Shown here one piece after another: positions 1-64,000 of a DNA stretch of 64,000 nt (positions are counted from its first letter, which is position 1; every line of letters starts with the position of its first letter). The DNA is taken from IMG/VR virus record IMGVR_UViG_3300045988_154277. One strand, written 5' to 3'. The position numbers and the translations under genes were made by a program. The DNA is from a virus. The notes below the pieces were generated by a model. It was not told the origin of the DNA. It did not search any database and saw nothing but the letters and a program-made list of their open reading frames with translations.

Positions 1-447
1 GTTGAGTTTCTTCTTCAGCTCTTCCACAAGAGCTGTCTGACCATTTTGAGCAGCACGGTTCGCCAATCGAGTTACCACTTCGACCATAGCTTTGGTGTCA
101 TCAGACAATGCACCTTTGGCATTCTTGATCTTGTCGAAGGTCGTCTCAACAGGATCTTTCTGTCTCTCGATGAAGAGGTCGATAATCCGATCGAAGAACT
201 TCCTTTTGATCGTCTTGGTAACCGATTTGATATACTGCTCGTTGTTCCAGAAATCAGGGTTCGATTGGAACGATGATGCATTAGTGGCCATGGAATCCAA
301 CAATGAATTGGTATCCATGTCGATGGCGGAGGTGGACTCTTCTCTGTACTTCGGCAAAGTCAGTTCCTTGTAGAAGTACTGGAAGATCTTAAGTCTTGGT
401 TTTCCCATGCTTGTTTCGATGCATGGATGTTTGGTGTACTGTGTCAT
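1..447 (-). CDS. hypothetical protein, N-terminal 149 codons (gene runs past window start)
   Basis: Hand translation of the minus strand from ATG at 447 (2 nt after the TAA of the upstream gene) is stop-free to position 1 (MTQYTKHPCIETSMGKPRLKIFQYF...). Absent from the ORF track because no stop lies in the window. Confidence 0.55.
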   Translation of the reverse strand, partial: MTQYTKHPCIETSMGKPRLKIFQYFYKELTLPKYREESTSAIDMDTNSLLDSMATNASSFQSNPDFWNNEQYIKSVTKTIKRKFFDRIIDLFIERQKDPVETTFDKIKNAKGALSDDTKAMVEVVTRLANRAAQNGQTALVEELKKKLN

Positions 448-449
448 GA

Positions 450-665
450 TTATTCCTCTTTTGTTTTAGGTGGCATAGGAGCTTCACAACAGATATCAAT
501 CACTCCAGAAACAGACGTATCAACGTATACCACAGGGATTCGATCACATCCTGTATAAACAGGTTCTGGTGTTTGACTGTTGATCCACACAGCGAGTGGA
601 AGATCTTGATTCTCTACTTTCTTTAGAAGTTCGATGACTTCTCTAACGGTTAGTTGTTTGTGCAT
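450..665 (-). CDS. hypothetical small protein (71 aa)
   Basis: ORF in the co-directional tightly packed gene string; stop lies 2 nt before the next ATG. Confidence 0.45.
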   Translation of the reverse strand: MHKQLTVREVIELLKKVENQDLPLAVWINSQTPEPVYTGCDRIPVVYVDTSVSGVIDICCEAPMPPKTKEE

Positions 666-952
666 GATACCTCCTTAAGCAGTTGTTCTACTGCTTTTTG
701 AATGTACGGCAACGCAGCTTTTCCATAGTCGTTCGGCTCAGAGAGTTTCTCCTCTTCAAAGCGGATGACAACACCGGTATGTCCGATGTATTGATCCCCT
801 TTGAACACGTCAATCTTGGCATAGCCTGTACTAGCATCTACCAAGCTGATAAATGTAGTAGCCAGGATGTCGTCTTGATACCCAACATCAACAAGTAAGT
901 CAGGTGTGTTGTTCACATGACATCTCATCTTTTTAGCAGTCAGCCTCATCAT
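650..952 (-). CDS. hypothetical protein (100 aa)
   Basis: ORF in the same string; its start region overlaps the upstream gene end by about 20 nt. Confidence 0.45.
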   Translation of the reverse strand: MMRLTAKKMRCHVNNTPDLLVDVGYQDDILATTFISLVDASTGYAKIDVFKGDQYIGHTGVVIRFEEEKLSEPNDYGKAALPYIQKAVEQLLKEVSCTNN

Positions 953-1997
953 CTTCTTCTCCTATGATAATGTATTCGTCGTCTTTGGTATCCATCAGAG
1001 ACTGATACGTCTCGACCCGCTCGATCGCTGCTGCGATCTGCTGGATCAGGATAGCATCACGCTGTTCTTCCGGTGTATGCTGTATCAAGCTGATCACCCG
1101 TTCCACGGAAGGATAGTCCTGCAGAACTTGTCCTTGTGCATGGATCCGTTCTGTGATCAGTTGTGTGAGGTTGTCAAAAGCCTCGAGTCTCTGTTCTGGT
1201 TCCCAATCGTTCAAGATCAGACACAACCTCATGAAGAAATCCAACGTGATATCTTCATGTTGTTGTTCTATGTAACTCGTGATGGGAGCGGTATCGTCCG
1301 TATCAGTACCAACACTTGCGGCATGTTTGTAGAGGTTGTACTCACGGGTGATGTTCTCCATCGCCAGTTCGTTGTATTTGTTGAAGACTGGAGTGAGGAA
1401 CAGTCCAGATGAAGCAGTAGCGTCCATCAACATATTAAGGAACTTAAGACGACCTTCATTGTATTTTTGAGCATCAAGGGAACCGAACTCATTCCGCAAC
1501 GGTTCTCTATTCATCACCATCACGGCATACGATGCGAATGAGATATAGTCCAGATCGTGGAGCAGAGCCCAACTGGGATGTTGCTTGATCTGATTAAGAT
1601 CATATCCGATCTTGGTGCTGTTGATCATAGCAGAGACATCACAAATGAAGTCGGGTGATATATTATCAACGTTCTTTGCATACTGCTCCCATTCAACTGC
1701 GGATTTCTGTTCGTTGCATGAATCTCCCGGGATGTACACAACATCATGCCAGCAGATCGCAACGAGTACTTTCGCCAGGTCTTCTACCGTCAGTTCATCC
1801 TGGAAGAACTTTCGGTTATCTGGGTTCTTGTACTCCGCATCGAGAACTTGCAACATAGTCTCGACATGTTGCACGGTGTGGTACTTCGTTTTGTCAGTGG
1901 ACATCCGACTGACACCAGCATCCATCCACTGATGGATGTCAGGATACTCTTTGACTGTCAAGTCAATGACTGTATTGTTGGAAATGATTGGGTGCAT
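933..1997 (-). CDS. hypothetical protein (354 aa)
   Basis: Long ORF, first gene after promoter-like motif and hairpin; GGAGG-type RBS before ATG. Confidence 0.6.
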   Translation of the reverse strand: MHPIISNNTVIDLTVKEYPDIHQWMDAGVSRMSTDKTKYHTVQHVETMLQVLDAEYKNPDNRKFFQDELTVEDLAKVLVAICWHDVVYIPGDSCNEQKSAVEWEQYAKNVDNISPDFICDVSAMINSTKIGYDLNQIKQHPSWALLHDLDYISFASYAVMVMNREPLRNEFGSLDAQKYNEGRLKFLNMLMDATASSGLFLTPVFNKYNELAMENITREYNLYKHAASVGTDTDDTAPITSYIEQQHEDITLDFFMRLCLILNDWEPEQRLEAFDNLTQLITERIHAQGQVLQDYPSVERVISLIQHTPEEQRDAILIQQIAAAIERVETYQSLMDTKDDEYIIIGEEDDEADC

Positions 1998-2035
1998 AAT
2001 ACTACCTCCTGTTGATATAGTTTGTTGGTTCGTTA

Positions 2036-2057
2036 CTAGGTAATATATACGTGAAAG
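2036..2057 (-). promoter_or_regulatory. recurring AT-rich promoter-like motif (CTAGGTAATATATACGTGAAAG; minus-strand reading TTTCACGTATATATTAC)
   Basis: One of at least 7 intergenic copies of the same 17-20 nt motif. Here it points toward the minus-strand 354-aa gene. Confidence 0.4.
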
Positions 2058-2066
2058 AACATAGAA

Positions 2067-2100
2067 CTACACTAGATTGGGATATCCCAATCTAGTGTAG
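2067..2100. terminator. perfect 16-bp stem / 3-nt loop intergenic hairpin
   Basis: CTACACTAGATTGGGA tat TCCCAATCTAGTGTAG between two minus-strand genes; no U-tract. Confidence 0.5.
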
Positions 2101-2105
2101 ATATG

Positions 2106-3146
2106 TCATTTCTTCTCAGTATCAGGGGTTGGTTGTTCTTCAGGTTGAGCTTCCTGTTGTGGTTGTTCTTCCTGCGTAGCAACACTGTAGCCCTGTGCTT
2201 TCTTGGCGATCTCAGTAACCAACCTACGGAACCGTTGTTCCACAGATTTCAGGTACTTGATATCGTTGAAGATGATCCTGGTGTACACGAATACAGCTTG
2301 TGATTCAACGGTAGGTCCAGCATCATTACGGAACCTGTTGTTCGTAAGACCAGAGACCAGTTTACGAGTCTCCTTACTTACAGTTTTCAGGTTGGTAAGA
2401 ACACTGTTGCCTGCTTGCATACAAGATTTGATCTTGCTATCCACTTCTACGAACCTATCGTACGACGTGAATCCAAGCGTCTGTAGGGAAGACATCTTGC
2501 GTTGACGATCTTCGTAGGGTGTTTGATAGTTGGGACCAACCTTCATACCACCCGCTGGAACTTTTGAGTTGAACCTCTGCAGATATGTTGCACGTAAGCT
2601 ATCGATCGGAGCCGTTGGGAGAGACGGTTTCACCACATCATCGTACGTTACCTCGAAGTGTTTCTGCACGATCTCACACGTCTTGATAAAGCGAGAAGCA
2701 GAGGTCGAATGGAACTTCTCATTCTGCATCGACTCGACTTTGTCTTTGATGAACGCGAGTTGCTTCGTGTAGGAACGTTGACTACGAGAGAAGAACGCTT
2801 CTGCGAAATCCAACACCTTGGAGACGATCGTCTGCAGAGCGTGAATGAACGCAGTGATCCCTTTCTTCACAACACCACCGATTTCGCGAGCGGTTACTTC
2901 GATACCATACTGCGCAAGTGTATTACCGTAAAGAGACTCCACAGAACGAGTATACCCGTACTTCTGGATCACAGTATCGAGTATGGTGAGATGCTCGATC
3001 GAGTGCAAGATCTCTTCTGCTGTTCGGATCGCGTCTTCTGCTTCATTTATGGTGCTAACGAGCATACACTCAGCAGCGATCGCGTCCTCGATTGAGAAGA
3101 GATGGTCGTTCTTGGACGGAACGAGATTTTCAAATCCAAAACGCAT
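2106..3146 (-). CDS. helical protein, paralog family member A (346 aa)
   Basis: N-terminus MRFGFENL... and KYGYTRSVESLYGNT block are shared with the 246-aa and 323-aa neighbours. Confidence 0.6.
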   Translation of the reverse strand: MRFGFENLVPSKNDHLFSIEDAIAAECMLVSTINEAEDAIRTAEEILHSIEHLTILDTVIQKYGYTRSVESLYGNTLAQYGIEVTAREIGGVVKKGITAFIHALQTIVSKVLDFAEAFFSRSQRSYTKQLAFIKDKVESMQNEKFHSTSASRFIKTCEIVQKHFEVTYDDVVKPSLPTAPIDSLRATYLQRFNSKVPAGGMKVGPNYQTPYEDRQRKMSSLQTLGFTSYDRFVEVDSKIKSCMQAGNSVLTNLKTVSKETRKLVSGLTNNRFRNDAGPTVESQAVFVYTRIIFNDIKYLKSVEQRFRRLVTEIAKKAQGYSVATQEEQPQQEAQPEEQPTPDTEKK

Positions 3147-3172
3147 ATCGATCCTTCTTGTTTAAAACTAGA

Positions 3173-3203
3173 CATAGGAGGAGGAACAAGACCTCCTCCT
3201 ATG
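3173..3203. terminator. 12-bp stem intergenic hairpin
   Basis: CATAGGAGGAGG aacaaga CCTCCTCCTATG. Confidence 0.45.
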
Positions 3204-3228
3204 TCAAAGTTCATATAAGAGTTACAGC

Positions 3229-3969
3229 TTACTTAGCCGCGTTCTCTTCCGGAGCAGCTTGGTCAGCATTCTTGTCTTTCGACTTGTCGGCACCACCTGC
3301 ACGCTTCGCGGCAGCGATGAACGAGTTGGCAACTCGGATGACGTTTCTGTCGTCCTCGACCGCCTTCTTGATGGCATCACGCAGCTGTTGAATGTATTCA
3401 TCAGTAGCTGCATTCTGCGCTTCTTTGAGCTGATCTTCAAGTTGACTTTTTGTCTTCCCAAGTTCATTGACAGCCTGCTTCAGTTTATTGAGAGCAGCCG
3501 TGAACTTACCTTCATCGGTAATCTTACCATCGATCACAGATCCGCCTTTGATTTCGAACGGACCTTTGAACTTCAGCGAGTTCAGAGCAGAAGCAGTACG
3601 TTCTTTCTGGTTGAAGAGCCATTTGAAGAAATTCGTAACTTTCGCCCAAAGATCCTTCAGGATCTGCTTGATCTTCTGACCGAGACCCTTCTTGGCCTCT
3701 TCGTTCTCAGCTTCCATAGAAGCGGCGCTGCTGAAGTTCTCTCCATAGAGAGCTTCCAGAGAACGAGTCACGCCATATTTCTTGATGCACTTGCTGATGG
3801 CGTTGACGTTGTCATAAGTGCGAACCGTAGCGGTGAGTTCATGACACAGATCCAGGACATCGGAAGCAGCCTGATTGAACTGGATCAGAGAATCCAGGTA
3901 CTCATACGAAAGTTCACCAGAAGCTTTCGGAGCCATGCCCAGATTTTCAAAACCAAGATTGATACCCAT
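3229..3969 (-). CDS. helical protein, paralog family member B (246 aa)
   Basis: MGINLGFENLG... and KKYGVTRSLEALYGEN; paralog of the 2106-3146 product. Confidence 0.6.
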   Translation of the reverse strand: MGINLGFENLGMAPKASGELSYEYLDSLIQFNQAASDVLDLCHELTATVRTYDNVNAISKCIKKYGVTRSLEALYGENFSSAASMEAENEEAKKGLGQKIKQILKDLWAKVTNFFKWLFNQKERTASALNSLKFKGPFEIKGGSVIDGKITDEGKFTAALNKLKQAVNELGKTKSQLEDQLKEAQNAATDEYIQQLRDAIKKAVEDDRNVIRVANSFIAAAKRAGGADKSKDKNADQAAPEENAAK

Positions 3970-4123
3970 GAGTATTCACTCCTGTAAAGATGTTTGTACG
4001 TACATTTGCGAGATGATCATCACACACAAGAAGTCAAATGTAGTCTGAAGAGATAGACATACACGTAACCTCAACACATATGATGTCACCGTGAGACATG
4101 TTACAACTACACACTGTCTTGGT

Positions 4124-5050
4124 TTAGGAGTCCGTATCCATGAGACCGTACGGATCATTCGTCGCCACATCAAGATCTGATGCTGTGGTCGTAATGTCCT
4201 TTTCTGATACATTGCGTGTCTTGAAGTACCGGTAGTCCCACGTTACTTCCTGAAGCTTCTTGTACAGTACATTCAGGATCTTCTTAACACAGTTGTAGTA
4301 CCGTGTATCATCTGTTGTCAGTTCAAACTCTTGCATACACAGCGTGACAAGACGATACGTGTCGTGTTTACAAATGTATGTGTCTCGATTCCACACGGGG
4401 TAGTTTGCATTCAGAAACTCACAACAAGTACAATACTTATCTTCCGTGTAAGTATCCGGATCTTGTAAGTAACGTGTCAATGCTCTGTTGTATAGCGTCT
4501 TATAGAACTTATCGACAACATGGTTGATCGCGGTTGTGTAAAGGGCATGCTCTTTTTGGAACCCTTTATCGGTCGCTTCTTGTTCGTCTTTGAACGTATC
4601 AATGCGAGCATCTGCACAACAACCAAATATCTTCTTGATGATACCAGGTTCTGCGATGTGTTGTGTGCAAAGATCCATCACCCATTCAGGTAGCGGGTGA
4701 AACGCAGGTTGTTGTAGTGACTTTTGATTGGGTTCGTAGAACGATTTGGCGATACTTTCTACGGTGTATGGTATACAGTCGGGGTTGTCGATATGACATG
4801 TTCTAACCCAAGGGTCGCTGTTTTTATGTAGCCGATACATGATCTGGTCAACTACTGCTTCGTAGTTGATTTGCTCCGGTACAGGGATGATCTCTTTGAG
4901 AAACGTTATCAGAGTGTTTCGAAAGTTAGCGTCTACGGACGCTGGTATCTTGACATACCCATAGTTTCTCCAGACACTGTTCGCAAGTGGTTGGATCAAC
5001 CCGTCGATGGTTGCTTGGAATTCTTCTCTTGTTACGATGTTGTTCTCCAT
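4124..5050 (-). CDS. hypothetical protein (308 aa; start moved to MENNIV)
   Basis: ORF 4124-5083. Internal ATG at 5050 has a GAGGAG RBS and removes the overlap with the upstream gene. Confidence 0.5.
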   Translation of the reverse strand: MENNIVTREEFQATIDGLIQPLANSVWRNYGYVKIPASVDANFRNTLITFLKEIIPVPEQINYEAVVDQIMYRLHKNSDPWVRTCHIDNPDCIPYTVESIAKSFYEPNQKSLQQPAFHPLPEWVMDLCTQHIAEPGIIKKIFGCCADARIDTFKDEQEATDKGFQKEHALYTTAINHVVDKFYKTLYNRALTRYLQDPDTYTEDKYCTCCEFLNANYPVWNRDTYICKHDTYRLVTLCMQEFELTTDDTRYYNCVKKILNVLYKKLQEVTWDYRYFKTRNVSEKDITTTASDLDVATNDPYGLMDTDS

Positions 5051-5063
5051 AATGCTCCTCTTG

Positions 5064-5453
5064 TCATCTGTTGAATATCCCAAATCTTCTCTTGATCTTC
5101 ACTTTCACCGTTACCTTGGATAACCCAACCAAGTACATTTTGAAGTAGGGTTCTCCGTAGTTGCAGCAATCTCTGTTATGTTTGTTGATCTCTTCTACTA
5201 CACCAAGTGCAGCTCCCATCTGTTTTAACAGACTGTAATTCACGACACGAAGAGATACGTTCAGACTGTACTCCAACACCTTGTCGTGATACATCTCCTC
5301 CACACATCGACGATATGCATCGTGAACGAGGTCGTAGATACATCTGGTGATCTCATCACTTGGGTTCTTCGCATTCTTGATGCGGATCGACATGTTCTTC
5401 AATTGTTCTTCTTGTTTCTGGTAAACAAGATCGTAAAGTTGTTTGGCATCCAT
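5064..5453 (-). CDS. hypothetical protein (129 aa; start moved to MDAKQ)
   Basis: ORF 5064-5561. The upstream part overlaps a promoter-like AT-rich element (5480-5510), and an AAAGGA RBS precedes the ATG at 5453. Confidence 0.4.
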   Translation of the reverse strand: MDAKQLYDLVYQKQEEQLKNMSIRIKNAKNPSDEITRCIYDLVHDAYRRCVEEMYHDKVLEYSLNVSLRVVNYSLLKQMGAALGVVEEINKHNRDCCNYGEPYFKMYLVGLSKVTVKVKIKRRFGIFNR

Positions 5454-5534
5454 TGTTTCTAATTCCTTTCTACGTATGCATGCTATGATCACTTGACATT
5501 CAATATATTTAACCAATCTAACATGAGGTGTAAG

Positions 5535-6573
5535 ATGGCTTTCAAAAGACGTAAGATCCAACTGGATCCAGAGATGAAACAGAGGATGGAAAGTAGCAGT
5601 AGGAACATTTTCGAAGTGTTCTACTCTGCGACGACTACCCCCCCCAGGTGCGTTCCCACTTTGGACAGGTGAGTGGATCCTGAACTGTGCGGGTACTTAC
5701 CCAACATTCTACCAGAAAGCAGTAGAATATCAATCCAAAGGTACGATCCGTGCTGTGAGCAATGCTGATTATGAATCAGACTTAACTATATATGGAGAGT
5801 GTGGCGCATTCGTAATCCAAGGGAATGACATCCGTTTACCTAAGATCACTTCGTATGTGAAATCATGCAATCTCAAAAGCGACATCGGTGTTACACTACC
5901 TCCTGGTCTTCCTAACATCACAGGTACATTCGGTGGTATTTCCAGAAGGACAGATGCCGGATGGATCCACCCGAGTGGAGCGTTGAGTTTGATCAGAGAA
6001 CCTTTTGGTTGGGGTCCCGCCGGTAGTGATCCAACTTACGCTGGAGAACTTCAGTTCAACGCTAACGCATCGAACAGCATCTATGGAGCATCGGGTACCG
6101 TACAGCCTCCTTCTGTTCAGTTAGCGGCTTACATCCAAGTGTATCACGGAGTATCGGACCAATCTCTCGTCAACATCGGTGAACTCACCAACCAGATCTC
6201 TCAGTTATCTGCGAAAGTAACAGAACTCACCAGACAGTTGGATACCTACAAATCGAACAACTTCGGTGCTCCTGATCATAGCAATCGTGTTGTGTTGACT
6301 CCTGAAACATCGGCAACAGAACTATCATACACTCCGAATGTGAATGGATATATCTCGGGATACTTCATGCGAAAGGACGACGGAGCAACCCAGATCGACC
6401 TGATTGTAAATGGAGTTACCTATAGCAACTGGTCGAGACCTGGTTCGTATTACGTGAATGGTCACATGTCCGTACTGATGCCTGTGAAAGCAGGACAGAC
6501 GGTCGTTGTAAGAAGAGTCAGTGGTAATTGGAACAACAGGCTCAACTGGTTGTACTTCATCCCGTGTGCTTAA
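5535..6573 (+). CDS. tail-fibre-like protein, reading frame broken by a C8 homopolymer (two ORFs as sequenced: 5535-5672 and 5755-6573)
   Basis: GAGGTG RBS plus ATG at 5535; frame 0 stops at 5670. The +1 frame from 5578 onward encodes PPGAFPLWTGEWILNCAGTYPTFYQKAVEYQSKG...YGECGAFVIQGNDIRLPKIT, paralogous to the middle of the 605-aa fibre, but has no start codon. Deleting one C (C8 to C7) fuses both parts. Confidence 0.6.
5638..5645 (+). repeat. C8 homopolymer tract inside the fibre gene
   Basis: ACTACCCCCCCCAGG seen directly. Confidence 0.9.
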
Positions 6574-6575
6574 TA

Positions 6576-6616
6576 GTTGATAGAGTGAGGAGTATGACAC
6601 TCCTCACTCTATCAAC
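6576..6616. terminator. 18-bp stem bidirectional hairpin between convergent genes
   Basis: GTTGATAGAGTGAGGAGT atgac ACTCCTCACTCTATCAAC. Confidence 0.55.
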
Positions 6617-6618
6617 AT

Positions 6619-7590
6619 TCACTTCTCTATGATCTTTAAAAGAACTTGGCATTTCTTACCAACAAGCGTAGAGTATTTCATCACACTACGTACATTGTTG
6701 TCGATCTGTTTGACAAGCGTCTTCACGGTGTCGAGTTTGGTCTTCGCCATCTCTTTCGACATCTGGGTGTTGGACTTTGTGTCGTTAGCGATTGCTTTCG
6801 CCGTCGTATGGAAGTTACGAATGGCTCCGATGTAAGTGTTCATCTCATCGAACCGTGTAGCCAAAGTATTCAAACTGGTAGCATCGAACCATTTACCGTT
6901 GACAGGGTCCATACCATCCTCAGTATTGCGGACATCTTTTCCGTTACCAGACTCCTTTTTGAGTTGGTCTTGGGTGGTGGTCAGGGCGTTATCTTCCGTT
7001 TTAGATTGTTCCTCCTGTCCCTGTGCTTGTACGGTCTCTTCGTTCGTCTTCAGTGCTTTAAGCTTATCGGCTCGATCTTGGAACTCTTTCTGATTGTCCA
7101 AGATCTCTTTCAGGAACTTCGCGATCGACTCAGTTGATTCACCGTGTGTGGTATACTCTTTCTTGAGTTTATCCACATTCTTCGGATCTTGACATTTGTT
7201 CGCCAACTTACGAAGGAGATCAGCAGAGGCCTTCGTGCTGACAGACATCACCTCTGTGAGGTATCGAATCAACTTCGGGAAGAACTCAGTTACTTTATCC
7301 CACATCGTAGTCATCGTCTTGGAGATCCCTCCTGCAACTTCAACGCTAGAAGTATAACCTTCTTGTGCAAGTTGTAAGCCGACGATATCTTGAAACACAT
7401 GATCTGTACGCAATGTATCAATGTGATGTTCTAACCACATCAGATTACGACACAACACATCCAGATCCTCCAAGGACTGGAACAGTTCTCTCGATGTGTC
7501 ATTGTGCTGATCTTCTTTCAAGGTCAAAAGGATCCGTTCATCCATAGACAAGGATGGGTCCTTATAAAGCGGTGTAAAATTAAATGACAT
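6619..7590 (-). CDS. helical protein, paralog family member C (323 aa; start at MSFNFTPLY)
   Basis: ORF track starts at 7824, but that region contains the 7619-7651 hairpin. The ATG at 7590 has a GGAGAC RBS. The product resembles the 346- and 246-aa proteins. Confidence 0.55.
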   Translation of the reverse strand: MSFNFTPLYKDPSLSMDERILLTLKEDQHNDTSRELFQSLEDLDVLCRNLMWLEHHIDTLRTDHVFQDIVGLQLAQEGYTSSVEVAGGISKTMTTMWDKVTEFFPKLIRYLTEVMSVSTKASADLLRKLANKCQDPKNVDKLKKEYTTHGESTESIAKFLKEILDNQKEFQDRADKLKALKTNEETVQAQGQEEQSKTEDNALTTTQDQLKKESGNGKDVRNTEDGMDPVNGKWFDATSLNTLATRFDEMNTYIGAIRNFHTTAKAIANDTKSNTQMSKEMAKTKLDTVKTLVKQIDNNVRSVMKYSTLVGKKCQVLLKIIEK

Positions 7591-7618
7591 GATAGGTCTC
7601 CTGATTTTAGCATAGGAT

Positions 7619-7651
7619 GGAACCATGGGTGAGATACTCACCCATGGTTCC
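7619..7651. terminator. 15-bp stem / 3-nt loop hairpin
   Basis: GGAACCATGGGTGAG ata CTCACCCATGGTTCC. Confidence 0.55.
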
Positions 7652-7658
7652 AGATGTA

Positions 7659-9917
7659 TCAACGACTGCTGATATTTGCAGTATCGGTACCACGACCCCG
7701 ATTCGTAACACGATTGAGAGAAGTAGCATTCGTACTGATGTCTGTCTTCTCGTGGTTCGCATACGGAGCTGTAACAGTAAGGAACCTGGCTGCAGGAGAA
7801 CGTCCGATCTTGGCACCCCACCATGTGGGATTGAAGATCGTGTTCTTCTTGATCAAGGTTGCAGCTGCAAGTTTCCGCATCGACTTCGGCATCAAGTACA
7901 GTCGTTCACTGATCCCCAATGCAGACAAGGTATCCAGATACTCCATCAGGTTGTTGTTCCTGGTAAAGGTATCGAAGAACCCGATGTCTTGCATACTGAG
8001 GAACACAGCAGGACTGAGATCCTTGATGCTGAAACTCACATCGATCGCAGTTGGCAGGTTGGTACTGCTCCAACCAAACTCATCTTTCCCACGACTGATC
8101 GACATATCCGTGATCATTCCACACGGTACTGCGAATTTACCTTTGCAGTATGCGTTGATGATGAACGGAGAGGTGTACATGTTGTCACCTACTGATCTGG
8201 GAAGAGCGGCAGCCAACAACATCAGAAGAGGGATGTAGATGCTCTGGAAGATGGATGTAGGATCTCCATACCGAGCTCTCAACTGGATCGTGAACGAATA
8301 CGACTTACTGAAGGAACTACCTTTCCACACTTCAGGGATATCGATGAATCCACTACCATCGGTCAGGATCGCTCCGATGTCACCGATACCAACAGCACTT
8401 GCTGTTTTAGCAAGTAGTTCCATACCAACTGTTTTAGCGAAGTCACCGATCGATTTCTTCTCCGATAAGTTCTTCGCTAGACGCGCTACGAAACTACCAC
8501 CACCAGTATCATCGAACTCATCGCGTTTCTGTTGAGCGACTTGGTTTAACCTTTGACTGATCCCAGTAGGACCTGTCTGGTTGGAGATGTTTTCGGTACA
8601 GTTCAATCCACGTTCGATCCGGAATCCAACGAAGTCGCCAGCACCGAAGAGCGTTCCTTTCAAAGCTTCAAACGATTTGGTGAAGACACCCTTGGACTCG
8701 TTATTCTTGACTTCCGTGAAGTTGCCATCTTTGTCAACCTCATACTTCGGTTGAGGATTCACATAGTACTGAGACGTCTCTTGTTGACGTTTCCACTGTT
8801 CCTCCATCAACTGACGCGTTGTCACTTTCACACGCTGTGCGTTGAACAACATCGCACGTCGGTTCATGATGGTGAAGATATCAGGACCGTTCTTCAACAA
8901 CTCAGGGATCCCACAGTCGTTCGTGGAGAACTTCCCTGACTTTGAATACTCACTGATATCGATCGGCATCACGGATCGTGCGCTGTATCCTGCTTCTCGC
9001 ATGACCTGAGCGACAGTCTTGCCATCTGCATTCAGTACGATACCGTTATCATTCGCTGGTTGGGGTTTGTTTGTGTCGTTCGGAAGATCCTTCGTTCGAT
9101 CCGAACGTTGGAACATCCAGGTTGGATACAACCCCATACCAACAGCGAGATAACTGAGCATCGTGTTCACCGTCTCGTAGTAGAGAGGCATCGCTGGTTT
9201 GAAATAGTAGTACATCGTGATCCGTTCACTATCGAGTTTCATCATCCATCGGTTGATATGGAATGGAGCTAAGACAGGGAACGTGATCGCCCAGATCGCT
9301 GTACTGAACACCATGCGGATGATCTTACCAACCAAAGTGCGGATCGATCCTTGGTTCATCGCGATCGCAGCTTGACGATTACCACTAACGGTATAGAACT
9401 GAAGTACGTTGACGAACTCAGGAACACCCATCCTCATCCAGAGGATCTCCTGGTTGTCGTCGTACATTTCTGCATAGACTCTTCCCATACCAGAGGTGAA
9501 TGCCTCCATCCCAGGTATACGAAGTAAAGGAGGAACGATATCATCGTCTCGATTGAACTGCCAGTACGGGTTGATCGCATCATTCCCACCAACACGAGTA
9601 TCCGTGTAGTTCGGTGAGGCATAGAGCGACTTACCCTGAGCCATCTCGTCGGTGACTTTGTCTTTGTTCAAGGCTGCAGAAGATGCATCGGTCTGTTCCA
9701 CGTTCTTCAGGATATTCATCCACTGTGTCACGTTCGCAGTGATTTCACTGTTATCGGCATCTTGAGCCAAGACGAACCGTTCGATCTCCATAAGAGTTTT
9801 GAATGCTTTGTTCGGATCTTCTGCGATGCGGACTCCGTAGGGTGAGCGAACCCACCCGTTGGAGTCCCCACCAACAGATGTGATCCCAGCAGCATCTCTT
9901 AAGATCTGATAGGACAT
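7659..9917 (-). CDS. large virion-type protein (752 aa), function unknown
   Basis: Long ORF immediately downstream of the giant gene; hydrophobic segment VFSTAIWAITFPVLAPF. Confidence 0.6.
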   Translation of the reverse strand: MSYQILRDAAGITSVGGDSNGWVRSPYGVRIAEDPNKAFKTLMEIERFVLAQDADNSEITANVTQWMNILKNVEQTDASSAALNKDKVTDEMAQGKSLYASPNYTDTRVGGNDAINPYWQFNRDDDIVPPLLRIPGMEAFTSGMGRVYAEMYDDNQEILWMRMGVPEFVNVLQFYTVSGNRQAAIAMNQGSIRTLVGKIIRMVFSTAIWAITFPVLAPFHINRWMMKLDSERITMYYYFKPAMPLYYETVNTMLSYLAVGMGLYPTWMFQRSDRTKDLPNDTNKPQPANDNGIVLNADGKTVAQVMREAGYSARSVMPIDISEYSKSGKFSTNDCGIPELLKNGPDIFTIMNRRAMLFNAQRVKVTTRQLMEEQWKRQQETSQYYVNPQPKYEVDKDGNFTEVKNNESKGVFTKSFEALKGTLFGAGDFVGFRIERGLNCTENISNQTGPTGISQRLNQVAQQKRDEFDDTGGGSFVARLAKNLSEKKSIGDFAKTVGMELLAKTASAVGIGDIGAILTDGSGFIDIPEVWKGSSFSKSYSFTIQLRARYGDPTSIFQSIYIPLLMLLAAALPRSVGDNMYTSPFIINAYCKGKFAVPCGMITDMSISRGKDEFGWSSTNLPTAIDVSFSIKDLSPAVFLSMQDIGFFDTFTRNNNLMEYLDTLSALGISERLYLMPKSMRKLAAATLIKKNTIFNPTWWGAKIGRSPAARFLTVTAPYANHEKTDISTNATSLNRVTNRGRGTDTANISSR

Positions 9918-9927
9918 ATACTACTCC

Positions 9928-12900
9928 TTACGCTGGTACAGGTTTGGCAACATTGATTGCAGGTTCTCGTCTTGGTTTGGGACGGGACGCTGCTACCGCG
10001 TTCTGAGCGGTCTCTTTGGCATACGCCATCGCAGCAGTTAATGCTTTCTGAGCCCCTTCAGACGTTGCCTTCTCCTGAGCCACTTTGCTGTCAGATGTGA
10101 CGATGATCTGTTCCTTCATCAGGTTGACCATCTCAGCGAGTTTATCGACGATACTGCTGTTACCGGAAGTTGTCGCTTGGACGAGTGCTTCCGTTCCAGC
10201 AGCCTGTTGACTAGCAGCATCACCAGCCTTAGAAGGCTGTTTGCTCTCCAGATAAGCATTGACACCATCGTGTTTCGCCATCTGTTTGTCGCTGATGCTG
10301 GATGCTGTATTGACAGGTGATTTCGGTTTAGTGCCGGTGATCTTGTCCCAGAAGGTTTGCTTCTTCGGAGCGAACCGATCAAGAGCATCGTAGACGTCTT
10401 TCGCAGAACGTTTCGATTGACCTAACTCCGTATATTCACCAGGACCTTTCAAGTTACGACCGATGTTGTGGAGATCACTCATCGCCTCAACGACATTCTC
10501 TTTGTCGTTATCAACGAAATCTTCGGTGAGTGTAACTTTACCATCAGGTCCGACCACCTCTTTGGTAGAGGCTCTGCGTTCGAGTGCACCATGAAGACCT
10601 TCAACCGTACCTGTTGTTTTCTTGCGACGGTTGACGATCGATGCGTTCAACGATTGGCTGATGTCACTGGTACTTACTTCTCCATTGTCGTCTGTAGTAA
10701 GGGTGTCTTTTGCACCCAACAACATACCGCTGGTGTCGATCTGTTTACCAGTCATCCGATCCCAGAGACCGAGATGATGTTTCATACGAGTATGCTGATA
10801 CTCACGTCTCAGCTTGTCGTACTCTTCAGGACCAACCATCTTCACCGCTTCTTCAGCGGACATGCTCATGATCTTTTCGACATAAGCAGCTCGTTCTTCC
10901 TGACCACCTTTCAGTTTGTCAGCAAGAGCACGAGAGCCTGTTGCTGCGATATCTTTCAGATCGGTGATGAACCCTTCACCACTAGCATTCGTAGCAACAT
11001 CTTCAAGGTACCCAGCAGCTTTCCCAGCTAAGCCTGCGGCTTTACCGCGTGCCCACTTAAGTCCTGCTTTAGCACCTGTAACCATTTTGCCACGAAGTTT
11101 CGCTTTCAGCTCATCAACTTTATCATTGGCAGCTAGGATACCTTTACCTATGGTTTTAGCACCACCTAGTAGTGCGTTACCAACGGCTTTGTTACCTGCT
11201 ATATACTTAGAACCGAGCCATTTGGCTCCTTTCCAAGCATTCTTAAGGTTACCAAGTGCTTTCGCACCTGCCCACTTAAGTCCTTTAGCAGCTTTACCTG
11301 TTAGGTCGAACTTATCGTTGAGAGCTTTCGCACCCATAGCGGCTAACCCAACTGGTGAAGTGAACGTTGCTGCTTTCAGAAGCTTACTACCCCATCCAGG
11401 TTTCTTTATGGTTGCTCCTTCCAACGCCTTACTTACGATGTCTGATTTGGTGGCGGTGCTGGCACCTTTGTCTGTAGCACCCTCTTTAGTCTTACCTTCT
11501 TCTGCAGGTTTTGCTTCATCGGACGACTCGGTGGTCTTCTCAGATGATCCACCTTTGTTGCCCCACATCGATGTGACAGTTGCTTCGATGAGTGCTCGAC
11601 GACTGGATGCCGACGCATCGGGATAGTGTTCATCGACATAATCCCGAAGTTCTGATTTGAACTCAGCCACGGAGTCGGAAGTGTCCATCAGAGCTTGTGC
11701 GACGTTCTGAGGGATACTCAGTTTACCGCTATCTTTTTCCTCAGTCTTTTCTGCACCTTCCTTCTTCTCGTCTTTCTTACCGAAGCCGAGCTTCTTGGCT
11801 AACCAACCGCCAGCCTTAGCAGCGCCTGTTGCAGCAAGACCGACTGGTGTTGCATATTTCAGGAGGTTTTTAGTTCCTTTCCAGAACCCACCTTTGGCTG
11901 CCTCCAGCTTCTTCTTGGCTCCTTCATCACCTAGTGATGCTTTGTATTCCAAATCAGCACGTTCATCAGCATCGAGGTCTGTAGAAAACCCGGCCTTCCT
12001 GGACAACCAGTTGACACCACGAGTCGCTTTGTCTCGATCCAAAAGACCAAAAGTTAAACCAGAAGCGACACCTCCAAGTGCACCAGAAGCTTTCTCAGCG
12101 AAGTTCAGTTTATCCTGATCTACACCAAGAGCTGCCCCTGCATTACCCCAGCCTTTATATCCGTCGTAGAGACCTTTCGCTGCTGTGACGGCGAGACCGA
12201 CAGGTCCTGCAAACTTGGCAAGTCCTCCAGCGAGAGAACCCAATCCTCCAAGTTTACCAGCGATACCAGCAGCAGCTCCGCCGAGCTTCCCGAGACCACC
12301 GGACAGCAGTCCGCCTGCTTTCGTAGCGATGCCTCCTCCAGCACCTCCAAGAAGACCACCAACTTTGCTAAGTCCACCAGAGATCAACCCACCTGCTTTG
12401 CTGGCGATCGATCCACCGGCTTTACTCAGTACGGAACCAACGCGTCCTGTGATCCCACCCATATCTCCTTTTTGGAGAAGAGTACCGATGCCTTTACGCA
12501 TCAGTTTACCGACACCAGAATGGAGGAACTTACGACCGAGTTTGGTCTTGCGAAGGAGCTTCATACCTCCAGCAGCGAGTTTGTTACGTGCGAATTTGAG
12601 TGCTTTGCTCTTTACAGCATCCATCGCATCGTCCATCAACCCACCACCTTCTTCATCTCCTTGACCTTCACCAGATCCTTGTCCTTGGACTGTGCCTTCT
12701 CCACCTTGTGCAGCGGCTTTCGCTGCTGCATCTTCTGCCATCTTTTTCTTGCGTTCTTCAAGACGTTTTTCGTTGGCAGCTTGCTGTTCTTCAGCGGACA
12801 TGTTGGCTTCGGCTTGTTCGGCGTCTTTCTTGGCTTCTTCTTCTTTCTGATCCTTCTCGACACGACGATCTCGTTCTTCCTTCAGAAGATCGTAGATCTC

Positions 12901-15900
12901 GGTGATCTTGTTCAGAAGAAGATCGATACCAAGTTTACGTCCAGCTTTCGGTACTTCGGAGTCACCTTCTTTCTCTTTACTGAAGAATTTAGCGATCCCA
13001 GAACCTACCTTTTTAGCACCATCCCAAGCGGTACGGAAGAGACCACCCCATCCTTTGCGATTCCAGATGTTATCGTCTTCTTCCCCTTCTTTCTTCTTGG
13101 AAGGTCCACTTGATTTGGAGAACCAACCACTCACTTTGTCTTTGATACGACTGACCAGGGAGGGTTTCGCACCAGCTTGTGCTGTTTTATACTGTTCAGG
13201 TACTTGATCAGCACTGACGAATCTACCATCTGGACCATGCCATCTTCCGTTGGCATCCTGATAGTACTGTTTATCCTCTGGAACAGGTTCTTCCAGTGGT
13301 TTTGCATCTTTCTTACGGAATGGGTGTGTGATTCCTTTCCAGGCTTTGCTGCCCAACCACTTGCCACCTCTCCAAGCGCCACCAACGGTCTTCTTCGTGG
13401 TCCACCAAGACGCTTTACCAAGCCACTTGGCTGGAGTGAGCAACGCCTTGCCAACAGCAGGTGCTGCTTTCAGAGCACCTCCGATGACACGACCACCTCC
13501 ACTCAGAACACCTTTGGCGATGTTACCGTACATCCCCATCATCGCCGCCATCATGCGACCATAAGCTCCGATCAAACCACCGCCGATCTTACCACCTGCA
13601 CCGATGATAGAACCAAGGATTCCTTTGCCTTTGCCACCTCCTGGGATACCCATGATAGCAGAAAGCAAAGATTGGTTATCAGCGATCTGTCGTTGAGCAA
13701 ACAGTCTGAAGTCACTGTGGAATACAGACTCAGCCTCTCCTTCGAACTTCAGATCACCCTCTGGAGCTTTGGATTCTTCTTTCTTGGTAGCCTGTACCGT
13801 AGTAGCAGGAGTTGCATCGACTGCAGCTTCTTTCACTTCCGGTTTGTTGCGATGAAAGAGTCCCTTCATCTTACCGAAGAACCCAACCTTGTTGACATTC
13901 TTGATATCAGACTGAGGTTGATCTCTATGGAAGAAAGATCCGATCTTCTTGAAGAACCCTGGTTGTTTGGCTGCAACAGGTTCCGATTGACCGACTTCTT
14001 CGTCAGCATGTTGGAGAGTTGCATCCGGGATGGCATCTTTCGCGATGTCCTGAGGAGTGAACTCACCCTCATCTCCAGATCCTTCCAGCTGAGTAGCATT
14101 CAGCATCTTCGGATCGATCTTCTGTTCTCCGGGTTTCGCGTTCTTGTTGTACTTCTCGATCACCTTCTTGGCTGCTTCTGTACCTTTCTTGACGTCACCT
14201 TTGGCTTTCTCAAAAGCTTCCTTGACGTCTTTCTTGACACTGTCCGGGATGTGAGCCATGATCCAGCGACCGATCTTCGAACGACGAAACTTCAACCACC
14301 CATAACGAAGCTTCCTCCAGAGACCACGGATACCGGATGTCGCTTTGCTTTTGATCGCTCCACCAACACCTTTTTCCTGGATCTCTTTCTGGATATCCTC
14401 AAGCCCACTTACCATCTTCTTACGGATGTTGTCGAGGGCTTCTTTCCGTTTCTTGCTATCGGTGATCATACTCTTGTAAGAGGACAACTGACTCAGTACT
14501 TCACCGAGATACTTTTTGCGCTGATCAGCGCTTGGTATCACGGTGGAAATTCTCTTCAGATCATCCAATATCTTCTTCTGTGCACCGGTGGCTTTTAGAT
14601 CTGTTCCAAGCTTATTGAGGAACTTCCCGATGCTGTGCCCAGACTTGACTGCGTTGTCATAAAGAACACCGACTTGTTCCTGCATGGATTCTGGGAAATA
14701 CTTCACCAGTTCTTCTCTGCTTTGGAATGTCTCCACTAACTTACCGGTGACATCTTGGACTTTCTGTTTCGCACCTTTGACAGCATCTGTTGTTGTCTTA
14801 GGTGATTCCTTAGCACGCTCTTCCATGAGAGCACTGAATCCCATAGGACGATGTTCTTCTGGCGCAGTACCTTGTACGTTGGAAGTAACATTACCGACCT
14901 GCATCTCAGTGGTGGATGTTGCCCCACCAGCGGAATTCACAGCATCAAAGCCGATCCTACGAGAACCCTCTTGGGTATAAGTGGGTTTGGTTCTCCACTC
15001 AACACCATCCGTTGGATTGTATCCATCTGGCGGGATAGGACCATTAGAAGGTCTTCCACCACCGAGTAACTCGATGATACGATCCAGTTTATCTGGGATC
15101 CAACGACGAAGCGATGTTCTGCTGTCCGCATCGAATGCAACAGCTTCTTCAGCGACATCCGCAGCAGTACGGACTTTCACCTGTTTGGTAGAACGACGTT
15201 TGCCTTTGGAGGAACCACTAACCGTGTAGTTACCGGATGCACCTGGTGTAACAGTATACGCAGGTTCCGGCTTAACCTCTTCGTAGTGTTCCGGTATGTC
15301 ATTCTCTTCAGTGATTTCACTGTAACGGAAGCTGGGATCACTCATGTCGAATACCCAGCGTTTCTTCGTACAGAGCTTATTGATCTCTTCTACAGGGAGG
15401 GTCCCTGGTTGAAGAGGTGTGGACACGTTGATCGTCTCACTGTACCGATTGAGTCTTAAGTCAGAGGCAGAGATTACGTAGGTCGTAGGACCTGTTTTCA
15501 CGACAGAGTTTACGTGAGGCTTCTTCTGCTCACTCTCATCGTACTTGCTTTTCGCTTTGCTGTAAGTACGACCGATCACGGTGTCATCAGAGAAGAAATC
15601 AGTAACACCCTGTTTGGTTTTCTCATACTTCCCTTTCAGCCAACCAGCTGCTTTCGTGAGATCGTTGTTGATGAAATCAGGTGTCGCATATGCTGCTCCA
15701 CCGAGCACACCAGAGAGCTTATCAGCGAAGTCACCCTCTTTACCACCACGGTGCTTCCACCGCTGACGGAGCTTCTCCTCTTCTGCTTTCAGATGACGCA
15801 ATTCATCCATCTCATATGACGCAGTACGTTCTGCATCATCTTGGGTTTCCAAGTCAAGACGCAAGTCCTTCAATTCCTTCTGACTGTACGGTTGTCCAGT

Positions 15901-17940
15901 CTTAGGATTATAGAAGGTGGTTTTCTTCTTCTTGAGTTTGGGATCCAACATGTTGAGAAGACCAGCGTTCTTGACACCCTCTTTGTGAGTGGCGATATCG
16001 GAGAACAATTGAGACTGACCGAATCCTTCCGAAGCTCTCGCCATCATCTCCTGAATGTTGGTATCGTTCATACGATCTGAGATAGCAGCGTTGATACGAT
16101 CTACCATCATCCCACTTGGACGATTGGTCTTCGGATCTTTGGTCATATCCATTAACAACTGCACAAAAGCTTTTCTGGTAGCATGATCCTCAGGTATCCC
16201 GTCGAATACAAGCTTGATGTAAGACGAGGTGATGTCAGTTCTGTTCTCTGCACCAGGACTAGATAACGCTTGGTAATATTCGAGAAGTGTTTCATAATCG
16301 AAGAACCGAGCAGCCGTTGCAGAGTTGATCAAGAACCGTTTCAAGTGATCTTCCATCTTGGACATCTGCTCTTGAAGCTTCTCCGCTTTTGCAGTACCCT
16401 TCTTAGCGTTCTTGTTCGTTAAAAGGATCGCACGGAACTTACCCATCGTCTCACCCATACGGCGAGCACGATCTTCTTTGCTACCGAACTCTTTGGAGAT
16501 GAAGTCTTCTCTAGCTTCTTCAACGGTTGTGAGTTTCCTCTGATGAACGTTGAAGGTCATCTGGTTGATCTTAGCATTCGGAGCTAAGGTTTGCTGTAAC
16601 GCTTCTACCAGATTACCGATCCTCTCCAGGTGACGTGGCATTACTTCAACGATCGTCTGTCTCGTTGTATTGTCGAACGGAACCGCTTCGTTCGCTCCTT
16701 CCAACATACTGTTACGAACAGCTTGTTTGTTGAAGCTCGGGATCTTATCAGCGATCCACCCGAGGAGGGTACCGTATTCACCACGATGTCTCTCCGCGAA
16801 CTGCTGAAGCCATGAGATCCCTTTGTTCTTCATGAACATGCCTTTATTCTCGATCAGATCACGAAGTCCACCATACTGTTTCAGCTTATCTCCGAAAAGT
16901 TTCTTTGCTCCGAGTTGAGCACCAAGTCCGAGACCCATAGCAACAAGTTTCATGGGAGTGAGTTTCTCCCCACCCCCCATCATCTCCATCATGGAAGTCA
17001 TCATGTCCAACTGAGGGATGATCCCCCTGGTGACATTCTTTACACTTCCCATCAAACTCTTGGAGATGTTCTGCATCATGGTGCTGCGGAACGAAGACTG
17101 ATACTCCGAATAGGTCTGGAGACGAGATCCTCTGGAAGCAGCAAGTCCCCCAACTCTCAGATTACCAGCTTTCATGTAATCAGGAACGCTGGTATTCTTA
17201 CTGATCTCTTTCAGACGCTCTTCTGAGATCTTAGCGATCGCAACCGTCGCCTTATGGATGTCTTTCATCACGAAGAGTCCCTGATACTTCAGTTCAAGGC
17301 TCTTCTTCAAATAACCAGTATAAGTACCCGTCAAGAACTCAGCAACTGTACTGACACTGTCACCGATCTTGTTGAGTGCTTCATAAGAAGCTTTAAAATG
17401 TTCCTCATTCAGTTTACGGTCGACCATGCGTTCCGTATCCTGTTTGATGATCATCTGCTTCTGTACTTCAGCCTGTCCTTCGAAGATAGACTGTAACGAA
17501 GAGCGTATGGTTTCATTGCGGATCTCCGCTTCCATATCTCTCTTCTTCTCCGCAGGGATGATGCTCTCTTCCAGCTTCTTCTTGATGCTATCATACCACT
17601 TCTTGGGCATGATCTTCTCCACCATGGGCATGGAACGAAGTGTAATCTGTTTCATGCTGTTGACAGCTGGAGAGATCTCGCTGGCAAGGTCCTGTTGGAG
17701 CTTCTTGAAATCATCCACAGTAGCAATGGTCTCATCGACAAGTTGGCTGGTGTTTCCGAACCGATCTTTCAGTTCGTTGTGCAACCCTTTCAATGCACCT
17801 TTGCCTGTGCTCTTCAGAAGCTCAGAGACATTCTTCAATGTCTCAGAACCTTTCTTCTTATTGGAGCTGTCATCACCCATGTCGATATCAAACTCATCGA
17901 ACATGTCTGCGGATAGATTGTCGAATTGGTCAGCGCCCAT
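9928..17940 (-). CDS. giant virion-associated protein (2670 aa), Gly/Ala/Lys-rich repeats, tape-measure-like or ejection-protein-like
   Basis: 8-kb uninterrupted ORF; repeated blocks of the type KAGGLLSGGLGKLGGAAAGIAGKLGG and AKKLGFGKK. Plus-strand ORFs inside it are shadows. Confidence 0.75.
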   Translation of the reverse strand: MGADQFDNLSADMFDEFDIDMGDDSSNKKKGSETLKNVSELLKSTGKGALKGLHNELKDRFGNTSQLVDETIATVDDFKKLQQDLASEISPAVNSMKQITLRSMPMVEKIMPKKWYDSIKKKLEESIIPAEKKRDMEAEIRNETIRSSLQSIFEGQAEVQKQMIIKQDTERMVDRKLNEEHFKASYEALNKIGDSVSTVAEFLTGTYTGYLKKSLELKYQGLFVMKDIHKATVAIAKISEERLKEISKNTSVPDYMKAGNLRVGGLAASRGSRLQTYSEYQSSFRSTMMQNISKSLMGSVKNVTRGIIPQLDMMTSMMEMMGGGEKLTPMKLVAMGLGLGAQLGAKKLFGDKLKQYGGLRDLIENKGMFMKNKGISWLQQFAERHRGEYGTLLGWIADKIPSFNKQAVRNSMLEGANEAVPFDNTTRQTIVEVMPRHLERIGNLVEALQQTLAPNAKINQMTFNVHQRKLTTVEEAREDFISKEFGSKEDRARRMGETMGKFRAILLTNKNAKKGTAKAEKLQEQMSKMEDHLKRFLINSATAARFFDYETLLEYYQALSSPGAENRTDITSSYIKLVFDGIPEDHATRKAFVQLLMDMTKDPKTNRPSGMMVDRINAAISDRMNDTNIQEMMARASEGFGQSQLFSDIATHKEGVKNAGLLNMLDPKLKKKKTTFYNPKTGQPYSQKELKDLRLDLETQDDAERTASYEMDELRHLKAEEEKLRQRWKHRGGKEGDFADKLSGVLGGAAYATPDFINNDLTKAAGWLKGKYEKTKQGVTDFFSDDTVIGRTYSKAKSKYDESEQKKPHVNSVVKTGPTTYVISASDLRLNRYSETINVSTPLQPGTLPVEEINKLCTKKRWVFDMSDPSFRYSEITEENDIPEHYEEVKPEPAYTVTPGASGNYTVSGSSKGKRRSTKQVKVRTAADVAEEAVAFDADSRTSLRRWIPDKLDRIIELLGGGRPSNGPIPPDGYNPTDGVEWRTKPTYTQEGSRRIGFDAVNSAGGATSTTEMQVGNVTSNVQGTAPEEHRPMGFSALMEERAKESPKTTTDAVKGAKQKVQDVTGKLVETFQSREELVKYFPESMQEQVGVLYDNAVKSGHSIGKFLNKLGTDLKATGAQKKILDDLKRISTVIPSADQRKKYLGEVLSQLSSYKSMITDSKKRKEALDNIRKKMVSGLEDIQKEIQEKGVGGAIKSKATSGIRGLWRKLRYGWLKFRRSKIGRWIMAHIPDSVKKDVKEAFEKAKGDVKKGTEAAKKVIEKYNKNAKPGEQKIDPKMLNATQLEGSGDEGEFTPQDIAKDAIPDATLQHADEEVGQSEPVAAKQPGFFKKIGSFFHRDQPQSDIKNVNKVGFFGKMKGLFHRNKPEVKEAAVDATPATTVQATKKEESKAPEGDLKFEGEAESVFHSDFRLFAQRQIADNQSLLSAIMGIPGGGKGKGILGSIIGAGGKIGGGLIGAYGRMMAAMMGMYGNIAKGVLSGGGRVIGGALKAAPAVGKALLTPAKWLGKASWWTTKKTVGGAWRGGKWLGSKAWKGITHPFRKKDAKPLEEPVPEDKQYYQDANGRWHGPDGRFVSADQVPEQYKTAQAGAKPSLVSRIKDKVSGWFSKSSGPSKKKEGEEDDNIWNRKGWGGLFRTAWDGAKKVGSGIAKFFSKEKEGDSEVPKAGRKLGIDLLLNKITEIYDLLKEERDRRVEKDQKEEEAKKDAEQAEANMSAEEQQAANEKRLEERKKKMAEDAAAKAAAQGGEGTVQGQGSGEGQGDEEGGGLMDDAMDAVKSKALKFARNKLAAGGMKLLRKTKLGRKFLHSGVGKLMRKGIGTLLQKGDMGGITGRVGSVLSKAGGSIASKAGGLISGGLSKVGGLLGGAGGGIATKAGGLLSGGLGKLGGAAAGIAGKLGGLGSLAGGLAKFAGPVGLAVTAAKGLYDGYKGWGNAGAALGVDQDKLNFAEKASGALGGVASGLTFGLLDRDKATRGVNWLSRKAGFSTDLDADERADLEYKASLGDEGAKKKLEAAKGGFWKGTKNLLKYATPVGLAATGAAKAGGWLAKKLGFGKKDEKKEGAEKTEEKDSGKLSIPQNVAQALMDTSDSVAEFKSELRDYVDEHYPDASASSRRALIEATVTSMWGNKGGSSEKTTESSDEAKPAEEGKTKEGATDKGASTATKSDIVSKALEGATIKKPGWGSKLLKAATFTSPVGLAAMGAKALNDKFDLTGKAAKGLKWAGAKALGNLKNAWKGAKWLGSKYIAGNKAVGNALLGGAKTIGKGILAANDKVDELKAKLRGKMVTGAKAGLKWARGKAAGLAGKAAGYLEDVATNASGEGFITDLKDIAATGSRALADKLKGGQEERAAYVEKIMSMSAEEAVKMVGPEEYDKLRREYQHTRMKHHLGLWDRMTGKQIDTSGMLLGAKDTLTTDDNGEVSTSDISQSLNASIVNRRKKTTGTVEGLHGALERRASTKEVVGPDGKVTLTEDFVDNDKENVVEAMSDLHNIGRNLKGPGEYTELGQSKRSAKDVYDALDRFAPKKQTFWDKITGTKPKSPVNTASSISDKQMAKHDGVNAYLESKQPSKAGDAASQQAAGTEALVQATTSGNSSIVDKLAEMVNLMKEQIIVTSDSKVAQEKATSEGAQKALTAAMAYAKETAQNAVAASRPKPRREPAINVAKPVPA

Positions 17941-17960
17941 TGCGCAATCTCCTCAAGTTA

Positions 17961-18734
17961 TCAGAACGTCGGAATCGTAGAAGGAATGTAAGCGAAGTCG
18001 CAGTAGAGATCCAACTGTGCTCGCGTGGAGGTCAAAGCTTCCTGATACTGTTCCGGGTCTGGAATTAAAGTCTTATTCACATACGGTACTGTGAAGATCC
18101 TGGTATCGAAGAACCGTCCTTCCGATACGAACGCAACGGACAGATCTGTTCCTTCTTTCACGAACTCTTCGATGTTGTAGATCAACAGCAGTTTGTTGTC
18201 TGCATAATCATTCACAGGTGACGTATAACGGGGTTCTTTGGTGATGTCAAAGTGGACATTCGGCATCCTCTCTTGGAACGCTAATTGTAATGCGTTCAAC
18301 AGTTCATCGGGGTAGAGAGGGTTGGCGACATTCATGCGGATCCTGATGTCTACAGGTCTAGACGAAGCTGCTCGGTTGTGATGCTGGATCATCATCAGGA
18401 TATTACCGAACTCGTAATAGATCGAAGTGAACGGTGCTTTAAAGCAGATCATATCCACTTGATTCGGATCACTCAATAGCTCATCCAACTGTTTATCCGT
18501 ATGCTTCAATGCTGGGAAGTGAGTACAACATTCGTAATCATACTTCTTGTTGTACTCAGGAAGTTTATGAAGGATGTATGCCATCTCCTTCGGTACCTTC
18601 ACCAGATGCATCAGCGCACCCAATCTGAGATCCTGTAGATACTCAAGATCTACATAGATCCGTGTGACTGGACCCAGTTCTTGACGGATGAACTGCTCAC
18701 TTGTTTGATTGAACAAGTCCTGTAATTGGCTCAC
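17961..18734 (-). CDS. hypothetical protein (257 aa)
   Basis: ORF 21 nt upstream of the giant gene, same strand. Confidence 0.55.
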   Translation of the reverse strand: MSQLQDLFNQTSEQFIRQELGPVTRIYVDLEYLQDLRLGALMHLVKVPKEMAYILHKLPEYNKKYDYECCTHFPALKHTDKQLDELLSDPNQVDMICFKAPFTSIYYEFGNILMMIQHHNRAASSRPVDIRIRMNVANPLYPDELLNALQLAFQERMPNVHFDITKEPRYTSPVNDYADNKLLLIYNIEEFVKEGTDLSVAFVSEGRFFDTRIFTVPYVNKTLIPDPEQYQEALTSTRAQLDLYCDFAYIPSTIPTF

Positions 18735-18822
18735 GATAGAACCTCCTTATTATTCATAATATTCGATTTCGCATAGCATGCCTGGCTTACGTAGCAAGCT
18801 ATCACACAAAAAAGAAAGAGAT

Positions 18823-18855
18823 GGTAGGAGGGTGACATCATGTCACCCTCCTACC
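18823..18855. terminator. perfect 33-nt palindrome hairpin
   Basis: GGTAGGAGGGTGACATCATGTCACCCTCCTACC. Confidence 0.5.
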
Positions 18856-18883
18856 AGAGTCTCTCAAAGGTCAGCGATATCGT

Positions 18884-19936
18884 TTAGAGTGTGAACGATC
18901 CTGCCGGATACGTCGGCACACCCAGAGGTCCTGACGCCGCACTGACCAACGGCGAAGCAGCACCTGTTGCATAGGAGTTCGTATACATGACATTCCCGTT
19001 GACATCGATGGAGCTGGACGGAACCAGCATCGCAGGTGCCGGAGGTGCTCCGATCCCAGCGGTTGCAGGAACCAACTGCGGTTGTTGGTTGTACGCCATC
19101 GGCGTATTCTGCTGCCACGGTGCCAGGGTCTGCTGGGGTGCAACTTTCTCCACAGTCTGGGTAACCCAGGCGTAGAGCTGTGCATAGCCTTCCAGCGCAT
19201 CCAGATGTTCCTCCAGTTCCTCTCTGTGCAGATCGATCCCACACAGATCACGGCTCCACGGATCCATCGCACTGAGTAGTCCGATGATCACATGAAGTTT
19301 GGCATCCGTTTCCGGGATACCGAGCAACTTGGCCGTATAGGTATACGTTCCGGAGATATCATCCGTCCCGAGGAATGTCGAGATGAGGATCTGGAATACT
19401 TCCCAGGTCTTCTTCCGGTATTTGGAATGCTCCTTGATGTAGTCTTCGTTGAAGACACAGCACTGCGCTTCGGCGGTCTTGGTCTTCTTGTTGTAGAAGA
19501 TGGTGAGGAGGTCGATCGACCGGATCTTCTCCAGTTCATCCATCATCGTTGCGTCGACTTTGTCGATGATCCTCGACATCAGCGGGAACTGGGAGTAGTT
19601 GTCATCCTTCTTCTCCACCGCATCCTGGATCATCTTCTTCATCAAGGATTTAAGGATCAGAGCACAGAGTGTGTTCATGCTGTTGTAGAACCACTCTCTT
19701 GCCCGGTTGATCCCAATGCACTCTTTGAACGGGTTGAGGATCGCAAGATCCTCATGACCAGGCATCCCTTCATAGAAGAATGCCACGATCTTGGTCTTCT
19801 TGCCATCCACCACCGTAACCGGCTGTTGGGTCGAGAGGTTCTTGATCGTATGGTCGTCCTGCACTTGGAAGACGTTCCCGATCTCGATCAGCAACTTCTC
19901 GAAGTTCGCCAATGAGTCTTTGTCGATTGTTTTCAT
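18884..19936 (-). CDS. hypothetical protein (350 aa), Pro/Ala/Gln-rich C-terminus
   Basis: Long ORF. Confidence 0.55.
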   Translation of the reverse strand: MKTIDKDSLANFEKLLIEIGNVFQVQDDHTIKNLSTQQPVTVVDGKKTKIVAFFYEGMPGHEDLAILNPFKECIGINRAREWFYNSMNTLCALILKSLMKKMIQDAVEKKDDNYSQFPLMSRIIDKVDATMMDELEKIRSIDLLTIFYNKKTKTAEAQCCVFNEDYIKEHSKYRKKTWEVFQILISTFLGTDDISGTYTYTAKLLGIPETDAKLHVIIGLLSAMDPWSRDLCGIDLHREELEEHLDALEGYAQLYAWVTQTVEKVAPQQTLAPWQQNTPMAYNQQPQLVPATAGIGAPPAPAMLVPSSSIDVNGNVMYTNSYATGAASPLVSAASGPLGVPTYPAGSFTL

Positions 19937-19960
19937 ATTGATCCTTTATAGTTGATGTTG

Positions 19961-21664
19961 TTACAACGAGTAACTCGAAAAGGTGTTCGCGTTGATCGAC
20001 TGACCAAGCTGATGATCAGGGATCGTATGTCCTCCTTGGAAGGGAGCCTGTCCAGGGGGCAGGTTGGCTTCCGGAGTATATACTGGTTCGTCTTCCAGCA
20101 TATATTTATTATCTCCGAATGCGTTCGGTCCCAACCGTTTCATGATCGTTTCATCCGCTAACGATGAGAGCATACTCGCGTTGGAATTCAGAGTATCGAG
20201 CTTACAAATCATCGGATTCATGAGACCACCGAGTCGTCCGTTGGTCTCATAGAACCCGTCTTCCGGACTCGTTGTATTCCGCTGATCATCGAAGTAGTTC
20301 AGATCCAACAGGATCTCACCGGTCAGGTTGCAGATCGCCATCAGGTCGAACTCTCCATTTACGGCACGTAAGATCGGGAACAGTTCGTTCTCCAACGTCA
20401 TCTTGAAGAGTTCTACCATCTTCTTCATCTGCTCAGGGGTCGACTGCGCCAGAGAGTGGATCGGTTCGTAGAACTCCCAGATGCCGGATGGCGTTGCCAT
20501 GAACTGATCGCTCTTGATCCAGCTATTATACCGGAACGAGATATCAGCCAACCCACACCCCGGAAGGATCGAGGTGATCGTGGATGCAACCATCGAACAC
20601 ATCTTGTTCCGGAGGGACATGTTCTCCTGCGGAGTGATACCCCAACCACCCTGGTTCGGTACCTTGATCGGTCGGATGTTGATGTTCGGGAACATCGACT
20701 GCAACTGCATCAAGGTGATCGGACGAGAGGTATCAATCCCTTGTTTCGGGATGCTGTAGTTGGAGTTCGGAAGTTCCTGGGTGAATGTTGTCCGGACCAC
20801 ATCTGCTTGTACGTTCGGAGTAGCCGGAAGGATCGAACTCTTCATGAAGTCATCATCCGACCGTGCTAACGCCGCATCCAAAGCATGCATCACAGTGTTC
20901 AGCTGATGCTTCGGAGATTTCAACACGGAGCTGATGTTCTTCGCCCCTTCATCCACCACGTTGTTGGTGATCGCCAGAGGACCGTACGCTCCAACCATGG
21001 TGTTGGGGTCGCTGGTATCGATCATCCCCATGAGATCTCCAGGAGTACCCAGGAATAGCTGTTCGCTGGATGCTGACATCATGGAAGTCAAGGCGGAGAT
21101 CAAATCCGTATCGTGAGATACGGTGTATTTCCTGACCCCTCCTCTCATCCCGATCTCATTGTGAAGATAGGTGATCGTTGCATGGGTGAACACCAATACC
21201 GCTCTCGGATTGATCGACTGAGTCAACGGATTCACCGGTTCCTCAGCTCCGAGATTATCCAGACCTGCCACATATCCACTTCCGATAAATCGTGTGGATG
21301 CAGATGGTGCTGCCATCCGGATACCGTGGTTGATTGGGTTGTCATCGATCGTCAACACGAAACTCCAGGTATTGGAGAGCTCGTAGGTGTTCAGCAAGGA
21401 TCCGAAATCCTCCGGAAGGATCGCTGTTACAACACTTTTTGCTTTGCCTGCTCCGTTCGGTGCTACAGCTTCCTGCAGAGTGGACGCTCTGCCGACCACA
21501 TCGTTGTAGAACTGAGGAGTCAGGTTGTAGGCATATGACCGAAGCACCTGTGTTGGTAAGAGCTTCGGCGAGAATAAGAACAGGGTCGCTTGAGGACCCA
21601 TGTAGTCGCCGAGGTGTGCCTGCATGCCATACAGGTTGGCGACGAACTGGTTGTAGTCTTGCAT
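19961..21664 (-). CDS. hypothetical virion-type protein (567 aa)
   Basis: Long ORF; no motif recognised. Confidence 0.55.
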   Translation of the reverse strand: MQDYNQFVANLYGMQAHLGDYMGPQATLFLFSPKLLPTQVLRSYAYNLTPQFYNDVVGRASTLQEAVAPNGAGKAKSVVTAILPEDFGSLLNTYELSNTWSFVLTIDDNPINHGIRMAAPSASTRFIGSGYVAGLDNLGAEEPVNPLTQSINPRAVLVFTHATITYLHNEIGMRGGVRKYTVSHDTDLISALTSMMSASSEQLFLGTPGDLMGMIDTSDPNTMVGAYGPLAITNNVVDEGAKNISSVLKSPKHQLNTVMHALDAALARSDDDFMKSSILPATPNVQADVVRTTFTQELPNSNYSIPKQGIDTSRPITLMQLQSMFPNINIRPIKVPNQGGWGITPQENMSLRNKMCSMVASTITSILPGCGLADISFRYNSWIKSDQFMATPSGIWEFYEPIHSLAQSTPEQMKKMVELFKMTLENELFPILRAVNGEFDLMAICNLTGEILLDLNYFDDQRNTTSPEDGFYETNGRLGGLMNPMICKLDTLNSNASMLSSLADETIMKRLGPNAFGDNKYMLEDEPVYTPEANLPPGQAPFQGGHTIPDHQLGQSINANTFSSYSL

Positions 21665-21702
21665 GTTAGCCTCCTATGCGTTGTGCTAGACTTGGTTATG
21701 GG

Positions 21703-22866
21703 TTACACTCCGTGTTGATCCATCACACACAGACTCGCTACCGCATATACGGTGAAGTCGATGTAGTATTGATCCACGAAGTCGTCACTGTGTTTTATTT
21801 CAATGTAAGCTTCATCCAGCCAATTCTTAGTGATGTCGATCTCAACCACCGTGTTGTTCATCGGGGGTTTGGTAAGATCATGCCAGTACCATCTTGCGAA
21901 TGCGTTGAACACTTCGTCGATGTGGTATTGGTCCATCATGGCTGACTGTTGAGAACTGATGCCTTTGTACCGATTGTACAACTCGTATTTGTGATCGGAT
22001 ACGATGTTCTTATCCAGTGTGATATGGAGATGATAGTCAGTGGCTTCGATCATACCTAACGCTTGGACGAGCGTCATGAACCCCCACCTCCGATCCACAT
22101 CTTCTTCTCCATATTTCACACCTTCTCCTGCAGGATCGAACGGTGGTTCGATCTCTGCTGAGATCACAGAGCACATCGGTACACCGAAGTCCAAAGCTCG
22201 GATCGTTTTCAGATCTTTCAGTGTGATATCGTCCTGCAGGAACACTTTGGTGAACGGATCCACCTCATGCTCCGGGATGTAATCACAAATGTATGGTAAC
22301 TCTGACACATACCTCGGATCACTTCGCATACCAAGAACTCTCTCCAGAACATCCACGTTGGCGGAGTCGTGTCCGAAGATACACTTGTGTACGATGTGGT
22401 CCAAGTTCCGCATCAACGCTTCTGCTTTGGGGTTCCAATACAGAGAGTTGCATACGGCTCTCAGGATATGACTGTGGATGGTCCTCGGACAACAGAGTCC
22501 GATCCCTGTCATCTGCAGCACACCGGTGATCCCATTCAAGAACTTCACGGTCTTGACGTTCGCCAATGAAGATCCTTGATGCATCTTCTGATAGATCCCG
22601 TTGATCTGGATATCGGATGTCCACCAACGTTTCTTCAGATCGATCGGTTCCGATGTGACGAACATCCGCTCGATTACTTGATTACCGACAACTTCCACTG
22701 TCTTGTATTTGTGGAATCCCGCACTCATCAGAGCTACGATATCGACATCCCAACCATACCAGTGGATATCATCCATGCGCTCCCCATCGGAGAACACCGG
22801 AACCACCGATGAGAACTTCGCATCCGATTGATACCTCGATGGTATCGGTACTAAATCATACAACAT
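21703..22866 (-). CDS. hypothetical protein (387 aa)
   Basis: Long ORF; AGGAGG RBS. Confidence 0.55.
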   Translation of the reverse strand: MLYDLVPIPSRYQSDAKFSSVVPVFSDGERMDDIHWYGWDVDIVALMSAGFHKYKTVEVVGNQVIERMFVTSEPIDLKKRWWTSDIQINGIYQKMHQGSSLANVKTVKFLNGITGVLQMTGIGLCCPRTIHSHILRAVCNSLYWNPKAEALMRNLDHIVHKCIFGHDSANVDVLERVLGMRSDPRYVSELPYICDYIPEHEVDPFTKVFLQDDITLKDLKTIRALDFGVPMCSVISAEIEPPFDPAGEGVKYGEEDVDRRWGFMTLVQALGMIEATDYHLHITLDKNIVSDHKYELYNRYKGISSQQSAMMDQYHIDEVFNAFARWYWHDLTKPPMNNTVVEIDITKNWLDEAYIEIKHSDDFVDQYYIDFTVYAVASLCVMDQHGV

Positions 22867-22890
22867 GTTAACCTCCTAACGTTGTTCACA

Positions 22891-22911
22891 TCTAGTAATA
22901 TATAGTTGAAA
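22891..22911 (-). promoter_or_regulatory. promoter-like motif copy (TCTAGTAATATATAGTTGAAA)
   Basis: Motif family; precedes the minus-strand 387-aa gene. Confidence 0.35.
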
Positions 22912-22926
22912 TCACTCTCAGGATAT

Positions 22927-24255
22927 TTACAAAATATATCCTAGGTTCGTGTTGAACGCGATCGATTCCAACCGATCTCTGTTCACCAGACTCGGAGTTA
23001 TAAGGTGATACATGTTGAGATTTACATAATACCATTCCACCAAGGTTCCTCTGGTTGCTGCGATCAAGATCTCACCCAACCAGGTTTTGGATAACGTAAC
23101 TTCGCTGTACTTGTGGATCGAAGTTTTCCAGTTCAGGAAGATCTTACGAAGTTGATCTAGCAGTGGTCCGAAGATCATATCCGTCTGTTGATAGACTCCG
23201 AATCGATCGTACGTGTAGATCTCAGGTTCTTGTTGGTCACAGGACAACCGAACGGTTACATCCGTGTATGGGACATGACAGAAGAACTCGATGAACTCAT
23301 CGAAATCGATCCCTTCCTCCAACCCGGATATTTGATCCATCAGAGGAGTAAGCGGATAACTCTCAGAAAGATGTACGTCTGCACAAGCCATGTCGAAGTA
23401 GCCACAGGCTAAATTTCGATCCTCTAGGTAAGGGAGCAGCGCATCCATCGTGAGGTAAGAAGGAGTGTTCAAACAGACCATGGTGACAGGGTCATATTGA
23501 CCTCGGAACATGAACTCATCGATCAAACATCTCGGATCTTCTTTCGCGTTTAAGCCGATCAACTCATCCACCAAGGTGAACAACCCATCTTGGTTCTTCT
23601 CATAGAAGACCAGATCCTTCAATAGATTGATCACCGTGGCAGGACGTTCTGGAGTTACCTTCTGTCGGATGTTGAATGCGAGGTCGTTCGGACACCAGCG
23701 GACGAAGTCACTGTCCATCCGAGTGTTCGATACGATCTGAAGCATATTGTCCAAATACTCCACGATCCCACACAGACCTCTGTAGTTGCCCATCGGGATC
23801 CGATCTGGTGTATCCGGATAGATCGGTCGTGCTACAGGGAGAGTGATGTTCGTGCTATCACTGATCTTCATCCCTAACACATAGTTCGACAATAAGAAAT
23901 CGATCGTTTGTGTAAAGAGGAAGGTCTCTGTAATACAACCTGGTTTACCATACGTCGCAGAGATAGGAACAAGCACTGGGGGAGTCCGATAAACTCCCCC
24001 AGTGTATATATCTCTATGCATTTGAAGACATCTTGGGTCGAATGTTTCATCGGTGATGAAGGTATGTGCGATCAGATACCCGTCCCAGGTGGAATACACC
24101 TTGTAGAATGCCAAAGGAGGAACACGGATGTTCCTCCCATAAGTCCAGGTATCTTGGGTACCCATACCGTCCCAAGTGTCTTCGCTTGTCTCTCCGAGGA
24201 TCATGGCACCAGGTCGATAGATCCGGTTCGGAACCGGAAGGATCGCCTTGATCAT
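22927..24255 (-). CDS. hypothetical protein (442 aa)
   Basis: Long ORF. Confidence 0.55.
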   Translation of the reverse strand: MIKAILPVPNRIYRPGAMILGETSEDTWDGMGTQDTWTYGRNIRVPPLAFYKVYSTWDGYLIAHTFITDETFDPRCLQMHRDIYTGGVYRTPPVLVPISATYGKPGCITETFLFTQTIDFLLSNYVLGMKISDSTNITLPVARPIYPDTPDRIPMGNYRGLCGIVEYLDNMLQIVSNTRMDSDFVRWCPNDLAFNIRQKVTPERPATVINLLKDLVFYEKNQDGLFTLVDELIGLNAKEDPRCLIDEFMFRGQYDPVTMVCLNTPSYLTMDALLPYLEDRNLACGYFDMACADVHLSESYPLTPLMDQISGLEEGIDFDEFIEFFCHVPYTDVTVRLSCDQQEPEIYTYDRFGVYQQTDMIFGPLLDQLRKIFLNWKTSIHKYSEVTLSKTWLGEILIAATRGTLVEWYYVNLNMYHLITPSLVNRDRLESIAFNTNLGYIL

Positions 24256-24261
24256 CGTTGT

Positions 24262-25875
24262 TTACCCCACTTGTTTTGTTTGCTCGATTTCAAGCAGCCA
24301 ATCGTAGAACGAGCAGATCGCCACGATCGTGATCTCCTGTGGTTCGATCAGCTTCCCATTGAGGTTGTCCTGATCCAACCAATCCCACAACCACGGAGCG
24401 GTGTTGTACACGTATCCGGTCAGGAGGAGTTTGTTGGTCAGTTCCTGGATGTAGTTATCCCAGTCCTTCCCAGATGCTCCGAACGGAGATGCTTCCAGCC
24501 TCTGCTTGCAACGACGGTACACATCGGTTGCACCAACGTTCAGTCGGAACTGTCCATCGTTGATCATCGAACTGACACCTTGATCGGAGGACTGTTGCAT
24601 GGTCATCGCATGCGCCAGCGTCTGATAATTGGTATCCAACTGGAAGAGAACCATCTGAAGCAGAGCCACCAGCTTGGTATACTCCGGACTCTTCAGGTAG
24701 AGGATCCCACGTCCACCACCGATGTCATCGCTGTAGAACATACTGCACAGCATCTGGTTGATCGGAGTTGGAGTGATCGGATGTTTCGCATAATAAGCGA
24801 GCACCGTCTCGTAGTCCTCAGGATCGATCCCGTAGAGGTTGAGATACTTCTTCGTGTTCTCCACAGCAACCGAGATCAACATCCGAGTATCACTCGTCTT
24901 GCGAGAGGTCATCGAGTCGATCTCGATCTGAGCCGTGTTGCCGTCATCCTCATGTTTGGTTGTGATCGGTTTACGACTGTAGGTTGGGAGTTTGTTGATG
25001 GTACTGTAGACCGTACGGATCGCTCGTTTGACCGAGACGATGATGTAGGTCATCAAGTTCCCGTCGCGGATGCTCAGATCCACATTGACGAACTGACGGA
25101 TTAACAACTGACTCTTCAAATAGAGAGTCAGATTGAAACTGTTATATCCATGCATCAGCGAGCTCAGAGAAGTCTCCGTTACCTGATTCACCGTATGCTC
25201 GATATAGTGATCGAGTTTGGCGATCAGCAACTGATACTTCCGATTAAACAGTCGACTGAAGATGTTCGCACACTGGATCTCTTTCAGCTTGCTGTCGATG
25301 TGTTGACTGAGATTCTTCATCATCGTACTGAACATCGGACAGAGCATCTTGCAGAGCAATGTGATCGTCATGAGATCGATCACCTCCGGCGGATGGAATG
25401 TCAACTCGGCGCTGTCCTGTGCTCGCTTCCCAGCACCTTCGAACAATCCGATCGGCATGTTCCCAACCACATATGCTCTGAGTTTGTCACAGAGGTTGAT
25501 GTTGCGATCCAGGAGATCCAGATAGGATCCGAGGTCTCCGATGAACTGCTCCAGATCGTACATGTTCCCATGACATTCCTGGAAATAGTTGTTGATCCGT
25601 CCATGCATCAGTCCGATGCAGGTTGCCAGTTCTGTTTTGTCATCCGAGCTCAATGTGTTCATGAACGCGTTGACCGATGCGAAGATCACATTCCATCCAT
25701 CATCGCCTCTGGATGGGTTGAGTTTCACATAAGTACTGATCTTGAAGACGAAGAGATCCTTCGTCTTATCCAACAGAGATTTCAGTTCCGTGTCGGAATG
25801 CTCGACATCCAGTTCGCTGATGTCGAGTTTCGCACACGTCACTTTTTCGTCTGTTACGAAAGGTTCGAATTGCAT
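24262..25875 (-). CDS. hypothetical protein (537 aa)
   Basis: Long ORF. Confidence 0.55.
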   Translation of the reverse strand: MQFEPFVTDEKVTCAKLDISELDVEHSDTELKSLLDKTKDLFVFKISTYVKLNPSRGDDGWNVIFASVNAFMNTLSSDDKTELATCIGLMHGRINNYFQECHGNMYDLEQFIGDLGSYLDLLDRNINLCDKLRAYVVGNMPIGLFEGAGKRAQDSAELTFHPPEVIDLMTITLLCKMLCPMFSTMMKNLSQHIDSKLKEIQCANIFSRLFNRKYQLLIAKLDHYIEHTVNQVTETSLSSLMHGYNSFNLTLYLKSQLLIRQFVNVDLSIRDGNLMTYIIVSVKRAIRTVYSTINKLPTYSRKPITTKHEDDGNTAQIEIDSMTSRKTSDTRMLISVAVENTKKYLNLYGIDPEDYETVLAYYAKHPITPTPINQMLCSMFYSDDIGGGRGILYLKSPEYTKLVALLQMVLFQLDTNYQTLAHAMTMQQSSDQGVSSMINDGQFRLNVGATDVYRRCKQRLEASPFGASGKDWDNYIQELTNKLLLTGYVYNTAPWLWDWLDQDNLNGKLIEPQEITIVAICSFYDWLLEIEQTKQVG

Positions 25876-25925
25876 ACGACGCTACCTCCTATGTTGATGG
25901 GTGTTATTCCTTCGATACGCTCTCT

Positions 25926-25945
25926 AGTAGTAATATATATTCAAG
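25926..25945 (-). promoter_or_regulatory. promoter-like motif copy (AGTAGTAATATATATTCAAG)
   Basis: Motif family; precedes the minus-strand 537-aa gene. Confidence 0.35.
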
Positions 25946-27149
25946 CTTGCGCTGAGGGTTCTTGGAGTTCTCCAGTCAGAGCTTTCTCCAGATAGGGGAT
26001 GTGTTCCGATATCGCTTGTACCAAATGAAGGATCCACTGCTCATCTTTCGATCTCTGTTCCAGATAGTAGAAGACCGTATCGTATTGCAACTCCAGCATC
26101 TTGGTGAAGAACACACTGAGTGGTCTTCGATCACATACGAAGTCGCATCCCCAGCTGGAGATATCGGCGACATATCCTTTCAGATAAGTCACGAACTTCT
26201 GTTGCATCTCACCTACAGACGAGGGATCCTCTTTGGTATGCAAGAACGTATCCTGATGCATCTTGAGAAGACCTTTGTGTAACTCCAAGATCTTACTGGT
26301 GTGATAGTGAAGTTTATCTTCCTTCATTTCAGCAAACGTTTGAGTTTGCTGCTCACACCCCACTTGGTAATCTTCCAGATTGGCTTGCGTAGCGAGGGAT
26401 GCTTGATGTATAGCTTCCCACATAGCAGTCCGATCTTCATCTTCGTCTCCAGGCGCATAGAACGTGTCCTCCATCGGTACTTTGTTCAAATCATCTTTGT
26501 AATTCTGTAGAGCAGACATGAATGGAGATAACAACTCCAATACTTTACTGGAACCGATCGGTCTGCGATCATCCATGTCTATGTCTTTGTTGATCTCTGC
26601 GAACAGATCTGAAATACGCTTACGAAGCGGTGGATGATCTCGATCAACCAGAAGAGTCATGATCGCCTTGTATCGCTTGAGGTAATCCAACATGTAGACG
26701 GGATCTTGTCTGCGTTCTCTTAACTCTTTCTGGAGAGCCTCTACGGTTCTGGTCGCCGAGATGTACTGTGCGAACGCGTGACAGATCCGCGTGAATATTT
26801 GGGGATCTTTGGCAACAGCACGTCTGACTGCTTTGTATGCAGGACGATCCAATCGTTCCTGTAAAGCCATTCGGATCTCATCGGTAAACTTCATGTTGGT
26901 AGAAGAGGTTCCGAACTCAGGGAACTTCTTGGCGATCCTCGGGAACTCCTGTGTTCCGAAAGTTGTGATTTGTTTCTCCAAACGAAGCTGTTCCGGTGTT
27001 TTGGTAGAGACGAGTCTGTACTCATCCCCACCAAACCGTATCAATAGATCTTCTGGTTCATTGCAAAATCCAAAGTCCAACTGAACCTCTTTGGACTCCT
27101 TCGTTGTTTTGTTATAGAGAACTAGTATGTCTCTTGGTGCTTCTTCCAT
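25941..27149 (-). CDS. hypothetical protein (402 aa)
   Basis: Long ORF; first gene of the minus-strand block. Confidence 0.55.
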   Translation of the reverse strand: MEEAPRDILVLYNKTTKESKEVQLDFGFCNEPEDLLIRFGGDEYRLVSTKTPEQLRLEKQITTFGTQEFPRIAKKFPEFGTSSTNMKFTDEIRMALQERLDRPAYKAVRRAVAKDPQIFTRICHAFAQYISATRTVEALQKELRERRQDPVYMLDYLKRYKAIMTLLVDRDHPPLRKRISDLFAEINKDIDMDDRRPIGSSKVLELLSPFMSALQNYKDDLNKVPMEDTFYAPGDEDEDRTAMWEAIHQASLATQANLEDYQVGCEQQTQTFAEMKEDKLHYHTSKILELHKGLLKMHQDTFLHTKEDPSSVGEMQQKFVTYLKGYVADISSWGCDFVCDRRPLSVFFTKMLELQYDTVFYYLEQRSKDEQWILHLVQAISEHIPYLEKALTGELQEPSAQA

Positions 27150-27205
27150 GTTAACCTCCTATCTTTGGCAAAAAATGTACACCTGATATACATTAATATT
27201 GCCTA

Positions 27206-27244
27206 CGTTGGATAGGTTGAGTATCGAACTCAACCTATCCAACG
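27206..27244. terminator. 17-bp stem hairpin
   Basis: CGTTGGATAGGTTGAGT atcga ACTCAACCTATCCAACG. Confidence 0.5.
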
Positions 27245-27300
27245 TATGTGCACAACAATCATTTTCAATGAGAAATATATATTCAAAACTCGGATGAACT

Positions 27301-27522
27301 TCACGGGTTACGTGGAGGTTTCGGTCGATTGGAGTGTGGTAGGTTACTGAGGAAGAATGTGAGGATCGTGGTGAGCGAGGTAATTAAGTAACAGATGAAC
27401 AGTACCTTACATGTTAAATAAAACCAGTCCGGTTGATCATTCACATACGTTACTAAATACCAAAGTGCTAACAGGTGAATGATGTTGTCCATCATCGCCA
27501 TATGGAATACTTTTGTTGTCAT
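27301..27522 (-). CDS. small membrane protein (73 aa, two hydrophobic helices)
   Basis: ORF 27301-27549; AAAGGA RBS before the internal ATG (MTTKVFHMAMM...). Confidence 0.4.
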   Translation of the reverse strand: MTTKVFHMAMMDNIIHLLALWYLVTYVNDQPDWFYLTCKVLFICYLITSLTTILTFFLSNLPHSNRPKPPRNP

Positions 27523-27582
27523 AATGGTTGTTCCTTTCTTACGTCTCATTCTATGAATAAAACAACGTTAGGAGTTACACAC

Positions 27583-27783
27583 ATGCCTACTATCAATCGT
27601 GGTACATCGGGCACCTACGCGGTGTCTTCGGATAAAACAACAACCAAACAGACTGTTACACCTCGCAAGACGACGAAACGTGTCGTTGTATCTGAACAAT
27701 CTGATGTGGTTTACACTAAGTTACCGACCAAGCGACTTACTAAAATAGTTTCGATGGAAAAGATCTCCAAGAAACGCAGATGA
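27583..27783 (+). CDS. small basic protein (66 aa)
   Basis: AGGAG RBS plus ATG (MPTINRGTSG...); followed by a hairpin. Confidence 0.45.
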   Translation: MPTINRGTSGTYAVSSDKTTTKQTVTPRKTTKRVVVSEQSDVVYTKLPTKRLTKIVSMEKISKKRR

Positions 27784-27808
27784 GCAAGTATCGCGTTGCC
27801 GTATCTTA

Positions 27809-27846
27809 CTACTAGAGTGTGGTGAGCTGACACCACACTCTAGTAG
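27809..27846. terminator. 16-bp stem hairpin
   Basis: CTACTAGAGTGTGGTG agctga CACCACACTCTAGTAG. Confidence 0.5.
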
Positions 27847-27906
27847 ACATCTATGCTGGATCCGGCATGGTATGCCATTTAGACTATATAGAAGAAGGAG
27901 GCGAAT

Positions 27907-30900
27907 ATGCCATTCACATTCGATATGTCACCGAGTGAAGAGCGTCTTCTCTACGACAAGTTCTTCCGGACGAATATGTTCCGTAGGATCAATGATCTTA
28001 CGAGATTGTGGAACCGAGAGGATCTTGTTGAATACCCCGTAGGGAGTATGCTTCACTTGATCGACGATAACTTCTTGATGAACCATCCTGTTGTGTTGGT
28101 TCCCGATACCTCTGGTTGGTCTATGACCAGAAAACCAGACCGTAAGTTCGTGATGCACATCATAGAACCGGTACCTGCAACAGCGATCCCTCTTACAGAA
28201 ACCTTCGCTCTACCTACCTCAGGGGTGTCTGTTACGATCTTGAACTTCAAGAAGCGTAATCAGAACCTGATGCGTCCTGTTGTGAAGATGGAGGATTTTC
28301 CGAGTCCGATGCGTCCTGAAGTACAGAGTATCATCTCGTACAACGCACTTTACCGTGCTCGTATCTTTGGACTGTTGCGAGGATATCGTCGGTTCAATTA
28401 CATCTTCACCAACATCTTCAATACCATCTGCTCGATCGGAACGGGAAGACGACATTTCATCCCGATCCCTGTCGGAGATAAGGTCTTTGATCGAAACAAG
28501 TTCATGACCTCTTTTATCAAACACGATAAAGGTTCTCTGAAACTTGCAGAAGATCCGTGGTATCTGTTCATGGTTCACTTCATGGGGTGGTTGAACACCC
28601 AAAACACACCCTCTCTGTTCGAGAAAGTCCCTGAGAAGTATTGGGAATATATCAACTTCGTTCTGTATACAAGAACCAAAGTTCTTGTTCTCAATATGAA
28701 GCTCTTGAAAGAGTTCAACGAAGGGAACAAGATCCTTTGGCGGGTGATGAATTTGATCAACCTGATGGCTGAGGAAGGTCATCAAGCTGCGATGCAGGAC
28801 TTCGGTGATGTTCCGGTTGCATGTGATACACAAGAAGAACCAGGAGAACTCGCTGTTCAAGCGGATACTCCTTTTACAGAAGAGAAGGAACCGATCCATG
28901 TCACTACTCAAGAGACTGCTTCTGATCGTGACAACCAAGATCAGAGTACTGTTCCACAAGGATCCCCCAGAGAGGAAGATCAGGTAAACGAGGTTACCTT
29001 ACAGCAACCTCCTGCGGAACCTGCCCCCAAACAACAGGAACCCCCGTCTCCTGTGAAGACGATGTTCACTTCTCCTACCAGGAGGAAACCCATCCCGTAT
29101 CTCACCACTCAGCAGAGAGTCAAACGGGAGACTGATGAGTTCGAAAAGTATCTCGATTTCGAACCTCAGACGCTGACGATCGATCCCAAGTGGTTAGAAG
29201 TAGAGATGGTGGAGGGGAAACAGAATGCTCCCGAGTTCAAAGAGAACATGACGGAAGAGGAACAGAAAACCTCCAACCAGAAGTTCTTGAATGAGATTGA
29301 CGAAGGAGCGAAGACTCATATCGAGAATGATCAACATCTCAACAACTATCAAGCAGAGCAAGCGAAGAAACTCGCTGAAGCATACAAGAACATCAAAGTT
29401 GGAGATAAGACGATCGAACAGATCATCCAGGAAGTACCAGATGACACGGTTGCAACCAACACGTTGAATTTCTTGGAGGACGATCCGGATATCGTGGATA
29501 AGTCCATGTTGAAATCTTCCGTTGCTACGTTCGAACACGACTACATGAAGAAACTCTTCCTTCGGGATATGGTGATGAACCTCACCTCATTCAACAAACA
29601 AGGGATGTTCCTGAAGCAAGTGGATGTGGAAGACGTCAGCGATAGTCTGAACCAGCTGATGGAGTACAAAGTCACCTACGAGGATACAAGCAAGAAAACG
29701 CACGTCATCCGATTCAAACTTCCCAAAGTAGATGAGAGAGGATACTGTTATGTGAACGGTACGCTTAGCGTCCTGAAGAAACAGAGAGTCCCTCTTCCGA
29801 TCTGTAAGATCAACCCGACAACTGTTACGTTGACCAGCAACTACAACAAGTATCTGGTGGTGCGGAATGTCACGGTGGCTCACAGTTATATCAACTACAT
29901 CGAGTCGATCCTGAACAAAGGCAATACACCAGAACATCCTGTTGTTGTTCAGCTGAACACCAAGACTTGGAACGATGTGACACTCCCCTACGAGTACACC
30001 TCGTTGGCGAAGAAATACCTCAGCATCAAACTCTCGTTGACAGAGACAGTTGAGTTCTATTTCAACCTGGAAGGAAGACACCAGTGGTTGAGGGATGTTG
30101 GGGGTCTCTTACCAGAGGACTTGGACCTCGTAAAATCGATCGAGAGCGACGCGAAATGCCTTGCTGTAGCGTACGTTGGGAAGCGTCTAATCGGGTTCAT
30201 AGATATCAACAACATATTTACCGTGATCAACTTGGACGACCATACAACCTCTGCTTCTACGACGATCATCGATTTCTTGTGTGAGCAGTTGAATGTAGCT
30301 CCGACTCCGCTGTCAGAGTGGACGGATTTCAAACTGTTGGAGACAACGGTTCCTGTGATCTTCGCTCTCTGTTATCGGTACGGTCTGAGTGAGATGTTGA
30401 ACTACACCAAGACACAGTATCGTATCTTGGAATCAGGAGAACGTTCCTATCGGAACTGGTCTGATGTTGTAATACGGTTCGCAGATAAGACGCTGATCAT
30501 CCCGAGGTCTCCTCTGGTGAACAGCATGCTGTTCGCTGGGTTGAACTTCTTCCAGTTGAACAAGATCAATATGGAAGAGATGGACAGTAAAGATATCTAC
30601 TACGATCTTCTCCAGAGCAAGAAACGTTCTGTTCATTTCCTGAAAGGGATCGATAACTTCTTCGATCTGTTCGTGGATCCGATCTCCAGAGAGGTTCTGG
30701 AACAGATGAAAGAACCAACCAATGCAAGAGATATCCTGATCCGTGCTACTCAGCTTCTGACGACAGAAGATCACAAACCTCAGGCTTCCAGCACCAACTT
30801 CCGATTCCGTTCTTATGAACAGATCAATAGTGCGATATACAAAGTACTGAGTCGATCCTTCGCCAACTACAGAAGCAAGAGTGTAGGCGCTACTCACAAG

Positions 30901-31269
30901 TGGAGTATCGCAGATTACGAAGTGCAGCAGATGGTTATGCAGGATCAGTTAAAAGAGAATGTCGACATCATCAACCCCATCAACGACATCAAGTATCAGG
31001 AGGAGTTCTCCCATGCTGGATTCGCTGGTGGACGGAAGAGTCTGCAGAGTTTTACAGTCCCAGATCGTCAGTATCCGAAAGATGCTGTCGGTATCATCTC
31101 AGAGGCTACCGTCGATAGTGCGAAGACTGCATTCGCAGCGTCCACTTCGATGGATCCGACGATCGTCAATATGCGTGGGATGACACTCACCTCTAACCCA
31201 GATGAGTTGAAACCTACTCAGATCTTGTCGATCAGTTCTTTGATCATGCCTGGAGTGACGCAAGATGAT
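27907..31269 (+). CDS. multisubunit RNA polymerase beta-like subunit, exon 1 (about 1121 codons)
   Basis: GAAGGAGG RBS. NTPEHPVVVQLN resembles beta ETPEGPNIGLIN, and the C-terminal SLIMPGVTQDD resembles beta SLIPFLEHDD. The ORF is closed by a TAA that lies at the 5' edge of group I intron A. Confidence 0.6.
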
Positions 31270-31681
31270 TAACATTATAACAGTCCGGTATACCCGAAGA
31301 GGGTGTGCTTGTTACCATTCCTAATACTAGGAAGTTCTTAAGGTTCTACATACTACAACGTAGCTCAAAAGGCAAGCGTGATAGTCGCGAAAGCAGAAAG
31401 AAATGTAGAAATGACCTATGCTGAAATAAAAGCCTGTTACAAGGTGCTAAGGGTTGCTAACAAGGAATTACTAGTAGCGAAGTCTTGTCTATAAGACAGG
31501 ATGTGCTCAACGACTAGGGGGTTAATCGCCCCGTACCCGCCAAGTGGCGCTGGGAAACGGAATGGACCCTAACAGATTAAGCTGAGGGTTTGACATAGTC
31601 TCTACATCTACGGAAAGCGTAGAGCAGAACTTAATGTTCGGGTGATGAGTAACGATCATCACTGAAGATAAAGAGCAAGCG
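31270..31681 (+). ncRNA. group I intron A (ORF-less); core to about 31622 plus a possible 3' extension
   Basis: P7 halves GACTAG (31512-31517) and TAGTC (31596-31600). Q/R region GGATGTGCTCAACGACTAGG parallels Tetrahymena GGAUGCAGUUCACAGACUAA. P9 hairpin CTACG gaaag CGTAG (31608-31622). Extra hairpin GTGATGA gtaacga TCATCAC (31642-31662). Confidence 0.65.
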
Positions 31682-31690
31682 TCAAAATTT

Positions 31691-32047
31691 AAACATTACT
31701 GAACCGTATACTGGAAACAGTGTGCGTGCATAGACCCTTTAATTGTCTGGGAGTTCCTAAAGCCTGTTGGACCACAACGTGACTTGTAAAAGTGAGCGTG
31801 ATGGTGACGAAAGTAGAAAGAATCAACAGGATGTCTCATGCTGCAATAAAAGTCTACTTCTAGTAGATGCTAAAAGACAGTAACAATGGATAATCAGCAG
31901 CCGAGATCCTTCACGGAGGATCAGGTTCATCGACTAGACCTGAGAAGGTCGTACCCCTCAAGTGAGGCTGCGGAAATAAGGGTCCGCTAAACGTATCGTA
32001 AGATACGCATGTGTGAGATATAGTCAGTACATCATGCGAAACGCATG
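31691..32047 (+). ncRNA. group I intron B (ORF-less), homologous to intron A along its whole length
   Basis: R: TTCATCGACTAGACC (31932-31937 is GACTAG). S: GAGATATAGTCAG (32021-32025 is TAGTC), nearly identical to Tetrahymena AAGAUAUAGUCGG. P9: CATGCG aaa CGCATG (32033-32047). Aligns with intron A from AACATTA onward. Confidence 0.65.
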
Positions 32048-33241
32048 AGCTGGGTAACCATTCCCGGGACGGAAGTAACGACTCCGTCTGAACACAAAAG
32101 CGTAAGTATCCACCTCTCTCACTACCTTCCCACTGAGAAGTGTGAAGTGTCTCGTCTTCGTACAGGTTACGAGAAGATCGTAGCCCATCGTTGTAATCCT
32201 CCCTTCGCTTATGCTGCAGAAGCAGATGGTGTGATCGAAGCTATCGATCAGGAAGCGAAGATCCTTCGTGTGAAGTACAAAGATAAAACCGTTGCCGTAT
32301 CGTTCGGTGATGATTACACTAAGAACGGCGGTGGTGGATTCTACTGTACTCAGAACATCGTAATCAACGGATACGAAGAAGGAGATAAGGTCAAGCGTGG
32401 AGATATTATCATCTACAACGACCGGTTCTTCACTCCTGATCCGTACAGCAAACAAGTCAATTGGAACATCGGTGTGTTGAAAGACGTCGTTCTTATCGAC
32501 GGTGACAGTACACTGGATGACAGTTGCATCATGGATCATGATCTTGCTAAGGATCTTGCATTCAACCCTGTCCATATCCGTGACATCGTGGTCACCAAGA
32601 AGACTACGATCCACAAATATGCATCCATAGGAACAGAGGTCAAATCGATCGATCCTCTGATGATCTTCGACCAGTCGGAACTGAATGAAGATATGTTCGG
32701 TGGACTGGATGAAGATGCGATCCGTCTGTTGGGTAAGATCAACAAGAGAACTCCGAAAGCCAAGTTCACTGGTAAAGTAGTCGCACTGGATGCGTTCTAC
32801 ATCGGAGGGATCCAAGACATGGCTCCTGGTGTTCGTGGGTTGGTCAGTCTGATCAACAAGATGAAATATCAGAAACACCAAGCTGCGAAAGGAACTGTCA
32901 ACCAGGACAACTACCCTGTTTCTCAGAACATCACTCAGTCCAACCGGATCGGTATGACCGAACTGGATGAAGAGACGGTGATCTTCCGGTTCTATATCCA
33001 GCAGGATATGAAGATGAACGGTGGAGACAAAGTGGAGTTCGATAGTTCCTTGAAATCCGTCTGCACAGGTATCTCGAACAACTCCTGGGTGAGTGAAGAT
33101 GGTTCGTTGGTAGGACATGCTCTGTTCTCCACGATCGGTATCGACAACCGTATCATCAACTCTCCTAAGATCGAAGGGATGTGCAACAAGATCTTGGAGA
33201 CTGCGGAACAACAGATCCTCAAGATGTATTTCGAAGAGTGA
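32048..33241 (+). CDS. multisubunit RNA polymerase beta-like subunit, 3' exon (about 398 codons; exact 3' splice site uncertain by a few nt)
   Basis: Matches to E. coli beta: [32 protein letters not shown] versus [58 protein letters not shown] versus [43 protein letters not shown]...NKILET versus GDKMAGRHGNKGVISKI...GQILET. The ATG at 32045 used by the ORF track lies inside intron P9. Confidence 0.6.
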   Translation, partial: [397 protein letters not shown]

Positions 33242-33246
33242 ATAAG

Positions 33247-33284
33247 GTACTGTAGGGTGATGGATGTCCATCACCCTACAGTAC
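33247..33284. terminator. perfect 38-nt palindrome hairpin
   Basis: GTACTGTAGGGTGATGGA tg TCCATCACCCTACAGTAC. Confidence 0.5.
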
Positions 33285-33288
33285 AACT

Positions 33289-33672
33289 TCACAGTTTGTA
33301 GTAGATCTCCGATTCATCATACGGAGTATTGTCCTTGATCCAATAAGACCAGAACCGTTGAAGTTTCGTCTTACCATACCGGAAGAACGACACTTGTTCG
33401 ATCTCCACGAACCCACGGATCGTTTTTGTTTTATCCCCCTTGACACGGGTTGGAGGATCGTATCGCAACGCGTACGTCAAGATCTTGGTATCACGTTTCA
33501 ACGACTCCTTGAAGAAATACGTCGTCAGGACTCGCTGACGGATCGCATGACCCAAGAACTTCTGTAGGATCGGTCCGATCTTGGCTGTGTCGTTCGTGTG
33601 GAATGCTCCGAACCGATAGCTGGATCGGAGGTGCTGGTCCATAGCGGACAAAGTACGGTAGACGTAGAACAT
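33289..33672 (-). CDS. hypothetical protein (127 aa; start at MFYVYRTL)
   Basis: ORF track gives 33289-33798. AAGGAG RBS precedes the ATG at 33672, which sits 2 nt after the TGA of the upstream gene. Confidence 0.5.
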   Translation of the reverse strand: MFYVYRTLSAMDQHLRSSYRFGAFHTNDTAKIGPILQKFLGHAIRQRVLTTYFFKESLKRDTKILTYALRYDPPTRVKGDKTKTIRGFVEIEQVSFFRYGKTKLQRFWSYWIKDNTPYDESEIYYKL

Positions 33673-33674
33673 CC

Positions 33675-34112
33675 TCAACTCCTTAAGATTGTTGTATAAT
33701 TGGTCTGATCGACATGTTTCAATTTCACGATATCCGTATTCGTAAGCCAGTCGTAAGTCCAGTTCAGGCAGAGCATATCGTCTTCTGACTTCCCCCATAC
33801 GAATGATACACGGATCTCAGCTTGTCCGCAGAGGACGCCTTGCTCAGCAACCTGTTCTTGATACCGGCAGATCTTGTTGATGTCGTATGCATATACCGTA
33901 TACTGCTTGAACTTCAAGAAGTGATACAGGTTCGTAAACTCTCGGTTGATGAGTTGTTCCAACTCATCCAGTCGTACACGACGAGTGAGCATATTCTTGC
34001 TCTTATCGTAGAGAAGATCTGGTCGTTTACGGATCTTCAGCCCGATCTGGTCAGTCGTGTAGTGGATCGCTTGCGTGATGGTGGTGTTCTCCTTGTCTGT
34101 TTTCGTTGTCAT
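33675..34112 (-). CDS. hypothetical protein (145 aa)
   Basis: ORF; stop abuts the next ATG. Confidence 0.5.
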   Translation of the reverse strand: MTTKTDKENTTITQAIHYTTDQIGLKIRKRPDLLYDKSKNMLTRRVRLDELEQLINREFTNLYHFLKFKQYTVYAYDINKICRYQEQVAEQGVLCGQAEIRVSFVWGKSEDDMLCLNWTYDWLTNTDIVKLKHVDQTNYTTILRS

Positions 34113-34223
34113 GTTTTGATTCCTCTTGTGTTGTGGTTGAGTGTACTTAATGGTGTGAGTAACTTAAGTATTTACCAACTACGATTCACCCTATGCGAAC
34201 AAACTTAACATAGGAGAATAACG

Positions 34224-35588
34224 ATGAATATTCTGAGTGACATGGACACATTCGACAGTGGTGACAACCCGAATTTCAACACGGGAACACTGCTCGATCT
34301 ACCCACTGGTAAATACGTACAAGGTGTGGATGATGAGTGGTATCTAACCGGTGGATTACCGATGCACATCACGGTATTCGGTGGTCGTAATGGACATTTC
34401 AAGAGTACGATCACCAACGCTTGTGCTCAACGTATCACCGCGATCTATCCGGACAGTGACCTGATCGTGGAGGATACGGAAGACAGTCTCACCAAAGACA
34501 AAGACCGCGCTTATGCGATGGCTGAAGAGCTGGCTCCGCAAGTGAATAAGAATAACGTTCAGTGGTTGAAAGGCATCGACTACGATCTCGACAGCTTCGA
34601 TAAGTGGTTCAAAGACTACTGTATCAAGAAAGAAGCCAATGCCAAAGATCTCATGGTGGAAACTCCGTTCTACGATGAGAAGACTCAAAAACCTCTTCGT
34701 GTGATGATCCCCACCACGATGATGATGGACAGCATCACTGAACTGGTAACCGCAGTGGAAGAGGACATGGTCAACGGTGAGAAGACTCAAGGGATCGGTG
34801 ACCCGAAGAACAATACTGTCGCTATGGTGGATGGCAACAAGAAAACACTGTGGATCCGAACCATGCGTCGTCGTTGTCAGAAGTACGGGATCATCTTCGT
34901 TGGTACAGGACATTACGATAAGATCCTAGAGATGGATCCTTACTCACCGACTCCCAAAGAGACCATCGTCGGGAAACAGTCGTATAAGTTGAAACGCTGC
35001 GGTAGCAATCTCAAGTTCCTAGCATCCATCTATGCGATCACCAACGCTACCCTCCTTGTCGATAGCAACAAAGAACCGCTTTACGACGATGGTACTTCTG
35101 CATCGAAGGATATCTTCCAAGTGGATGTTACGTTGGAACGTTGTAAGACAGCTTGCTCTGGAACAACAACTCCGTTCGTTGCATCGCAGACCAAAGGATT
35201 CCTGAATGCTGTTACCAACTACCACTACCTCAGACTGAACAACTACTTCGGTCTGAACGGCAACAAGCAAAAGCAGCAACCGTTCCTGATGCCAGATACT
35301 ACGATCTCTCGCAATACCGTTCGTCAGATCGCAGGATCCTCTCCTCAAGTGAGACGTGCACTGGAACTGGCTGCACAGTACTGCTTCATCAAGAACAACT
35401 GGAACACAAGAGATCTTCATGTGGATTTCAGTATGGATCCTGCCAAGGTCTTCGATATCCTGAACAGCGATAAGAAGAAGACATTGGTTCAAGACATCCT
35501 CAACACCAGAGGATACTGGACCTATGGTCAGTGTGACATCCCATACATGAGTCTGATCCGCATGTTGGAGCTTGTAAAACAAGGATAA
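34224..35588 (+). CDS. RecA-superfamily recombinase, UvsX-like (454 aa)
   Basis: TVFGGRNGHFKST resembles the non-canonical UvsX P-loop (GPSKSFKS type); a second block MIPTTMMMDSITEL. AGGAGA RBS. Confidence 0.4.
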   Translation: MNILSDMDTFDSGDNPNFNTGTLLDLPTGKYVQGVDDEWYLTGGLPMHITVFGGRNGHFKSTITNACAQRITAIYPDSDLIVEDTEDSLTKDKDRAYAMAEELAPQVNKNNVQWLKGIDYDLDSFDKWFKDYCIKKEANAKDLMVETPFYDEKTQKPLRVMIPTTMMMDSITELVTAVEEDMVNGEKTQGIGDPKNNTVAMVDGNKKTLWIRTMRRRCQKYGIIFVGTGHYDKILEMDPYSPTPKETIVGKQSYKLKRCGSNLKFLASIYAITNATLLVDSNKEPLYDDGTSASKDIFQVDVTLERCKTACSGTTTPFVASQTKGFLNAVTNYHYLRLNNYFGLNGNKQKQQPFLMPDTTISRNTVRQIAGSSPQVRRALELAAQYCFIKNNWNTRDLHVDFSMDPAKVFDILNSDKKKTLVQDILNTRGYWTYGQCDIPYMSLIRMLELVKQG

Positions 35589-35595
35589 TACATAT

Positions 35596-35633
35596 CTAAC
35601 ACTAGAGTGGCAACAACACCACTCTAGTGTTAG
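35596..35633. terminator. 15-bp stem hairpin
   Basis: CTAACACTAGAGTGG caacaaca CCACTCTAGTGTTAG. Confidence 0.5.
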
Positions 35634-35640
35634 ATGTTTA

Positions 35641-36108
35641 TTACGCGGGGATGAAGTAGAAGAGTTTCATCCGATTCGGTGTCTCGGTGGTAACGATGTG
35701 TGTCACACAATACATAAGACGTCCATCCGAAGCGGAGAACTTTTGTTTGCGGATCAGGATCTGACCCTGCATCTGCTCGATGGTATCACCCTCTTCCAGA
35801 TGATCTTTCTGAGCACACCAGTCGGTCCAGAGAGATTCTGTGATCGCAACTGCGTTGCTCGGAACAGAAGGATGCTGGTGATCACTGAAGAACAGTCCGT
35901 CTTCCCAGTAGTAATTGTTACCACTGCCAGGTTCGTTGGTCACGTGTTTGAGCGCCAGTTCCACCGTATCCACAAGACTGAGGATCTTGTTGTCCACAAC
36001 AGCACGACTTGCGGTACTGATGTCGCTCACCATCTCACCAGCGAGAACGGTCTTGATGTACGCTTCCACAGTCTGTTTCAGCTGTGCCTTGAATTGTTCT
36101 TTCGTCAT
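35641..36108 (-). CDS. hypothetical protein (155 aa)
   Basis: ORF divergent from the fibre operon. Confidence 0.5.
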   Translation of the reverse strand: MTKEQFKAQLKQTVEAYIKTVLAGEMVSDISTASRAVVDNKILSLVDTVELALKHVTNEPGSGNNYYWEDGLFFSDHQHPSVPSNAVAITESLWTDWCAQKDHLEEGDTIEQMQGQILIRKQKFSASDGRLMYCVTHIVTTETPNRMKLFYFIPA

Positions 36109-36148
36109 AGAAGAACTCCAAACGACCCCCAGCTGATATTCCTCGCAT

Positions 36149-36157
36149 GGGGGGGGG
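36149..36157. repeat. G9 homopolymer tract in the divergent promoter region of the fibre operon
   Basis: GCATGGGGGGGGGTAAGCC between the gene starts at 36108 (minus) and 36288 (plus). Confidence 0.9.
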
Positions 36158-36287
36158 TAAGCCGCCCCATACTTGGTTCACGAATGTGTTCTATACCATG
36201 CTTCTGTACCTCTGATCACAGCCTCGTCTAACGCCATGCTATGGCTCAAAACTACCTTGAAAAACCAAGCACATAAGGAGCTTAGAT

Positions 36288-37526
36288 ATGTCTACTGCGC
36301 CTATCCCACCTGTGGTGCGTTCTCCCCTCGTAAGGGATGTGACAGACGCATCGCAGAACAGATCGAAGCAGTTCATCCCCTCCGCATACGCCGTCGGCAA
36401 ACTGTTCACCGGCGTTACGTTGAAGGATGACATCGATCTGGATACTTACGTGGCACCAGGTGTGTCGCGTGTGAATACGTATAAAAACGGACCTCCGGTT
36501 ACCAGTCCTGGTTATCTGGTGATCCACACCGTGAACCCGGATGAGGATAAGAGTACCCTCAAGTATCGGTATCGTCAGATCTACTATCCAGACAGCACCA
36601 CGGAGACAACTCCCTATACTCGTGTGGGTAACAGCACGAATGGAACTACTATCACTTGGTCTGTGTGGACCACGATGGGTGGTAACTGGGTATGTGAGAT
36701 CTTGGGTGGTAACAAAACTGGTATCGTCAACTACATGTACCACTCGTTCAACAGCTGGACGCTTACCCTGCCTGATCCTAAACTGTATGTAACAGGAACC
36801 AGGATCGGATTGACCCAGTGGGTGAACAACGGTAAGGTGGTCTGGGGAACGAACGAACAGGTCACAACCCCTGATATCTCTGAAGAAGGAACTGTGGTTG
36901 GTGCCCTTCAATATATTTTTCAGATTGTACCTAAAAAACAACCGGATGGTAGTAGTGTAAACATATGGGCTCTGGATGTAGACAACAACATCGATGGTAC
37001 CGTCGAAAAGTTGGTGGAGAACTTCCAGAGCAAGGTCGATACGATCAATACCACGATCACGAACCTTACGAACCGCGTTGCTAAAGAAGAACAGACCCGT
37101 GCTTCAGAGGACACTGCGATCCGTAATGAGTTCCGTGCAGCAGATACTGCATTAGAGAACGATTTGAATGCGAAAATCGAAAAGAAGCAGCGTTTGATGA
37201 AGCACTTCATCAATGTAACTAACGCAACAGTTACGAATGGTTCTGGAAACTACGATATATCCGAGTTCGACTATACGCTGGAAGTGATCGCTAATGGAAC
37301 CATTTCAATCTATCCATCCAGCTCCGGAAATGCAGGACCGCATGGCGCACGACTTGTGTTGCATCTTCATCCAGGAATCACCACCGTTGTCAAATACATC
37401 AAGGGGGGACCTGAATATGCAGAGGAAACATTCCAAAACACAAGCACGTCCGATATCCTTGTTATCGATATGCAACTTACATACGTTAACAACACAACGA
37501 CGTGGACTGTCCTGGAAGTAGGATGA
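36288..37526 (+). CDS. tail fibre / receptor-binding-like protein (412 aa)
   Basis: AAGGAG RBS; Thr/Asn/Gly-rich beta-type sequence with a central coiled segment (NLTNRVAKEEQTRASEDTAIRNEFRAAD); located in the fibre locus. Confidence 0.5.
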   Translation: MSTAPIPPVVRSPLVRDVTDASQNRSKQFIPSAYAVGKLFTGVTLKDDIDLDTYVAPGVSRVNTYKNGPPVTSPGYLVIHTVNPDEDKSTLKYRYRQIYYPDSTTETTPYTRVGNSTNGTTITWSVWTTMGGNWVCEILGGNKTGIVNYMYHSFNSWTLTLPDPKLYVTGTRIGLTQWVNNGKVVWGTNEQVTTPDISEEGTVVGALQYIFQIVPKKQPDGSSVNIWALDVDNNIDGTVEKLVENFQSKVDTINTTITNLTNRVAKEEQTRASEDTAIRNEFRAADTALENDLNAKIEKKQRLMKHFINVTNATVTNGSGNYDISEFDYTLEVIANGTISIYPSSSGNAGPHGARLVLHLHPGITTVVKYIKGGPEYAEETFQNTSTSDILVIDMQLTYVNNTTTWTVLEVG

Positions 37527-37551
37527 TCTATCTAAATAAGGACACAACATC

Positions 37552-39369
37552 ATGCCTAATGATTTTATCACAACAAGAACCCCAGGTTCCCGTACTTCAA
37601 CGTACGGACTGGCGGATCACATAGCGGATACAAATGCTAATCCGCATCCTCAGTATCTGCTGAAGGACGATTACATCACTGGTGGTGCTGTAACTGACGG
37701 TAAATTGGAAGCACATATCAAAGATCTCAATGCACACGCTGGCGTACTCGCTTCGATCCAAATGCTGAACAACTATGTGTTGATATCGAAGTTCACTGAG
37801 CTCTTGAGTGCGAATCTGTATCATGATTATGCAAACGACAGTAGCGAAGCACATGCTGCATCTATGTCTGCTGTGAATGGCGCATATGGTGCAGCGCTGA
37901 CTGCGCTGAGCCAACATACGGTTCAGTATGCACAAAATGCCGCAGTAACAGGGCATCGTGATTCTGAGAACCAAGAGCTGTATGCACATCGAGTGCATAC
38001 ACATACATTGGAAGAACTGGGTGGAGCTACCAGTTTGCTCCCAGATCTGGATAAGAGGTATTCTCAACTTGGTCATAACCACGATGACCGATATGCTCTT
38101 ATCACACACTACCACAACTACCTTGCGCAGTCTGATCTTGAATCAGTCGGTATCTATCCGAACACGACGATCGGTATCGCTGGTACTGATACAGAGACTG
38201 GTGCTGTTACCGATCCGTTTGATTTCAATGACGAGACGCAACAGGGGAATGTTTCGATATCTCCTACTGTGATGTCTTCTGCGTTGAACAAACCAGACAT
38301 CACAACTCCGAGTGCCGCTTCGTTTTTGAATATCACCACAGAGATAACCTCTGCTGACAAAGAAGACGATAGTGATACTACCATCTACGGAGAACGGTAT
38401 GTGTCTCAGTCTTTGACCACCGATAATGGCATCTACTACCGTATCGGTCATCGTGCTGCTGGTTCATTGGCTGAAGGTCAGGATGAGTCTGCTCTCTGGA
38501 CTTGGAGTGATTGGCAACCTGTTGGTGGAGGTTCGAAGGATATCTTCGAGGTGTTTTACTCGACATCAACGGCTACACCAAGAGGCGCATTTCCACTGTG
38601 GACTGGTGAGATGATCACGAACTGTAAAACGCTATATCCGACGTTCTACCAGAAAGCGCTGGAATATCAAACCAGCGGTAAGATCCGAGTGGTTACCCCC
38701 ACTGTTTACGAACAAGAGCTGACTACGTACGGTGAGTGTGGTGCATTCGTGATCGACACAGCGACTGGTAACATTCGTCTTCCGAAGATCACAAGATTTA
38801 TCAGTTCTTTGGATGCGGTTGGTGATATCGGCGTCGCGAAGAACGATATGCTTGTTGACCACACTCACACAAATGATTACACAAATGTCAGTGGCAACGC
38901 ATCCCCGACTGCTGATGGAGTTCATGGTAGTGCCATGCCTGCAGAACGCGCAACTAGAAACACTACAGTGTCTGCAAGTAATTCTAAAACCACAGTTGGT
39001 AATGAAGTCCAACCCAAACACGTTCGTTTGGCGCTGTACATCCAGGTGTACAACTCGATTACGGCATCTGCGATCACTGATCTGGATGCTCGTGTTGGTG
39101 TGCTGGAACAAAATGCGATCATGTTCGCAAGACATGATTTCACAGCATCCCAGTGGAACGATAACAGTGATGGTACCTTCACTTATACGTTCAATACGAA
39201 CCACTTCACTTCATCTCACATTTACATGAATGAGACAGGAGGGTCGGTCCTTGTTGATGAATCCGTAGAAGTGCATATTGAGGGTCCAACTGAAACTGAC
39301 GCATCTTCGCGTAAAGTCAGATTGGTCTCCCCACAGCGGTTCTCCGGATACATCATCACATTGGGGTAA
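37552..39369 (+). CDS. tail fibre protein with His-box repeats (605 aa)
   Basis: NANPHPQY, LNAHAG, HRVHTHTLEE, LGHNHDDRYALITHYHNY motifs. Its internal module GAFPLWTGEMITNCKTLYPTFYQKALEYQTSGKIRVV...YGECGAFVID...IRLPKIT is shared with the 5535-6573 gene. Confidence 0.6.
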   Translation: MPNDFITTRTPGSRTSTYGLADHIADTNANPHPQYLLKDDYITGGAVTDGKLEAHIKDLNAHAGVLASIQMLNNYVLISKFTELLSANLYHDYANDSSEAHAASMSAVNGAYGAALTALSQHTVQYAQNAAVTGHRDSENQELYAHRVHTHTLEELGGATSLLPDLDKRYSQLGHNHDDRYALITHYHNYLAQSDLESVGIYPNTTIGIAGTDTETGAVTDPFDFNDETQQGNVSISPTVMSSALNKPDITTPSAASFLNITTEITSADKEDDSDTTIYGERYVSQSLTTDNGIYYRIGHRAAGSLAEGQDESALWTWSDWQPVGGGSKDIFEVFYSTSTATPRGAFPLWTGEMITNCKTLYPTFYQKALEYQTSGKIRVVTPTVYEQELTTYGECGAFVIDTATGNIRLPKITRFISSLDAVGDIGVAKNDMLVDHTHTNDYTNVSGNASPTADGVHGSAMPAERATRNTTVSASNSKTTVGNEVQPKHVRLALYIQVYNSITASAITDLDARVGVLEQNAIMFARHDFTASQWNDNSDGTFTYTFNTNHFTSSHIYMNETGGSVLVDESVEVHIEGPTETDASSRKVRLVSPQRFSGYIITLG

Positions 39370-39372
39370 TTA

Positions 39373-39379
39373 CCCCCCC
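39373..39379. repeat. C7 homopolymer tract between the fibre gene and the LRR gene
   Basis: GGGGTAATTACCCCCCCTCAG. Lies inside the 123-nt start-codon-free open leader of the LRR frame. Confidence 0.9.
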
Positions 39380-39437
39380 TCAGTTTAAATATACGCTTAT
39401 TGACTGGGGCGGGGTAACCGCTGCTCGCATCACAGGG

Positions 39438-41069
39438 TTGGAGTCGAATGAGTCCAACATATCAGCGTTGTACGTCCCATCCTTCATCACAGATGAGGAT
39501 GGGGTACAGTATCCTGTGAAATCTGTTGGTTTGAAAGCGTTCGCGGGTAATCCGAACCTTGTCAAAATCTATTTTGGAGAAGGTATCGAAGAGCTTCGTG
39601 AACAAGTATGTTACCACTGCTCTAACTTGGAGTCGGTATCACTTCCGTCTACACTACGTTATATGTGGAATGCGTTTCAAGAGTGTGGGAAGATAACTAC
39701 GTTGGAGTTACCAGCTAATCTGGAATACCTCGGATCAAGTTGGATATATTCGATGGTAGGACTTACTGGGGTGATCAACATCCCAGCTAAGGTAACTGAG
39801 ATCAATATAACAGCCATCTCGTCAGAGCATATAACCGGGTTTAATGTAGCAGCTGCTAATCCCAACTACAAATCCGTCGATGGGTGCTTGTTCACCAAAG
39901 ATGGAACAACGTTGTGTTTAGTACCGTCATCCGCTGATTGGGTGACTGAATATGTTACACCAGATGGTGTAACAACGATTTGGACAAGTGCATTTTCTAC
40001 CAACCGCAGTCTTGTCACATTGACACTTAGCGAAGGGGTTGTATCTGCACCAAGCGCAATCGGTAGCTGCACAAAGTTGATACAGTTGAATCTACCGTCT
40101 ACTCTAACAACCAACCCATTCCAATCCCTCGCCAATATGTACAGCTTATCTGCGATTACCGTATCGGAGAATAGTCAGACATTTGCGGCGGTGGATGGAG
40201 TGATGTTCACCAAAGATCTGAATACATTGATCAAGTATCCTCCTAAGAAAGAAGCAGCATATATCGTACCTTCTACTACCAAAATACTTGGTAGTGGTGC
40301 GTTCTCTTTAGGTAGGATGCAGTCTCTCACCTTGAATGAAGGATTACTTGCTATTTATTCAGATGCATTACGGTCTGTGATCAAAGTTCCAAGTGATAGT
40401 ACACTGAATGTGTTGCGTATTCCGAACACGGTCAACTCTATCGCCAACAACGGATTGTTTGAAGCGTTCTGGTCTGGCTTTGAAGTAGACAACACACATC
40501 CTTATTATTCCACGGATGGTTCTGTTCTTTATAACAAAAATAAGACTGCAGCTCTTGTGTATACCTGTGATACCTCCGCTCCTCACGATCGAGAAGTAAC
40601 ACTTCCATCTACCGTTGAGGAGATCGGTTTAGGTTTCTCACATAACAACAGTCCACTTGTGAAGTTAGATCTGAGTCGAACCAAAGTAACGGTTCTTCCG
40701 CAGTTCACTTGGTTCTCAACAGCGAACGACGGTAATGAACGAACTCTTTTGCTTCCAAACACGTTAACAAGGATCAATTATAACAGCATCCGAATCGTAA
40801 GTGCAAGAACTCTCACGATACCGGCTGGTGTAACTACCATTGAATCTGCTGCGATAGGGTTGGATAATGCAGAGGAGATCGTGTTCGAAGATCCAGGGCA
40901 AGCTGGATCTGATGGAGTTAAGGTGTTCAACCTGACAACCTTCAACAGCATCTTCTGGACTATATCTCCAAGGTGTGTTGTTCGTGGGTATAAAGGATCT
41001 GAAGACAACTTGTCTCCAGCTGAACAAATCGCCAAGCAGTATACATTGCTGTTTGAACCACTCGGTTAA
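39438..41069 (+). CDS. BspA-type leucine-rich-repeat surface-protein-like domain protein (543 aa), probable fibre/adhesin component
   Basis: Repeats of the form xxSVxxIGxxAFxxCxxLxxIxLPxxL throughout. No ATG: the track uses TTG at 39438, and the frame is open upstream back to 39315. Confidence 0.5.
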   Translation: MESNESNISALYVPSFITDEDGVQYPVKSVGLKAFAGNPNLVKIYFGEGIEELREQVCYHCSNLESVSLPSTLRYMWNAFQECGKITTLELPANLEYLGSSWIYSMVGLTGVINIPAKVTEINITAISSEHITGFNVAAANPNYKSVDGCLFTKDGTTLCLVPSSADWVTEYVTPDGVTTIWTSAFSTNRSLVTLTLSEGVVSAPSAIGSCTKLIQLNLPSTLTTNPFQSLANMYSLSAITVSENSQTFAAVDGVMFTKDLNTLIKYPPKKEAAYIVPSTTKILGSGAFSLGRMQSLTLNEGLLAIYSDALRSVIKVPSDSTLNVLRIPNTVNSIANNGLFEAFWSGFEVDNTHPYYSTDGSVLYNKNKTAALVYTCDTSAPHDREVTLPSTVEEIGLGFSHNNSPLVKLDLSRTKVTVLPQFTWFSTANDGNERTLLLPNTLTRINYNSIRIVSARTLTIPAGVTTIESAAIGLDNAEEIVFEDPGQAGSDGVKVFNLTTFNSIFWTISPRCVVRGYKGSEDNLSPAEQIAKQYTLLFEPLG

Positions 41070-41078
41070 CAACATGAT

Positions 41079-41111
41079 AACTTCTTGGGAGTATGTATCT
41101 CCCAAGAAGTT
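41079..41111. terminator. 13-bp stem hairpin
   Basis: AACTTCTTGGGAG tatgtat CTCCCAAGAAGTT. Confidence 0.5.
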
Positions 41112-41134
41112 CTATTAACAACAAGGATAACATT

Positions 41135-41482
41135 ATGTCTTACATCAAACATATGGGTAAGTTGGAACACGGAGGTGCTATCGGTGTCCCTGATTACCAA
41201 CAAGGGATCGTTATCCCTTGGGTAGATGGGTCCGGTTCTATGCAAGAGATAGGTGGTTCCAGTCGTAATATCCAGAAACAATACACGATACCTCAAGATG
41301 GATGGGTGATCGGACGACTTGGTGCAACTCACTACTCAGTCAACGGGATTTGGGTGAACCAAGGACAGGACAGCTACAACGGAGAAGGTTGTATCCCTGT
41401 GAAACAAGGCGACATCCTTGGTTGTGCAGCCAACTCACCATCAGATCATGTTTATTTCTACCCAGCTGTGGGGGGGGGGTAA
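41135..41482 (+). CDS. small fibre-locus paralog 1 (115 aa) ending in a G10 tract
   Basis: MSYIKHMGKLEHGG... ends PAVGGG-stop, with GGGGGGGGGG at 41470-41479 directly before the TAA. Confidence 0.55.
   Translation: MSYIKHMGKLEHGGAIGVPDYQQGIVIPWVDGSGSMQEIGGSSRNIQKQYTIPQDGWVIGRLGATHYSVNGIWVNQGQDSYNGEGCIPVKQGDILGCAANSPSDHVYFYPAVGGG
41470..41479 (+). repeat. G10 homopolymer tract at the 3' end of paralog 1
   Basis: Seen directly. Confidence 0.9.
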
Positions 41483-41512
41483 TTACCTTCTTGATGAGAG
41501 GAGGGCTGCCTA

Positions 41513-41902
41513 ATGTATACCAAATATATGGGAGCTCTCACTCCGAGTGTATGCGGTGCGCCTGATTACTCCAAGGCTGAGAACAGACCTTACACTACCA
41601 ACTCCAACGGCACTCGCGCATTCCATTACACAGAGTCACAATCGGGTTGGTTGTTCATCCAGTATGTGGCTGATGCGTTCGAAAGTAACCGTGCGAATCG
41701 ATTGATGATTGATGGAACTGCATTTGTGTTCAACGATACTAATGGAGCGAAGCATTACATCGATTATGTGTCGTATCAAGTTCCGATCGGTGCAGGAAGT
41801 ACTTGGGATTTCTCCTTCCAAGGGCAACGTGCTACAGTCACGTTCGTTCCATCGGGGGGGGGGTCGTTAGCTAACGACCTGATCTACGAGGAGGTGGCGT
41901 GA
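41513..41902 (+). CDS. small fibre-locus paralog 2 (129 aa) with a G10 tract 13 codons before its stop
   Basis: MYTKYMGALTPSV...VPSGGGSLANDLIYEEVA; GAGAGGAGGG RBS; G10 at 41854-41863. Confidence 0.55.
   Translation: MYTKYMGALTPSVCGAPDYSKAENRPYTTNSNGTRAFHYTESQSGWLFIQYVADAFESNRANRLMIDGTAFVFNDTNGAKHYIDYVSYQVPIGAGSTWDFSFQGQRATVTFVPSGGGSLANDLIYEEVA
41854..41863 (+). repeat. G10 homopolymer tract near the 3' end of paralog 2
   Basis: Seen directly. Confidence 0.9.
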
Positions 41903-42234
41903 TGGCTTACGTAAAACACATGGGGATCTTATCCCACGTTTATGCCGATATGGAGATCGACTACGCCAATGCTGTCACGCTTACCAGTAGCGAAACATAC
42001 ATCGCACCCAATGCAGGTGTATACTACGCGAAAGGTCACTCCACGAACAGTGGATCAGCGTCGATCATCGTCAGGGCTGTGAAAGGTGATGTACCGGCTA
42101 TCACCAACCAAGCTATCGTAACAGAAGGTAGCTACGACTTACACGCTAGTGTGGTGGTCGGCAAAGGTGACAGTTGTTCGATGATCGCAACCAGATGCAA
42201 CAATCTCGTGATACGGTTCTATCCATTCAAGTAA
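41902..42234 (+). CDS. small fibre-locus paralog 3 (110 aa)
   Basis: MAYVKHMGILSHV...; start overlaps the stop of paralog 2. Confidence 0.5.
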   Translation: MAYVKHMGILSHVYADMEIDYANAVTLTSSETYIAPNAGVYYAKGHSTNSGSASIIVRAVKGDVPAITNQAIVTEGSYDLHASVVVGKGDSCSMIATRCNNLVIRFYPFK

Positions 42235-42240
42235 TAGATC

Positions 42241-42277
42241 GTAGGATGTAGGTGGGATATCCCACCTACATCCTACC
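42241..42277. terminator. 17-bp stem / 3-nt loop hairpin
   Basis: GTAGGATGTAGGTGGGA tat CCCACCTACATCCTAC. Confidence 0.55.
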
Positions 42278-42282
42278 TTACG

Positions 42283-42870
42283 CTACTTATTGCGTTTGTT
42301 TGTAGTAGTGGTCGTGGTACTCGAGTGATCGTCTACCCGCTGTATCTGATACCACTCTTGTTTCTGTTCACGAGATCCGATCAGCTCCTTTAAGTTGAGA
42401 GTGAGCGTGAACAGGTATCCAATGATGATACCGATACCGCCGATAACTGCAAAGAACGCATACACCCAGATCGACACATGTTCCAAGTGTTTGATACGTT
42501 TCTCAAACCCAGCATGTACATCAGCAGAACTGTTGTTCAGTTCCAATATGTGCCTGATGTTGTTATTGATCTCGGTGATATCTTTTTGCAAACCACTGAT
42601 GTCTTCCTTCTGAGCATTTTGTCGTTGCTCAAAATCACGACGGCGTTCTTGCTCCCCACTGAGAATCGTACCGATCTTAGTCAATTCATTTTTCAACTCA
42701 TTATCCCTCTTTGTTTGATCTAATTGAGAGGTAGTGAGCATCTCAACCATCGTAGTTAAGCGTCCTTCGATCCTCTGGTTTTCCTCTTTTCTAGATTGTA
42801 GAGATGCTTTGATCTCTCCGATCTGCTGCTGTTGAATACAGACAGCCTGATGTGTCGTTTCCTCAGCCAC
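42283..42870 (-). CDS. coiled-coil protein with C-terminal transmembrane helix (195 aa)
   Basis: Gln/Glu/Lys-rich helical body, then VSIWVYAFFAVIGGIGIIIGYLFTL, then a TTTTT tail. Confidence 0.5.
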   Translation of the reverse strand: MAEETTHQAVCIQQQQIGEIKASLQSRKEENQRIEGRLTTMVEMLTTSQLDQTKRDNELKNELTKIGTILSGEQERRRDFEQRQNAQKEDISGLQKDITEINNNIRHILELNNSSADVHAGFEKRIKHLEHVSIWVYAFFAVIGGIGIIIGYLFTLTLNLKELIGSREQKQEWYQIQRVDDHSSTTTTTTNKRNK

Positions 42871-42884
42871 AACGCACCTCCTTC

Positions 42885-44537
42885 CTAGTGTATCGTAGAC
42901 CAGACTTTGCCGATCGCACCGATGTGATTGTGCTCCACAGCCATCTGACGGGTTGTGGTCGTACCGTAGATGTCGAAACTGACACCCATGTATTTCACAA
43001 TGTTGATCATATCGGTAACCAACGCTTTATCGATCTCCTGATCCTCGGTCAGGTACGAAGTGATATCAGCCAATACCGTGTCGATATCATCCACCATCTT
43101 GACAAGGCTATTCGTCGCTGCCAGATATTTCTCCATATCCAGAAGAGAGAGTCTGACATCTTTAAACTCCTTCATCGTCTTGTAAACGGACATGAACTTC
43201 ACATCCATCGGAGTTTTTTGTTCTGTGAAGACTTTATCCACAGAGCCTTTCAGAGAGTTCAAACTGGTCTCTCTCTGTTTGACAAGGTTCACCATGGGAA
43301 CCAGAGTGCTCTTATAATCTTCACTCCGCATCAACTTCCTTCTGAAATCGATCAGAGCAGCCAGAACACCCTGTCCATACGCCTGGATATCCAGCACTGT
43401 ATAGACTTGTTCCAGACTCATACAAGCGTTCTGGTAGGTACCTTTCATACCGCTTGGGATGGGGATATCTAGGTTCGTTACCTGAGTGATCGGAATGCTC
43501 TCGGCTTTCAGACACATCGTCGTATGCGATTCGTAGTAATACCGCATCTCAGAACGCTTCAGGTCTTTGTAGAATTTGAAGATATTGGTCTTGAATGTAT
43601 TGCCGATCTTGAGGAACACATCGGTCACACCGATGAAGATCTTCAGAAGACCGGTTCCGATCCCTTCGGTAGATGTGGTATCCAGAGTACGGAGGTAATT
43701 GTGATAGACTTCCAGCTTACGAAGGTCCTGATAAAGAGCATCACTGTTCCAAGGAATGAACGGATACTTGGATGCACAGACACGGAGGATCTCTTCTGAT
43801 TTCTCGGACTTATCATCCTTGTCATCTTCTTCATCTTCAGGATCCTCTTCCTCAGAGTCATCTTTATCTTTGTCTTTCTTGGACTTAGACTTCTTGTCTG
43901 ACTTATCATCTTCGTCGTCAGACTCTTCATCATCGTCCTCTTTGTCCTCATCGGAATCTGTATCATCATCTTCGTCAGAATCATCCTTATCATCAGAATC
44001 ATCATCATCGTCTTCTGACTCATCCTCCGGGTCAGGCTCTTCGTCTTCTTCATCCTCAGAGTCCTCATCCTTCTTGGATTTGGCGTTGCGGTAGATATAT
44101 CGTTCTTCAGACTTCTCTTCTTCGTCTTCCGGCTCATCGTCAGAAGTGTCTTCACCACCAACAAGATCCCATACTTTATCGACGAACGCTTTGATTTCAC
44201 GACCATCCTTCTTGATCCAGTCGTATTCAACATCGATCTTGATATCAGTATCGTACTTGTCTTTCAGTTCCTTCTCGATCTTCTTGAGAACATCAGACCA
44301 GTCGTCTTTTGTAAGGCTTTCCAGAGTGGAGAAATTGTGTTCTTCCTTTACAAAATCAGGACCATCGGAATAGTCGTTCAATAGTTTACAGATCATCCGA
44401 GAGATGACGTAACGGTTGAGCTCTTTGTCATCCTCTTCCTTCTCATCGGAACTCTCTTTCTCATTCCGAAGGTGCGTTGGTCGGATCGGTCGAAGACCTT
44501 CCGTCCCTAACGCAGACAAGCTAAACTTGGAAATCAT
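42885..44537 (-). CDS. protein with an approximately 130-aa Asp/Glu-rich low-complexity region (550 aa)
   Basis: DSEDEEDEEPDPEDESEDDDDDSDDKDDSDEDDDTDSDEDKEDDDEESDDEDDK... Confidence 0.55.
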   Translation of the reverse strand: MISKFSLSALGTEGLRPIRPTHLRNEKESSDEKEEDDKELNRYVISRMICKLLNDYSDGPDFVKEEHNFSTLESLTKDDWSDVLKKIEKELKDKYDTDIKIDVEYDWIKKDGREIKAFVDKVWDLVGGEDTSDDEPEDEEEKSEERYIYRNAKSKKDEDSEDEEDEEPDPEDESEDDDDDSDDKDDSDEDDDTDSDEDKEDDDEESDDEDDKSDKKSKSKKDKDKDDSEEEDPEDEEDDKDDKSEKSEEILRVCASKYPFIPWNSDALYQDLRKLEVYHNYLRTLDTTSTEGIGTGLLKIFIGVTDVFLKIGNTFKTNIFKFYKDLKRSEMRYYYESHTTMCLKAESIPITQVTNLDIPIPSGMKGTYQNACMSLEQVYTVLDIQAYGQGVLAALIDFRRKLMRSEDYKSTLVPMVNLVKQRETSLNSLKGSVDKVFTEQKTPMDVKFMSVYKTMKEFKDVRLSLLDMEKYLAATNSLVKMVDDIDTVLADITSYLTEDQEIDKALVTDMINIVKYMGVSFDIYGTTTTRQMAVEHNHIGAIGKVWSTIH

Positions 44538-44594
44538 AGTTGTATTCCTTTTGTTATGTTGTTTCTATTCGAGTCATACGATGGCTCAAGATAC

Positions 44595-44635
44595 GATCTA
44601 TAGGTAGGGTAGTTACACTACCCTACCTATAGATC
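44595..44635. terminator. 18-bp stem hairpin
   Basis: GATCTATAGGTAGGGTAG ttaca CTACCCTACCTATAGATC. Confidence 0.55.
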
Positions 44636-44640
44636 ACGTG

Positions 44641-46323
44641 TTAAGCGAATGGATCGTACGTGTCTTCCTCTGCAGGAGGTTGTTCTGCTTCTACAACCGT
44701 TGGTTCTTTCGGTTCCTCTTCTTTGGGGAGAGGTTCCTGAGGAACAGGTTGTTCTGATTGAGGTTCCGTTACATTCTGGAAAAGCGCCAACCCTCCAGCA
44801 TCCGTCACCTCATTGTTGTTGTCGCTGTAGATATCGGGCACACTAGTGTCCTTATCCAAGTAGATATCATCCATGATACCTAGAACAGGACCCATGAACC
44901 GATACGCACAGTACCGATCCTCCTTCGGCGGCGGCGGCTCATCACGGTGTTTACTCCAACATAACGTCAAATAAGGCACTTCGTTCATGTTCCTTTCGAT
45001 ATACATGAAGATCAATCCAGTCAACTCCCTTCGGAATCCTTTACAGTCACCGAGATGGATCGCACCGTAGGATTTGACAACGTTGGCTTGACCACTTGCG
45101 TTTAACTCCTCAGCACGACTATCCAACTGAAGACCATGCAGCATCAGACAGTTGTTCCTCTGTCCGTAGTTGTACATCTTCTGCATCAACTTCTGAAGAC
45201 GTTTGGCTGGATTGTCACTATCCTCATCTACTCTCATCAGTGTGATGTAGTCGATGACCGTTGCAACAACCTCGTAGCCTTTCCTTTTCAGTTCTTCCAT
45301 CTCTTTCACGAAGTCTGAGTAACCGAAGTTCTCATCCTTACGCATCATGATGAACTTGATCCCGTTGCTGTTGAAATACCGAGCAACTTGCTCAGCCATC
45401 TCGCGCATCGGCATGTCTTTGGGAGGCTCTGCTCTCATCGCATTAACATAAGCCGACACCACCATACTGTTGGCGTTCTCAGGAACTTCGTTCTCCAAGG
45501 AGATCAATACCACACATGGGATCATACCAGGTTGTACATCTACTTTCCCGTAGACCGTACACCATCTGGCACAGTTCATCAACATCTGAGATTTATAGTT
45601 GTGAGAGGATGCTGCGAATGCCCACGACTCTCCTCTCTTGAATCCTCTGTCTTCTCCCAACATCCGGTTCAATGCCTTCAACCCAGTTGGGAATACATTG
45701 GATTTCCTCTTGTTCCTGTAGTTATCCAGAGACTTCATCAGAGCATTCGCATCTGTCATATCGACGTTGTCGATCGTCTCTGACATCCCGAATCCACCCT
45801 CTGCTGACTTCACCAGATCTCTTGCATATTCCGCCACATCATTCAAGATGATGTCGTTTGTCATGTCATCCGTTGGGTTGAATTGACTTCCACGGATCTG
45901 CATCTTCTGGATGATTCCCATGGACTTCGCCATCGCAACCCAGTTGCTCATCCTGTGAAGCAACCGAGTGACGCGCCGATCACTGATCTCTTCACTGTTT
46001 AGAAGAAGACTGCTTAACTGCTCCACGATCACGGGATCTTTCTGAGCCAGATCACTCTTCTTCAGTTTCACCACGATACGATTGATCTCTGCTTTCTTGC
46101 TGAGATCCGCATCTCTGGTGACGATATCCTGGATGATCTCGAAGAACACATCCAGATCTTTGTTCAGGATCTCTGGCTTCTTCTTCTTCGTAGCCATGTA
46201 GATATCCAAGATCGAGCCCAATGTCTCCTTGGAGTTGTCTGATTTAGAAAATGCTGCCAGACATACAGCATCCAACATGAAATCCGTATTAATCGCTATC
46301 ACGAGTTCACCTACCTCTTCCAA
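44641..46323 (-). CDS. DnaB-family replicative helicase-like protein (560 aa) with degenerate Walker A
   Basis: TGLKALNRMLGEDRGFKRGESWAFAASSHNYKSQ versus DnaB TGFTELD...IIVAARPSMGKT; VVLISLENE versus LIFSLEMP; VIDYITLMRVDEDSDNPAKRLQKL versus MIDYLQLMRVPALSDNRTLEI. Confidence 0.5.
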   Translation of the reverse strand: MEEVGELVIAINTDFMLDAVCLAAFSKSDNSKETLGSILDIYMATKKKKPEILNKDLDVFFEIIQDIVTRDADLSKKAEINRIVVKLKKSDLAQKDPVIVEQLSSLLLNSEEISDRRVTRLLHRMSNWVAMAKSMGIIQKMQIRGSQFNPTDDMTNDIILNDVAEYARDLVKSAEGGFGMSETIDNVDMTDANALMKSLDNYRNKRKSNVFPTGLKALNRMLGEDRGFKRGESWAFAASSHNYKSQMLMNCARWCTVYGKVDVQPGMIPCVVLISLENEVPENANSMVVSAYVNAMRAEPPKDMPMREMAEQVARYFNSNGIKFIMMRKDENFGYSDFVKEMEELKRKGYEVVATVIDYITLMRVDEDSDNPAKRLQKLMQKMYNYGQRNNCLMLHGLQLDSRAEELNASGQANVVKSYGAIHLGDCKGFRRELTGLIFMYIERNMNEVPYLTLCWSKHRDEPPPPKEDRYCAYRFMGPVLGIMDDIYLDKDTSVPDIYSDNNNEVTDAGGLALFQNVTEPQSEQPVPQEPLPKEEEPKEPTVVEAEQPPAEEDTYDPFA

Positions 46324-46374
46324 AGCTCATGCTATGCTTAAATGTCAACCCCTTACTATAGAGGTATCCAAATC

Positions 46375-48147
46375 ATGCAATCTTTTATCAAGTTCATCGC
46401 GGATGTCACCATCCCTTATAATCCGGACTGGTTGGCAGATCCGGACAAGATGTTCCGTTCGCTTAGCACAGAAGGTAAAGTATACTTCCTGATGCAACAA
46501 GCGATCGCCCTCAACTACCTTGAGCGAGTATACGATAAGGGTCTTCCGACACTTATTAAAGAGTATAAAGAGAAGGTCACCAAATGGTGGCTGGTTGACC
46601 TCGAATATGAGGTCAATGCTCTTGAGACAGACGATCCTTCTCTGGAGAAGGAAGGGTATCTCAATATCCTGGCTCTTCTCGATGATGACCGTAGCAACCA
46701 GATCGATGCGGAACGCTGTTCCGATTGGGCATCTCATCAACGAGAAGATGCTCCTGTTGCTATGAAAAATACATTCTATAGTCCATACTTGCGTTTCGCT
46801 GAACGAGCCCGCAGGTCGGAGACGTTGGCAGACGGTGAACATGCCCAGAGCACAGAGTCATTCAGTGTCCCTGGTCCAGTCACTCTTCCGACGTTCACCT
46901 ACCAGGGAGCGATCCTCAGCGTGCGTCACGATTTGAGTTATTCCGGTTATAAGTACGATTACACATCCAATCACAAATACGGGACATCCCAGTATGGATT
47001 GGGTGTTGGGTCCATCTTCTCCTACTGGAGAGGATATAACTGGACTGACTTCAAATTTAATAGTGTGGTGGGAGTGCTCGCTGCACAGTGTTTGGATTTG
47101 GATACAAACACCTTCCCAAACAACTCGCTCCTTTGGGCTTACTACTTCGTTTACTGCAAAGTGACCGGATGGCAACCGAAAGGTGCAAGTGAATCGAATT
47201 ACATTTGGCTCTCGTCTGAATCGAACTTTCTCAGACGCTGTGTGCTCAGCTTCTTGATCGATCTTCGTGATCGATACAAGGTCCAGTTTGACGATAGTGA
47301 GCTTCTGGCTCGCTTGATGCAAGGGGATACGGCTGAGGATGCAGATCAACTACACGCATTTCTGAAGGCATCCGAGCCGACAGAAGTAAGTGTCGAGATG
47401 TATCACGCTTTTCAGAAGAGTCCCTTCGCTCGTTTCGACGAGCTCGACTTGATCAAACATAAGAGGTTGTCTAGTCGTGAGTTGATGGATGCTACCATCG
47501 ATGCGAGGAACTCGGAAACGGACCCATCCGACACCCAGCAGGATGATGATTCAACATCGGGTAGATCCCGTCGTCGCAGAACCAGTAGACCCTCCAGTGA
47601 ACCGAATCTGTCGGACAGCAGCTTCGATCAACTGGATGAAGAGACTGGGATGACGGAAGATCCGGCACAGCCTGATGGTGAAGACGAAGAAGCTGCGGCC
47701 ACTGAAGATCCCAACACTGATGAGTTGTCGGACAACAACTTCGATGAGTTGGATCAGAACATGGACCCGGAAGCTGACGCTACTACTCCTGACGAAGAGC
47801 CGACCGACCCTGAAGGGAACCCTGAGGGCACAGAAGATACAACACACAACACACAACACACACAAGTACCTGATATGCCCGATATGGATGACAAGAAGGG
47901 CGTGAAGCTCGAACTGAGTGCGGGTGAGACCGCAAATTCGGTTCTTTACAGGATAGAGTTGGAGTCGTTCATTGATTCACTCCTAGCGAACTCTCCCAAT
48001 TTCTTGTCAGCACAGAAGGTTGAGCTGTTGAAACGTGTCAAAGCGTACTGGCTCAATCGTCTTTCACCTGAAAGCTTGGTGAACTTGCTGAACTCCATCA
48101 TCAAGTTACCCAAGTATCTTAACATCAACAAGAATAAGGACAAATAA
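46375..48147 (+). CDS. hypothetical protein immediately upstream of the capsid-candidate gene (590 aa; acidic, probably disordered C-terminal half)
   Basis: ORF track starts at 46342; ATG at 46375 has a GAGGT RBS. Contains an AACACAC x3 heptamer repeat at 47841-47861. Confidence 0.5.
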   Translation: MQSFIKFIADVTIPYNPDWLADPDKMFRSLSTEGKVYFLMQQAIALNYLERVYDKGLPTLIKEYKEKVTKWWLVDLEYEVNALETDDPSLEKEGYLNILALLDDDRSNQIDAERCSDWASHQREDAPVAMKNTFYSPYLRFAERARRSETLADGEHAQSTESFSVPGPVTLPTFTYQGAILSVRHDLSYSGYKYDYTSNHKYGTSQYGLGVGSIFSYWRGYNWTDFKFNSVVGVLAAQCLDLDTNTFPNNSLLWAYYFVYCKVTGWQPKGASESNYIWLSSESNFLRRCVLSFLIDLRDRYKVQFDDSELLARLMQGDTAEDADQLHAFLKASEPTEVSVEMYHAFQKSPFARFDELDLIKHKRLSSRELMDATIDARNSETDPSDTQQDDDSTSGRSRRRRTSRPSSEPNLSDSSFDQLDEETGMTEDPAQPDGEDEEAAATEDPNTDELSDNNFDELDQNMDPEADATTPDEEPTDPEGNPEGTEDTTHNTQHTQVPDMPDMDDKKGVKLELSAGETANSVLYRIELESFIDSLLANSPNFLSAQKVELLKRVKAYWLNRLSPESLVNLLNSIIKLPKYLNINKNKDK

Positions 48148-48149
48148 CA

Positions 48150-50387
48150 ATGTCTGCTATTGACAAATACCTGAAGCAGCTTGAAACTGCGTTCGCCAAT
48201 ACTGGCAAAGCTGGTGATCTGGTTGGTATCGGTCGCTCGACGTACGACGCTGTTGGGAAATACCTTACCACCCGCAACATGATCAAGCGTGGCGCCTATG
48301 AACAGATGTCCATCAGCAACGAATCCATGAGCTTCGAAACTGCGATGAACGCGCAGGGCGTCGATGGTCTGAAAGACCTCGTTGAGAGTTGCGGCGTTCC
48401 GCAGGCTTACGTCAAGGACTGCTGCAAGACCATCCTGAACATCATGAACCGTTGCTCGCAGGGTGCGGCCGCTGCTTGGCAGCAGCAGAACCTCCGTGCG
48501 GATCACACGGCCAACGGTCAGGCGGAAGCTCGTCCGCTCTCCTCGATCTACAGCTCCGACGTTGCTGGCATTCTGAACAGCACCGCTGTGGCCGGTCAGG
48601 AAGCGTTCGGTACCAACGTCGATATGGCGGTTCCGGATATGAAGGTTGCCATCACGGTTGCCATCATGGACTTCCATGTCCGTCTGATCCCCCGCGTTAT
48701 GCCGACCCGTTCCACGACTCAGCCGAACGTCTCCTACACCAAGGAGTGGCTGGAAGTTTACGATCTCACCGGCAACACCAAAGACAGCCAGCGTCTCGTT
48801 GACCTGTACGCCGATCCGTCCTTCGCTCGCAATGAGCTGAAACTGATCGAAGTCAACCCGGCCAACGATCCGGAACAGAAGTTCATCAACGGTGATGGTA
48901 CGCTCAAGTTCGGCCCGAAGGCCAACATCCTCGAGCTCTCCACCCGTGAGGACAAATACGGTTACAGCCATATCAACCGCACCGACCTGATCGCGGACAA
49001 CGTCCAGATCAAGTTCGTTCGTGTCGCTCTGACCTTCAACGGTGGCGAAGCGGAATACTTCGACTGCGAAGTTCCGATCAGCAAGAACCGTCTGACCCGT
49101 ATGGTCAACGCCAACGACTCTGCGATGCGCAATGCAGACATCAAGTTCCGTACCTACCTCCGCAAGAGTGCGATGATGGCGAACGGCTCTGCGTCCGGCA
49201 TCCTCTCGAACCTGAGCGACAGCGAAGCGTTCGTCCTTGACTTCAACGTCAAGCCGAGCATCTCTCTGAAGTGGGGTATCGCGGACTGTCTTGCGGACGT
49301 CAGCGTCAGCGTTCGTCACGATATCGACAACGCTCAACTCAGCGGATTCGCGACCTCTCTGATGAGCAGCGGCGCTCTGAGCCTGATCGGTTATGAACTC
49401 GACGCTCGTTTCTCGGAAGAGAACCTGCGCAAGACCTCCATCGCGGTTATGACCCACCGTGTTCCGTTCTCGTTCGATATCCCGATCGGTCGGAACTATG
49501 TGTTCGATTACGCGATCGGTCAGGTCAATGCGGAAGAGAACGCCACCAACCTCACCAAGGTCATCGGTCTCGGTCAGGACAAGGTTGCGCTCGAACTCGG
49601 CATCCGTACCATCGAAGATGTCTACGATCGCATCCGTGCGGTCAGCCCGAACCCGGTCGATCGTCCCGAATATGTCGGCACCAACTATGTTGCTGGCGAC
49701 AAGGTTCGCCCGTCCATCTTCATCGGCGATCTGGATCTGACCAATCTGGAAACCATCCGTGATGCTGACCGTGCTGGCGACATCAAGCAGAAGGCCATCT
49801 CCATGCTGACCGCTGCTACCAGCCGTATCCTTCAGGAGTCCTTCCTGCAGCAGCAGCTCGGTGGTTCGACCACGGCTACCTTCAAGGGTATCACCAGCAT
49901 CGAGATCCTCGGCAACGTCATCGGTATGCCGCACATCCACGACCATATGTCCAAGGATGATGGTCGCAACGTCGGTGACGGTGTGGAATACGTTCTCGTT
50001 CTGCCGAACGGCGTGAAGATCGAGTTCGTGACCTCCACCTTCGACAGCATGCGCGACAAGATCGTCATGTGGCCGACCATCCCGAACAACACCGAAAGTG
50101 AACTGCACTTCGCTCACAACTGGGACTATGGGTGCATGGTTGCCCATTACACCCCGAGTGGTGAAGCGGCTCACCATCGTCTGTTCGGCAACATCCGTGA
50201 ACTGCCGATCGTCGTCAACCCGCTGGGTCTCATCATCCAGGTCAAGGGTATCGAGCTGGCGAACGGTATCGCTCTCGATGGCGTCGTCCGTCCGACCTTC
50301 AACGTCAACGTGGAAGGCTCGGTTGTCACGACTGTCAACGGAACGATCACCACGGCTCCGGAACAGGGTGGCACTGAAGAGCCCTGA
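48150..50387 (+). CDS. highly expressed, codon-recoded 745-aa protein; candidate major capsid protein (alternative: another very abundant structural or shell protein)
   Basis: AAGGA RBS. G+C and codon choice visibly differ from neighbours (CTG, CGT, CCG, GGT, AAC, TTC, ATC, ACC dominate). Size is typical of jumbo-phage major capsid proteins. A full-length antisense ORF (828 aa) is a GC3 shadow. Confidence 0.45.
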   Translation: MSAIDKYLKQLETAFANTGKAGDLVGIGRSTYDAVGKYLTTRNMIKRGAYEQMSISNESMSFETAMNAQGVDGLKDLVESCGVPQAYVKDCCKTILNIMNRCSQGAAAAWQQQNLRADHTANGQAEARPLSSIYSSDVAGILNSTAVAGQEAFGTNVDMAVPDMKVAITVAIMDFHVRLIPRVMPTRSTTQPNVSYTKEWLEVYDLTGNTKDSQRLVDLYADPSFARNELKLIEVNPANDPEQKFINGDGTLKFGPKANILELSTREDKYGYSHINRTDLIADNVQIKFVRVALTFNGGEAEYFDCEVPISKNRLTRMVNANDSAMRNADIKFRTYLRKSAMMANGSASGILSNLSDSEAFVLDFNVKPSISLKWGIADCLADVSVSVRHDIDNAQLSGFATSLMSSGALSLIGYELDARFSEENLRKTSIAVMTHRVPFSFDIPIGRNYVFDYAIGQVNAEENATNLTKVIGLGQDKVALELGIRTIEDVYDRIRAVSPNPVDRPEYVGTNYVAGDKVRPSIFIGDLDLTNLETIRDADRAGDIKQKAISMLTAATSRILQESFLQQQLGGSTTATFKGITSIEILGNVIGMPHIHDHMSKDDGRNVGDGVEYVLVLPNGVKIEFVTSTFDSMRDKIVMWPTIPNNTESELHFAHNWDYGCMVAHYTPSGEAAHHRLFGNIRELPIVVNPLGLIIQVKGIELANGIALDGVVRPTFNVNVEGSVVTTVNGTITTAPEQGGTEEP

Positions 50388-50430
50388 TCTTGGCATAACC
50401 AAGACACTCGTATAACGAGTTAGTATAGGC

Positions 50431-50464
50431 ATCAGGTGTAGTAGGACAACCTACTACACCTGAT
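50431..50464. terminator. 15-bp stem hairpin after the recoded gene
   Basis: ATCAGGTGTAGTAGG acaa CCTACTACACCTGAT; preceded by a small ACTCG tataa CGAGT hairpin. Confidence 0.55.
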
Positions 50465-50477
50465 CCTAGCTATTTGA

Positions 50478-50807
50478 TTAGTTGTATTGTTTTGTAACTT
50501 CGTGGTATTGCAGTTCCATCGAACCTGCATGATGTTGTTGGTAAAGAAGTTGAGCACGATGTATTGTACCACAACAAGTAACTTCCCAATAAGATCGATA
50601 TACATCCATGAGATCAGCGTTTTCATCCATTTCAGCACGCTTCAATTCAACAGAACATTTGGCACATCGGACATTACACACTGCGAATTGATTTTTGGCG
50701 TAAGGGCACAACAACCCAACTCGATCATCTCCTGGTAACTTCTGTACATAGATGTTACCTTTTATATCGATATCGATCCTTTCCGACAACATATCGTATT
50801 TGATCAT
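50478..50807 (-). CDS. Cys-rich zinc-ribbon-like small protein (109 aa)
   Basis: CPYAKNQFAVCNVRCAKC...CCG cysteine pattern. Confidence 0.4.
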   Translation of the reverse strand: MIKYDMLSERIDIDIKGNIYVQKLPGDDRVGLLCPYAKNQFAVCNVRCAKCSVELKRAEMDENADLMDVYRSYWEVTCCGTIHRAQLLYQQHHAGSMELQYHEVTKQYN

Positions 50808-50888
50808 AAAAACCTCCTGTTATAGCAAGCGAAAAAGAAAAGGAGAAGGACGAAATATCCTTCTCCTGTACAGTGGTGCAGGGACCTC

Positions 50889-52703
50889 TTATTTTGAGGT
50901 CTCTACGCTCACACGGTTGGTTGGAACTTGGATCGTTTTTAGGTCCAGATTCAGGTGATGTTGTTCTGCGAACAGACTGAGCATTTCGTCATATCCAGGG
51001 ATGTTGAAATGCTGCTCACAAAGCTTGACTGCATTCTCTACAACGGCTGGATATCTGGAGAAGAACTCGAAGATATACTCAGCGTTCTGTTTGACGATCT
51101 TGTCTGCATACTTCTTCTCTGCTTTGGTCTTCTCTTTCGGTGGGAGAAGATCGATCTCTTCTCTCATCCTTTGTAGTTCCTCGATCGAATATGGACAACC
51201 TGTGATCCAGAGTACCGTAGCCTCTTTTGTCTCACGGGAGATGTTCATCGCGATCGTGATACTGGGATAGAACGAAGTTACATCCAAGTCACAACAGAGT
51301 CGATAGATGCCGGTTGGATCGTCAGACTCCTGCATACAACGACTACCCTTGTATCGCATCAGAGATGGACTGAGTACAGTACCGCCGACGTTGCTGATTA
51401 GTTTATCATAACTCTTCGCCATGGAACCAGATACGGTTCCAGGCACAGCTCCTTTAGATAGGCAATACTCGTAGAACTGTGCTTTTAACTGTACTGTCTG
51501 ATGAGCGAAGTCGTCCAACAGGGATGGTCCTGTCAACATGATCATCGAGGATATGTCGGTTGTGACATGATCTAGGATGTTGGGTTGCAGAACGTCGAAG
51601 CAGTTATATACAGCGTAGCCTACTTTGTCCTTGGTCTGCATCAGGTAGTGAGTTTGATTTGATCCGAACTTCATCTTACCAGCACCCAGGTTCTTCCCAC
51701 AAATATAATCCAATGTGTACATGACCTCACGTCCTTTTACCTTACGGAGTCGTCCATACAGACACATGGGATCCACCCAGTAACTATATCCAGGACATTT
51801 CAAGATATGCCACTTGTCTGCCAGATGTTCCACCTTCCGTTTGTCCTCTTCGAATTTAAACATTCGAAACTCAGGAGGAACATCAGGGTGTGCGAAGAGT
51901 TCAACTGGATCCAACCCACGGAACAGAGCACGTCTTGGGATCCAATCCAATTCGTAAGCATCGTTCCAAGCCAACAAGAAATCTGGTTTACACAGGATCG
52001 CTGTTCTTACGGATTGCTCGATCAACTCTTTCTCATTGGAGCACATGATGAACTTCGGTGTCCACTCTTCTGGGATGAACACTTTTTTGGCTTTGTCATT
52101 GAGCTGACTGTAGATGTTGTTCAACTCAAGATTCCACCGATCCATCAACTCCTGTCTCCAGTTCTCAGATGGTTGGAACCATTCTTGCAAGATCCAACAG
52201 TAGATCGTCCGGGTTTTCCAATCACAGTAACCGTTCAGGATGATCTGCTCATCTCCGAGAACGGAGGTTTCAATATCCATCACTCCGATGTCATAGGTTG
52301 TGATACCCTTCTTCGAAGCTTCGATATACTCCAACTTCATTTGGATCTCAGGATCGATATCTGCTCCATACACATAAGGACTCTCTAAGAGCTTCCGTGT
52401 GTTGATGTAGCCATATGTAGGGTAACCTAACGCTTTCGCTAAGGTCTCTCCCATCTTCTTATACTGACAGATATAGACATCCAGTTCTGACAGTTTTGCA
52501 CTCTCTCGTTTGTTCTCGTAGTTGCGAAGTCCTTTTCTCGCAACCCACACTCGTACCATAGGGTTCCTTACGATGTGTAGTTTGGACTCCAAGGTATCGA
52601 CATCTTTCACCATAGCCACGATCCCATCCATACCGGAAGGATTGTTGGATGGAGGGATATAACAACTGTGGATGAAGTTACAATTCGGTATCGGGTTATA
52701 CAT
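50889..52703 (-). CDS. family B (T4 gp43-like) DNA polymerase, N-terminal part only: exonuclease domain plus palm motif A
   Basis: Exo I YDIGVMDIETS. Motif A DLDVTSFYPSITIAMNISRET versus RB69/T4 DLTSLYPSIIRQVNISPET. ORF ends about 139 aa after motif A with no KxxxNSxYG or YGDTDS. Confidence 0.7.
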   Translation of the reverse strand: MYNPIPNCNFIHSCYIPPSNNPSGMDGIVAMVKDVDTLESKLHIVRNPMVRVWVARKGLRNYENKRESAKLSELDVYICQYKKMGETLAKALGYPTYGYINTRKLLESPYVYGADIDPEIQMKLEYIEASKKGITTYDIGVMDIETSVLGDEQIILNGYCDWKTRTIYCWILQEWFQPSENWRQELMDRWNLELNNIYSQLNDKAKKVFIPEEWTPKFIMCSNEKELIEQSVRTAILCKPDFLLAWNDAYELDWIPRRALFRGLDPVELFAHPDVPPEFRMFKFEEDKRKVEHLADKWHILKCPGYSYWVDPMCLYGRLRKVKGREVMYTLDYICGKNLGAGKMKFGSNQTHYLMQTKDKVGYAVYNCFDVLQPNILDHVTTDISSMIMLTGPSLLDDFAHQTVQLKAQFYEYCLSKGAVPGTVSGSMAKSYDKLISNVGGTVLSPSLMRYKGSRCMQESDDPTGIYRLCCDLDVTSFYPSITIAMNISRETKEATVLWITGCPYSIEELQRMREEIDLLPPKEKTKAEKKYADKIVKQNAEYIFEFFSRYPAVVENAVKLCEQHFNIPGYDEMLSLFAEQHHLNLDLKTIQVPTNRVSVETSK

Positions 52704-52750
52704 AAGCGTTCCTTTTCGTTGTTCGTCAAAGTATCGTTCGAAGTGCTTAC

Positions 52751-52795
52751 TTAGTAATATATACGTAAGATAGGGCTGACCCTATCTTACGTATA
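52751..52795 (-). promoter_or_regulatory. promoter-like motif copy (TTAGTAATATATACGTAAGA) fused to a 16-bp stem hairpin
   Basis: Motif family; TATACGTAAGATAGGG ctga CCCTATCTTACGTATA; upstream of the polymerase gene. Confidence 0.4.
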
Positions 52796-52802
52796 CACTA
52801 GT

Positions 52803-53273
52803 TCAAAGCTGTTGTACGTCAGCATCTCGCAGATCGATCTCAACCTTCTTTGGTTGAAACGCTTGGCTCAATGTTGCTTCCATCTTGGGATCATCCAGTT
52901 CCACATGGAACGGGTCTCCCAAACACGCTTTCCCTCTACGGTCCATCACGAGTCCTTGGAACTCAAGATTCGTCAACTGCATAAACTGAACCGTGTGGTT
53001 GTTCCCTGAATCATAGAGCCCACGATCATCCATCGCAGGTAACAGTTTGTGTACCTGGATCGGTACGAGACTCTTATCGTCTTTGGGATTACCAACACAC
53101 ATACATCCTGGTTTCGAGATGGAGATGAAGTTCCACCCAGGATAACGTTTCATGATGTTGAGGAGATACTCTCCGATGTTGTTCATATCAACTGTATCAG
53201 AGGGAGTACGTTTCGGTTCCATCCCTGCAGCTCGTAGAGCGCGCCGTCTCTTCTTCGCTTGTCGTTCGGACAT
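52803..53273 (-). CDS. hypothetical protein with basic N-terminus KKRRRALRAAG (156 aa)
   Basis: ORF. Confidence 0.45.
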   Translation of the reverse strand: MSERQAKKRRRALRAAGMEPKRTPSDTVDMNNIGEYLLNIMKRYPGWNFISISKPGCMCVGNPKDDKSLVPIQVHKLLPAMDDRGLYDSGNNHTVQFMQLTNLEFQGLVMDRRGKACLGDPFHVELDDPKMEATLSQAFQPKKVEIDLRDADVQQL

Positions 53274-53287
53274 GTTTAGATCCTATC

Positions 53288-53842
53288 TCACTTCTGGTTC
53301 AATACATTACAACAGAACGTCCAGTTACACGCGATCGCATCCGCTGAATGTTCTTTCAACTTATATCTTTCGGACTCTTCGAACTGGATCTCCGGGATCT
53401 TGCGGATGGCTTTCTGCACATCCAGTTTACCTGAGTCTCCACGTCCGACTGCTCGTTTGATCACTTTCGGTTGGAAGGTATACAGTTTGATCTGATACGT
53501 CTTCCATAAGAACAACTCGACAGCTGTGATCCAACCCAATAAGGCTGCATACGCTGACGGTCTAAATCGATTAAAGAATGCATCTTCCGAACAGATGTAG
53601 TTCGGTCTGTATTCTGCATAGAGATCACTGACCATCTCTTCTGTCTTCAATAGAGTCAGAAGACGACGTCCACACAATTCCACCATCGGTCGCATGATCG
53701 ACCGATCCAAGTCTTTGGATGGTTCCATCACTCCGTAATCCAAGATCTGGAGTAGATTTTGACCCTTGTAATAATCACCGATCGCCCATCCTGCGAAGGT
53801 GAGTCCGGGGTCGAAGCTTAAGATCCGTACTGCATCCGACAT
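53288..53842 (-). CDS. RuvC-like Holliday junction resolvase (184 aa)
   Basis: ILSFDPGLTFAGWAI (RuvC N-terminal catalytic Asp motif) and EHSADAIA (C-terminal catalytic motif). Confidence 0.6.
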   Translation of the reverse strand: MSDAVRILSFDPGLTFAGWAIGDYYKGQNLLQILDYGVMEPSKDLDRSIMRPMVELCGRRLLTLLKTEEMVSDLYAEYRPNYICSEDAFFNRFRPSAYAALLGWITAVELFLWKTYQIKLYTFQPKVIKRAVGRGDSGKLDVQKAIRKIPEIQFEESERYKLKEHSADAIACNWTFCCNVLNQK

Positions 53843-53868
53843 GATACCTCCTGATCAGGTACCACATC

Positions 53869-54012
53869 GTTATTCTTCGATGTCTTCAAGATCATCGCCT
53901 TCGTTGTTCTCCACTGTGGAAGAACCGGGATCCATCACTTCCAGACTATCGAGAGTCACCTCTTCTTCAGTTGCCTGAGGAGGTTGTTTTTGTTTCTGTT
54001 TCGGCATATGTA
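53869..54012 (-). CDS. possible small acidic protein (47 aa)
   Basis: GGAGAT RBS plus ATG (MPKQKQKQPPQATEEEVTLDSLEV...DIEE); below the ORF-track size cut-off. Confidence 0.3.
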
Positions 54013-54040
54013 CATCTCCGTGTTGATCAAAAAGAAAATA

Positions 54041-54086
54041 GGAGAGGATGCAAGATCCTCTCCTAGTATGGTGAACTCAGTTCACC
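54041..54086. terminator. two consecutive hairpins after the 157-aa recoded gene
   Basis: AGGAGAGGAT gcaag ATCCTCTCCT and GGTGAAC tca GTTCACC. Confidence 0.5.
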
Positions 54087-54088
54087 GA

Positions 54089-54562
54089 TCAGCCATGGAT
54101 CGCCTTGAACGCAGCTTCCACTTCTTTGGCAGCCTGATCCAGAGCTCCGCCTTCCTCAGCCAGACGCTTCGGAACTTTGTGCTGGAACTTCACGGAGACC
54201 ACGCCGTAGTTGTGATGAACTTCGCCGTTCGGATCACGGGGGTTCTTCGTTTCGACATGCTCTTTCATGCCGACAACGATACGACCGTTGCCGAGTCCGG
54301 CTTTGAGAACGCAGTCACGATGATCGTTCTTGACGTGATCCTTGAGGAACCCAACCGAACGTTCGGTGAGAGTGTCGATGGCCGCAGATTCCGCTTTCTT
54401 GAATTCGGCATATTCCGGAATGCCGTTCTCCTTGAAGAACTTGTTCAGTTCATCCTGAGACATGGTGAAATCGCCGTTCGACCGACGGGTGACCTCGCCA
54501 AGTCCTTCGACGTTGTAAGACTTCTGTTCGAATTCCTTCTTCTCTTTCGCTTCTTCGCTCAT
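54089..54562 (-). CDS. second codon-recoded, probably very highly expressed small protein (157 aa)
   Basis: AGGAG RBS; same host-optimal codon style as the 745-aa gene; own promoter-like motif upstream; double hairpin downstream. Confidence 0.55.
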   Translation of the reverse strand: MSEEAKEKKEFEQKSYNVEGLGEVTRRSNGDFTMSQDELNKFFKENGIPEYAEFKKAESAAIDTLTERSVGFLKDHVKNDHRDCVLKAGLGNGRIVVGMKEHVETKNPRDPNGEVHHNYGVVSVKFQHKVPKRLAEEGGALDQAAKEVEAAFKAIHG

Positions 54563-54686
54563 GAGAAAACTCCTGTTTTGATGTTGTTGTCTTTGATGTA
54601 CGCTACCTTATTACCGTAGGTGTCCAGGACTACGGGAAGCTTCACACTAACTTGTGTTCCAGGTTCACTTATCAGGATCTGCTTCA

Positions 54687-54707
54687 TAGTGTTATATATA
54701 CGTAAAT
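54687..54707 (-). promoter_or_regulatory. promoter-like motif copy (TAGTGTTATATATACGTAAAT)
   Basis: Motif family, variant TATATATAAC; upstream of the 157-aa gene. Confidence 0.35.
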
Positions 54708-54859
54708 ATGTTTTGACGTGATTTGACACAAAAGAGAAAGTATGCGAACATATTAATGGAAAGTGTTCTGTCCAGAGAATCACTTCCCAAATTAGTATGC
54801 TAACAAAACAATGATAAGTCAGGATTTCGTTGTAATGTTAGCATATCACTCGTTGTTTG

Positions 54860-55012
54860 TTACTGACGGATCACACAGTCATAAGTGTGACCGGTCAACC
54901 AGACCTCATACTGGATCTGGGCAACGGCACGTTGCATGGCGGTCAACAAATCATCACCACGTGCTAGAAACTCGTTTTTCAGAGTCTCGTATCTGTAGCC
55001 AAACTCAGACAT
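54860..55012 (-). CDS. tiny protein, paralog pair member 1 (50 aa)
   Basis: GAGGAGGTGG RBS plus ATG; MSEFGYRYETLKNEFLARGDDLLTAMQRAVAQIQYEVWLTGHTY... Confidence 0.4.
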   Translation of the reverse strand: MSEFGYRYETLKNEFLARGDDLLTAMQRAVAQIQYEVWLTGHTYDCVIRQ

Positions 55013-55115
55013 AGTTCCACCTCCTCTCGTATGACGTTGTGTGATGCTATCAAGTTACCTGACAATTTGACGGCTCACGGTTGTATGTAATCAGGACGAA
55101 ACTAACAACGAGACA

Positions 55116-55144
55116 CAGAGAGGTAGTGTGTAGCTACCTCTCTG
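55116..55144. terminator. 11-bp stem hairpin
   Basis: CAGAGAGGTAG tgtgtag CTACCTCTCTG. Confidence 0.4.
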
Positions 55145-55242
55145 TACCTTCTATTGTAAGTTCTCCTGTATGTAGTAAAAAAGAATCATCAAGCATCATG
55201 TTCTGAGTCAGGATCAGAACACAATACTTGATGATCGTAGGA

Positions 55243-55262
55243 CTATAGCTAATTAGCTATAG
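55243..55262. promoter_or_regulatory. perfect 20-bp palindrome CTATAGCTAATTAGCTATAG
   Basis: Seen directly; overlaps the stop codon of the 55253-55396 gene. Could be an operator or a terminator. Confidence 0.45.
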
Positions 55263-55396
55263 GTACGTCCTGTTGTACGGACTTCGTACTGTATCTGTGA
55301 CACAGCCAAATTCATCGCATCCAGGATATCGTACCCAGCAGCTACGAATTGGTGATACAATTCATAGTAGCGTTGATGAAACGTCTTCACGTATTC
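55253..55396 (-). CDS. tiny protein, paralog pair member 2 (47 aa, GTG start)
   Basis: AAAGGAGGTG RBS plus GTG; VKTFHQRYYELYHQFVAAGYDILDAMNLAVSQIQYEVRTTGRTYS; shares the AxxQIQYEV block with member 1. Confidence 0.4.
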   Translation of the reverse strand, partial: EYVKTFHQRYYELYHQFVAAGYDILDAMNLAVSQIQYEVRTTGRTYS

Positions 55397-55479
55397 ACCT
55401 CCTTTCTGAGAGTTGAACACAAGTAGGCAGCTTCCTGACAACTGTTCTACCTGTGTTGTGATCTCTTGACTTCAAACAA

Positions 55480-55516
55480 GACACTGTACCGTAGCTCGCA
55501 ACTACGGTACAGTGTC
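55480..55516. terminator. 15-bp stem hairpin
   Basis: GACACTGTACCGTAG ctcgcaa CTACGGTACAGTGTC. Confidence 0.45.
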
Positions 55517-55584
55517 GCTTTCTATCAAGAAACCACAGGGTTGAAAAAGAGAGCGACGATACAGCAAGTGTCGCTCTAAGAATC

Positions 55585-55610
55585 GCGGGTGCACAAACTA
55601 GTGCACCCGC
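55585..55610. terminator. 10-bp stem hairpin
   Basis: GCGGGTGCAC aaactag TGCACCCGC. Confidence 0.4.
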
Positions 55611-55618
55611 ATCTTACA

Positions 55619-55640
55619 CTAAGTAATATATACGTGAAAA
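55619..55640. promoter_or_regulatory. promoter-like motif copy (CTAAGTAATATATACGTGAAAA)
   Basis: Identical core to the copy at 2036. Here it lies 65 nt upstream of a plus-strand gene, so its orientation is ambiguous. Confidence 0.35.
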
Positions 55641-55705
55641 TAGTTCCATCTACACTTTTCTAAGTGACTGTTCAAAACCATCTTTTGAATCAAAAAGAGG
55701 TCATT

Positions 55706-58282
55706 ATGTTTATCACACGTTTTGAAATACACTTATACAAACCACTCCTACACAACAACATCAAACATGTAGTTGTGAATGATCTAACTCAGCAGACGGT
55801 ATTGGTTGCACCGAATGGATTCGGGAAGAGTTCGATCATGAGAGAGTTGACTCCTTACCCTGCTTGTCGCTCTGACTATGAGAAGCAAGGTAAGAAGATC
55901 ATCGAGATCCAACATGAGAAATCTTACTACATCCTTACATCGGATTTCAGTAAGATCAATGGAGCACATAGCTTCATCAAAGATGATGAAGAACTGAACC
56001 AGAGTGGCACCACAGAGGTGCAGGAGAGCTTGGTTGCACAACATTTCGGATACACTCAGGTGATCGACAAACTGTTATCCGGTGAGTATCAGGTCTGCTC
56101 TATGAGTGTAGCTGCTCGTAAGGAGTTGATCTACAGTACTTACCCAACATCATTAACGTTCATCTTGGATAAGTACCAAGCTTTGAAATCCAAGATCAGA
56201 ACATGCAGCAATCAGTTGAAGTTGCTGAATGAGAGAAAACTCAAGTTAACCGATCTTCTGTTGAAAGACGAAACACTTCAGTACTTTGAACAGTATCGGA
56301 AAGATCTCAACCGTGCACTCAGTGTTTTGGATCGTGAGATCTATGCGATGAACAAAACGTCTGGTGATATCAAGAACCGAATTACGACGTTAAAGATGGA
56401 ACGTGGGTCTGAAGCTGAGGTATCATTAGAGACGATCCTTCAGGAGTGTAAGAACATCTCCATGGAGATGTTCGAACTGAAGTTGAACCATGAGGTAGAT
56501 CTTGTTGTCCCTGCACAACTGGATCGGCTGATCGGGAAGTTAAGTGCACAAGCTGAGACACATCATGAGAAGAAGAACACTTTAACAGAACGAGGAACTC
56601 AGTTGAGTTCTGAGATCGATAAGATCCGTACTTCTCTTCAGAACGACACGGCTACGGCGATCCAGGAGTGTAAACGGTTGATCGAAGTCCAAGAGGAGAT
56701 CGTCCGGCAGAACACGATGGACGACGATACACCTGTTGTTCCATTGGAAGAGGCTCTGAAGTTGGAAGAGAACATAGATAAGATCCGAGAGGATCTTCAA
56801 TTCTTACAGGGATATCTTCCACTGATCACGCATAAAGAGTACAACGATCTTCTAGCCAAACGCGCACTACTGGAAGGCAGGATCCATCAGGTAGAACCGG
56901 AAGTATCACGGTTGGAGAATGTGATCGGTGAAGTCCAGAAGAAGATCCACTCTTTAAAGGACAAACACTCGTATCCATCAGACTGCAAACGCACTTGTAA
57001 GTTGAGAGAGAACTTGGAATCCGTTCTTCTATCTTACCAATTGGAGTTGAAAGATTACGAGACTTCTTATCAACGGGATCGTAAGATCCTACAGGAAGCA
57101 AAACAGCAGTATGACGAAGCAAATACAAAGGTTGAAGGGCAGAGAGCAGCGAGGCTTATTTTGCTCAAACTGGAGACACTTTTCACCCGCAAAACCTGGG
57201 GTCTTTTTGTGTGTTCTGATCTTGATCCATTAGACGCGATCAATCAGGACGTTACGAAAATCATCAACCGTTGTCTGAAGGTTGTTCAGAAAGCCAAAGC
57301 ACATGCTAAAGTCAAAGAGGCAGAGGACAAACTAACAGGACTTCGTGCGAAGTTGTTAGGTCTCCAAGCATCCGATCAACCTGTGAAAGAGTATCTCACG
57401 AAATCTCTGGTTGAGAAAGAGTATGAGTTGAATCAGATCGGGAAACAACTCTCCTTACTGGATCAGAGATTATCGTCTACAGAACTCGCTCTTCAGGTTT
57501 ACAAAGATCATCTGAATCTCCATAATCGTATCACTCACCTCAATGGTGTGTATCATCTATGGCAACAGCTCTATGTGCATGAAGAGGAGTTGCGATGCCT
57601 GGACGATATGGTGTGGTATCTTCAAGATGTGAAGAATCAGATCAACGAGAAGTTGAGAGAGTTGGAGACGATCGTCAAAGAACAGTCCGGATATCTGACC
57701 CGATTGAAAGAAGAGATCGAACCATCGATCCAGGAGATCTCAGGTAAGATGAAGAAGTTGGTCGCTGTAGCGGAACAACTATCTCCTGTATCAGGGATCC
57801 CTTATCGGTATACCGTAAGATACGTCAACACAGTTTTGCAGTTGGCGAATATGTTTATCCGTCAGGTGTGGAACTACGACATCGAACTGGCTTATTTCGA
57901 TGAGAACAAACAGAATGATTTCGACTTCAACTTCCGGTTGTTGATCAACCACAACAGTGAAGTGAAAGATATCAAACTCTGTTCGAAGAGCCAGAAGTCG
58001 ATCATCAATCTGGTGATGCGGTTGGCGATCTGCATCTATCGTGGATACATCCATCAGTATCCTCTGAAACTGGATGAGATCGATGATGGTTGCAGTCCGA
58101 TCCATCAGGATCGGTTGACTTCGTTCCTTGTGGAGTTTCTGAACAAAAAGAATATCCTACAAGCGTTCATCGTCAACCAATCGGTTGCTGTAAGCAGTAG
58201 CTTCACGGATGCTGGTATGATCTTGTTGTCGGAAGATGAGATCGTTCCGGAACACTGTGTTGTAAAGTCCAAAGTCAATTGA
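55706..58282 (+). CDS. SbcC/Rad50 (T4 gp46)-like coiled-coil ATPase (858 aa from the ATG at 55706)
   Basis: Walker A VAPNGFGKSS; about 600-aa coiled-coil middle; signature-like CSKSQKS; Walker B/D-loop LKLDEIDDG. AAGAGG RBS. Confidence 0.6.
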   Translation: MFITRFEIHLYKPLLHNNIKHVVVNDLTQQTVLVAPNGFGKSSIMRELTPYPACRSDYEKQGKKIIEIQHEKSYYILTSDFSKINGAHSFIKDDEELNQSGTTEVQESLVAQHFGYTQVIDKLLSGEYQVCSMSVAARKELIYSTYPTSLTFILDKYQALKSKIRTCSNQLKLLNERKLKLTDLLLKDETLQYFEQYRKDLNRALSVLDREIYAMNKTSGDIKNRITTLKMERGSEAEVSLETILQECKNISMEMFELKLNHEVDLVVPAQLDRLIGKLSAQAETHHEKKNTLTERGTQLSSEIDKIRTSLQNDTATAIQECKRLIEVQEEIVRQNTMDDDTPVVPLEEALKLEENIDKIREDLQFLQGYLPLITHKEYNDLLAKRALLEGRIHQVEPEVSRLENVIGEVQKKIHSLKDKHSYPSDCKRTCKLRENLESVLLSYQLELKDYETSYQRDRKILQEAKQQYDEANTKVEGQRAARLILLKLETLFTRKTWGLFVCSDLDPLDAINQDVTKIINRCLKVVQKAKAHAKVKEAEDKLTGLRAKLLGLQASDQPVKEYLTKSLVEKEYELNQIGKQLSLLDQRLSSTELALQVYKDHLNLHNRITHLNGVYHLWQQLYVHEEELRCLDDMVWYLQDVKNQINEKLRELETIVKEQSGYLTRLKEEIEPSIQEISGKMKKLVAVAEQLSPVSGIPYRYTVRYVNTVLQLANMFIRQVWNYDIELAYFDENKQNDFDFNFRLLINHNSEVKDIKLCSKSQKSIINLVMRLAICIYRGYIHQYPLKLDEIDDGCSPIHQDRLTSFLVEFLNKKNILQAFIVNQSVAVSSSFTDAGMILLSEDEIVPEHCVVKSKVN

Positions 58283-58284
58283 TA

Positions 58285-58320
58285 TCTAGAGGTAGTGGAG
58301 GATCCTCCACTACCTCTAGA
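58285..58320. terminator. 17-bp stem / 3-nt loop hairpin
   Basis: TCTAGAGGTAGTGGAGG atc CTCCACTACCTCTAGA. Confidence 0.55.
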
Positions 58321-58326
58321 ACTCTA

Positions 58327-59190
58327 TCACATCTTAGTGATCGTAACATCGTTGTTGTTGGTGGATACACGGAACTTCTTATCGGTCCCTCTGATCGCAA
58401 TGACATTTTGAGATTCGTTGATCAACTCGTAACTTCGTTTTACGAAGGGGTGTTCTGAGTTGTTCAAGATATACTCGATCACTTGATAGTGGTACTCGTC
58501 AAGTTTCTTATACTTGATATACTCGTTAAAATCTGAGTTGATGGGATGAACTTTCCCTGAGATGTGATCCGTTTCGAATGAGTGACTGACGATCATCTGG
58601 CATTTCGTCTCAGCGTAGATCACCATCTGAGTACTGCGGTCTACGAAGTTCACAACATCGTAGCAGACCGTCTTCGGGTAGTCGATCGCTCCTGTTACCG
58701 TGAACAGTTGGTTGTTCAGACTGAAATCGAAGTTCTTCCTCTGTGCATCAGTCACAGCAGTACGGATCAATGTGACATTGTACTCCTGTTCATCTATCTG
58801 TGCGATCGTTAAACAAGAGATGTAACTCTTACGACAAGCGTTCACCTGGATGTCGATGATCATACTGTTGTTGTACAGGTACATCTCATTATAGTTCTCC
58901 AAATCAACGTACAGTCGGATGCTGTCATTGTTTCGTTCGATCGCATACGTGAATGTCTTACCATGCTCCAGATCAACGATCTCCAATGATCCTGCGATAC
59001 AGACGTTAGAAAAGAAGGTATAGTTGAAATGGTACCGTTCTCCTCCGACGATTACATCGTACTTCATGTACTTGTCTTTAATAGTTTTCTGAAGTACAGT
59101 GATGTTGTACTCATCGTCAAAACGTTTGTGTCGAGGCATGATGTTGTTCACGACGGTAGCGTTCGCATACCACATGAATTTAAGGTCCAT
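58327..59190 (-). CDS. hypothetical protein (287 aa; start at MDLKF)
   Basis: ORF track gives 58327-59205; GGAGGT RBS before the ATG at 59190. Confidence 0.5.
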   Translation of the reverse strand: MDLKFMWYANATVVNNIMPRHKRFDDEYNITVLQKTIKDKYMKYDVIVGGERYHFNYTFFSNVCIAGSLEIVDLEHGKTFTYAIERNNDSIRLYVDLENYNEMYLYNNSMIIDIQVNACRKSYISCLTIAQIDEQEYNVTLIRTAVTDAQRKNFDFSLNNQLFTVTGAIDYPKTVCYDVVNFVDRSTQMVIYAETKCQMIVSHSFETDHISGKVHPINSDFNEYIKYKKLDEYHYQVIEYILNNSEHPFVKRSYELINESQNVIAIRGTDKKFRVSTNNNDVTITKM

Positions 59191-59303
59191 GTTACCTACC
59201 TCCAACGTTATAAGTTATAATGTGCATACCATGACTCCTAGCCCCACTGTTCCGGGTCATGGTATGGCAAAATCAACAGAAACTAGAATGGAAGGAGATC
59301 ATC

Positions 59304-60116
59304 ATGAACAATGCGATCGATCTTGCTTTAACAACGATTACGAATGAAATACCTCCTGATGTGTTGGCTTATGCGTTCAGCACCAGAGAGGAAGAAGAGA
59401 AGACATGGAGTGTTCAGCAGATGGTTCTGGATAAGGTGATCCAGGATCGTGTGTTGAAAGATATGAACGTTCACGGTGGTAAACTGAAACATATCGTTCT
59501 ACTCCCCAAATACAGAGAAAAACTCCGTATGGATGTACAGGATGCTTATATGCACACGGGTCCGTTCTCCCTGTATCGTATCCCACCGGAGGAACGGGAA
59601 GGGCTTCCTCTCGTAGAAGTACATGGGTTGACGTATCGCGGCAACTATGCTGGATATGTCCCCAATATGAACGGCTGGGCTGGTGGTGTGAATCTAAACA
59701 CACTTGGACAGGCTGTGTTAGACAGTCATACTTTCGCATCCTCTCCGCCGAAGCCCAATGTGGAGCTTCTGAGTGGTGACCTTGTGAAGCTATGGCCTGC
59801 ACAGCATTCGATCATCGTGTGGGTGATGAGTTGTCGTATCGCTTACGACAAGGACTTCACCAACCTGAACACCAGTGCGTTGGAGACATTTGAAGAGTTG
59901 TGCCTGGAAGCTACCAAAGCCTACATCTACAATCAAACGATCATCGCTCTTGATAGAGGATACGTGGAATCTGGTTATGAGATCGGTGAGATGAAACGTA
60001 CCATCGACACTTACGCTGATAGTCGACAACGCTATCGTGAGTTAAGAGAGCAACTCGTCGGAGCTATGAACTTGGATCCGAGCCGGATCATCGAACTGGC
60101 AAGCTTCATCCTTTGA
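59304..60116 (+). CDS. hypothetical protein (270 aa; start at MNNAIDL)
   Basis: ORF track gives 59259; GGAAGGAG RBS before the ATG at 59304. Confidence 0.5.
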   Translation: MNNAIDLALTTITNEIPPDVLAYAFSTREEEEKTWSVQQMVLDKVIQDRVLKDMNVHGGKLKHIVLLPKYREKLRMDVQDAYMHTGPFSLYRIPPEEREGLPLVEVHGLTYRGNYAGYVPNMNGWAGGVNLNTLGQAVLDSHTFASSPPKPNVELLSGDLVKLWPAQHSIIVWVMSCRIAYDKDFTNLNTSALETFEELCLEATKAYIYNQTIIALDRGYVESGYEIGEMKRTIDTYADSRQRYRELREQLVGAMNLDPSRIIELASFIL

Positions 60117-60129
60117 TGTGAAACAAAAA

Positions 60130-60164
60130 GAGAAGGTAGGACCTGGATGGTACCTACCTTCTCT
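60130..60164. terminator. 12-bp stem hairpin
   Basis: AGAGAAGGTAGG acctggatggta CCTACCTTCTCT. Confidence 0.4.
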
Positions 60165-60167
60165 TAC

Positions 60168-60548
60168 TTATTTGGATTTTTCATCAGATCGCTTATCAGG
60201 TTCCAGATCTAACGATCGTGTAATCCGTTCTGGAAGTTGATAGATCGGATTTACCTTGACCAACGATTCCAACTCCTTCATGGCCTGACGATGAAATGTC
60301 TTTGCAAGTTCTTTATCGATCTTCAAGGCATTCTTCATCCAAGCGTTGTCTCTCAGATTACAAATGTAGTTCTTCAGACCATCGATGGTGGTTAACAACG
60401 ACAACACGATCCTCCAGAGTAACTTGGTCTCCACTGAGTAGTTCAGTGCGATCGACACGTGGTGCATACCAACGAAGATCGACGCAAGTACACTCAGGAA
60501 CGCCACGAGTGTCATCAACCAACAGTATCCGTTCCAATCACCCATCAA
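60168..60548 (-). CDS. small N-terminally anchored membrane protein 1 (126 aa)
   Basis: N-terminal hydrophobic helix WLMTLVAFLSVLASIFVGM, then a polar C-terminal domain. Confidence 0.5.
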   Translation of the reverse strand: MMGDWNGYCWLMTLVAFLSVLASIFVGMHHVSIALNYSVETKLLWRIVLSLLTTIDGLKNYICNLRDNAWMKNALKIDKELAKTFHRQAMKELESLVKVNPIYQLPERITRSLDLEPDKRSDEKSK

Positions 60549-60565
60549 CTGATCTCCTTCCGTGT

Positions 60566-60859
60566 TTACAGATGTCTTCTATTGATAATGTAAGTATTAC
60601 GATATTCACGCATCTCTTCGAAAACTTTGAGACGGTCTTCTTTCGATGGAGCGTAAGCGGCTTTATTGGATAGTTCTGTGATCTTCTGGTCACGATACTT
60701 CGAACACCAGATACGATCTTCAACCGTCTTGATGCCAACTTTCACAACAAGTCTCGTGATATCAGCGATGATAAGTGAAATCAATGTTACCAACAACATA
60801 ACACCTGCCATGAGCATGACGGTGTAGTAATATGCCCATTCCAATGTTAGATCAATCAT
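60566..60859 (-). CDS. small N-terminally anchored membrane protein 2 (97 aa; start at MIDLT)
   Basis: GGAGAAG RBS; ATG overlaps the upstream TGA; helix YYYTVMLMAGVMLLVTLISLII. Confidence 0.5.
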   Translation of the reverse strand: MIDLTLEWAYYYTVMLMAGVMLLVTLISLIIADITRLVVKVGIKTVEDRIWCSKYRDQKITELSNKAAYAPSKEDRLKVFEEMREYRNTYIINRRHL

Positions 60860-61128
60860 CACTTCTCCGTTTGTTTGATGAGTGTTGTATAGTTGCGAGA
60901 AACTTTGATGATCTGGGCACAAGCATTATCAAGGGTTTGTAAACACTCGTTGTGTTTGCCTTGCTCAGCAAGGACTTTTGCTTTGGTGACCAACAGACCG
61001 ATCGCGTTGAACTGTCTGGTAAGTCTGTAGAATTTGAGAACCTTGTTCAGGTCCTTAATCGTAGATCTTGCGATGTAGATCGTCTCAACTGCGAGAACGA
61101 TCAACAGAATACTGTTGAATAGTGTCAT
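60859..61128 (-). CDS. small N-terminally anchored membrane protein 3 (89 aa)
   Basis: Helix LFNSILLIVLAVETIYI. Confidence 0.5.
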   Translation of the reverse strand: MTLFNSILLIVLAVETIYIARSTIKDLNKVLKFYRLTRQFNAIGLLVTKAKVLAEQGKHNECLQTLDNACAQIIKVSRNYTTLIKQTEK

Positions 61129-61475
61129 GATATCTCCTTCAATAATGTAAGTGGTTGTTCGAACTCACTAAGTGTGAGTCCATCTGGGTTGTAATAGGTA
61201 AACGCTGTCTTGACATTCTCCCTGGCTGCTAAGTAGTGTGTCTTGATATCAAGGATCACTTCTCGTTCCAGCTCAGGTGCGATGTTCCTCTGTTTCAGCT
61301 TAACGTAATTATCCATAAGCTCTAACACAGTAGTGTATTGTATCAGAGCTAATGTGATGTATTCCGAGTATCGCATCACTTGAATGAAACGTTTTCTTAT
61401 CTTGATGAAGAGCCATAAACTCGCGATTACCTCCAATACGAGAAAAGAGCAAAGTATGATAACCAATATATCCAT
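61125..61475 (-). CDS. small N-terminally anchored membrane protein 4 (116 aa; start at MDILVII)
   Basis: ORF track start 61526 lies inside a hairpin; GGAGG RBS before the ATG at 61475; helix ILVIILCSFLVLEVIASLWLFI. Confidence 0.5.
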   Translation of the reverse strand: MDILVIILCSFLVLEVIASLWLFIKIRKRFIQVMRYSEYITLALIQYTTVLELMDNYVKLKQRNIAPELEREVILDIKTHYLAARENVKTAFTYYNPDGLTLSEFEQPLTLLKEIS

Positions 61476-61483
61476 AAGAACCT

Positions 61484-61545
61484 CCGTATCTAATGTGAGC
61501 CATACAACTATCCATAGGGTAGTCATACGCTCACATTAGATACTT
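61484..61545. terminator. 15-bp stem with 28-nt structured loop
   Basis: GTATCTAATGTGAGC ... GCTCACATTAGATAC. Confidence 0.45.
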
Positions 61546-61549
61546 GATG

Positions 61550-62539
61550 TTATTTGGTGATGTTGAATCGTGAAGCACTCACCAAAGTGATCAGGTTCTT
61601 GAAGAATACGGTGAAGCGTGCATCCTCACCATACTCGAGAACACCAATCCTCTTCAGATCCTCTTTGCATTCCGGAGTATTGAGAACATCCGGAAGGGCG
61701 ACATCGTCTATGTCGTCAATAAGATGCGCGAGCAGATCGTTCAGGATCTCATTGTACCGACGCTCCGATGTTCCATAGATACCGAACTGGTTCGTAATAG
61801 CTGCGATGAAATGGTCCATCAACATACGACCGATCTCCGGTGTGAATTCGCAATTGGATGATACAGACGGGACACACACTTTGACCGATGATGCTTGGTC
61901 CACTTGTTTGGTCACGATGTTCCGTTCTATTTTGAAGATCTCAGAGAACTCTTCGAGTCTGGGATCCGTATGATCTGAACTCACACGGAGCAAATATCTC
62001 AGGAAGAAGAACGGGATCTCTCCCAGTCTTCCGATGAACTGAGCGGACTCCTCACCGTGGTTGTCCGTGATGTGATCGAGTATCGCCACGAGCTGCCAGT
62101 AGCGGATTTCATGTTTGTTAAACGGAACAACGAGTTCCTTCCGCTGAAGTTGACCCATCGGGTCATACAGCTCAACCACGATCCTGTTTTCGGATCTCTT
62201 CACGGAGAAAAAGTACCGCGTGAACCGTCTTTTCAGTTCCGTCAGTTCCTGGATCAACATCCACTCGTATTCACGAGCCATGTAGTCCGTCACTGACGAC
62301 GCTGTCAATATAGAACTGACGATGCGTCCCGTAATCAGACCGGCTTCATGGGCGAACGCCTCCGGGTTCTGATCAACCATGTAGTTCCGTTGCGGTACTC
62401 CGATATTCGGAACCGCAGCCTGCGGGATGATCTGCGCGAAATTAGTGTTGACAAAGTCAGGCGACTGTCCATACATGTTGTTTTGCATCTTTTGTTCTCC
62501 TATGCTTGATGCGTTAAGGGATGGGTGATATGGTATCAC
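61550..62539 (-). CDS. hypothetical protein (329 aa)
   Basis: Long ORF. Confidence 0.55.
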   Translation of the reverse strand: MIPYHPSLNASSIGEQKMQNNMYGQSPDFVNTNFAQIIPQAAVPNIGVPQRNYMVDQNPEAFAHEAGLITGRIVSSILTASSVTDYMAREYEWMLIQELTELKRRFTRYFFSVKRSENRIVVELYDPMGQLQRKELVVPFNKHEIRYWQLVAILDHITDNHGEESAQFIGRLGEIPFFFLRYLLRVSSDHTDPRLEEFSEIFKIERNIVTKQVDQASSVKVCVPSVSSNCEFTPEIGRMLMDHFIAAITNQFGIYGTSERRYNEILNDLLAHLIDDIDDVALPDVLNTPECKEDLKRIGVLEYGEDARFTVFFKNLITLVSASRFNITK

Positions 62540-62553
62540 CCATCCCGATTGTT

Positions 62554-63087
62554 TTACTTGAACCAGAGTTTGGTCTCACTCTTAGTCAGCTTGAAGTCAT
62601 ACTGTTCAGCGATCTTCATCCACGTACGGATCATCTCTTTCGGGATGATCCCCGAAGAGTAATCGAGCAACTTAATGTAATCTTTCTCGACGTACATGAT
62701 CCGGTTGTTGGGATACTTGTCGTGATCCGTATGAGTTGTGATCAGATATCTTCTCTTCGCATACTGGAAGAAGAACTTGTGAACTCCTCTTACCAGATGG
62801 GAGGTATATCCCTGATCGCGTTTGGTCACCATCTCATAACCTCTTCCGAGGAAGAGGAAGAGCTGGTATGCATGTTTGATGTAGTCTTTCTTCTTGGTAG
62901 GGAGTTTGTTGAACTCCAAGTCCAACTCACTTTCTTCCAGCTGGAAGAACTCCATCAGGAACTGATCGGATGTCTTCTCTTTCAGAAGACCCAGTGTTCC
63001 AACCGTCTGTGTGATGATCTGACAAAGGCAGACCATCGCTGATTCGTTGAATTTGCTTACTGCTTTAAAGTCGTAGTCAATTTGCAT
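62554..63087 (-). CDS. hypothetical protein (177 aa)
   Basis: ORF. Confidence 0.5.
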   Translation of the reverse strand: MQIDYDFKAVSKFNESAMVCLCQIITQTVGTLGLLKEKTSDQFLMEFFQLEESELDLEFNKLPTKKKDYIKHAYQLFLFLGRGYEMVTKRDQGYTSHLVRGVHKFFFQYAKRRYLITTHTDHDKYPNNRIMYVEKDYIKLLDYSSGIIPKEMIRTWMKIAEQYDFKLTKSETKLWFK

Positions 63088-64000
63088 TATTAGCCTCCAT
63101 TTCTTTTCTGATTTCAGATTTCACAAACATTCCAAGATCGGTGTAGATAAACGTGTCTTGCTTACATACACAACAACCATTGTCCGGATCCGCCTGGATC
63201 ACTCCAGAATACAACAAACGTCGATATTCACGTTTATGTGTATCGTACTTATAATACGGGAATACAGCTTTCTTGGTGGTATCTTTCAGTGTATTATAGA
63301 ACTCGAGTTTCCACTCCTCATCTGCATCACCGAGTATGTTGTCGAACCATGCAAGCCATGAAAACTGCAACGGTTCCAGAGATGCACCCACCTCTTCTCC
63401 TTTCTGAGTCAGACGATACTTGACAGTGGTAGTTGACCCGGACTTCTGAATCAACCCTTGGTTGTACATTGTTGCGAGTAGAGTCTTATGCTGAATCTGT
63501 GTGATATTGATGTCCAGAAATCCTCTGATACAAAGACTAGAAACCTCTTCTACTCCTTTCTGCTTGAGAGCATAAAGTATTCTGAGATTCATCTCACGAC
63601 ACTGCCGTGCGACTACTTTGTTCCCGTTAGACCGAAGATCCTCATTAATCACCGAAACACGTAACTTCTTCACGCGCTCACGAACCGATGGAACATTTTC
63701 TTCCCCATCTTTCGGAACATCCTCGAACGGGTCATCTTCCTTCGGTGGTTCCTGAGGCTTCGGAGGCTTAACAGGAACAGGTACATCTCTCGTCCTAACC
63801 ATGATACCGTGTACTCTCTTGTCCTCCGGGATCATATCGAAAGGATCATGAAGTTCAACGCGGATCGTGTGTGTGGACTGATCATACCACACTTGGAAAT
63901 AGAACCGAGCATACAACCCGTTCTTCATCTGGGACAACATCTGCATGATGTGCCAGATCATCTCGTAGATGGCCACAGTACCAAGCACTGTATTGAATTT
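63077..64000 (-). CDS. protein with winged-helix (MarR/PadR-like) DNA-binding-type segment; gene probably continues beyond the window end
   Basis: LRILYALKQKGVEEVSSLCIRGFLDINITQIQHKTLLATMYNQGLIQKSG...KYRLTQKGEEVG. The frame is open to the last base of the window. Confidence 0.45.
   Translation of the reverse strand, partial: KFNTVLGTVAIYEMIWHIMQMLSQMKNGLYARFYFQVWYDQSTHTIRVELHDPFDMIPEDKRVHGIMVRTRDVPVPVKPPKPQEPPKEDDPFEDVPKDGEENVPSVRERVKKLRVSVINEDLRSNGNKVVARQCREMNLRILYALKQKGVEEVSSLCIRGFLDINITQIQHKTLLATMYNQGLIQKSGSTTTVKYRLTQKGEEVGASLEPLQFSWLAWFDNILGDADEEWKLEFYNTLKDTTKKAVFPYYKYDTHKREYRRLLYSGVIQADPDNGCCVCKQDTFIYTDLGMFVKSEIRKEMEANNAN

Follow-up and report, generated by a model that had tools for sequence, protein, structure and literature searches.

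Seven copies of an AT-rich motif are present in a 64-kb stretch of viral DNA (64,000 nt, here called the window) from a 278-kb metagenomic phiKZ-like jumbo phage, and the motif is very probably an early promoter read by the virion RNA polymerase. The element is already known in kind and appears here in a new, very divergent uncultured phage. The motif is a real and confirmed repeat, and we infer that the polymerase binds it and, by analogy, that its timing is early. An earlier note on this DNA had proposed a candidate phage-RNAP promoter. Support for that proposal comes from identity to the phiKZ consensus, from an encoded orthologue of phiKZ gp178 and from a PhiKZ_MCP capsid protein, with transcript starts predicted.

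Make-up and abundance of the motif

The full element reads (GTAGTTCA)-N6-7-TTTCACG-TATATATTAC and occurs seven times in the window, always on the minus strand. The 10-nt core is exact in five copies, and the other two carry one mismatch each (Table 1). When the whole window is searched for the core, seven matches are found against 1.75 expected, a number reached by no shuffle. The full 17-mer gives five matches against 0.13 in the shuffle control; it is exact at 2040–2056 and 55623–55639 and has two or three mismatches at 22895, 52754 and 54691. Copies 25930 and 27272 have in common only the core and a partial T-tract.

With a 19-nt weight matrix, the seven copies score 21.7–27.7 and the next best window position on either strand 12.4 (the other arm of the hairpin holding copy 52754), a gap that is partly circular because the matrix was trained on the same seven sites that it scores. 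The checks independent of the matrix are the shuffle counts for the core and 17-mer and an unbiased k-mer count of intergenic DNA, in which only the Shine-Dalgarno sequence ranks above the motif among recurrent words. These counts bear out the list of copies in the earlier note, including the weaker one at 27272; all seven were found.

The octamer TATATTAC is exact in five of the seven copies and differs by one base in the other two; it occurs five times in the window and never within coding regions. Four copies have a TTT 6 nt upstream of the octamer, and the remaining three match two of these three bases. Further upstream, 16–18 nt from the octamer, a GTAGTTCA or TCA element is seen in the window and its relatives. 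Every copy has a purine 6 nt downstream of the core (five G, two A), a sequence proxy for the start site, which by analogy is predicted to lie there.

Placement relative to genes

All seven cores are intergenic. Intergenic DNA makes up 7.6% of the window in the analysis's own gene map, and such an arrangement has a probability of ~1.5e-8 under uniform placement. Copies within coding regions, a check raised in the earlier note, number zero. Each copy is co-oriented with a downstream minus-strand gene bearing a strong Shine-Dalgarno site. The minus-strand orientation described earlier therefore stands, but the count given for it (six of seven) rises to seven of seven, as copy 55623 precedes a 45-codon gene. 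The leaders, previously put at 40–150 nt, measure 28–232 nt from the last C of the motif to the start codon (42, 28, 54, 122, 50, 128 and 232 nt in coordinate order). The units headed by the motif encode replication, recombination or unknown genes: the DNA polymerase, the RuvC-like resolvase, the HD phosphohydrolase and small proteins.

Table 1. Candidate promoter copies, the units downstream of them and associated features of the window.
Feature	Coordinates	Strand	Details
Candidate promoter, copy 1	2034–2070	-	Core 2040–2049 (TATATATTAC); T-tract 2054–2056; upstream GTAGTTC element; predicted start ~2034
Unit of copy 1	933–1997		HD-type phosphohydrolase (phrog_19425), then further genes
Hairpin closing upstream operon (2106–3146)	2067–2100	-	Perfect, 17 bp
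Candidate promoter, copy 2	22889–22925	-	Core 22895–22904 (TATATATTAC); predicted start G at 22889
Unit of copy 2	21703–22866, 19961–21664, 18884–19936		Extends to hairpin 18822–18856
Candidate promoter, copy 3	25924–25960	-	Core 25930–25939 (TATATATTAC), immediately past TGA stop of upstream gene (25941–25943)
Unit of copy 3	24262–25875, 22927–24255		First gene phrog_3209
Candidate promoter, copy 4 (weaker)	27266–27302	-	Core 27272–27281 (TATATATTTC); heads 25941–27149
Leader hairpin of copy 4	27205–27245		17 bp, perfect
Virion RNA polymerase beta gene	27907–33241	+	Exons 27907–31269, 31674–31690, 32107–33241
Candidate promoter, copy 5	52748–52784	-	Core 52754–52763 (TATATATTAC)
Unit of copy 5	50889–52703, 50478–50807		DNA polymerase gene (PHIKZ082 orthologue) first
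Hairpin after gene 52803–53273	52755–52800	-	21 bp
Candidate promoter, copy 6	54685–54721	-	Core 54691–54700 (TATATATAAC)
Unit of copy 6	54089–54562, 53288–53842, 52803–53273		Second gene RuvC-like
Candidate promoter, copy 7	55617–55653	-	Core 55623–55632 (TATATATTAC)
Unit of copy 7	55390–55253, 55012–54860		Small genes (first 45 codons) after long structured leader
Leader hairpins of copy 7	55585–55610, 55543–55577, 55480–55516		Second terminator-like, with T-run

Phage identity and the virion RNA polymerase

The window encodes an RNA polymerase beta of 1505 aa once two group I introns are removed. It matches phrog_3148 in PHROGs (E 1e-161 and 2e-78), and the sole match of the spliced protein in the first 245 kb of phiKZ is PHIKZ178 (29.7% identity over 1012 aa, E 1.5e-116). 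In tblastn searches of genomes that hold both polymerases (OBP, RAY and DT01), its best place is the annotated virion RNAP beta. Judged by these alignments, the protein is the orthologue of phiKZ gp178, the virion RNA polymerase beta, and it is the presumed reader of the motif. Beta is the only virion polymerase subunit seen within the 64-kb window, where no non-virion polymerase is seen. The AT-rich motif is absent at the beta gene itself, and CATGGTATG is found there at 27866–27874.

The capsid protein matches Pfam PhiKZ_MCP, and synteny is shared with phiKZ at DnaB adjoining gp119-capsid and at gp181-gp182. The phage appears far from cultured ones because a nucleotide search with the first 25 kb of the window against 50,697 phage records, a tblastn search with a 537-aa protein and a Pfam search with ten window proteins gave no match, no match and nothing useful, respectively. 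Its identification is based on PHROGs, the polymerase tblastn and the comparison with phiKZ.

Comparison with known early promoters

The phiKZ early-promoter consensus is TATATTAC (PMC7058600 Table 2), as stated in the earlier note, and it can be located in phiKZ DNA itself, upstream of PHIKZ005, 006, 031, 036 and 054 among others. These sites read TTT-N6-TATATTAC-N5-TG, with the TTT at the same spacing as in the window. Ceyssens 2014, as cited in PMC7598289, PMC8244752 and PMC10914365, is the source for 28–32 early promoters in phiKZ read by the virion RNA polymerase. Promoters of phiKZ and 201phi2-1 are conserved at -10, -20 and -30 (PMC11512511; PMC8244752), and passages on phiKZ and phiR1-37 in PMC5312081 and PMC7598289 place the start site 6 nt downstream of the conserved element.

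The likeness to phiKZ extends from the identical octamer and the T-tract 6 nt upstream to a TTCA-containing element ~16–18 nt upstream and a conserved purine shortly downstream; the sites are intergenic, co-oriented with genes and strongly biased in strand, and a gp178 orthologue is encoded here. There are also differences. The window core is two bases longer (TATATATTAC), T-tract and core are separated by CACG or GAAT, where phiKZ has AAACAG or GAGAT, and the conserved purine lies 6 nt after the C, against 7 nt in phiKZ. The flanks are much less AT-rich (G+C ~46% in the window and 37% in phiKZ), and the polymerase beta is only ~30% identical. A 36-nt matrix built from seven phiKZ sites places only four of the seven copies among the top eight positions of the window, so beyond TTT-N6-TATATTAC the two phages have different flanks. 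Because its flanks make this matrix too phage-specific to pick up every copy, the comparison relied on the TTT-N6-TATATTAC architecture that both phages share. Regulation of orthologous genes is not conserved one-for-one, because no TATATTAC lies directly upstream of PHIKZ082, the DNA polymerase orthologue in phiKZ.

Other phages provide similar examples. The early promoters of 201phi2-1 and OBP are given as TTTRARR_BTATATTAC and TTTYARRYAKATATTATY (PMC7058600), and the layout TTT(Y/R)A(R)(R)-N-(T)ATATTA(C/T) is common to 201phi2-1, OBP, EL and Klebsiella phage N1M2, with sites mapped in the first and mostly predicted in the other three (PMC7058600 Table 2; PMC11512511). TTTCACGTATATATTAC fits the OBP form except at two positions, and the last base is C here, as in phiKZ and 201phi2-1, whereas it is T in OBP and N1M2. 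The exact 17-mer is present in Serratia phage 2050HW, a Moabite-like phage. Among the matches listed in a degenerate motif scan of IMG/VR, most are single and probably due to chance, and the scan was not used quantitatively.

More distant systems share parts of this arrangement. The AR9 early promoter is AAATATATATTAT-(6N)-G+1 (PMC5312081); it resembles the motif in ATATATATTA, in the fixed short distance to a purine start and in its reader, a virion-packaged multisubunit polymerase, but AR9 has uracil DNA, no nucleus, a core ending in TAT rather than TAC and no TTTCAC element. In coliphage N4, early transcription is also begun by an injected virion polymerase at phage-specific sites. That enzyme has a single subunit and reads a DNA hairpin, whereas a linear, AT-rich motif and a polymerase of the split beta/beta' multisubunit type are involved here, so that the two systems are analogous, not homologous.

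Conservation in relatives

On contig 163688, whose proteins are 66–69% identical, six copies out of seven have counterparts at syntenic positions, within intergenic DNA that has otherwise diverged. Copy 1 is retained in both relatives (L131, L072), copies 2 and 3 have syntenic counterparts in L132 and L133, and copies 5, 6 and 7 are syntenic in L001 and L002. Copy 4 is identical in L132 and degenerate (TATATATGTC) in the 66% relative L133. In their partial sequence, the two relatives carry 11 and 8 strong copies (weight-matrix score >17). All of these precede a same-strand ORF with a Shine-Dalgarno site except L001 6936, which is orthologous to the long-leader copy 55623.

A second motif and alternative readings

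The AT-rich motif is absent from the vRNAP beta gene and from the capsid and tail-fibre operons. These carry a different word, CATG[C/G]TATG, which occurs seven times in the window against 2.1 expected. For six copies, including those at these three units, a start codon follows after 5–44 nt; the seventh, at 5479, is followed by nothing more than a doubtful ORF of 45 codons. The two relatives conserve the word as well, and its last four bases are the TATG of phiKZ late promoters (PMC7598289).

This second motif bears on the possibility that the AT-rich motif is a phage-specific promoter of another temporal class, read by a non-virion polymerase at middle genes or by both polymerases. Several downstream genes act in replication or recombination (DNA polymerase, RuvC-like), which are middle genes in many phages, and some 201phi2-1 and phiKZ genes have mixed promoter classes (PMC11512511; PMC8244752). 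We nevertheless consider this reading improbable: the octamer is identical to the phiKZ motif experimentally shown to be early, the phiKZ middle promoters (a weak AT-rich or TACT motif at about -22 to -24) and late promoters (TATG) are both unlike the motif, and a separate TATG-type motif already serves the virion-gene operons here.

Use of the motif by host RNA polymerase with a host sigma factor is very unlikely. The TATATT of the core agrees with TATAAT at five of six positions, but no TTGACA-like hexamer lies at 16–18 nt, the T-tract is conserved just 6 nt upstream of the octamer, and the 10-nt core varies far less than host promoters usually do. Phages of the phiKZ type also transcribe without dependence on the host polymerase (PMC13282480). 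No copy of the motif is called as a sigma-70 site when its own strand is scanned, in agreement with the earlier remark that the motif is unlike a sigma70 -35/-10 pair. Sigma-70-like sites are depleted in two of three scanned stretches (16 vs 29.8 and 12 vs 28.5 expected; 19 vs 23.1 in the first stretch), and the sigma-70 reading was rejected.

Equally hard to credit is a non-promoter role, either as a signal at the RNA level (such as an AU-rich site for processing between cistrons) or as a DNA-binding protein site. The motif is strand-specific and intergenic, as an RNA signal would be, and copy 25930 has no upstream terminator and therefore lies within a possible read-through transcript. However, at three copies the preceding unit is closed by a long hairpin that the copy follows or overlaps (2067–2100, 52755–52800), which is unexpected for a processing site within a transcript. 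Copy 55623 sits in a divergent region with no minus-strand gene upstream, the motif is not palindromic, and mapped promoters of relatives have the identical sequence.

Proposed mechanism and significance

For an early promoter, the following mechanism can be suggested. A multisubunit RNA polymerase, its beta subunit made from 27907–33241, would be packaged in the virion and injected together with the DNA. It would bind a promoter of ~37 bp that combines three elements: GTAGTTCA at -30, the T-tract TTTCAC, placed 6 nt before the octamer, and the AT-rich, -10-like core TATATATTAC. RNA synthesis would begin at the purine ~6 nt downstream of the core, with no need for host RNA polymerase or new protein synthesis, and each copy would head one minus-strand transcription unit. 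The CATG[C/G]TATG sites at virion-protein operons would presumably be read later by a second, non-virion polymerase.

The motif reveals no new mechanism. It marks genes that are probably switched on first by an uncultured giant phage, many of them of unknown function, and first-expressed genes are the usual search ground for host-takeover and anti-defence proteins. The promoter specificity of the injected polymerase also appears conserved across very deep divergence, which aids the annotation of metagenomic jumbo phages. A stronger proposition, conceivable though rather doubtful, is that a lineage whose virion polymerase beta is only ~30% identical to that of phiKZ keeps the phiKZ octamer and T-tract spacing unchanged and adds an unusually explicit late motif, CATG[C/G]TATG. 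If both motifs hold genome-wide, a complete two-class promoter code would be readable from sequence alone and could serve to sort genes of uncultured chimallivirus-like genomes into temporal classes; set beside phiKZ, OBP and AR9, the phage could also reveal the polymerase residues that read the invariant TATATTA.

Hairpins and leaders beside the motif

The descending arm of the hairpin at 2067–2100 extends into the -30 element of copy 1. At copy 5, terminator and promoter overlap, because the descending arm of the hairpin forms the upstream half of the promoter. Both this overlap at 52755–52800 and the promoter-proximal terminators that follow copy 55623 could conceivably act as regulatory switches and not reflect mere compaction. 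Window-wide scans detected neither tRNAs nor an Rfam family that reaches the gathering score. Copy 54691 is followed by an 81-nt leader that is identical in a distant relative; this leader has no Rfam match and folds no better than its shuffles (z +1.24).

An AT-rich element upstream of minus-strand operons

An AT-rich, promoter-like element recurs in the window as the earlier note had described, and its seven copies, each named here by the plus-strand coordinate of its minus-strand core, are confirmed by pattern counts, by comparison with shuffled sequences and by a count of intergenic words. The 17-mer GTAATATATACGTGAAA is found exactly at 2040-2056 and 55623-55639 and with two or three mismatches at three other sites (22895, 52754 and 54691), giving five matches in the window against 0.13 expected. 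There are five exact copies of the minus-strand core, TATATATTAC, and variants with one mismatch at 27272 (TATATATTTC) and 54691 (TATATATAAC); the total of seven, compared with 1.75 expected, was attained by no shuffle. A 19-nt weight matrix built from these sites scores them at 21.7-27.7 and the next best position on either strand (128 kb) at 12.4, a gap that is partly circular because the matrix was trained on the same seven sites. This next position is the opposite arm of the hairpin containing copy 52754. In an unbiased count of words recurring across different intergenic regions, the motif ranks first after the Shine-Dalgarno (SD) sequence.

None of the seven cores is coding: all lie within the intergenic 7.6% of the window, according to our own gene map, as do all five occurrences of TATATTAC. 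Every copy is on the minus strand and is followed by a minus-strand gene whose ribosome site is strong and of the AGGAGG type. The proposed orientation towards minus-strand genes is therefore upheld, for all seven copies rather than the six first counted; the leaders of 40-150 nt are not, since the gap from core to start codon measures 28-232 nt.

Two relatives from IMG/VR were compared, contig 142450 (∼95% nucleotide identity) and the more distant contig 163688 (66-69% protein identity). The latter keeps the motif syntenically for copies 2040, 22895, 25930, 52754, 54691 and 55623, within intergenic DNA that is largely unalignable with that of the window, and its core often reads TATATATAAC. 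The weakest window copy, 27272, has a degenerate counterpart there (TATATATGTC). Counting distinct sites with a weight-matrix score >17 as strong, the partial sequence of the two relatives contains 11 and 8 of them; a looser core pattern finds 11 and 10. Each strong copy but one has an ORF with an SD site downstream of it in the same orientation, the exception being the orthologue of copy 55623. Contig 163688 (IMGVR_UViG_3300045988_163688, 361 kb) carries the polymerase locus twice in opposite orientations (79697-103020 and 258021-281344, stretches L133 and L134), and is probably an assembly concatemer, not a 361-kb genome.

Protein relationships and the virion polymerase gene

A nucleotide search of 50,697 phage records with the first 25 kb of the window found no match. 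The window encodes an RNA polymerase beta subunit in two parts, 27907-31272 and 32045-33241 (phrog_3148, E 1e-161 and 2e-78), which tblastn matches best to the annotated virion polymerase beta gene in each of OBP, RAY and DT01, with identities of 23-30%. Two ORF-less group I introns interrupt this gene, with a micro-exon of 17 nt between them. Both match Rfam Intron_gpI under its gathering score (43 bits, E 1.9e-9, and 21.8 bits, E 0.0045); the first is absent from contig 163688 and the second from contig 142450. Their predicted splicing-out would give a single open frame of 1505 codons. An intron is already known in the virion polymerase beta gene of 201phi2-1 (PMC11512511). When phiKZ positions 1-245,000 were searched with the 1505-aa product, PHIKZ178, the virion polymerase beta (‘structural head protein’), was the sole match (29.7% over 1012 aa, E 1.5e-116), and the non-virion genes PHIKZ071, 073 and 123 were unmatched.

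Further phiKZ orthologues in the window are gp181, gp182, gp152 (UvsX-like), gp118 (DnaB), gp120 (capsid), gp82 (DNA polymerase), gp165 (SbcC) and gp42, and the arrangement of DnaB and gp119-capsid is the same as in phiKZ. The DNA polymerase protein is found exactly on a 278,450-bp ENA metagenome scaffold, BRIT16-1_SAMN02333979 scaffold_10 of ERZ28568400, where the neighbouring capsid protein matches Pfam PhiKZ_MCP. These protein matches therefore place the DNA in a phiKZ-like jumbo phage, despite the absent nucleotide match.

Comparison with early promoters

In all jumbo phages that encode RNA polymerases, early promoters have an AT-rich element of ∼10 nt with its centre at about -10 (PMC7598289), with a T-rich element present upstream of -19 (PMC8244752) and conservation reaching -10, -20 and -30 (PMC11512511). 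The phiKZ consensus given in the earlier note was correct; the published early consensus sequences are TATATTAC for phiKZ, TTTRARR_BTATATTAC for 201phi2-1 and TTTYARRYAKATATTATY for OBP (PMC7058600 Table 2). The AR9 early promoter is AAATATATATTAT-(6N)-G+1, and the same source puts the phiKZ and phiR1-37 start sites 6 nt past the element (PMC5312081). In phiKZ DNA, sites such as those upstream of PHIKZ005, 006, 031, 036 and 054 read aTTCAAAc-N-TTTAAACAG-TATATTAC-N5-TG, and the window consensus is GTAGTTCA-N6-7-TTTCACG-TA-TATATTAC-N4-(T/A)-G. The octamer is identical in the two, and both have a T-tract 6 nt upstream of it and a TCA-containing element 16-18 nt upstream; all seven window copies have a purine 6 nt after the core. 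Predicted transcription starts on the minus strand are near 2034, 22889, 25924, 27266, 52748, 54685 and 55617. The exact 17-mer is also present in Serratia phage 2050HW (Moabite-like), where another, related copy lies at a distance of 5 kb; in database entries of that phage's close relatives, the matched stretch includes an annotated nuclear shell protein.

Judged from sequence comparison, the AT-rich element is very probably a phiKZ-type early promoter, read by the virion polymerase, in an uncultured jumbo phage that is new and very divergent. The initial reading of a phage-RNAP promoter stands, given an octamer identical to the phiKZ consensus and a virion polymerase beta gene in the same DNA. 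Several copies lie directly behind long terminator hairpins (2067-2100, and 52755-52800, which overlaps copy 52754), no gene lies upstream of copy 55623 on its strand, and the sequence equals promoters mapped in related phages; these points argue against a site for RNA processing or protein binding, which we consider unlikely. Membership of a middle class, or recognition by both phage polymerases, is quite improbable for these sites. A sigma-70 promoter was rejected, as none of the seven copies is picked up on its own strand by a consensus scan, bearing out the remark that the motif is unlike a sigma-70 pair. Sigma-70-like sites number 16 against 29.8 expected in 20001-40000 and 12 against 28.5 in 44001-64000, about half of shuffled values, and 19 against 23.1 in the first scanned stretch. 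Their scarcity in two of the three stretches is consistent with a phage independent of the host enzyme, and may reflect avoidance of host promoters.

A second motif ending in TATG

Operons without the AT-rich motif contain a second promoter-like motif, CATG[C/G]TATG, with seven exact copies in the window compared with 2.1 expected. All seven are intergenic, provided that the start of the gene at 59259 is shifted to 59304, and six have a start codon 5-44 nt downstream. The motif is found at syntenic places in both relatives. Its 3′ end is shared with phiKZ late promoters, of which TATG is the sole conserved feature and its G is +1 (PMC7598289). The distribution of the two motifs therefore indicates a split, with the AT-rich motif in front of genes for replication, recombination or unknown functions and the TATG motif in front of virion genes, as predicted by the phiKZ two-polymerase programme (PMC13282480). 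For the gene that precedes the capsid gene, the probable start is the ATG near 46375 (SD TAGAGGTATCC) rather than 46342, a choice preferred because of the spacing from the CATGCTATG motif to the start codon in a relative.

Coordinates of the second motif, introns, small genes and operon-end hairpins in the window
Feature	Position	Strand	Context
CATG[C/G]TATG	5479-5487	+	only an uncertain 45-codon ORF at 5535 follows
CATG[C/G]TATG	18772-18780	-	before 17961-18734 and the 2670-aa gp181-like gene
CATG[C/G]TATG	27866-27874	+	before virion polymerase beta gene
CATG[C/G]TATG	36235-36243	+	before gene at 36288
CATG[C/G]TATG	46328-46336	+	before operon containing capsid gene
CATG[C/G]TATG	59225-59233	-	divergent pair
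CATG[C/G]TATG	59258-59266	+	divergent pair
CATG[C/G]TATG variant	7611-7619	-	
CATG[C/G]TATG variant	44575-44583	-	
First group I intron	31270-31673	+	virion polymerase beta gene
Micro-exon	31674-31690	+	between the two introns
Second group I intron	31691-32106	+	virion polymerase beta gene
Small paralogous gene	55253-55390	-	45 codons
Small paralogous gene	54860-55012	-	50 codons
Perfect 13-20 bp hairpins	2067-2100, 7618-7652, 18822-18856, 33247-33284, 42241-42276, 44584-44646, 50431-50464, 58278-58327, 62518-62546		operon ends

Leaders, hairpins and small genes near the promoters

In 55480-55616 (minus strand), ∼10-75 nt downstream of copy 55623, are two hairpins, the second of which (55543-55577, ∼40-75 nt downstream) is terminator-like and has a T-run. 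This architecture is kept in both relatives with different stem sequences (6955-7010 and 6960-7040 of their stretches L001 and L002), and is similar to that of the small RNAs reported to arise by premature termination in phiKZ and 201phi2-1; it may give a short leader RNA or act as an attenuator. The two small paralogous genes share ...A(V/M)..IQYEV..TG.TY and are each found behind long hairpins, between copies 55623 and 54691.

An 81-nt stretch (54612-54692, minus strand), which begins within the last two bases of the core of copy 54691, is 100% identical in contig 163688, whose proteins are 66-69% identical. It folds no more stably than shuffled sequence, and no Rfam family matches it. The stretch overlaps a possible 42-codon ORF, the ATG of which would be upstream of the predicted start site.

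The perfect hairpins at operon ends often have TAGG- or GGGTG-rich arms, and in most of them a clear T-run is absent. These hairpins may represent a conserved terminator family of the kind reported in phiKZ and 201phi2-1.

Follow-up and report, generated by a model that had tools for sequence, protein, structure and literature searches.

The window, that is, the whole 64,000-nucleotide stretch analysed here (IMG/VR record IMGVR_UViG_3300045988_154277), comes from an uncultured phiKZ-like jumbo phage of the human gut, roughly 278 kb in size, which encodes its own multisubunit RNA polymerase. It carries a fibre-like gene that is interrupted, at codons 35-38, by a run of C's (Table 1). A sequence-only reading of this DNA had proposed a GAGGTG ribosome-binding site (5525-5530) followed by an ATG at 5535, a frame that runs from there into the C run and soon stops, and a continuation in a +1 frame devoid of a start codon of its own; the sequence agrees on all these points. 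The ATG frame ends at the TGA as a translated product of 45 aa, MAFKRRKIQLDPEMKQRMESSSRNIFEVFYSATTTPPRCVPTLDR*. The +1 frame is open from the tract through the TAA, and the earliest ATG, GTG or TTG in it after its upstream stop is the GTG at 5755, so that it has no start near the tract. Deleting one C does give one uninterrupted protein, as had also been said, with a length of 345 aa and not 346; this repaired protein was the query for the similarity searches. In the read-through form, the junction across the tract is NIFEVFYSATTTPP(P)GAFPLWTGEW..., and the junction peptide of the restored protein is NIFEVFYSATTTPPPGAFPLWTGEWILNCAGTYPTFYQK, plus its PP version. In alleles that encode the full-length protein (hereafter ON, the truncated ones being OFF), the N-terminal segment shares its frame with the remainder of the gene. 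Gene calls in relatives place a 129-aa minus-strand gene directly upstream. A promoter and terminator scan of the plus strand of the locus returned nothing useful; in the leader, it detected no sigma-70-type promoter on this strand, an uninformative outcome since phiKZ-like phages encode their own RNA polymerase.

Table 1. Coordinates of the fibre gene, its paralogue and the long G/C runs in the window
Feature	Position	Strand	Basis or context
Fibre-gene leader, intergenic, between the divergent 129-aa minus-strand gene and the fibre gene	5454..5534	+	sequence; gene calls in relatives
Fibre-gene N-terminal coding segment, 34 codons + 1 nt, MAFKRRKIQLDPEMKQRMESSSRNIFEVFYSATT...	5535..5637	+	translation; protein conserved in relatives
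C8 homopolymer tract, proposed switch, out of frame here	5638..5645	+	sequence; run exactly C8
Premature TGA stop of the ATG frame at C8	5670..5672	+	translation
Fibre-gene remainder, +1 frame, stop TAA 6571-6573	5646..6573	+	translation, comparisons, model
Perfect 18-bp inverted repeat, 5-nt loop	6576..6616	.	between the convergent fibre gene and minus-strand gene ending 6619
G9 tract, intergenic	36149..36157	.	between divergent 155-aa gene (minus, ATG 36108) and 412-aa gene (plus, ATG 36288)
605-aa paralogous long fibre-like gene	37552..39369	+	BLASTP
C7 tract, three bases past the 605-aa gene stop, within palindrome GGGGTAATTACCCC	39373..39379	.	
G10 tract, 3' end of small gene 41135-41482 (...YFYPAVGGG*)	41470..41479	+	
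G10 tract, near 3' end of small gene 41513-41902	41854..41863	+	

The paralogy with the 605-aa protein, which had been noted for about residues 320-400 of the latter, is real and extends further: residues 22-288 of the fibre protein match residues 328-569 at 39% identity (BLASTP, E=2e-44). This is one of four weak signals which together suggest the tail-fibre label. The others are a match to PHROG 6921, 'tail fiber protein' (E=3.3e-4), a match to the T5 L-shaped tail fibre (E=0.048), and the tail fibres that head the Foldseek matches in BFVD (E=3e-7 to 2e-4), which have TM scores of at most 0.2 and were obtained with a poor AlphaFold2 model (13-sequence alignment, pLDDT 55.6). In this model, the remainder of the gene would comprise a collar-like region (GAFPLWTGEW...IRLPKIT), a middle region, a coiled-coil neck at about aa 209-242 and a C-terminal beta-sandwich head, for which weak matches in the PDB to jelly-roll/cupin, C1q/TNF and CBM folds are not relied on. 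No Pfam family was found for the fibre or its homologues, the most being a sub-threshold coiled-coil (LPP) match. Among deposited phages, megablast of positions 5300-6700 gave no match, tblastn of the repaired protein against 50,697 genomes gave a single weak one (Dulem virus 31, 28.7% identity, E=2e-4), and tblastn of the neighbouring 567-aa gene gave none.

The gene has relatives in about 20 contigs of independent gut metagenomes, in whose assembly consensus sequences the homologous tract is C7 (L007, L020), C8 (the window, L004, L038, L047, L048), C9 (L003, L005, L006, L008) or C10 (L001, L002, L019, L039, L046). The runs behind these contigs include SRR28437047 (C10), ERR14039211 (C9) and ERR2619711 (C10), and further assemblies are ERZ24910471, ERZ27275931 and ERZ28655913. 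In lineages whose tract is flanked by AGG, the in-frame state is C10 only, which gives Pro-Pro-Pro (TTTPPPGAF) and a protein of 346 aa, while C8 and C9 lead to a stop after 45-50 codons. The claim that one C fewer switches the gene ON is thus contradicted by the relatives, in which the in-frame form has two C's more than the window and is never C7. The GGAGCG sublineage has out-of-frame C7, C9 and C10, as read from short N-terminal ORFs in the protein database; only three such OFF peptides are called as genes there, too few for a C8-versus-C9 distribution. Altogether the relatives occupy all three frame relations, in frame and both out-of-frame registers. Most full-length proteins have PPP at the tract site, with two exceptions, PPT and PPL; the DNA behind the PPT protein was read, and its tract is broken. 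In L044 and L045, point mutations interrupt the run (ACT CCC CCC ACA), giving 'locked' alleles. The C8 allele itself recurs: L048 (ERZ28568400) shows 100% identity with the window across 2 kb, and L047 (SRR30861124) and L038 (SRR14556529) have it as well. As C8 occurs in contigs of three or more samples, with 2-4% divergence in the flanks, the tract is not so unstable that every sample differs, and the allele could have spread by recombination.

The same allele is found in both states. The 272-aa OFF product of the window matches the tail of an ON protein (P0126) at every one of 271 residues, and tract length varies from C7 to C10 among near-identical genomes; the C10 allele of L039 differs from the C8 allele of the window by one synonymous substitution in the 1,031 nt of the gene, in addition to the two C's; the flanks of the two are 2.5-9% different. 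Five such ON/OFF pairs with identical downstream protein were found, in two sublineages. The 47 distinct protein variants divide into 16 full-length and 31 truncated ones, and both states are interleaved across three sublineages of a neighbour-joining tree. Fitch parsimony requires at least 13 changes of state on this tree, of unpolarised direction, a count that recombination and near-zero branch lengths could inflate; such recurrent changes would fit reversible switching. The ON share (16/47, about one third) equals the expectation for random tract length and, among these 47 variants, gives no sign of selection for either state.

Both halves of the gene are under purifying selection, OFF-OFF comparisons included: dN is 0.012 against a dS of 0.43 in the N-terminal part (dN/dS about 0.03-0.2 among relatives), and dN/dS is 0.14-0.37 in the C-terminal part between alleles that are mostly OFF. 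The pure C run is retained between sublineages although synonymous sites are saturated (dS >2). CCC is the rarest Pro codon (12.6% of Pro codons), which puts the probability of ACC CCC CCC at about 0.005, and the same site has mixed codons and no homopolymer in the 605-aa paralogue (T-P-R-G, ACA CCA AGA), and mixed codons (CCA CCA CCT) in a distant orthologue. This suggests that the run has been maintained by selection, against codon preference. One sublineage (L007, L009, L020) combines C7 with a TGG-to-TGA nonsense change and differs from L005 by 8 substitutions, 7 of them nonsynonymous or nonsense. Decay of the gene into a true pseudogene can therefore occur, and that sublineage does without it. 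A second hidden tract was considered behind the short ORF of this lineage and ruled out, its cause being the TGG-to-TGA point mutation.

The length polymorphism, the same allele in both states, the interleaving on the tree and the purifying selection support, at the level of the genotype, the slipped-strand ON/OFF switch that the sequence-only reading had listed among its possibilities. We consider it probable that the C run is a slipped-strand contingency locus that toggles an accessory tail-fibre-like gene, putatively encoding a receptor-binding protein. Slipped-strand mispairing, for which a run of about 7-8 nt or more is long enough, would add or remove C's during replication of the phage DNA. 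With C10, the gene would be read through as ...TTTPPPGAFPLWTGEW... and the whole fibre made; with C8, as in the window, or C9, translation would end at 45-50 residues, short of the domains for collar, shaft and head. As the tract varies far faster than the remaining gene, a population would keep yielding fibre-plus and fibre-minus genomes, and may thus hold a mixture of tract lengths, the hallmark of phase variation, at any time. Such a mixture could act as a bet-hedging switch for an alternative receptor-binding protein, if the OFF state is indeed free of the protein and the fibre confers the presumed benefit in binding to the host.

The out-of-frame genotype might nevertheless be expressed, stuttering of the RNA polymerase or ribosomal slippage restoring the frame in a fraction of the products, in which case the DNA tract would tune the amount of fibre and not switch it fully off. 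With C8, a +1 shift could occur at CCC-AGG, the peptidyl-tRNA-Pro re-pairing on CCA while the rare AGG waits; with C9, a -1 shift on C-CCC-CCC would suffice. AGG is indeed the rarest Arg codon in the genes of the window (8.4%), CCC-AGG resembles the Ty1 +1 site CUU-AGG-C, long homopolymers cause transcriptional slippage, and the phage's own RNA polymerase may differ in fidelity on such runs. The purifying selection seen on both sides of the tract, common as OFF alleles are (31/47), would also follow from leaky expression, but frequent reversion to ON explains it equally well. Transcriptional slippage works best on A/T runs of at least 9; G/C runs slip less, their RNA:DNA hybrid being more stable. 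Moreover, no conserved frameshift configuration was found among the relatives, which are often in frame, and one C7 lineage has decayed, as expected if OFF is truly off. We thus regard leaky expression as unlikely. The out-of-frame DNA state is not conserved in the homologues, which argues against a dedicated transcriptional slippage site, though not against leaky slippage. A fixed programmed ribosomal frameshift, also put forward in the sequence-only reading, was rejected because the frame relation differs among relatives, from in frame to both out-of-frame registers, and intact alleles are common.

That the gene is simply dead, an accessory fibre inactivated by a frameshift and decaying with a tract that has no switching role, seems quite improbable. 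It is evidently dispensable, most assemblies being OFF, the paralogous long fibre is intact, and one related lineage has an added nonsense mutation with an excess of nonsynonymous changes. However, the window allele has no lesion besides the tract and encodes a protein identical to that of an ON allele elsewhere; the low dN/dS between OFF alleles, well below 1, the persistence of the pure run over saturated synonymous divergence and the many state changes needed on the tree speak against decay as well. Still less probable, and in our view very unlikely, is an error of sequencing or assembly in a genome whose gene is intact. Several platforms are prone to errors in homopolymers of 8-10 nt, some of the contigs have a modest coverage (about 10-18x, from contig names), and the only indel relative to a 99.975%-identical contig falls in another G run, a pattern that error could also give. 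Against this, the identical C8 stands in contigs from at least three samples, ON and OFF states are each present in both Logan and ENA assemblies, with many variants in both, and four tract lengths are seen, not a ±1 scatter around a single true length. The per-read indel error of Illumina at such runs is far too low to alter the consensus in most of about 47 variants. The same argument is made in PMC12633550.

Frame changes at slippery runs inside tail-module genes are known from the tail assembly chaperones G/GT, where a -1 programmed frameshift acts at a conserved slippery heptamer in a fixed out-of-frame arrangement. The fibre gene shares the setting with G/GT, but its frame relation varies between genomes, and alleles with an intact frame are frequent. 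The closest logic is that of slipped-strand phase variation in bacteria, with its polyG/polyC tracts in the surface genes of Campylobacter, Neisseria and Haemophilus. As in those genes, a tract of at least 8 nt lies early in the ORF, a change of frame cuts the product short, the homopolymer persists in spite of codon bias, and 'locked' alleles with a broken run occur (L044, L045). Here, however, the switch would sit in a virus genome replicated by the phage's own polymerase, and, since many genomes share one infected cell, a particle can bear fibres that do not correspond to its own genotype.

Phage precedents exist too. In Campylobacter phages, hypermutable polyG tracts reportedly make the expression of receptor-binding proteins phase-variable (Sorensen et al. 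2021, Cell Rep 35:109214, as cited in PMC10579305 and PMC10877375). The likeness includes a G/C homopolymer inside a host-recognition gene (a putative one here) whose length sets ON or OFF, several tracts per genome, and a proposed role in phenotypic diversity of virions. The phage group is unrelated (phiKZ-like gut jumbo phages, with no match among deposited phages beyond the weak one to Dulem virus 31), so that the resemblance is in mechanism only; our evidence is comparative, from metagenome assemblies, and theirs experimental, and in the window two tracts are found where small head-domain genes have their 3' ends and two more between genes. Homopolymer contingency loci have also been shown experimentally in T2/T4 (Gomez, Barrick and Waters 2025, bioRxiv, PMC12633550); this work describes, for these and other coliphages, ±1 mutations in runs, high reversible rates and mixed progeny as bet-hedging, with adenine runs in the agt gene as the T-even example and a coliphage survey of any run of at least 6 nt, in all gene classes, with mutants at about 1e-4 to 1e-3 per population. 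These loci resemble ours as length-variable homopolymer runs in phage genes with a proposed bet-hedging role. They differ in that the tracts here are long (7-10 nt) G/C runs, few and clustered at fibre-type genes, and in that natural samples differ in which of the alternative states is their consensus. Tropism switching by the invertible G/C segments of Mu/P1 and by diversity-generating retroelements (Bordetella phage BPP-1), as outlined in PMC10579305, is likewise a dedicated high-rate mechanism that varies the receptor-binding apparatus within a population, but what would vary here is the presence of the protein, not its sequence. The fibre locus showed no sign of an invertase, an inverted-repeat cassette or a reverse transcriptase.

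The C tract of the fibre gene is thus best placed as a further case of already known phage homopolymer switches, in an unrelated phage group. To our knowledge, experiments have demonstrated phase-variable receptor-binding proteins in only a handful of phages, those of Campylobacter and, in a more general sense, the T-even phages with their homopolymer contingency loci; the same switch logic appears here in an abundant, uncultured lineage of gut jumbo phages, and public metagenomes already contain both states of the same allele. For annotation, this means that 'frameshifted' fibre genes in metagenomic phages should not be automatically corrected or called pseudogenes, and that host-range prediction from assembled gut phages can miss or add a whole receptor-binding protein. 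If tract lengths are counted read by read in SRA runs that are already public, phage bet-hedging could be quantified in vivo with no need for a culture.

The fibre gene is not the only place in the window with such a run. The pattern CCCCCCCC, searched on either strand, matches 9 times, with overlaps, at 4 sites; for C/G runs of at least 8, dinucleotide shuffles predict 0.32 matches and in no case gave more than 2. The longest A/T run does not exceed 6. Four further long G/C runs lie near other fibre-type genes, and all four vary between relatives. The intergenic G9 tract is G7 in L040 and G9 in L037, L041 and L042. The 155-aa gene beside it, which ends in ...LFYFIPA, was considered as a fibre-head paralogue and dropped (BLASTP, E=0.27). 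The C7 tract behind the 605-aa gene is C8 in L023 and L025. At the first of the two G10 tracts, the run is shortened to G9 in a near-identical genome, where the protein gains a 10-aa tail with a stop overlapping the ATG of the next gene, and this change is the sole indel in 11.8 kb at 99.975% identity. At the second, G10 makes the TGA stop overlap the ATG of gene 41902-42234, and relatives with G9 end early, at 118 aa; a fibre homologue matches this gene with its own C-terminal head domain (E=1e-14). This clustering of long G/C runs at fibre-type genes offers a simple sequence signature for finding further switches.

One might speculate that at least five G/C-tract switches act as a coordinated set on the host-recognition module of this phage clade, a possibility we hold only tentatively and consider rather doubtful. 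The set would comprise the early ON/OFF tract in the fibre gene, two tracts at the 3' ends of stand-alone fibre-head-domain genes, where ±1 G could swap the C-terminal tail and create or abolish the overlap of the stop with the start of the following head-domain gene, one tract between divergent genes, adjoining the long fibre-like gene, and one inside the palindrome just 3' of that gene. If true, five switches would let a single genome produce virion tips in many combinations, and natural populations would have been caught in differing switch states in different people.

A tRNA scan found no tRNA genes in the window. The inverted repeat that follows the fibre gene, which the terminator scan did not call because it has no T-run, is probably a bidirectional terminator hairpin.

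The C8 run at 5638-5645, inside the short fibre-like gene of the window (5535-6573), is quite probably a genuine hypermutable tract that turns this accessory gene ON (in frame, full-length protein) or OFF (out of frame, truncated) at the DNA level. As the sequence-only reading had it, the frame opened by the ribosome-binding site and ATG runs into exactly eight C's and stops early: it translates to MAFKRRKIQLDPEMKQRMESSSRNIFEVFYSATTTPPRCVPTLDR and ends at a TGA (5670-5672). The +1 frame, which reads PPGAFPLWTGEWILNCAGTYPTFYQKAVEYQSKG..., is open from upstream of the run through the TAA at 6571-6573, and its first candidate start past the upstream stop is a GTG at 5755, so that, again as proposed, the downstream part lacks a start codon close to the tract. 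Deletion of one C does yield an uninterrupted protein, of 345 aa rather than the 346 aa announced, and the paralogy to the 605-aa fibre also held (BLASTP, 39% identity, E=2e-44, residues 328-569 of the long protein). The tract lies at the junction of a 34-residue N-terminal segment and a collar-like region common to short and long fibres. C or G runs of eight nucleotides are not a chance feature of the window (9 overlapping matches at 4 sites, versus 0.32 expected from dinucleotide shuffles).

Using the repaired protein (the window gene with one C deleted) as query, we sought homologues in a large protein collection and then read the DNA of the matching contigs, on which the homologous loci are designated L (see the table). 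The best full-length homologue, P0001 (346 aa), is 97% identical over its whole length, and many further homologues appear cut at the N-terminus. The window's own OFF product is among the homologous proteins (P0129), on ERZ28568400 scaffold_10, a contig with 100% identity to the window across 2 kb. For a sublineage with GGAGCG after the run, three short N-terminal ORFs from the database give C7, C9 and C10 as out-of-frame states. Most full-length proteins examined have three prolines at the tract site, and a full-length version with two prolines (C7) was not seen in the AGG-flanked lineages. In two full-length proteins PPP is replaced by PPT or PPL; in the DNA of the PPT allele the run is broken (ACT CCC CCC ACA, only C6), and such an allele would be termed 'locked ON' in bacterial phase variation. 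In L001 (4176-5429) and L002 (3355-4608) an IS605-family OrfB/TnpB gene (417 aa; domains HTH_OrfB_IS605, OrfB_IS605 and Cas12f1-like_TNB) lies directly downstream of the fibre gene; this insert is missing from the window, where it would fall between 6573 and 6619.

Features of the window, and tract length at the fibre-gene site in the window and homologous loci
Feature	Location	Strand	Remarks
Ribosome-binding site GAGGTG	5525-5530	+	from the sequence
Start ATG of fibre-like gene	5535	+	from the sequence
605-aa fibre paralogue	37552-39369		BLASTP match to repaired short fibre protein
G9	36149-36157		179-nt spacer between divergent 155-aa gene (-) and 412-aa gene (+)
C7	39373-39379		three bases past 605-aa gene stop, within palindrome GGGGTAATTACCCC(CCC), 39366-39383
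G10	41470-41479		end of small gene 41135-41482 (...PAVGGG, stop)
G10	41854-41863		near end of gene 41513-41902; in the G10 state its TGA overlaps next ATG (TGATG)
Fibre tract C10	L001, L002, L019, L039, L046		in frame, encodes TTTPPPGAF
Fibre tract C9	L003, L005, L006, L008
Fibre tract C8	window, L004, L038, L047, L048
Fibre tract C7	L007, L020

Each of the three 90%-identity clusters around P0001, P0003 and P0004 mixes full-length and truncated members. Together with related clusters they comprise 47 distinct protein variants (16 ON, 31 OFF), and on a neighbour-joining tree of the C-terminal 245 residues common to all of them ON and OFF are interleaved, requiring at least 13 changes (Fitch parsimony). 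Five OFF proteins match the tail of an ON protein identically over the full OFF length; in one of these pairs, P0126 is the ON counterpart of the window's product. A single synonymous substitution across 1,031 nt of gene sequence, plus two C's, separates the ON locus L039 from the window. Thus, the tract changes over spans of time in which the rest of the gene stays wholly unchanged. The genes flanking the fibre gene differ by 2.5-9% between L039 and the window, and when L047 is also compared the fibre allele shows 1-2 substitutions in 1,031 nt with flanking genes diverging by 2-9%. A near-identical allele in backgrounds with such diverged flanks implies that a gene cassette carrying it probably spread recently by recombination between diverged phage lineages.

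The best-supported reading is that of a slipped-strand contingency locus, the genotype part of which the ON/OFF comparisons among relatives establish. Slippage in replication would alter the number of C's; C10 would give the full fibre, and C8 or C9 only a peptide of 45-50 residues. The sequence-only reading had put forward this switch alongside two other explanations. One was programmed +1 frameshifting or transcriptional slippage; a fixed programmed ribosomal frameshift is ruled out as the design because relatives occupy all three registers. The other, a homopolymer sequencing error behind the frameshift, is very unlikely, as C8 is present in at least three samples, ON and OFF both occur in each of two assembly sources, and tract lengths take four values. 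Speculatively, OFF alleles may undergo leaky rescue. With C8, the codon directly after the run is AGG, the least used for Arg here (8.4%), and CCC-AGG resembles known +1 sites.

A slipped-strand locus of this kind would work in the same way as loci of other phages to which it has no homology, namely the hypermutable polyG tracts that make receptor-binding protein expression phase-variable in Campylobacter phages (Sorensen et al. 2021, as cited in PMC10579305 and PMC10877375) and the reversible homopolymer contingency loci shown in T2 and T4 by a 2025 preprint that also surveyed other phages (PMC12633550). We found no account in the literature of such homopolymer switches in gut jumbo phages. 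The principle of the switch is already known; what is clean here is the natural variation of identical alleles between ON and OFF from one human gut metagenome to another, which public reads allow to be tested directly.

When alleles, the majority assembled in the OFF state, are compared with one another, dN/dS stays well below 1 on either side of the tract (dN 0.012 versus dS 0.43 for the 34 N-terminal codons, in one comparison; dN/dS 0.14-0.37 for the 308 downstream codons). Since both frames are conserved as protein, they must be regularly joined. The fibre-like gene is functional, and its homopolymer selected. The homopolymer is also derived in this clade and maintained against codon preference, because the run is pure in both the window lineage and the L004/L008 lineage with synonymous sites saturated between them (dS above 2), because CCC, at 12.6%, is the least-used Pro codon of the genes in the window (the probability of Thr-Pro-Pro being coded as ACC CCC CCC is about 0.005), and because mixed codons occupy the homologous site in the paralogous long fibres (ACA CCA AGA or similar) and in a 38%-identical orthologue (Pro-Pro-Pro coded CCA CCA CCT). 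L007/L009 (a single IMG/VR contig) and L020 form a counter-example, with C7 plus a TGG-to-TGA nonsense change; besides the latter, they differ from the 99%-identical L005 by six nonsynonymous changes and one synonymous change. The fibre gene of this sublineage is a decaying pseudogene, showing the gene to be dispensable and OFF to be a state that can turn permanent.

Only five homopolymers of at least 7 nt are found in the window, every one of them G or C; A/T runs there stay at 6 nt or below. The remaining four, analysed in less depth than the C8 tract, lie in the block at window positions 36-42 kb, together with the 412-aa gene, the 605-aa fibre paralogue, a BspA-type leucine-rich-repeat protein and three small genes. 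In the IMG/VR relative L040 the divergent spacer carries G7 in place of G9, a change that could alter promoter or leader spacing, and the C7 past the 605-aa gene is C8 in L023 and L025. The small genes stand in tandem (41135-42234; 115, 129 and 110 aa), G10 runs end the first two, and one G more or less in these replaces the C-terminal tail by another and creates or abolishes a stop/start overlap with the next gene. At the 41470 site, a contig 99.975% identical over 11.8 kb has G9, the sole indel of the alignment, giving a 10-residue extra tail whose TAA overlaps the next gene's ATG (TAATG). Relatives with G9 at the 41854 site have an early stop (118 aa); of the three small genes, at least this second one shows homology to the C-terminal head domain of a fibre homologue (E=1e-14). 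The fibre tract thus appears to belong to a larger system of tracts on host-recognition genes, and the clustering at fibre-type genes of five G/C tracts, all variable, adds to its interest.

The GGGTAATTACC motif of the palindrome recurs after the G10 run at 41470. The locus L004 has an extra C10 run (284-293; G10 on the gene strand, then TAA), between its homologues of the window genes 2106-3146 and 3229-3969, with no run at the equivalent site of the window, so the set of tracts varies between lineages. The BspA-type protein of the fibre block (543 aa, 39438-41069; LRR_5, E=1e-31) measures 519-533 aa in relatives, and might serve as a further component of host recognition and offer a clue to the host.

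Our working label for the product of the switched gene is a tail-fibre-like, probably receptor-binding protein. The evidence on its identity is weak, all pointing one way: matches to PHROG 6921 'tail fiber protein' (E=3.3e-4) and to the profile of the T5 L-shaped tail fibre (E=0.048), and, with a low-confidence model, Foldseek hits in BFVD to annotated tail fibres and one tail-collar protein (E=3e-7 to 2e-4). A long helix is predicted at 209-242, with trimeric coiled-coil (LPP) matches below threshold, and the C-terminal beta-sandwich bears a weak resemblance to C1q/TNF, CBM and cupin folds. No Pfam family matched the protein.

No close relative of the window was found among 50,697 deposited phage genomes. 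Among the products encoded in the window is the beta subunit of a multisubunit RNA polymerase, with about 25% identity to its phiKZ-like jumbo phage counterparts, the PhiKZ_MCP family falls on a 745-aa gene (48150-50387; family seen in a near-identical contig), and related contigs of 260-280 kb come from human gut metagenomes. The window therefore comes from an uncultured phiKZ-like jumbo phage of the gut. A single ORF of 2,670 aa (9928-17940, minus strand) adjoins a 752-aa gene matching a PHROG annotated 'virion structural protein'.

What the first reader, a model, noticed from the sequence alone, without database searches (positions are those of the whole stretch)
31270..32047. Two tandem, mutually homologous, ORF-less group I introns split a multisubunit-RNAP beta-like gene
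The 778 nt between the 1121-codon and 398-codon beta-like ORFs hold two ribozyme cores, each with canonical P7 halves: GACTAG at 31512-31517 and TAGTC at 31596-31600 for A; GACTAG at 31932-31937 and TAGTC at 32021-32025 for B. Their R and S elements nearly match the Tetrahymena elements CAGACUAAAUG and AAGAUAUAGUCGG, and each has a terminal P9 hairpin (CTACG gaaag CGTAG; CATGCG aaa CGCATG). The two copies align along their whole length, starting at an AACATTA box that follows a U-ending exon-like sequence (...GATGATT / ...AAAATTT).

Both flanks encode recognisable beta blocks: SLIMPGVTQDD before; GDK...ILET and YTKNG...CTQN after. The TAA that ends ORF 1 and the ATG that starts ORF 2 both sit inside intron sequence, so ORF callers will mis-annotate one spliced gene as two genes. 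Tandem duplicated introns a few dozen nt apart in one host gene are unusual.
Basis: partly seen in the sequence, partly recalled or inferred. Interest (0 to 1): 0.85.

Follow-up and report, generated by a model that had tools for sequence, protein, structure and literature searches.

The report
Two introns flanking a 17-nt exon
A gut jumbo phage's virion RNA polymerase beta gene is interrupted at its active-site motif by two related, ORF-less self-splicing (group I) introns separated by a 17-nucleotide exon; this is real and precisely mappable, but it is a new example of known phenomena, not a new kind of element.

Summary
Confirmed and refined. ORF1 (27907-31272) and ORF2 (32045-33241) are one gene, the homolog of phiKZ gp178 (virion RNAP beta), which is uninterrupted in PA7 and RP12. 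Two subgroup-IA-type group I introns interrupt it: A = 31270-31673 (404 nt) and B = 31691-32100 (410 nt).

Splicing both gives a 1506-codon ORF reading ...TQDD-SKRQNF-VSIH..., which aligns without a gap to bacterial beta ...HDD-ANRALM-GS.... Natural alleles in gut metagenomes fix the boundaries to the nucleotide: A+B- (L009, L027, L030), A-B+ (L010, L032, L114) and A+B+ (window, L028, L029).

Rfam RF00028 hits both introns only below threshold (43.1 and 21.8 bits; cut-off 50). Ten copies nevertheless support a full P2-P9.2 fold: 91.9% of cells paired and 56 of 93 pairs compensatory.

Site A is the known PhiPA3 gp210 / 201phi2-1 intron site. Sites B (+17 nt) and C (+9 nt, in L012) are further sites in the same hotspot. 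The closest precedent is Twort orf142 (two similar IA2 introns, 23-nt exon). A and B are homologous but not a local duplication. Splicing itself is inferred, not shown.

The parts
27907..31269 (+). Exon 1 of the virion-RNAP beta gene (phiKZ gp178 homolog), ending ...CAA GAT GAT (..TQDD)
   Evidence: tblastn to jumbo-phage RNAP beta genes at about 33% identity. BLASTP alignment ends at the DD of RP12, PA7 and AgentSmith. The last base is U, as required for a group I 5' splice site.
31270..31673 (+). Group I intron A (404 nt, ORF-less, subgroup IA type with P7.1/P7.2, P9.1/P9.2 and an extended P5). It sits at the known 'after-DD' homing site.
   Evidence: RF00028 43.1 bits, E=1.9e-9. Absent, leaving an empty site, in L010, L032 and L114. 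Covariation over 10 copies. Ends in G31673. z=-3.79.
31282..31285 (+). Internal guide sequence of intron A (AGUC). G31283 forms the wobble pair with the last exon base U31269. P1 = GAU|U with AGUC.
   Evidence: Pairing computed for all A copies. Located immediately 5' of P2, as in B. P1 is short (3 exon pairs plus 1 intron pair).
31512..31516 (+). P7 5' strand of intron A (GACUA). It pairs with UAGUC at 31596-31600. G31512-C31600 is the predicted guanosine-binding pair.
   Evidence: Invariant in all 10 copies, 5/5 pairs. RF00028 alignment.
31642..31662 (+). P9.2 hairpin of intron A (GUGAUGA / UCAUCAC) with the conserved loop GUAACGA
   Evidence: Helix 19: 6 of 7 pairs compensatory. The loop is conserved in A, B and the HNH-bearing intron of L037.
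31674..31690 (+). Mini-exon, 17 nt: AGC AAG CGT CAA AAT TT, encoding S K R Q N and the first two bases of F
   Evidence: Only this choice restores the frame, giving 1506 codons and one stop. It is contiguous with exon 3 in the B- alleles L009, L027 and L030, and with exon 1 in the A- alleles L010, L032 and L114. It aligns to ANRALM of bacterial beta.
31691..32100 (+). Group I intron B (410 nt, ORF-less, same architecture as A, 57% identical to A)
   Evidence: RF00028 21.8 bits, E=0.0045. nhmmer with the 10-copy profile, E=3.5e-106. Precisely absent in L009, L027 and L030. Compensatory changes within the B group. Ends in G32100. z=-5.09.
31696..31703 (+). Guide region of intron B. UUAC (31696-31699) pairs with exon 3 GUAA (P10). 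UGAA (31700-31703) pairs with UUU|A (P1), with G31701 wobble-paired to U31690.
   Evidence: P1 has 3 exon pairs plus 1-2 intron pairs. P10 has 4 consecutive pairs in the window and 6 in L028, L029 and L010.
31932..31936 (+). P7 5' strand of intron B (GACUA). It pairs with UAGUC at 32021-32025.
   Evidence: Invariant, 5/5 pairs.
32068..32088 (+). P9.2 hairpin of intron B (GACGGA / UCCGUC) with a loop containing GUAACGA. It lies inside the mis-called N-terminus of ORF2.
32101..33241 (+). Exon 3 (C GTA AGT ATC CAC ... = (F)VSIH... to the stop codon), the C-terminal 379 residues of beta
   Evidence: tblastn to phiKZ-like beta genes at about 30% identity. The first 7 nt, CGTAAGT, are shared by all B+ alleles, against TGTCTCC or TGTTTCT in all B- alleles.

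Best explanation
The 1121-codon and 398-codon ORFs are exons 1 and 3 of one gene for the beta subunit of the virion-packaged multisubunit RNA polymerase of an uncultivated human-gut jumbo phage (phiKZ gp178 family).

Two subgroup-IA group I ribozymes (A 31270-31673, B 31691-32100) interrupt it inside the conserved active-centre motif. They are separated by a 17-nt exon (31674-31690). After transcription each intron is predicted to fold independently and excise itself by the standard two-step guanosine-initiated transesterification. In A, U31269 pairs with G31283 in P1 and the terminal G is 31673. In B, U31690 pairs with G31701, P10 forms with exon 3, and the terminal G is 32100. The product is an mRNA for a 1506-aa protein reading ...PGVTQDD-SKRQNF-VSIHLSHY....

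The two introns are separate members of a widespread phage intron family and were acquired independently at neighbouring sites of a homing hotspot. Site A is the one used by the PhiPA3 gp210 intron. Their nearly complete divergence in helix sequences and guide sequences should favour exon inclusion over exon skipping.

Shown here: gene identity, exact boundaries from empty-site alleles, frame restoration, conservation and covariation of the ribozyme fold, and presence/absence polymorphism with linked exon changes. Inferred: actual self-splicing, its order and efficiency, and the route of mobility (trans-acting HNH nickase or plain recombination during co-infection).
For: - One gene in relatives: PA7 gp189 is 1451 aa and RP12 ORF041 is 1483 aa, and each covers both halves.
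- Frame: joining 27907-31269 + 31674-31690 + 32101-33241 gives 4521 nt and 1506 codons with a single terminal stop.
- Motif: the junction DD-SKRQNF-VSIH matches DD-PKR(V/I)NF-(I)xIQ of the homologs. It aligns gap-free to bacterial beta HDDANRALMGS (9n9p_C, E=2e-5).
- Empty sites: B is exactly absent in L009, L027 and L030 (..CAGAATTT|TGTCTCC..). A is exactly absent in L010, L032 and L114 (..GACGAT|TCGAAA..). Both are present in L028 and L029, which come from other metagenomes.
- Ribozyme: RF00028 E=1.9e-9 and 0.0045. RNAalifold gives 76 pairs, 51 compensatory. An explicit P3-P9.2 structure with the P3/P7 pseudoknot has 91.9% of cells paired against 36-41% with slid partners, and 56 of 93 pairs with double changes against 10-22; 0 of 500 shuffles reach the observed percentage paired, count of compensatory pairs or covariation score. 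P7 is invariant. P7.1/P7.2 mark subgroup IA.
- Splice-site rules: U at -1 and G at the 3' end hold in all 10 copies.
- Linked exon changes: 5 of the first 7 nt of exon 3 differ between the window and its ~96% identical B- relative, then 1 difference in the next ~75 nt. All B+ alleles share CGTAAGT, which also forms P10.
- Endonuclease-bearing relative at site A: L037 carries an HNH_3 ORF, and its intron shares the P9.2 loop and 3' tail with intron A.
- Published parallel at the same site: PMC11620839.
Against: - No transcript or biochemical evidence was available.
- Both introns score below Rfam's gathering threshold (43.1 and 21.8 against 50).
- P1 is short in every copy (3 exon pairs including G.U, plus 1-2 intron pairs), and intron A has no convincing P10. 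Efficient splicing may need a protein cofactor or chaperone.
- No allele with both sites empty was found in the close clade.
- No homing endonuclease is recognisable in the ORFs I scanned near the gene, so the route of mobility is open. Only 20 ORFs of the window went through PHROGs and 10 of them through Pfam.
- The linked exon changes could reflect selection for P10 pairing as well as co-conversion.
Confidence: 0.9

Rival explanations
1. The gene is genuinely split. ORF1 and ORF2 are translated as two separate beta fragments, as happens for other jumbo-phage RNAP subunits, and the 778 nt between them is an untranslated spacer or decayed intron remnants that are not removed.
For: Jumbo-phage beta and beta' are known to be split into several polypeptides (established knowledge). 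ORF callers find an ATG at 32045. RF00028 scores are below threshold.
Against: The six residues SKRQNF, with the invariant K-R and N-F of the family, exist only as the 17-nt mini-exon, and they come in frame only if both introns are removed. ORF2's first 19 codons overlap P9-P9.2 of intron B and have no counterpart in the homologs once the mini-exon is counted. Relatives at 94-96% identity have each site empty and exons fused. The ribozyme helices are under purifying selection with compensatory changes.
Confidence: 0.03
2. Only one of the two ribozymes is autonomous (A). Intron B, or both, depends on a phage or host protein or on the neighbouring ribozyme. Alternatively a substantial fraction of transcripts skip the mini-exon, giving a frameshifted truncated beta, so the arrangement lowers or regulates vRNAP beta output.
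For: B scores only 21.8 bits. P1 helices are very short and A lacks P10. Exon skipping is documented for tandem group I introns around short exons: Twort orf142 at 23 nt, Coxiella at 34 nt, SIOphi, and engineered Tetrahymena pairs (PMC10136302, PMC11878797). Skipping here would give ...DD|RKYPPLSLPSH*.
Against: B's helices show compensatory changes among B copies themselves, and its MFE z-score is -5.09. B occurs alone in L010, L032 and L114, so it does not need A in cis. A chimeric P3 (A 5' strand with B 3' strand) forms only 3 of 8 pairs against 7 of 8 for the cognate strands, and the guide sequences differ (AGUC and UGAA). PMC10136302 reports that differentiating the splice-site recognition elements suppresses exon skipping in engineered pairs.
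Confidence: 0.2
3. The tandem pair arose by local duplication of one intron, with ectopic re-insertion 17 nt downstream in the same genome.
For: A and B share the whole architecture, including peripheral P5 extensions and the GUAACGA loop of P9.2. A neighbour-joining tree that counts gaps as mismatches groups A, B and C.
Against: A-only and B-only alleles exist in different lineages. A-B identity on match columns is 53-57%, lower than B to L014/L020 (66-69%) or A to FishSpeaker (68%). The exon flanks of B+ alleles are shared across lineages, which indicates lateral transfer.
Confidence: 0.1

Closest known systems
PhiPA3 gp210 intron in the vRNAP beta gene (gp211/209); also 201phi2-1 gp273/274 and HPP-Temi
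   Same: Same host gene (phiKZ gp178 family) and the same insertion point, immediately after the conserved DD, as intron A (PMC11620839). All are group I introns (RF00028 68-87 bits). The 201phi2-1 and HPP-Temi copies are also ORF-less and about 300 nt long.
   Different: PhiPA3 encodes an HNH nickase inside the intron, while A and B encode nothing. Those phages have one intron and the window has two. Blastn did not link A to them. The profile built from A/B/C matches only their 3' halves.
Staphylococcus phage Twort orf142, introns 2 and 3 (Landthaler and Shub 1999, as summarised in PMC10136302)
   Same: [quoted passage not shown] The window's introns share DNA similarity with introns of Staphylococcus, Enterococcus, Brochothrix, Lactococcus and Bacillus phages.
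   Different: Twort I2 and I3 are described as highly similar and undergo exon skipping. Here A and B are only 57% identical, with different guide sequences and non-interchangeable P3 strands. The host gene is a tail tube protein there and RNAP beta here. No splicing data exist for the window.
Coxiella burnetii 23S rRNA introns Cbu.L1917 and Cbu.L1951; phiNIT1 ribonucleotide reductase small internal exon; mitochondrial mini-exons
   Same: Group I introns separated by a mini-exon: 34 nt in Coxiella, a 'small exon' in phiNIT1, and down to 3 or 1 nt in mitochondria (PMC10136302, PMC11878797, PMC8971849).
   Different: Coxiella's two introns belong to different subgroups and sit in rRNA. The mitochondrial cases are in eukaryotic organelles.
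phiKZ gp179 intron (between gp180 and gp178) and the FishSpeaker beta'-like intron
   Same: Group I introns in jumbo-phage RNAP subunit genes at catalytic motifs. The phiKZ intron's 3' half is 71% identical to intron A's 3' half. FishSpeaker's intron is the closest outgroup to A (68%) and splits NSDFDG|DQM.
   Different: Different subunit genes and sites. phiKZ's intron carries an HNH ORF.

Membership tests
Group I intron (Rfam RF00028) | Conserved catalytic core: P3-P8 with the P3/P7 pseudoknot, the P4-P6 domain, the J6/7 and J8/7 strands, and a G-binding P7 | tested here: met
   The RF00028 alignment spans model positions 1-253 for both introns. P3, P4, P5, P6, P7, P8 and P9 are paired in A and B. 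56 of 93 pairs are compensatory and P7 GACUA/UAGUC is invariant.
Group I intron (Rfam RF00028) | Score at or above Rfam's curated gathering threshold (50 bits). This is a detection criterion, not a biological definition. | tested here: not met
   43.1 bits (A) and 21.8 bits (B). Homologous copies that align full-length with A and B do pass: L012 at 59.7 bits. More distant members of the same intron family, matched by the A/B/C profile, also pass: L023 at 79.8 bits and FishSpeaker at 72.5 bits. The low scores stem from insertions of about 115 nt in P5 and about 40 nt (P7.1/P7.2), visible.
Group I intron (Rfam RF00028) | 5' splice site after a U that forms a G.U wobble in P1 with an internal guide sequence; 3' terminal G (omega-G) | tested here: met
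   All 10 copies follow an exon U and end in G. A G 10-14 nt into the intron, just 5' of P2, pairs with U-1. Caveat: P1 has only 3 exon pairs plus 1-2 intron pairs.
Group I intron (Rfam RF00028) | Precise excision restores the host reading frame and a conserved protein motif | tested here: met
   In silico only: a 1506-codon ORF, a gap-free alignment to homologs and bacterial beta, and natural empty-site alleles.
Group I intron (Rfam RF00028) | Guanosine-dependent self-splicing of the transcript | not testable with these tools
   Needs in vitro transcription and GTP, or RNA-seq.
Subgroup IA (phage type; IA2 as in T4 td and Twort) | Extra helices P7.1 and P7.2 between P7 and P3'; P9.1 and P9.2 after P9 | tested here: met
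   Helices 14, 15, 18 and 19, with compensatory pairs. The insertion between P7 and P3' is visible. Assignment to IA2 specifically was not tested, because no subgroup models were available.
Mobile (homing) group I intron | Intron-encoded homing endonuclease ORF | tested here: not met
   No ORF of 40 aa or more on the + strand in A or B. No endonuclease family was found in the 10 neighbouring ORFs scanned with PHROGs and Pfam. HNH_3 ORFs are present in related introns at site A in L037 and PhiPA3.
Mobile (homing) group I intron | Presence/absence polymorphism at a fixed site among close relatives, with exon co-conversion next to the site | tested here: met
   A+B-, A-B+ and A+B+ alleles. The exon 3 positions 1-7 haplotype CGTAAGT is strictly linked to B. 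Co-conversion cannot be separated from selection for P10.
Twintron (intron within intron) | One intron inserted inside another, requiring sequential splicing | tested here: not met
   A and B are side by side, with a coding 17-nt exon between them. Each occurs alone at its own site.
Jumbo-phage virion RNAP beta subunit (phiKZ gp178 family) | Full-length collinear homology to gp178-type proteins, including the DD-xKRxNF and RTGYE motifs | tested here: met
   Pfam RNAP domains are not detected, as expected for these divergent proteins. Packaging into virions was not tested.

The most novel reading that the evidence does not exclude
The ORF-less introns are retained because they act as immunity. 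Each occupied site destroys the recognition sequence of a competitor phage's intron-encoded HNH nickase that targets the beta active-site hotspot, as PhiPA3 gp210 does to phiKZ. On this reading, the three neighbouring sites A, C and B within 17 nt, and the double occupancy, are the footprint of an endonuclease arms race among co-infecting gut jumbo phages. Strong sequence differentiation of the two ribozymes would then have been selected to prevent lethal skipping of the 17-nt exon.
Probability: 0.2. Interest if true: 0.65.

Novelty: new member of a known kind. Interest (0 to 1): 0.45.

Why it matters
**Annotation.** One essential 1506-aa gene is called as two ORFs, and 19 codons of the second are ribozyme. 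Rfam's default threshold misses both introns, so standard pipelines will mis-annotate this and related gut jumbo phages.

**Biology.** The conserved beta motif DD-xKRxNF is an intron hotspot in jumbo phages, with at least three insertion points within 17 nt. Site A is the one through which PhiPA3 attacks phiKZ. The window and its relatives form a natural series (A only, B only, A+B, an HNH-bearing intron at A, and site C) in which intron gain, loss and co-conversion can be read directly from metagenomes.

**RNA mechanism.** A 17-nt exon between two homologous but strongly differentiated ribozymes is a natural test of the rules for exon inclusion versus skipping that were derived from engineered Tetrahymena pairs.

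None of this is a new kind of element. The value lies in precision and in a good natural system.

Tried and rejected
- Megablast of the region against GenBank phages found nothing. The phage is known only from metagenomes.
- Rfam at the gathering threshold on the whole window found nothing. The permissive scan was needed.
- Pfam on ORF1 and ORF2 gave no RNAP domain. Homology had to come from tblastn and PDB phmmer.
- I first thought AACAUUA (31271-31277) pairs with UAAUGUU (31631-31637) in A. I rejected this because B has no counterpart, and the 3' segment instead forms a local P9.1 hairpin with compensatory changes.
- I first looked for the missing residues in the about 65 nt after the P9 hairpin in all frames. 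Only the last 17 nt code; the rest is P9.1/P9.2.
- Local tandem duplication is rejected.
- A search for a free-standing or intron-borne endonuclease with PHROGs and Pfam on 10 neighbouring ORFs found none.
- A search for an allele with both sites empty in the close clade found none, using IMG/VR, the metagenome scan, a profile scan and the 5.8-billion-protein search. Distant jumbo phages are mostly intronless at this locus (69 of 80, a count biased by the search pattern).
- L114's unrelated upstream sequence looked like a further insertion. It is a scaffold with an N-gap joined to a DNA-polymerase fragment, so only its junction was used.
- The MAFFT alignment is out of register for P2 and for inner P8, so those helices were checked by eye and left out of the covariation count, which makes it conservative.
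- The Twort paper (PMC22036) is not held in the library. Its content is cited through PMC10136302.
- A further copy of the intron family elsewhere in the window: none, by nhmmer with the 10-copy profile.
Full report
**Observation**

Rfam at its curated threshold reports nothing in the whole window. A permissive scan of 31150-32150 finds two full-length matches to the group I intron model RF00028. These are 31266-31624 (43.1 bits, E=1.9e-9) and 31700-32048 (21.8 bits, E=0.0045), against a gathering score of 50. In the whole window the E-values are 1.2e-7 and 0.3, and no other intron-like hit appears. The alignments show why the scores are low: insertions of about 115 nt in P5 and about 40 nt between P7 and P3'.

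**The host gene**

Neither ORF hits a Pfam RNAP domain, and megablast finds no close phage. By tblastn, however, the C-terminal 290 aa of ORF1 and the whole of ORF2 each match 'RNA polymerase beta subunit' genes of about 300 jumbo phages at 30-33% identity. In phiKZ-like PA7 (gp189, 1451 aa, the phiKZ gp178 ortholog) and in Ralstonia phage RP12 (1483 aa), one uninterrupted gene covers both halves.

BLASTP places the end of ORF1 (...PGVTQDD) at the invariant DD of the homologs. These continue PKR(I/V)NF-(I/V)xIQ...RTGYE. The rest of the window carries a phiKZ-type major head protein, DNA polymerase, DnaB-like helicase, UvsX and SbcC. It is a jumbo-phage genome fragment, and its relatives come from human-gut metagenomes.

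**Exact anatomy**

The homologs require six residues (xKRxNF) between DD and (V/I)SI(Q/H). They are encoded by AGC AAG CGT CAA AAT TT at 31674-31690. This stretch follows a G (31673) and ends in a U (31690).

Joining 27907-31269, 31674-31690 and 32101-33241 gives 4521 nt and 1506 codons with one terminal stop. The junction reads ...TQDD-SKRQNF-VSIHLSHY.... The same junction aligns without a gap to bacterial beta (...SLIPFLEHDDANRALMGS...GTGLE; 9n9p_C, E=2e-5), so the mini-exon encodes the ANRALM equivalent.

Intron A is therefore 31270-31673 (404 nt) and intron B is 31691-32100 (410 nt). ORF1's TAA is the first triplet of A. ORF2's ATG lies in P9 of B, and ORF2's first 19 codons are P9-P9.2 of B. 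Skipping the mini-exon would frameshift (DD|RKYPPLSLPSH*). Removing A alone runs into a stop inside B.

**Natural alleles fix the boundaries**

| Allele | Loci | Evidence |
|---|---|---|
| A+ B- | L009, L027 (about 96% nt identity in the flanking exons); L030 (80-85%) | Mini-exon fused to exon 3...AAAG\|AGCAAGCGTCAGAATTT TGTCTCCATCCACC |
| A- B+ | L010/L011, L032 (about 75-79%); L114 (94% aa) | Exon 1 fused to the mini-exon: GACGAT TCGAAA(A/C)G(A/C)CAAAATTT\|intron B |
| A+ B+ | window; L028 (279-kb human-gut contig); L029 | Both introns present |
| Site C | L012 (47% aa) | One related intron, DDGKR\|...\|TNFSSIQ, 9 nt after site A |
| Site A with HNH | L037 (56% aa) | 1.54-kb intron encoding an HNH_3 endonuclease |

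L037's intron has a 3' end with the same P9.2 loop (AGUAACGA) and UGAAGAxAAxG tail as intron A. I found no allele with both sites empty in the close clade.

**Linked exon changes**

All B+ alleles begin exon 3 with CGTAAGT. All B- alleles have TGTCTCC or TGTTTCT. Between the window and L009 that is 5 differences in 7 nt, followed by 1 in the next ~75 nt. The serine codon switches between AGT and TCY. The B-linked version forms P10 with the intron's guide region, with 4-6 consecutive pairs. This is the expected footprint of homing with a short co-conversion tract, or of selection for P10. The two cannot be separated here.

**The ribozymes**

Ten copies were aligned: five of A, four of B and one of C. 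RNAalifold predicts 76 pairs, 51 with compensatory changes.

I then wrote an explicit group I structure of 93 pairs. It comprises P3, P4, P5, a four-part P5 extension, P6/P6a, P7 as a pseudoknot, P7.1, P7.2, outer P8, P9, P9.1 and P9.2. The counts are:

| Measure | Observed | Partners slid by 1-3 columns |
|---|---|---|
| Cells forming a standard pair | 91.9% | 36.5-41.4% |
| Pairs with changes on both sides | 56 of 93 | 10-22 |

No shuffle out of 500 reaches the observed percentage paired, the count of compensatory pairs or the covariation score. P7 (GACUA/UAGUC) is invariant.

Examples of A against B:
- P3: CCAUUCC/GGAAUGG against GACCCUU/AAGGGUC.
- P5a: UUCUACAU/AUGUAGAA against CCUGUUGG/UCAACAGG.

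P2 (UAUACCC/GGGUGUG against UAUACUG/CAGUGUG) and inner P8 are out of register in the alignment, so I checked them by eye. P7.1/P7.2 place both introns in subgroup IA. MFE z-scores are -3.79 and -5.09.

P1 is short in all copies. In A, GAU|U pairs with AGUC, with the G31283.U31269 wobble. In B, UUU|A pairs with UGAA, with G31701.U31690. A has no convincing P10. That is the main structural weakness of the case.

**Relationship of A and B**

They are homologous over their whole length (57% identity; score 278 against 111.5 +/- 11.8 for shuffles). They share peripheral elements that also occur in introns of Enterococcus, Lactococcus, Brochothrix, Staphylococcus and Bacillus phages (75-78% over about 100 nt).

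On profile match columns A-B identity is 53-57%. That is less than B to L014/L020 (66-69%) or A to the FishSpeaker RNAP intron (68%). With the single-occupancy alleles, this argues for two independent acquisitions, not a local duplication. Only these two copies occur in the window.

**Mechanism**

Inferred: each intron folds on its own and self-splices by the standard guanosine-initiated pathway, and both must be removed with the 17-nt exon retained. The two ribozymes are differentiated at nearly every helix. A chimeric P3 (A 5' strand with B 3' strand) forms 3 of 8 pairs against 7 of 8 for cognate strands, and the guide sequences differ. In engineered tandem Tetrahymena introns, differentiating the splice-site recognition elements suppressed exon skipping (PMC10136302).

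Neither intron has an ORF, and no endonuclease was recognised in the neighbouring ORFs scanned. Spread is therefore most likely by recombination during co-infection. It may be helped in trans by HNH nickases of related introns, such as those of L037 and PhiPA3 gp210.

**Comparison with what is known**

- Site A: Birkholz et al. (PMC11620839) describe the PhiPA3 gp210 intron as inserted immediately after the two conserved aspartates of the vRNAP beta gene (phiKZ gp178 D1072). That is site A.
- Other occupants of site A: 201phi2-1 gp273/274 is annotated as a joined CDS interrupted by a mobile element. It and HPP-Temi carry ORF-less introns of about 300 nt at that site.
- Other RNAP introns: phiKZ has an HNH-bearing intron between gp180 and gp178.
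- Tandem introns around tiny exons: Twort orf142 (23 nt, two similar IA2 introns, exon skipping), Coxiella 23S rRNA (34 nt), phiNIT1 and SIOphi, and mitochondria.
- Gut jumbo phages rich in introns have been reported (PMC12880540).

**Verdict**

The added value is:
- exact boundaries and the 17-nt coding mini-exon;
- an allelic series that proves the boundaries and shows independent gain or loss;
- two further insertion sites (B and C) in a known hotspot;
- the demonstration that A and B are not a duplication.

It is a new member of known kinds, with moderate interest. Splicing itself remains to be shown.

Noticed in passing
L007 (Shewanella phage FishSpeaker OP589283) about 4941-5327: An unannotated group I intron (RF00028 72.5 bits) splits a beta'-type RNAP gene inside the catalytic motif: ...EYNSDFDG | intron | DQMYVMF.... 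This is the NADFDGD equivalent. The record annotates only the upstream part as 'RNA polymerase beta subunit'. It is the closest outgroup to intron A (68%).
   Followed up: partly
L037 (IMGVR_UViG_3300001528_000425) 952 to about 2492: A 1.54-kb intron at site A in a 56%-identical relative encodes a 337-aa HNH_3 endonuclease (1031-2044) upstream of the ribozyme core (RF00028 41.6 bits, also below threshold). It may be the endonuclease-bearing form of the intron A lineage.
   Followed up: partly
L012 (IMGVR_UViG_3300045988_175426) 2599-2988: A third insertion site in the same motif: DDGKR | 390-nt intron | TNFSSIQ, 9 nt downstream of site A and 8 nt upstream of site B. The intron is 62-68% identical to A and B.
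   Followed up: partly
L010 and L011 (IMGVR_UViG_3300045988_163688, 361,040 bp): The same locus occurs twice in inverted orientation at mirror positions (90456 + 270585 = 361041). The contig is a perfect palindrome, almost certainly a fold-back assembly artefact of a genome of about 180 kb.
   Followed up: no
L018 (IMGVR_UViG_3300008058_000140) 1142-2479: Three hits of the same intron family within 1.4 kb (1142-1306, 1620-1929, 2209-2479). L017, L022, L024 and L026 have two hits less than 1 kb apart. Closely packed introns of this family seem common in uncultivated phages.
   Followed up: no
L004 (HPP-Temi PP968062) and L003 (AgentSmith MW749006): Annotation errors caused by or near introns. 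HPP-Temi's gp178 homolog is annotated as two 'RNA polymerase beta subunit' CDSs plus a 39-aa hypothetical protein. AgentSmith's 1415-aa beta homolog is labelled 'putative HNH endonuclease', and an intron-like hit lies downstream at L003 8201-8442.
   Followed up: no
window 27204-27246 and 27809-27846: Two perfect hairpins in the 750-nt gap upstream of the beta gene: a 19-bp stem with a 5-nt loop, and a 16-bp stem with a 6-nt loop about 60 nt before the ATG. A small ORF (27584-27784) lies between them. Their function is unknown; a terminator, a regulatory element or a processing site are possible.
   Followed up: partly
window 28780-29320 (ORF1 residues about 290-470): The N-terminal half of the beta protein contains a long acidic, proline- and glutamine-rich low-complexity stretch (...QEEPGELAVQADTPFTEEKEP...PPAEPAPKQQEPPSP...). 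I did not check whether it has a counterpart in the phiKZ-type homologs.
   Followed up: no
window 32024-33292, minus strand: A 422-aa GTG-initiated ORF lies antisense to exon 3 and almost coextensive with it. It is most likely a spurious shadow ORF.
   Followed up: no
L114 (ENA ERZ28576734 scaffold_12892) 1-1615: The scaffold joins a family-B DNA-polymerase-like fragment (..ISDTDS..) through an N-gap to the 3' part of the beta gene. It is probably a mis-scaffold. Its gene call P0006 translates exon 1 plus the mini-exon and then reads into intron B.
   Followed up: partly
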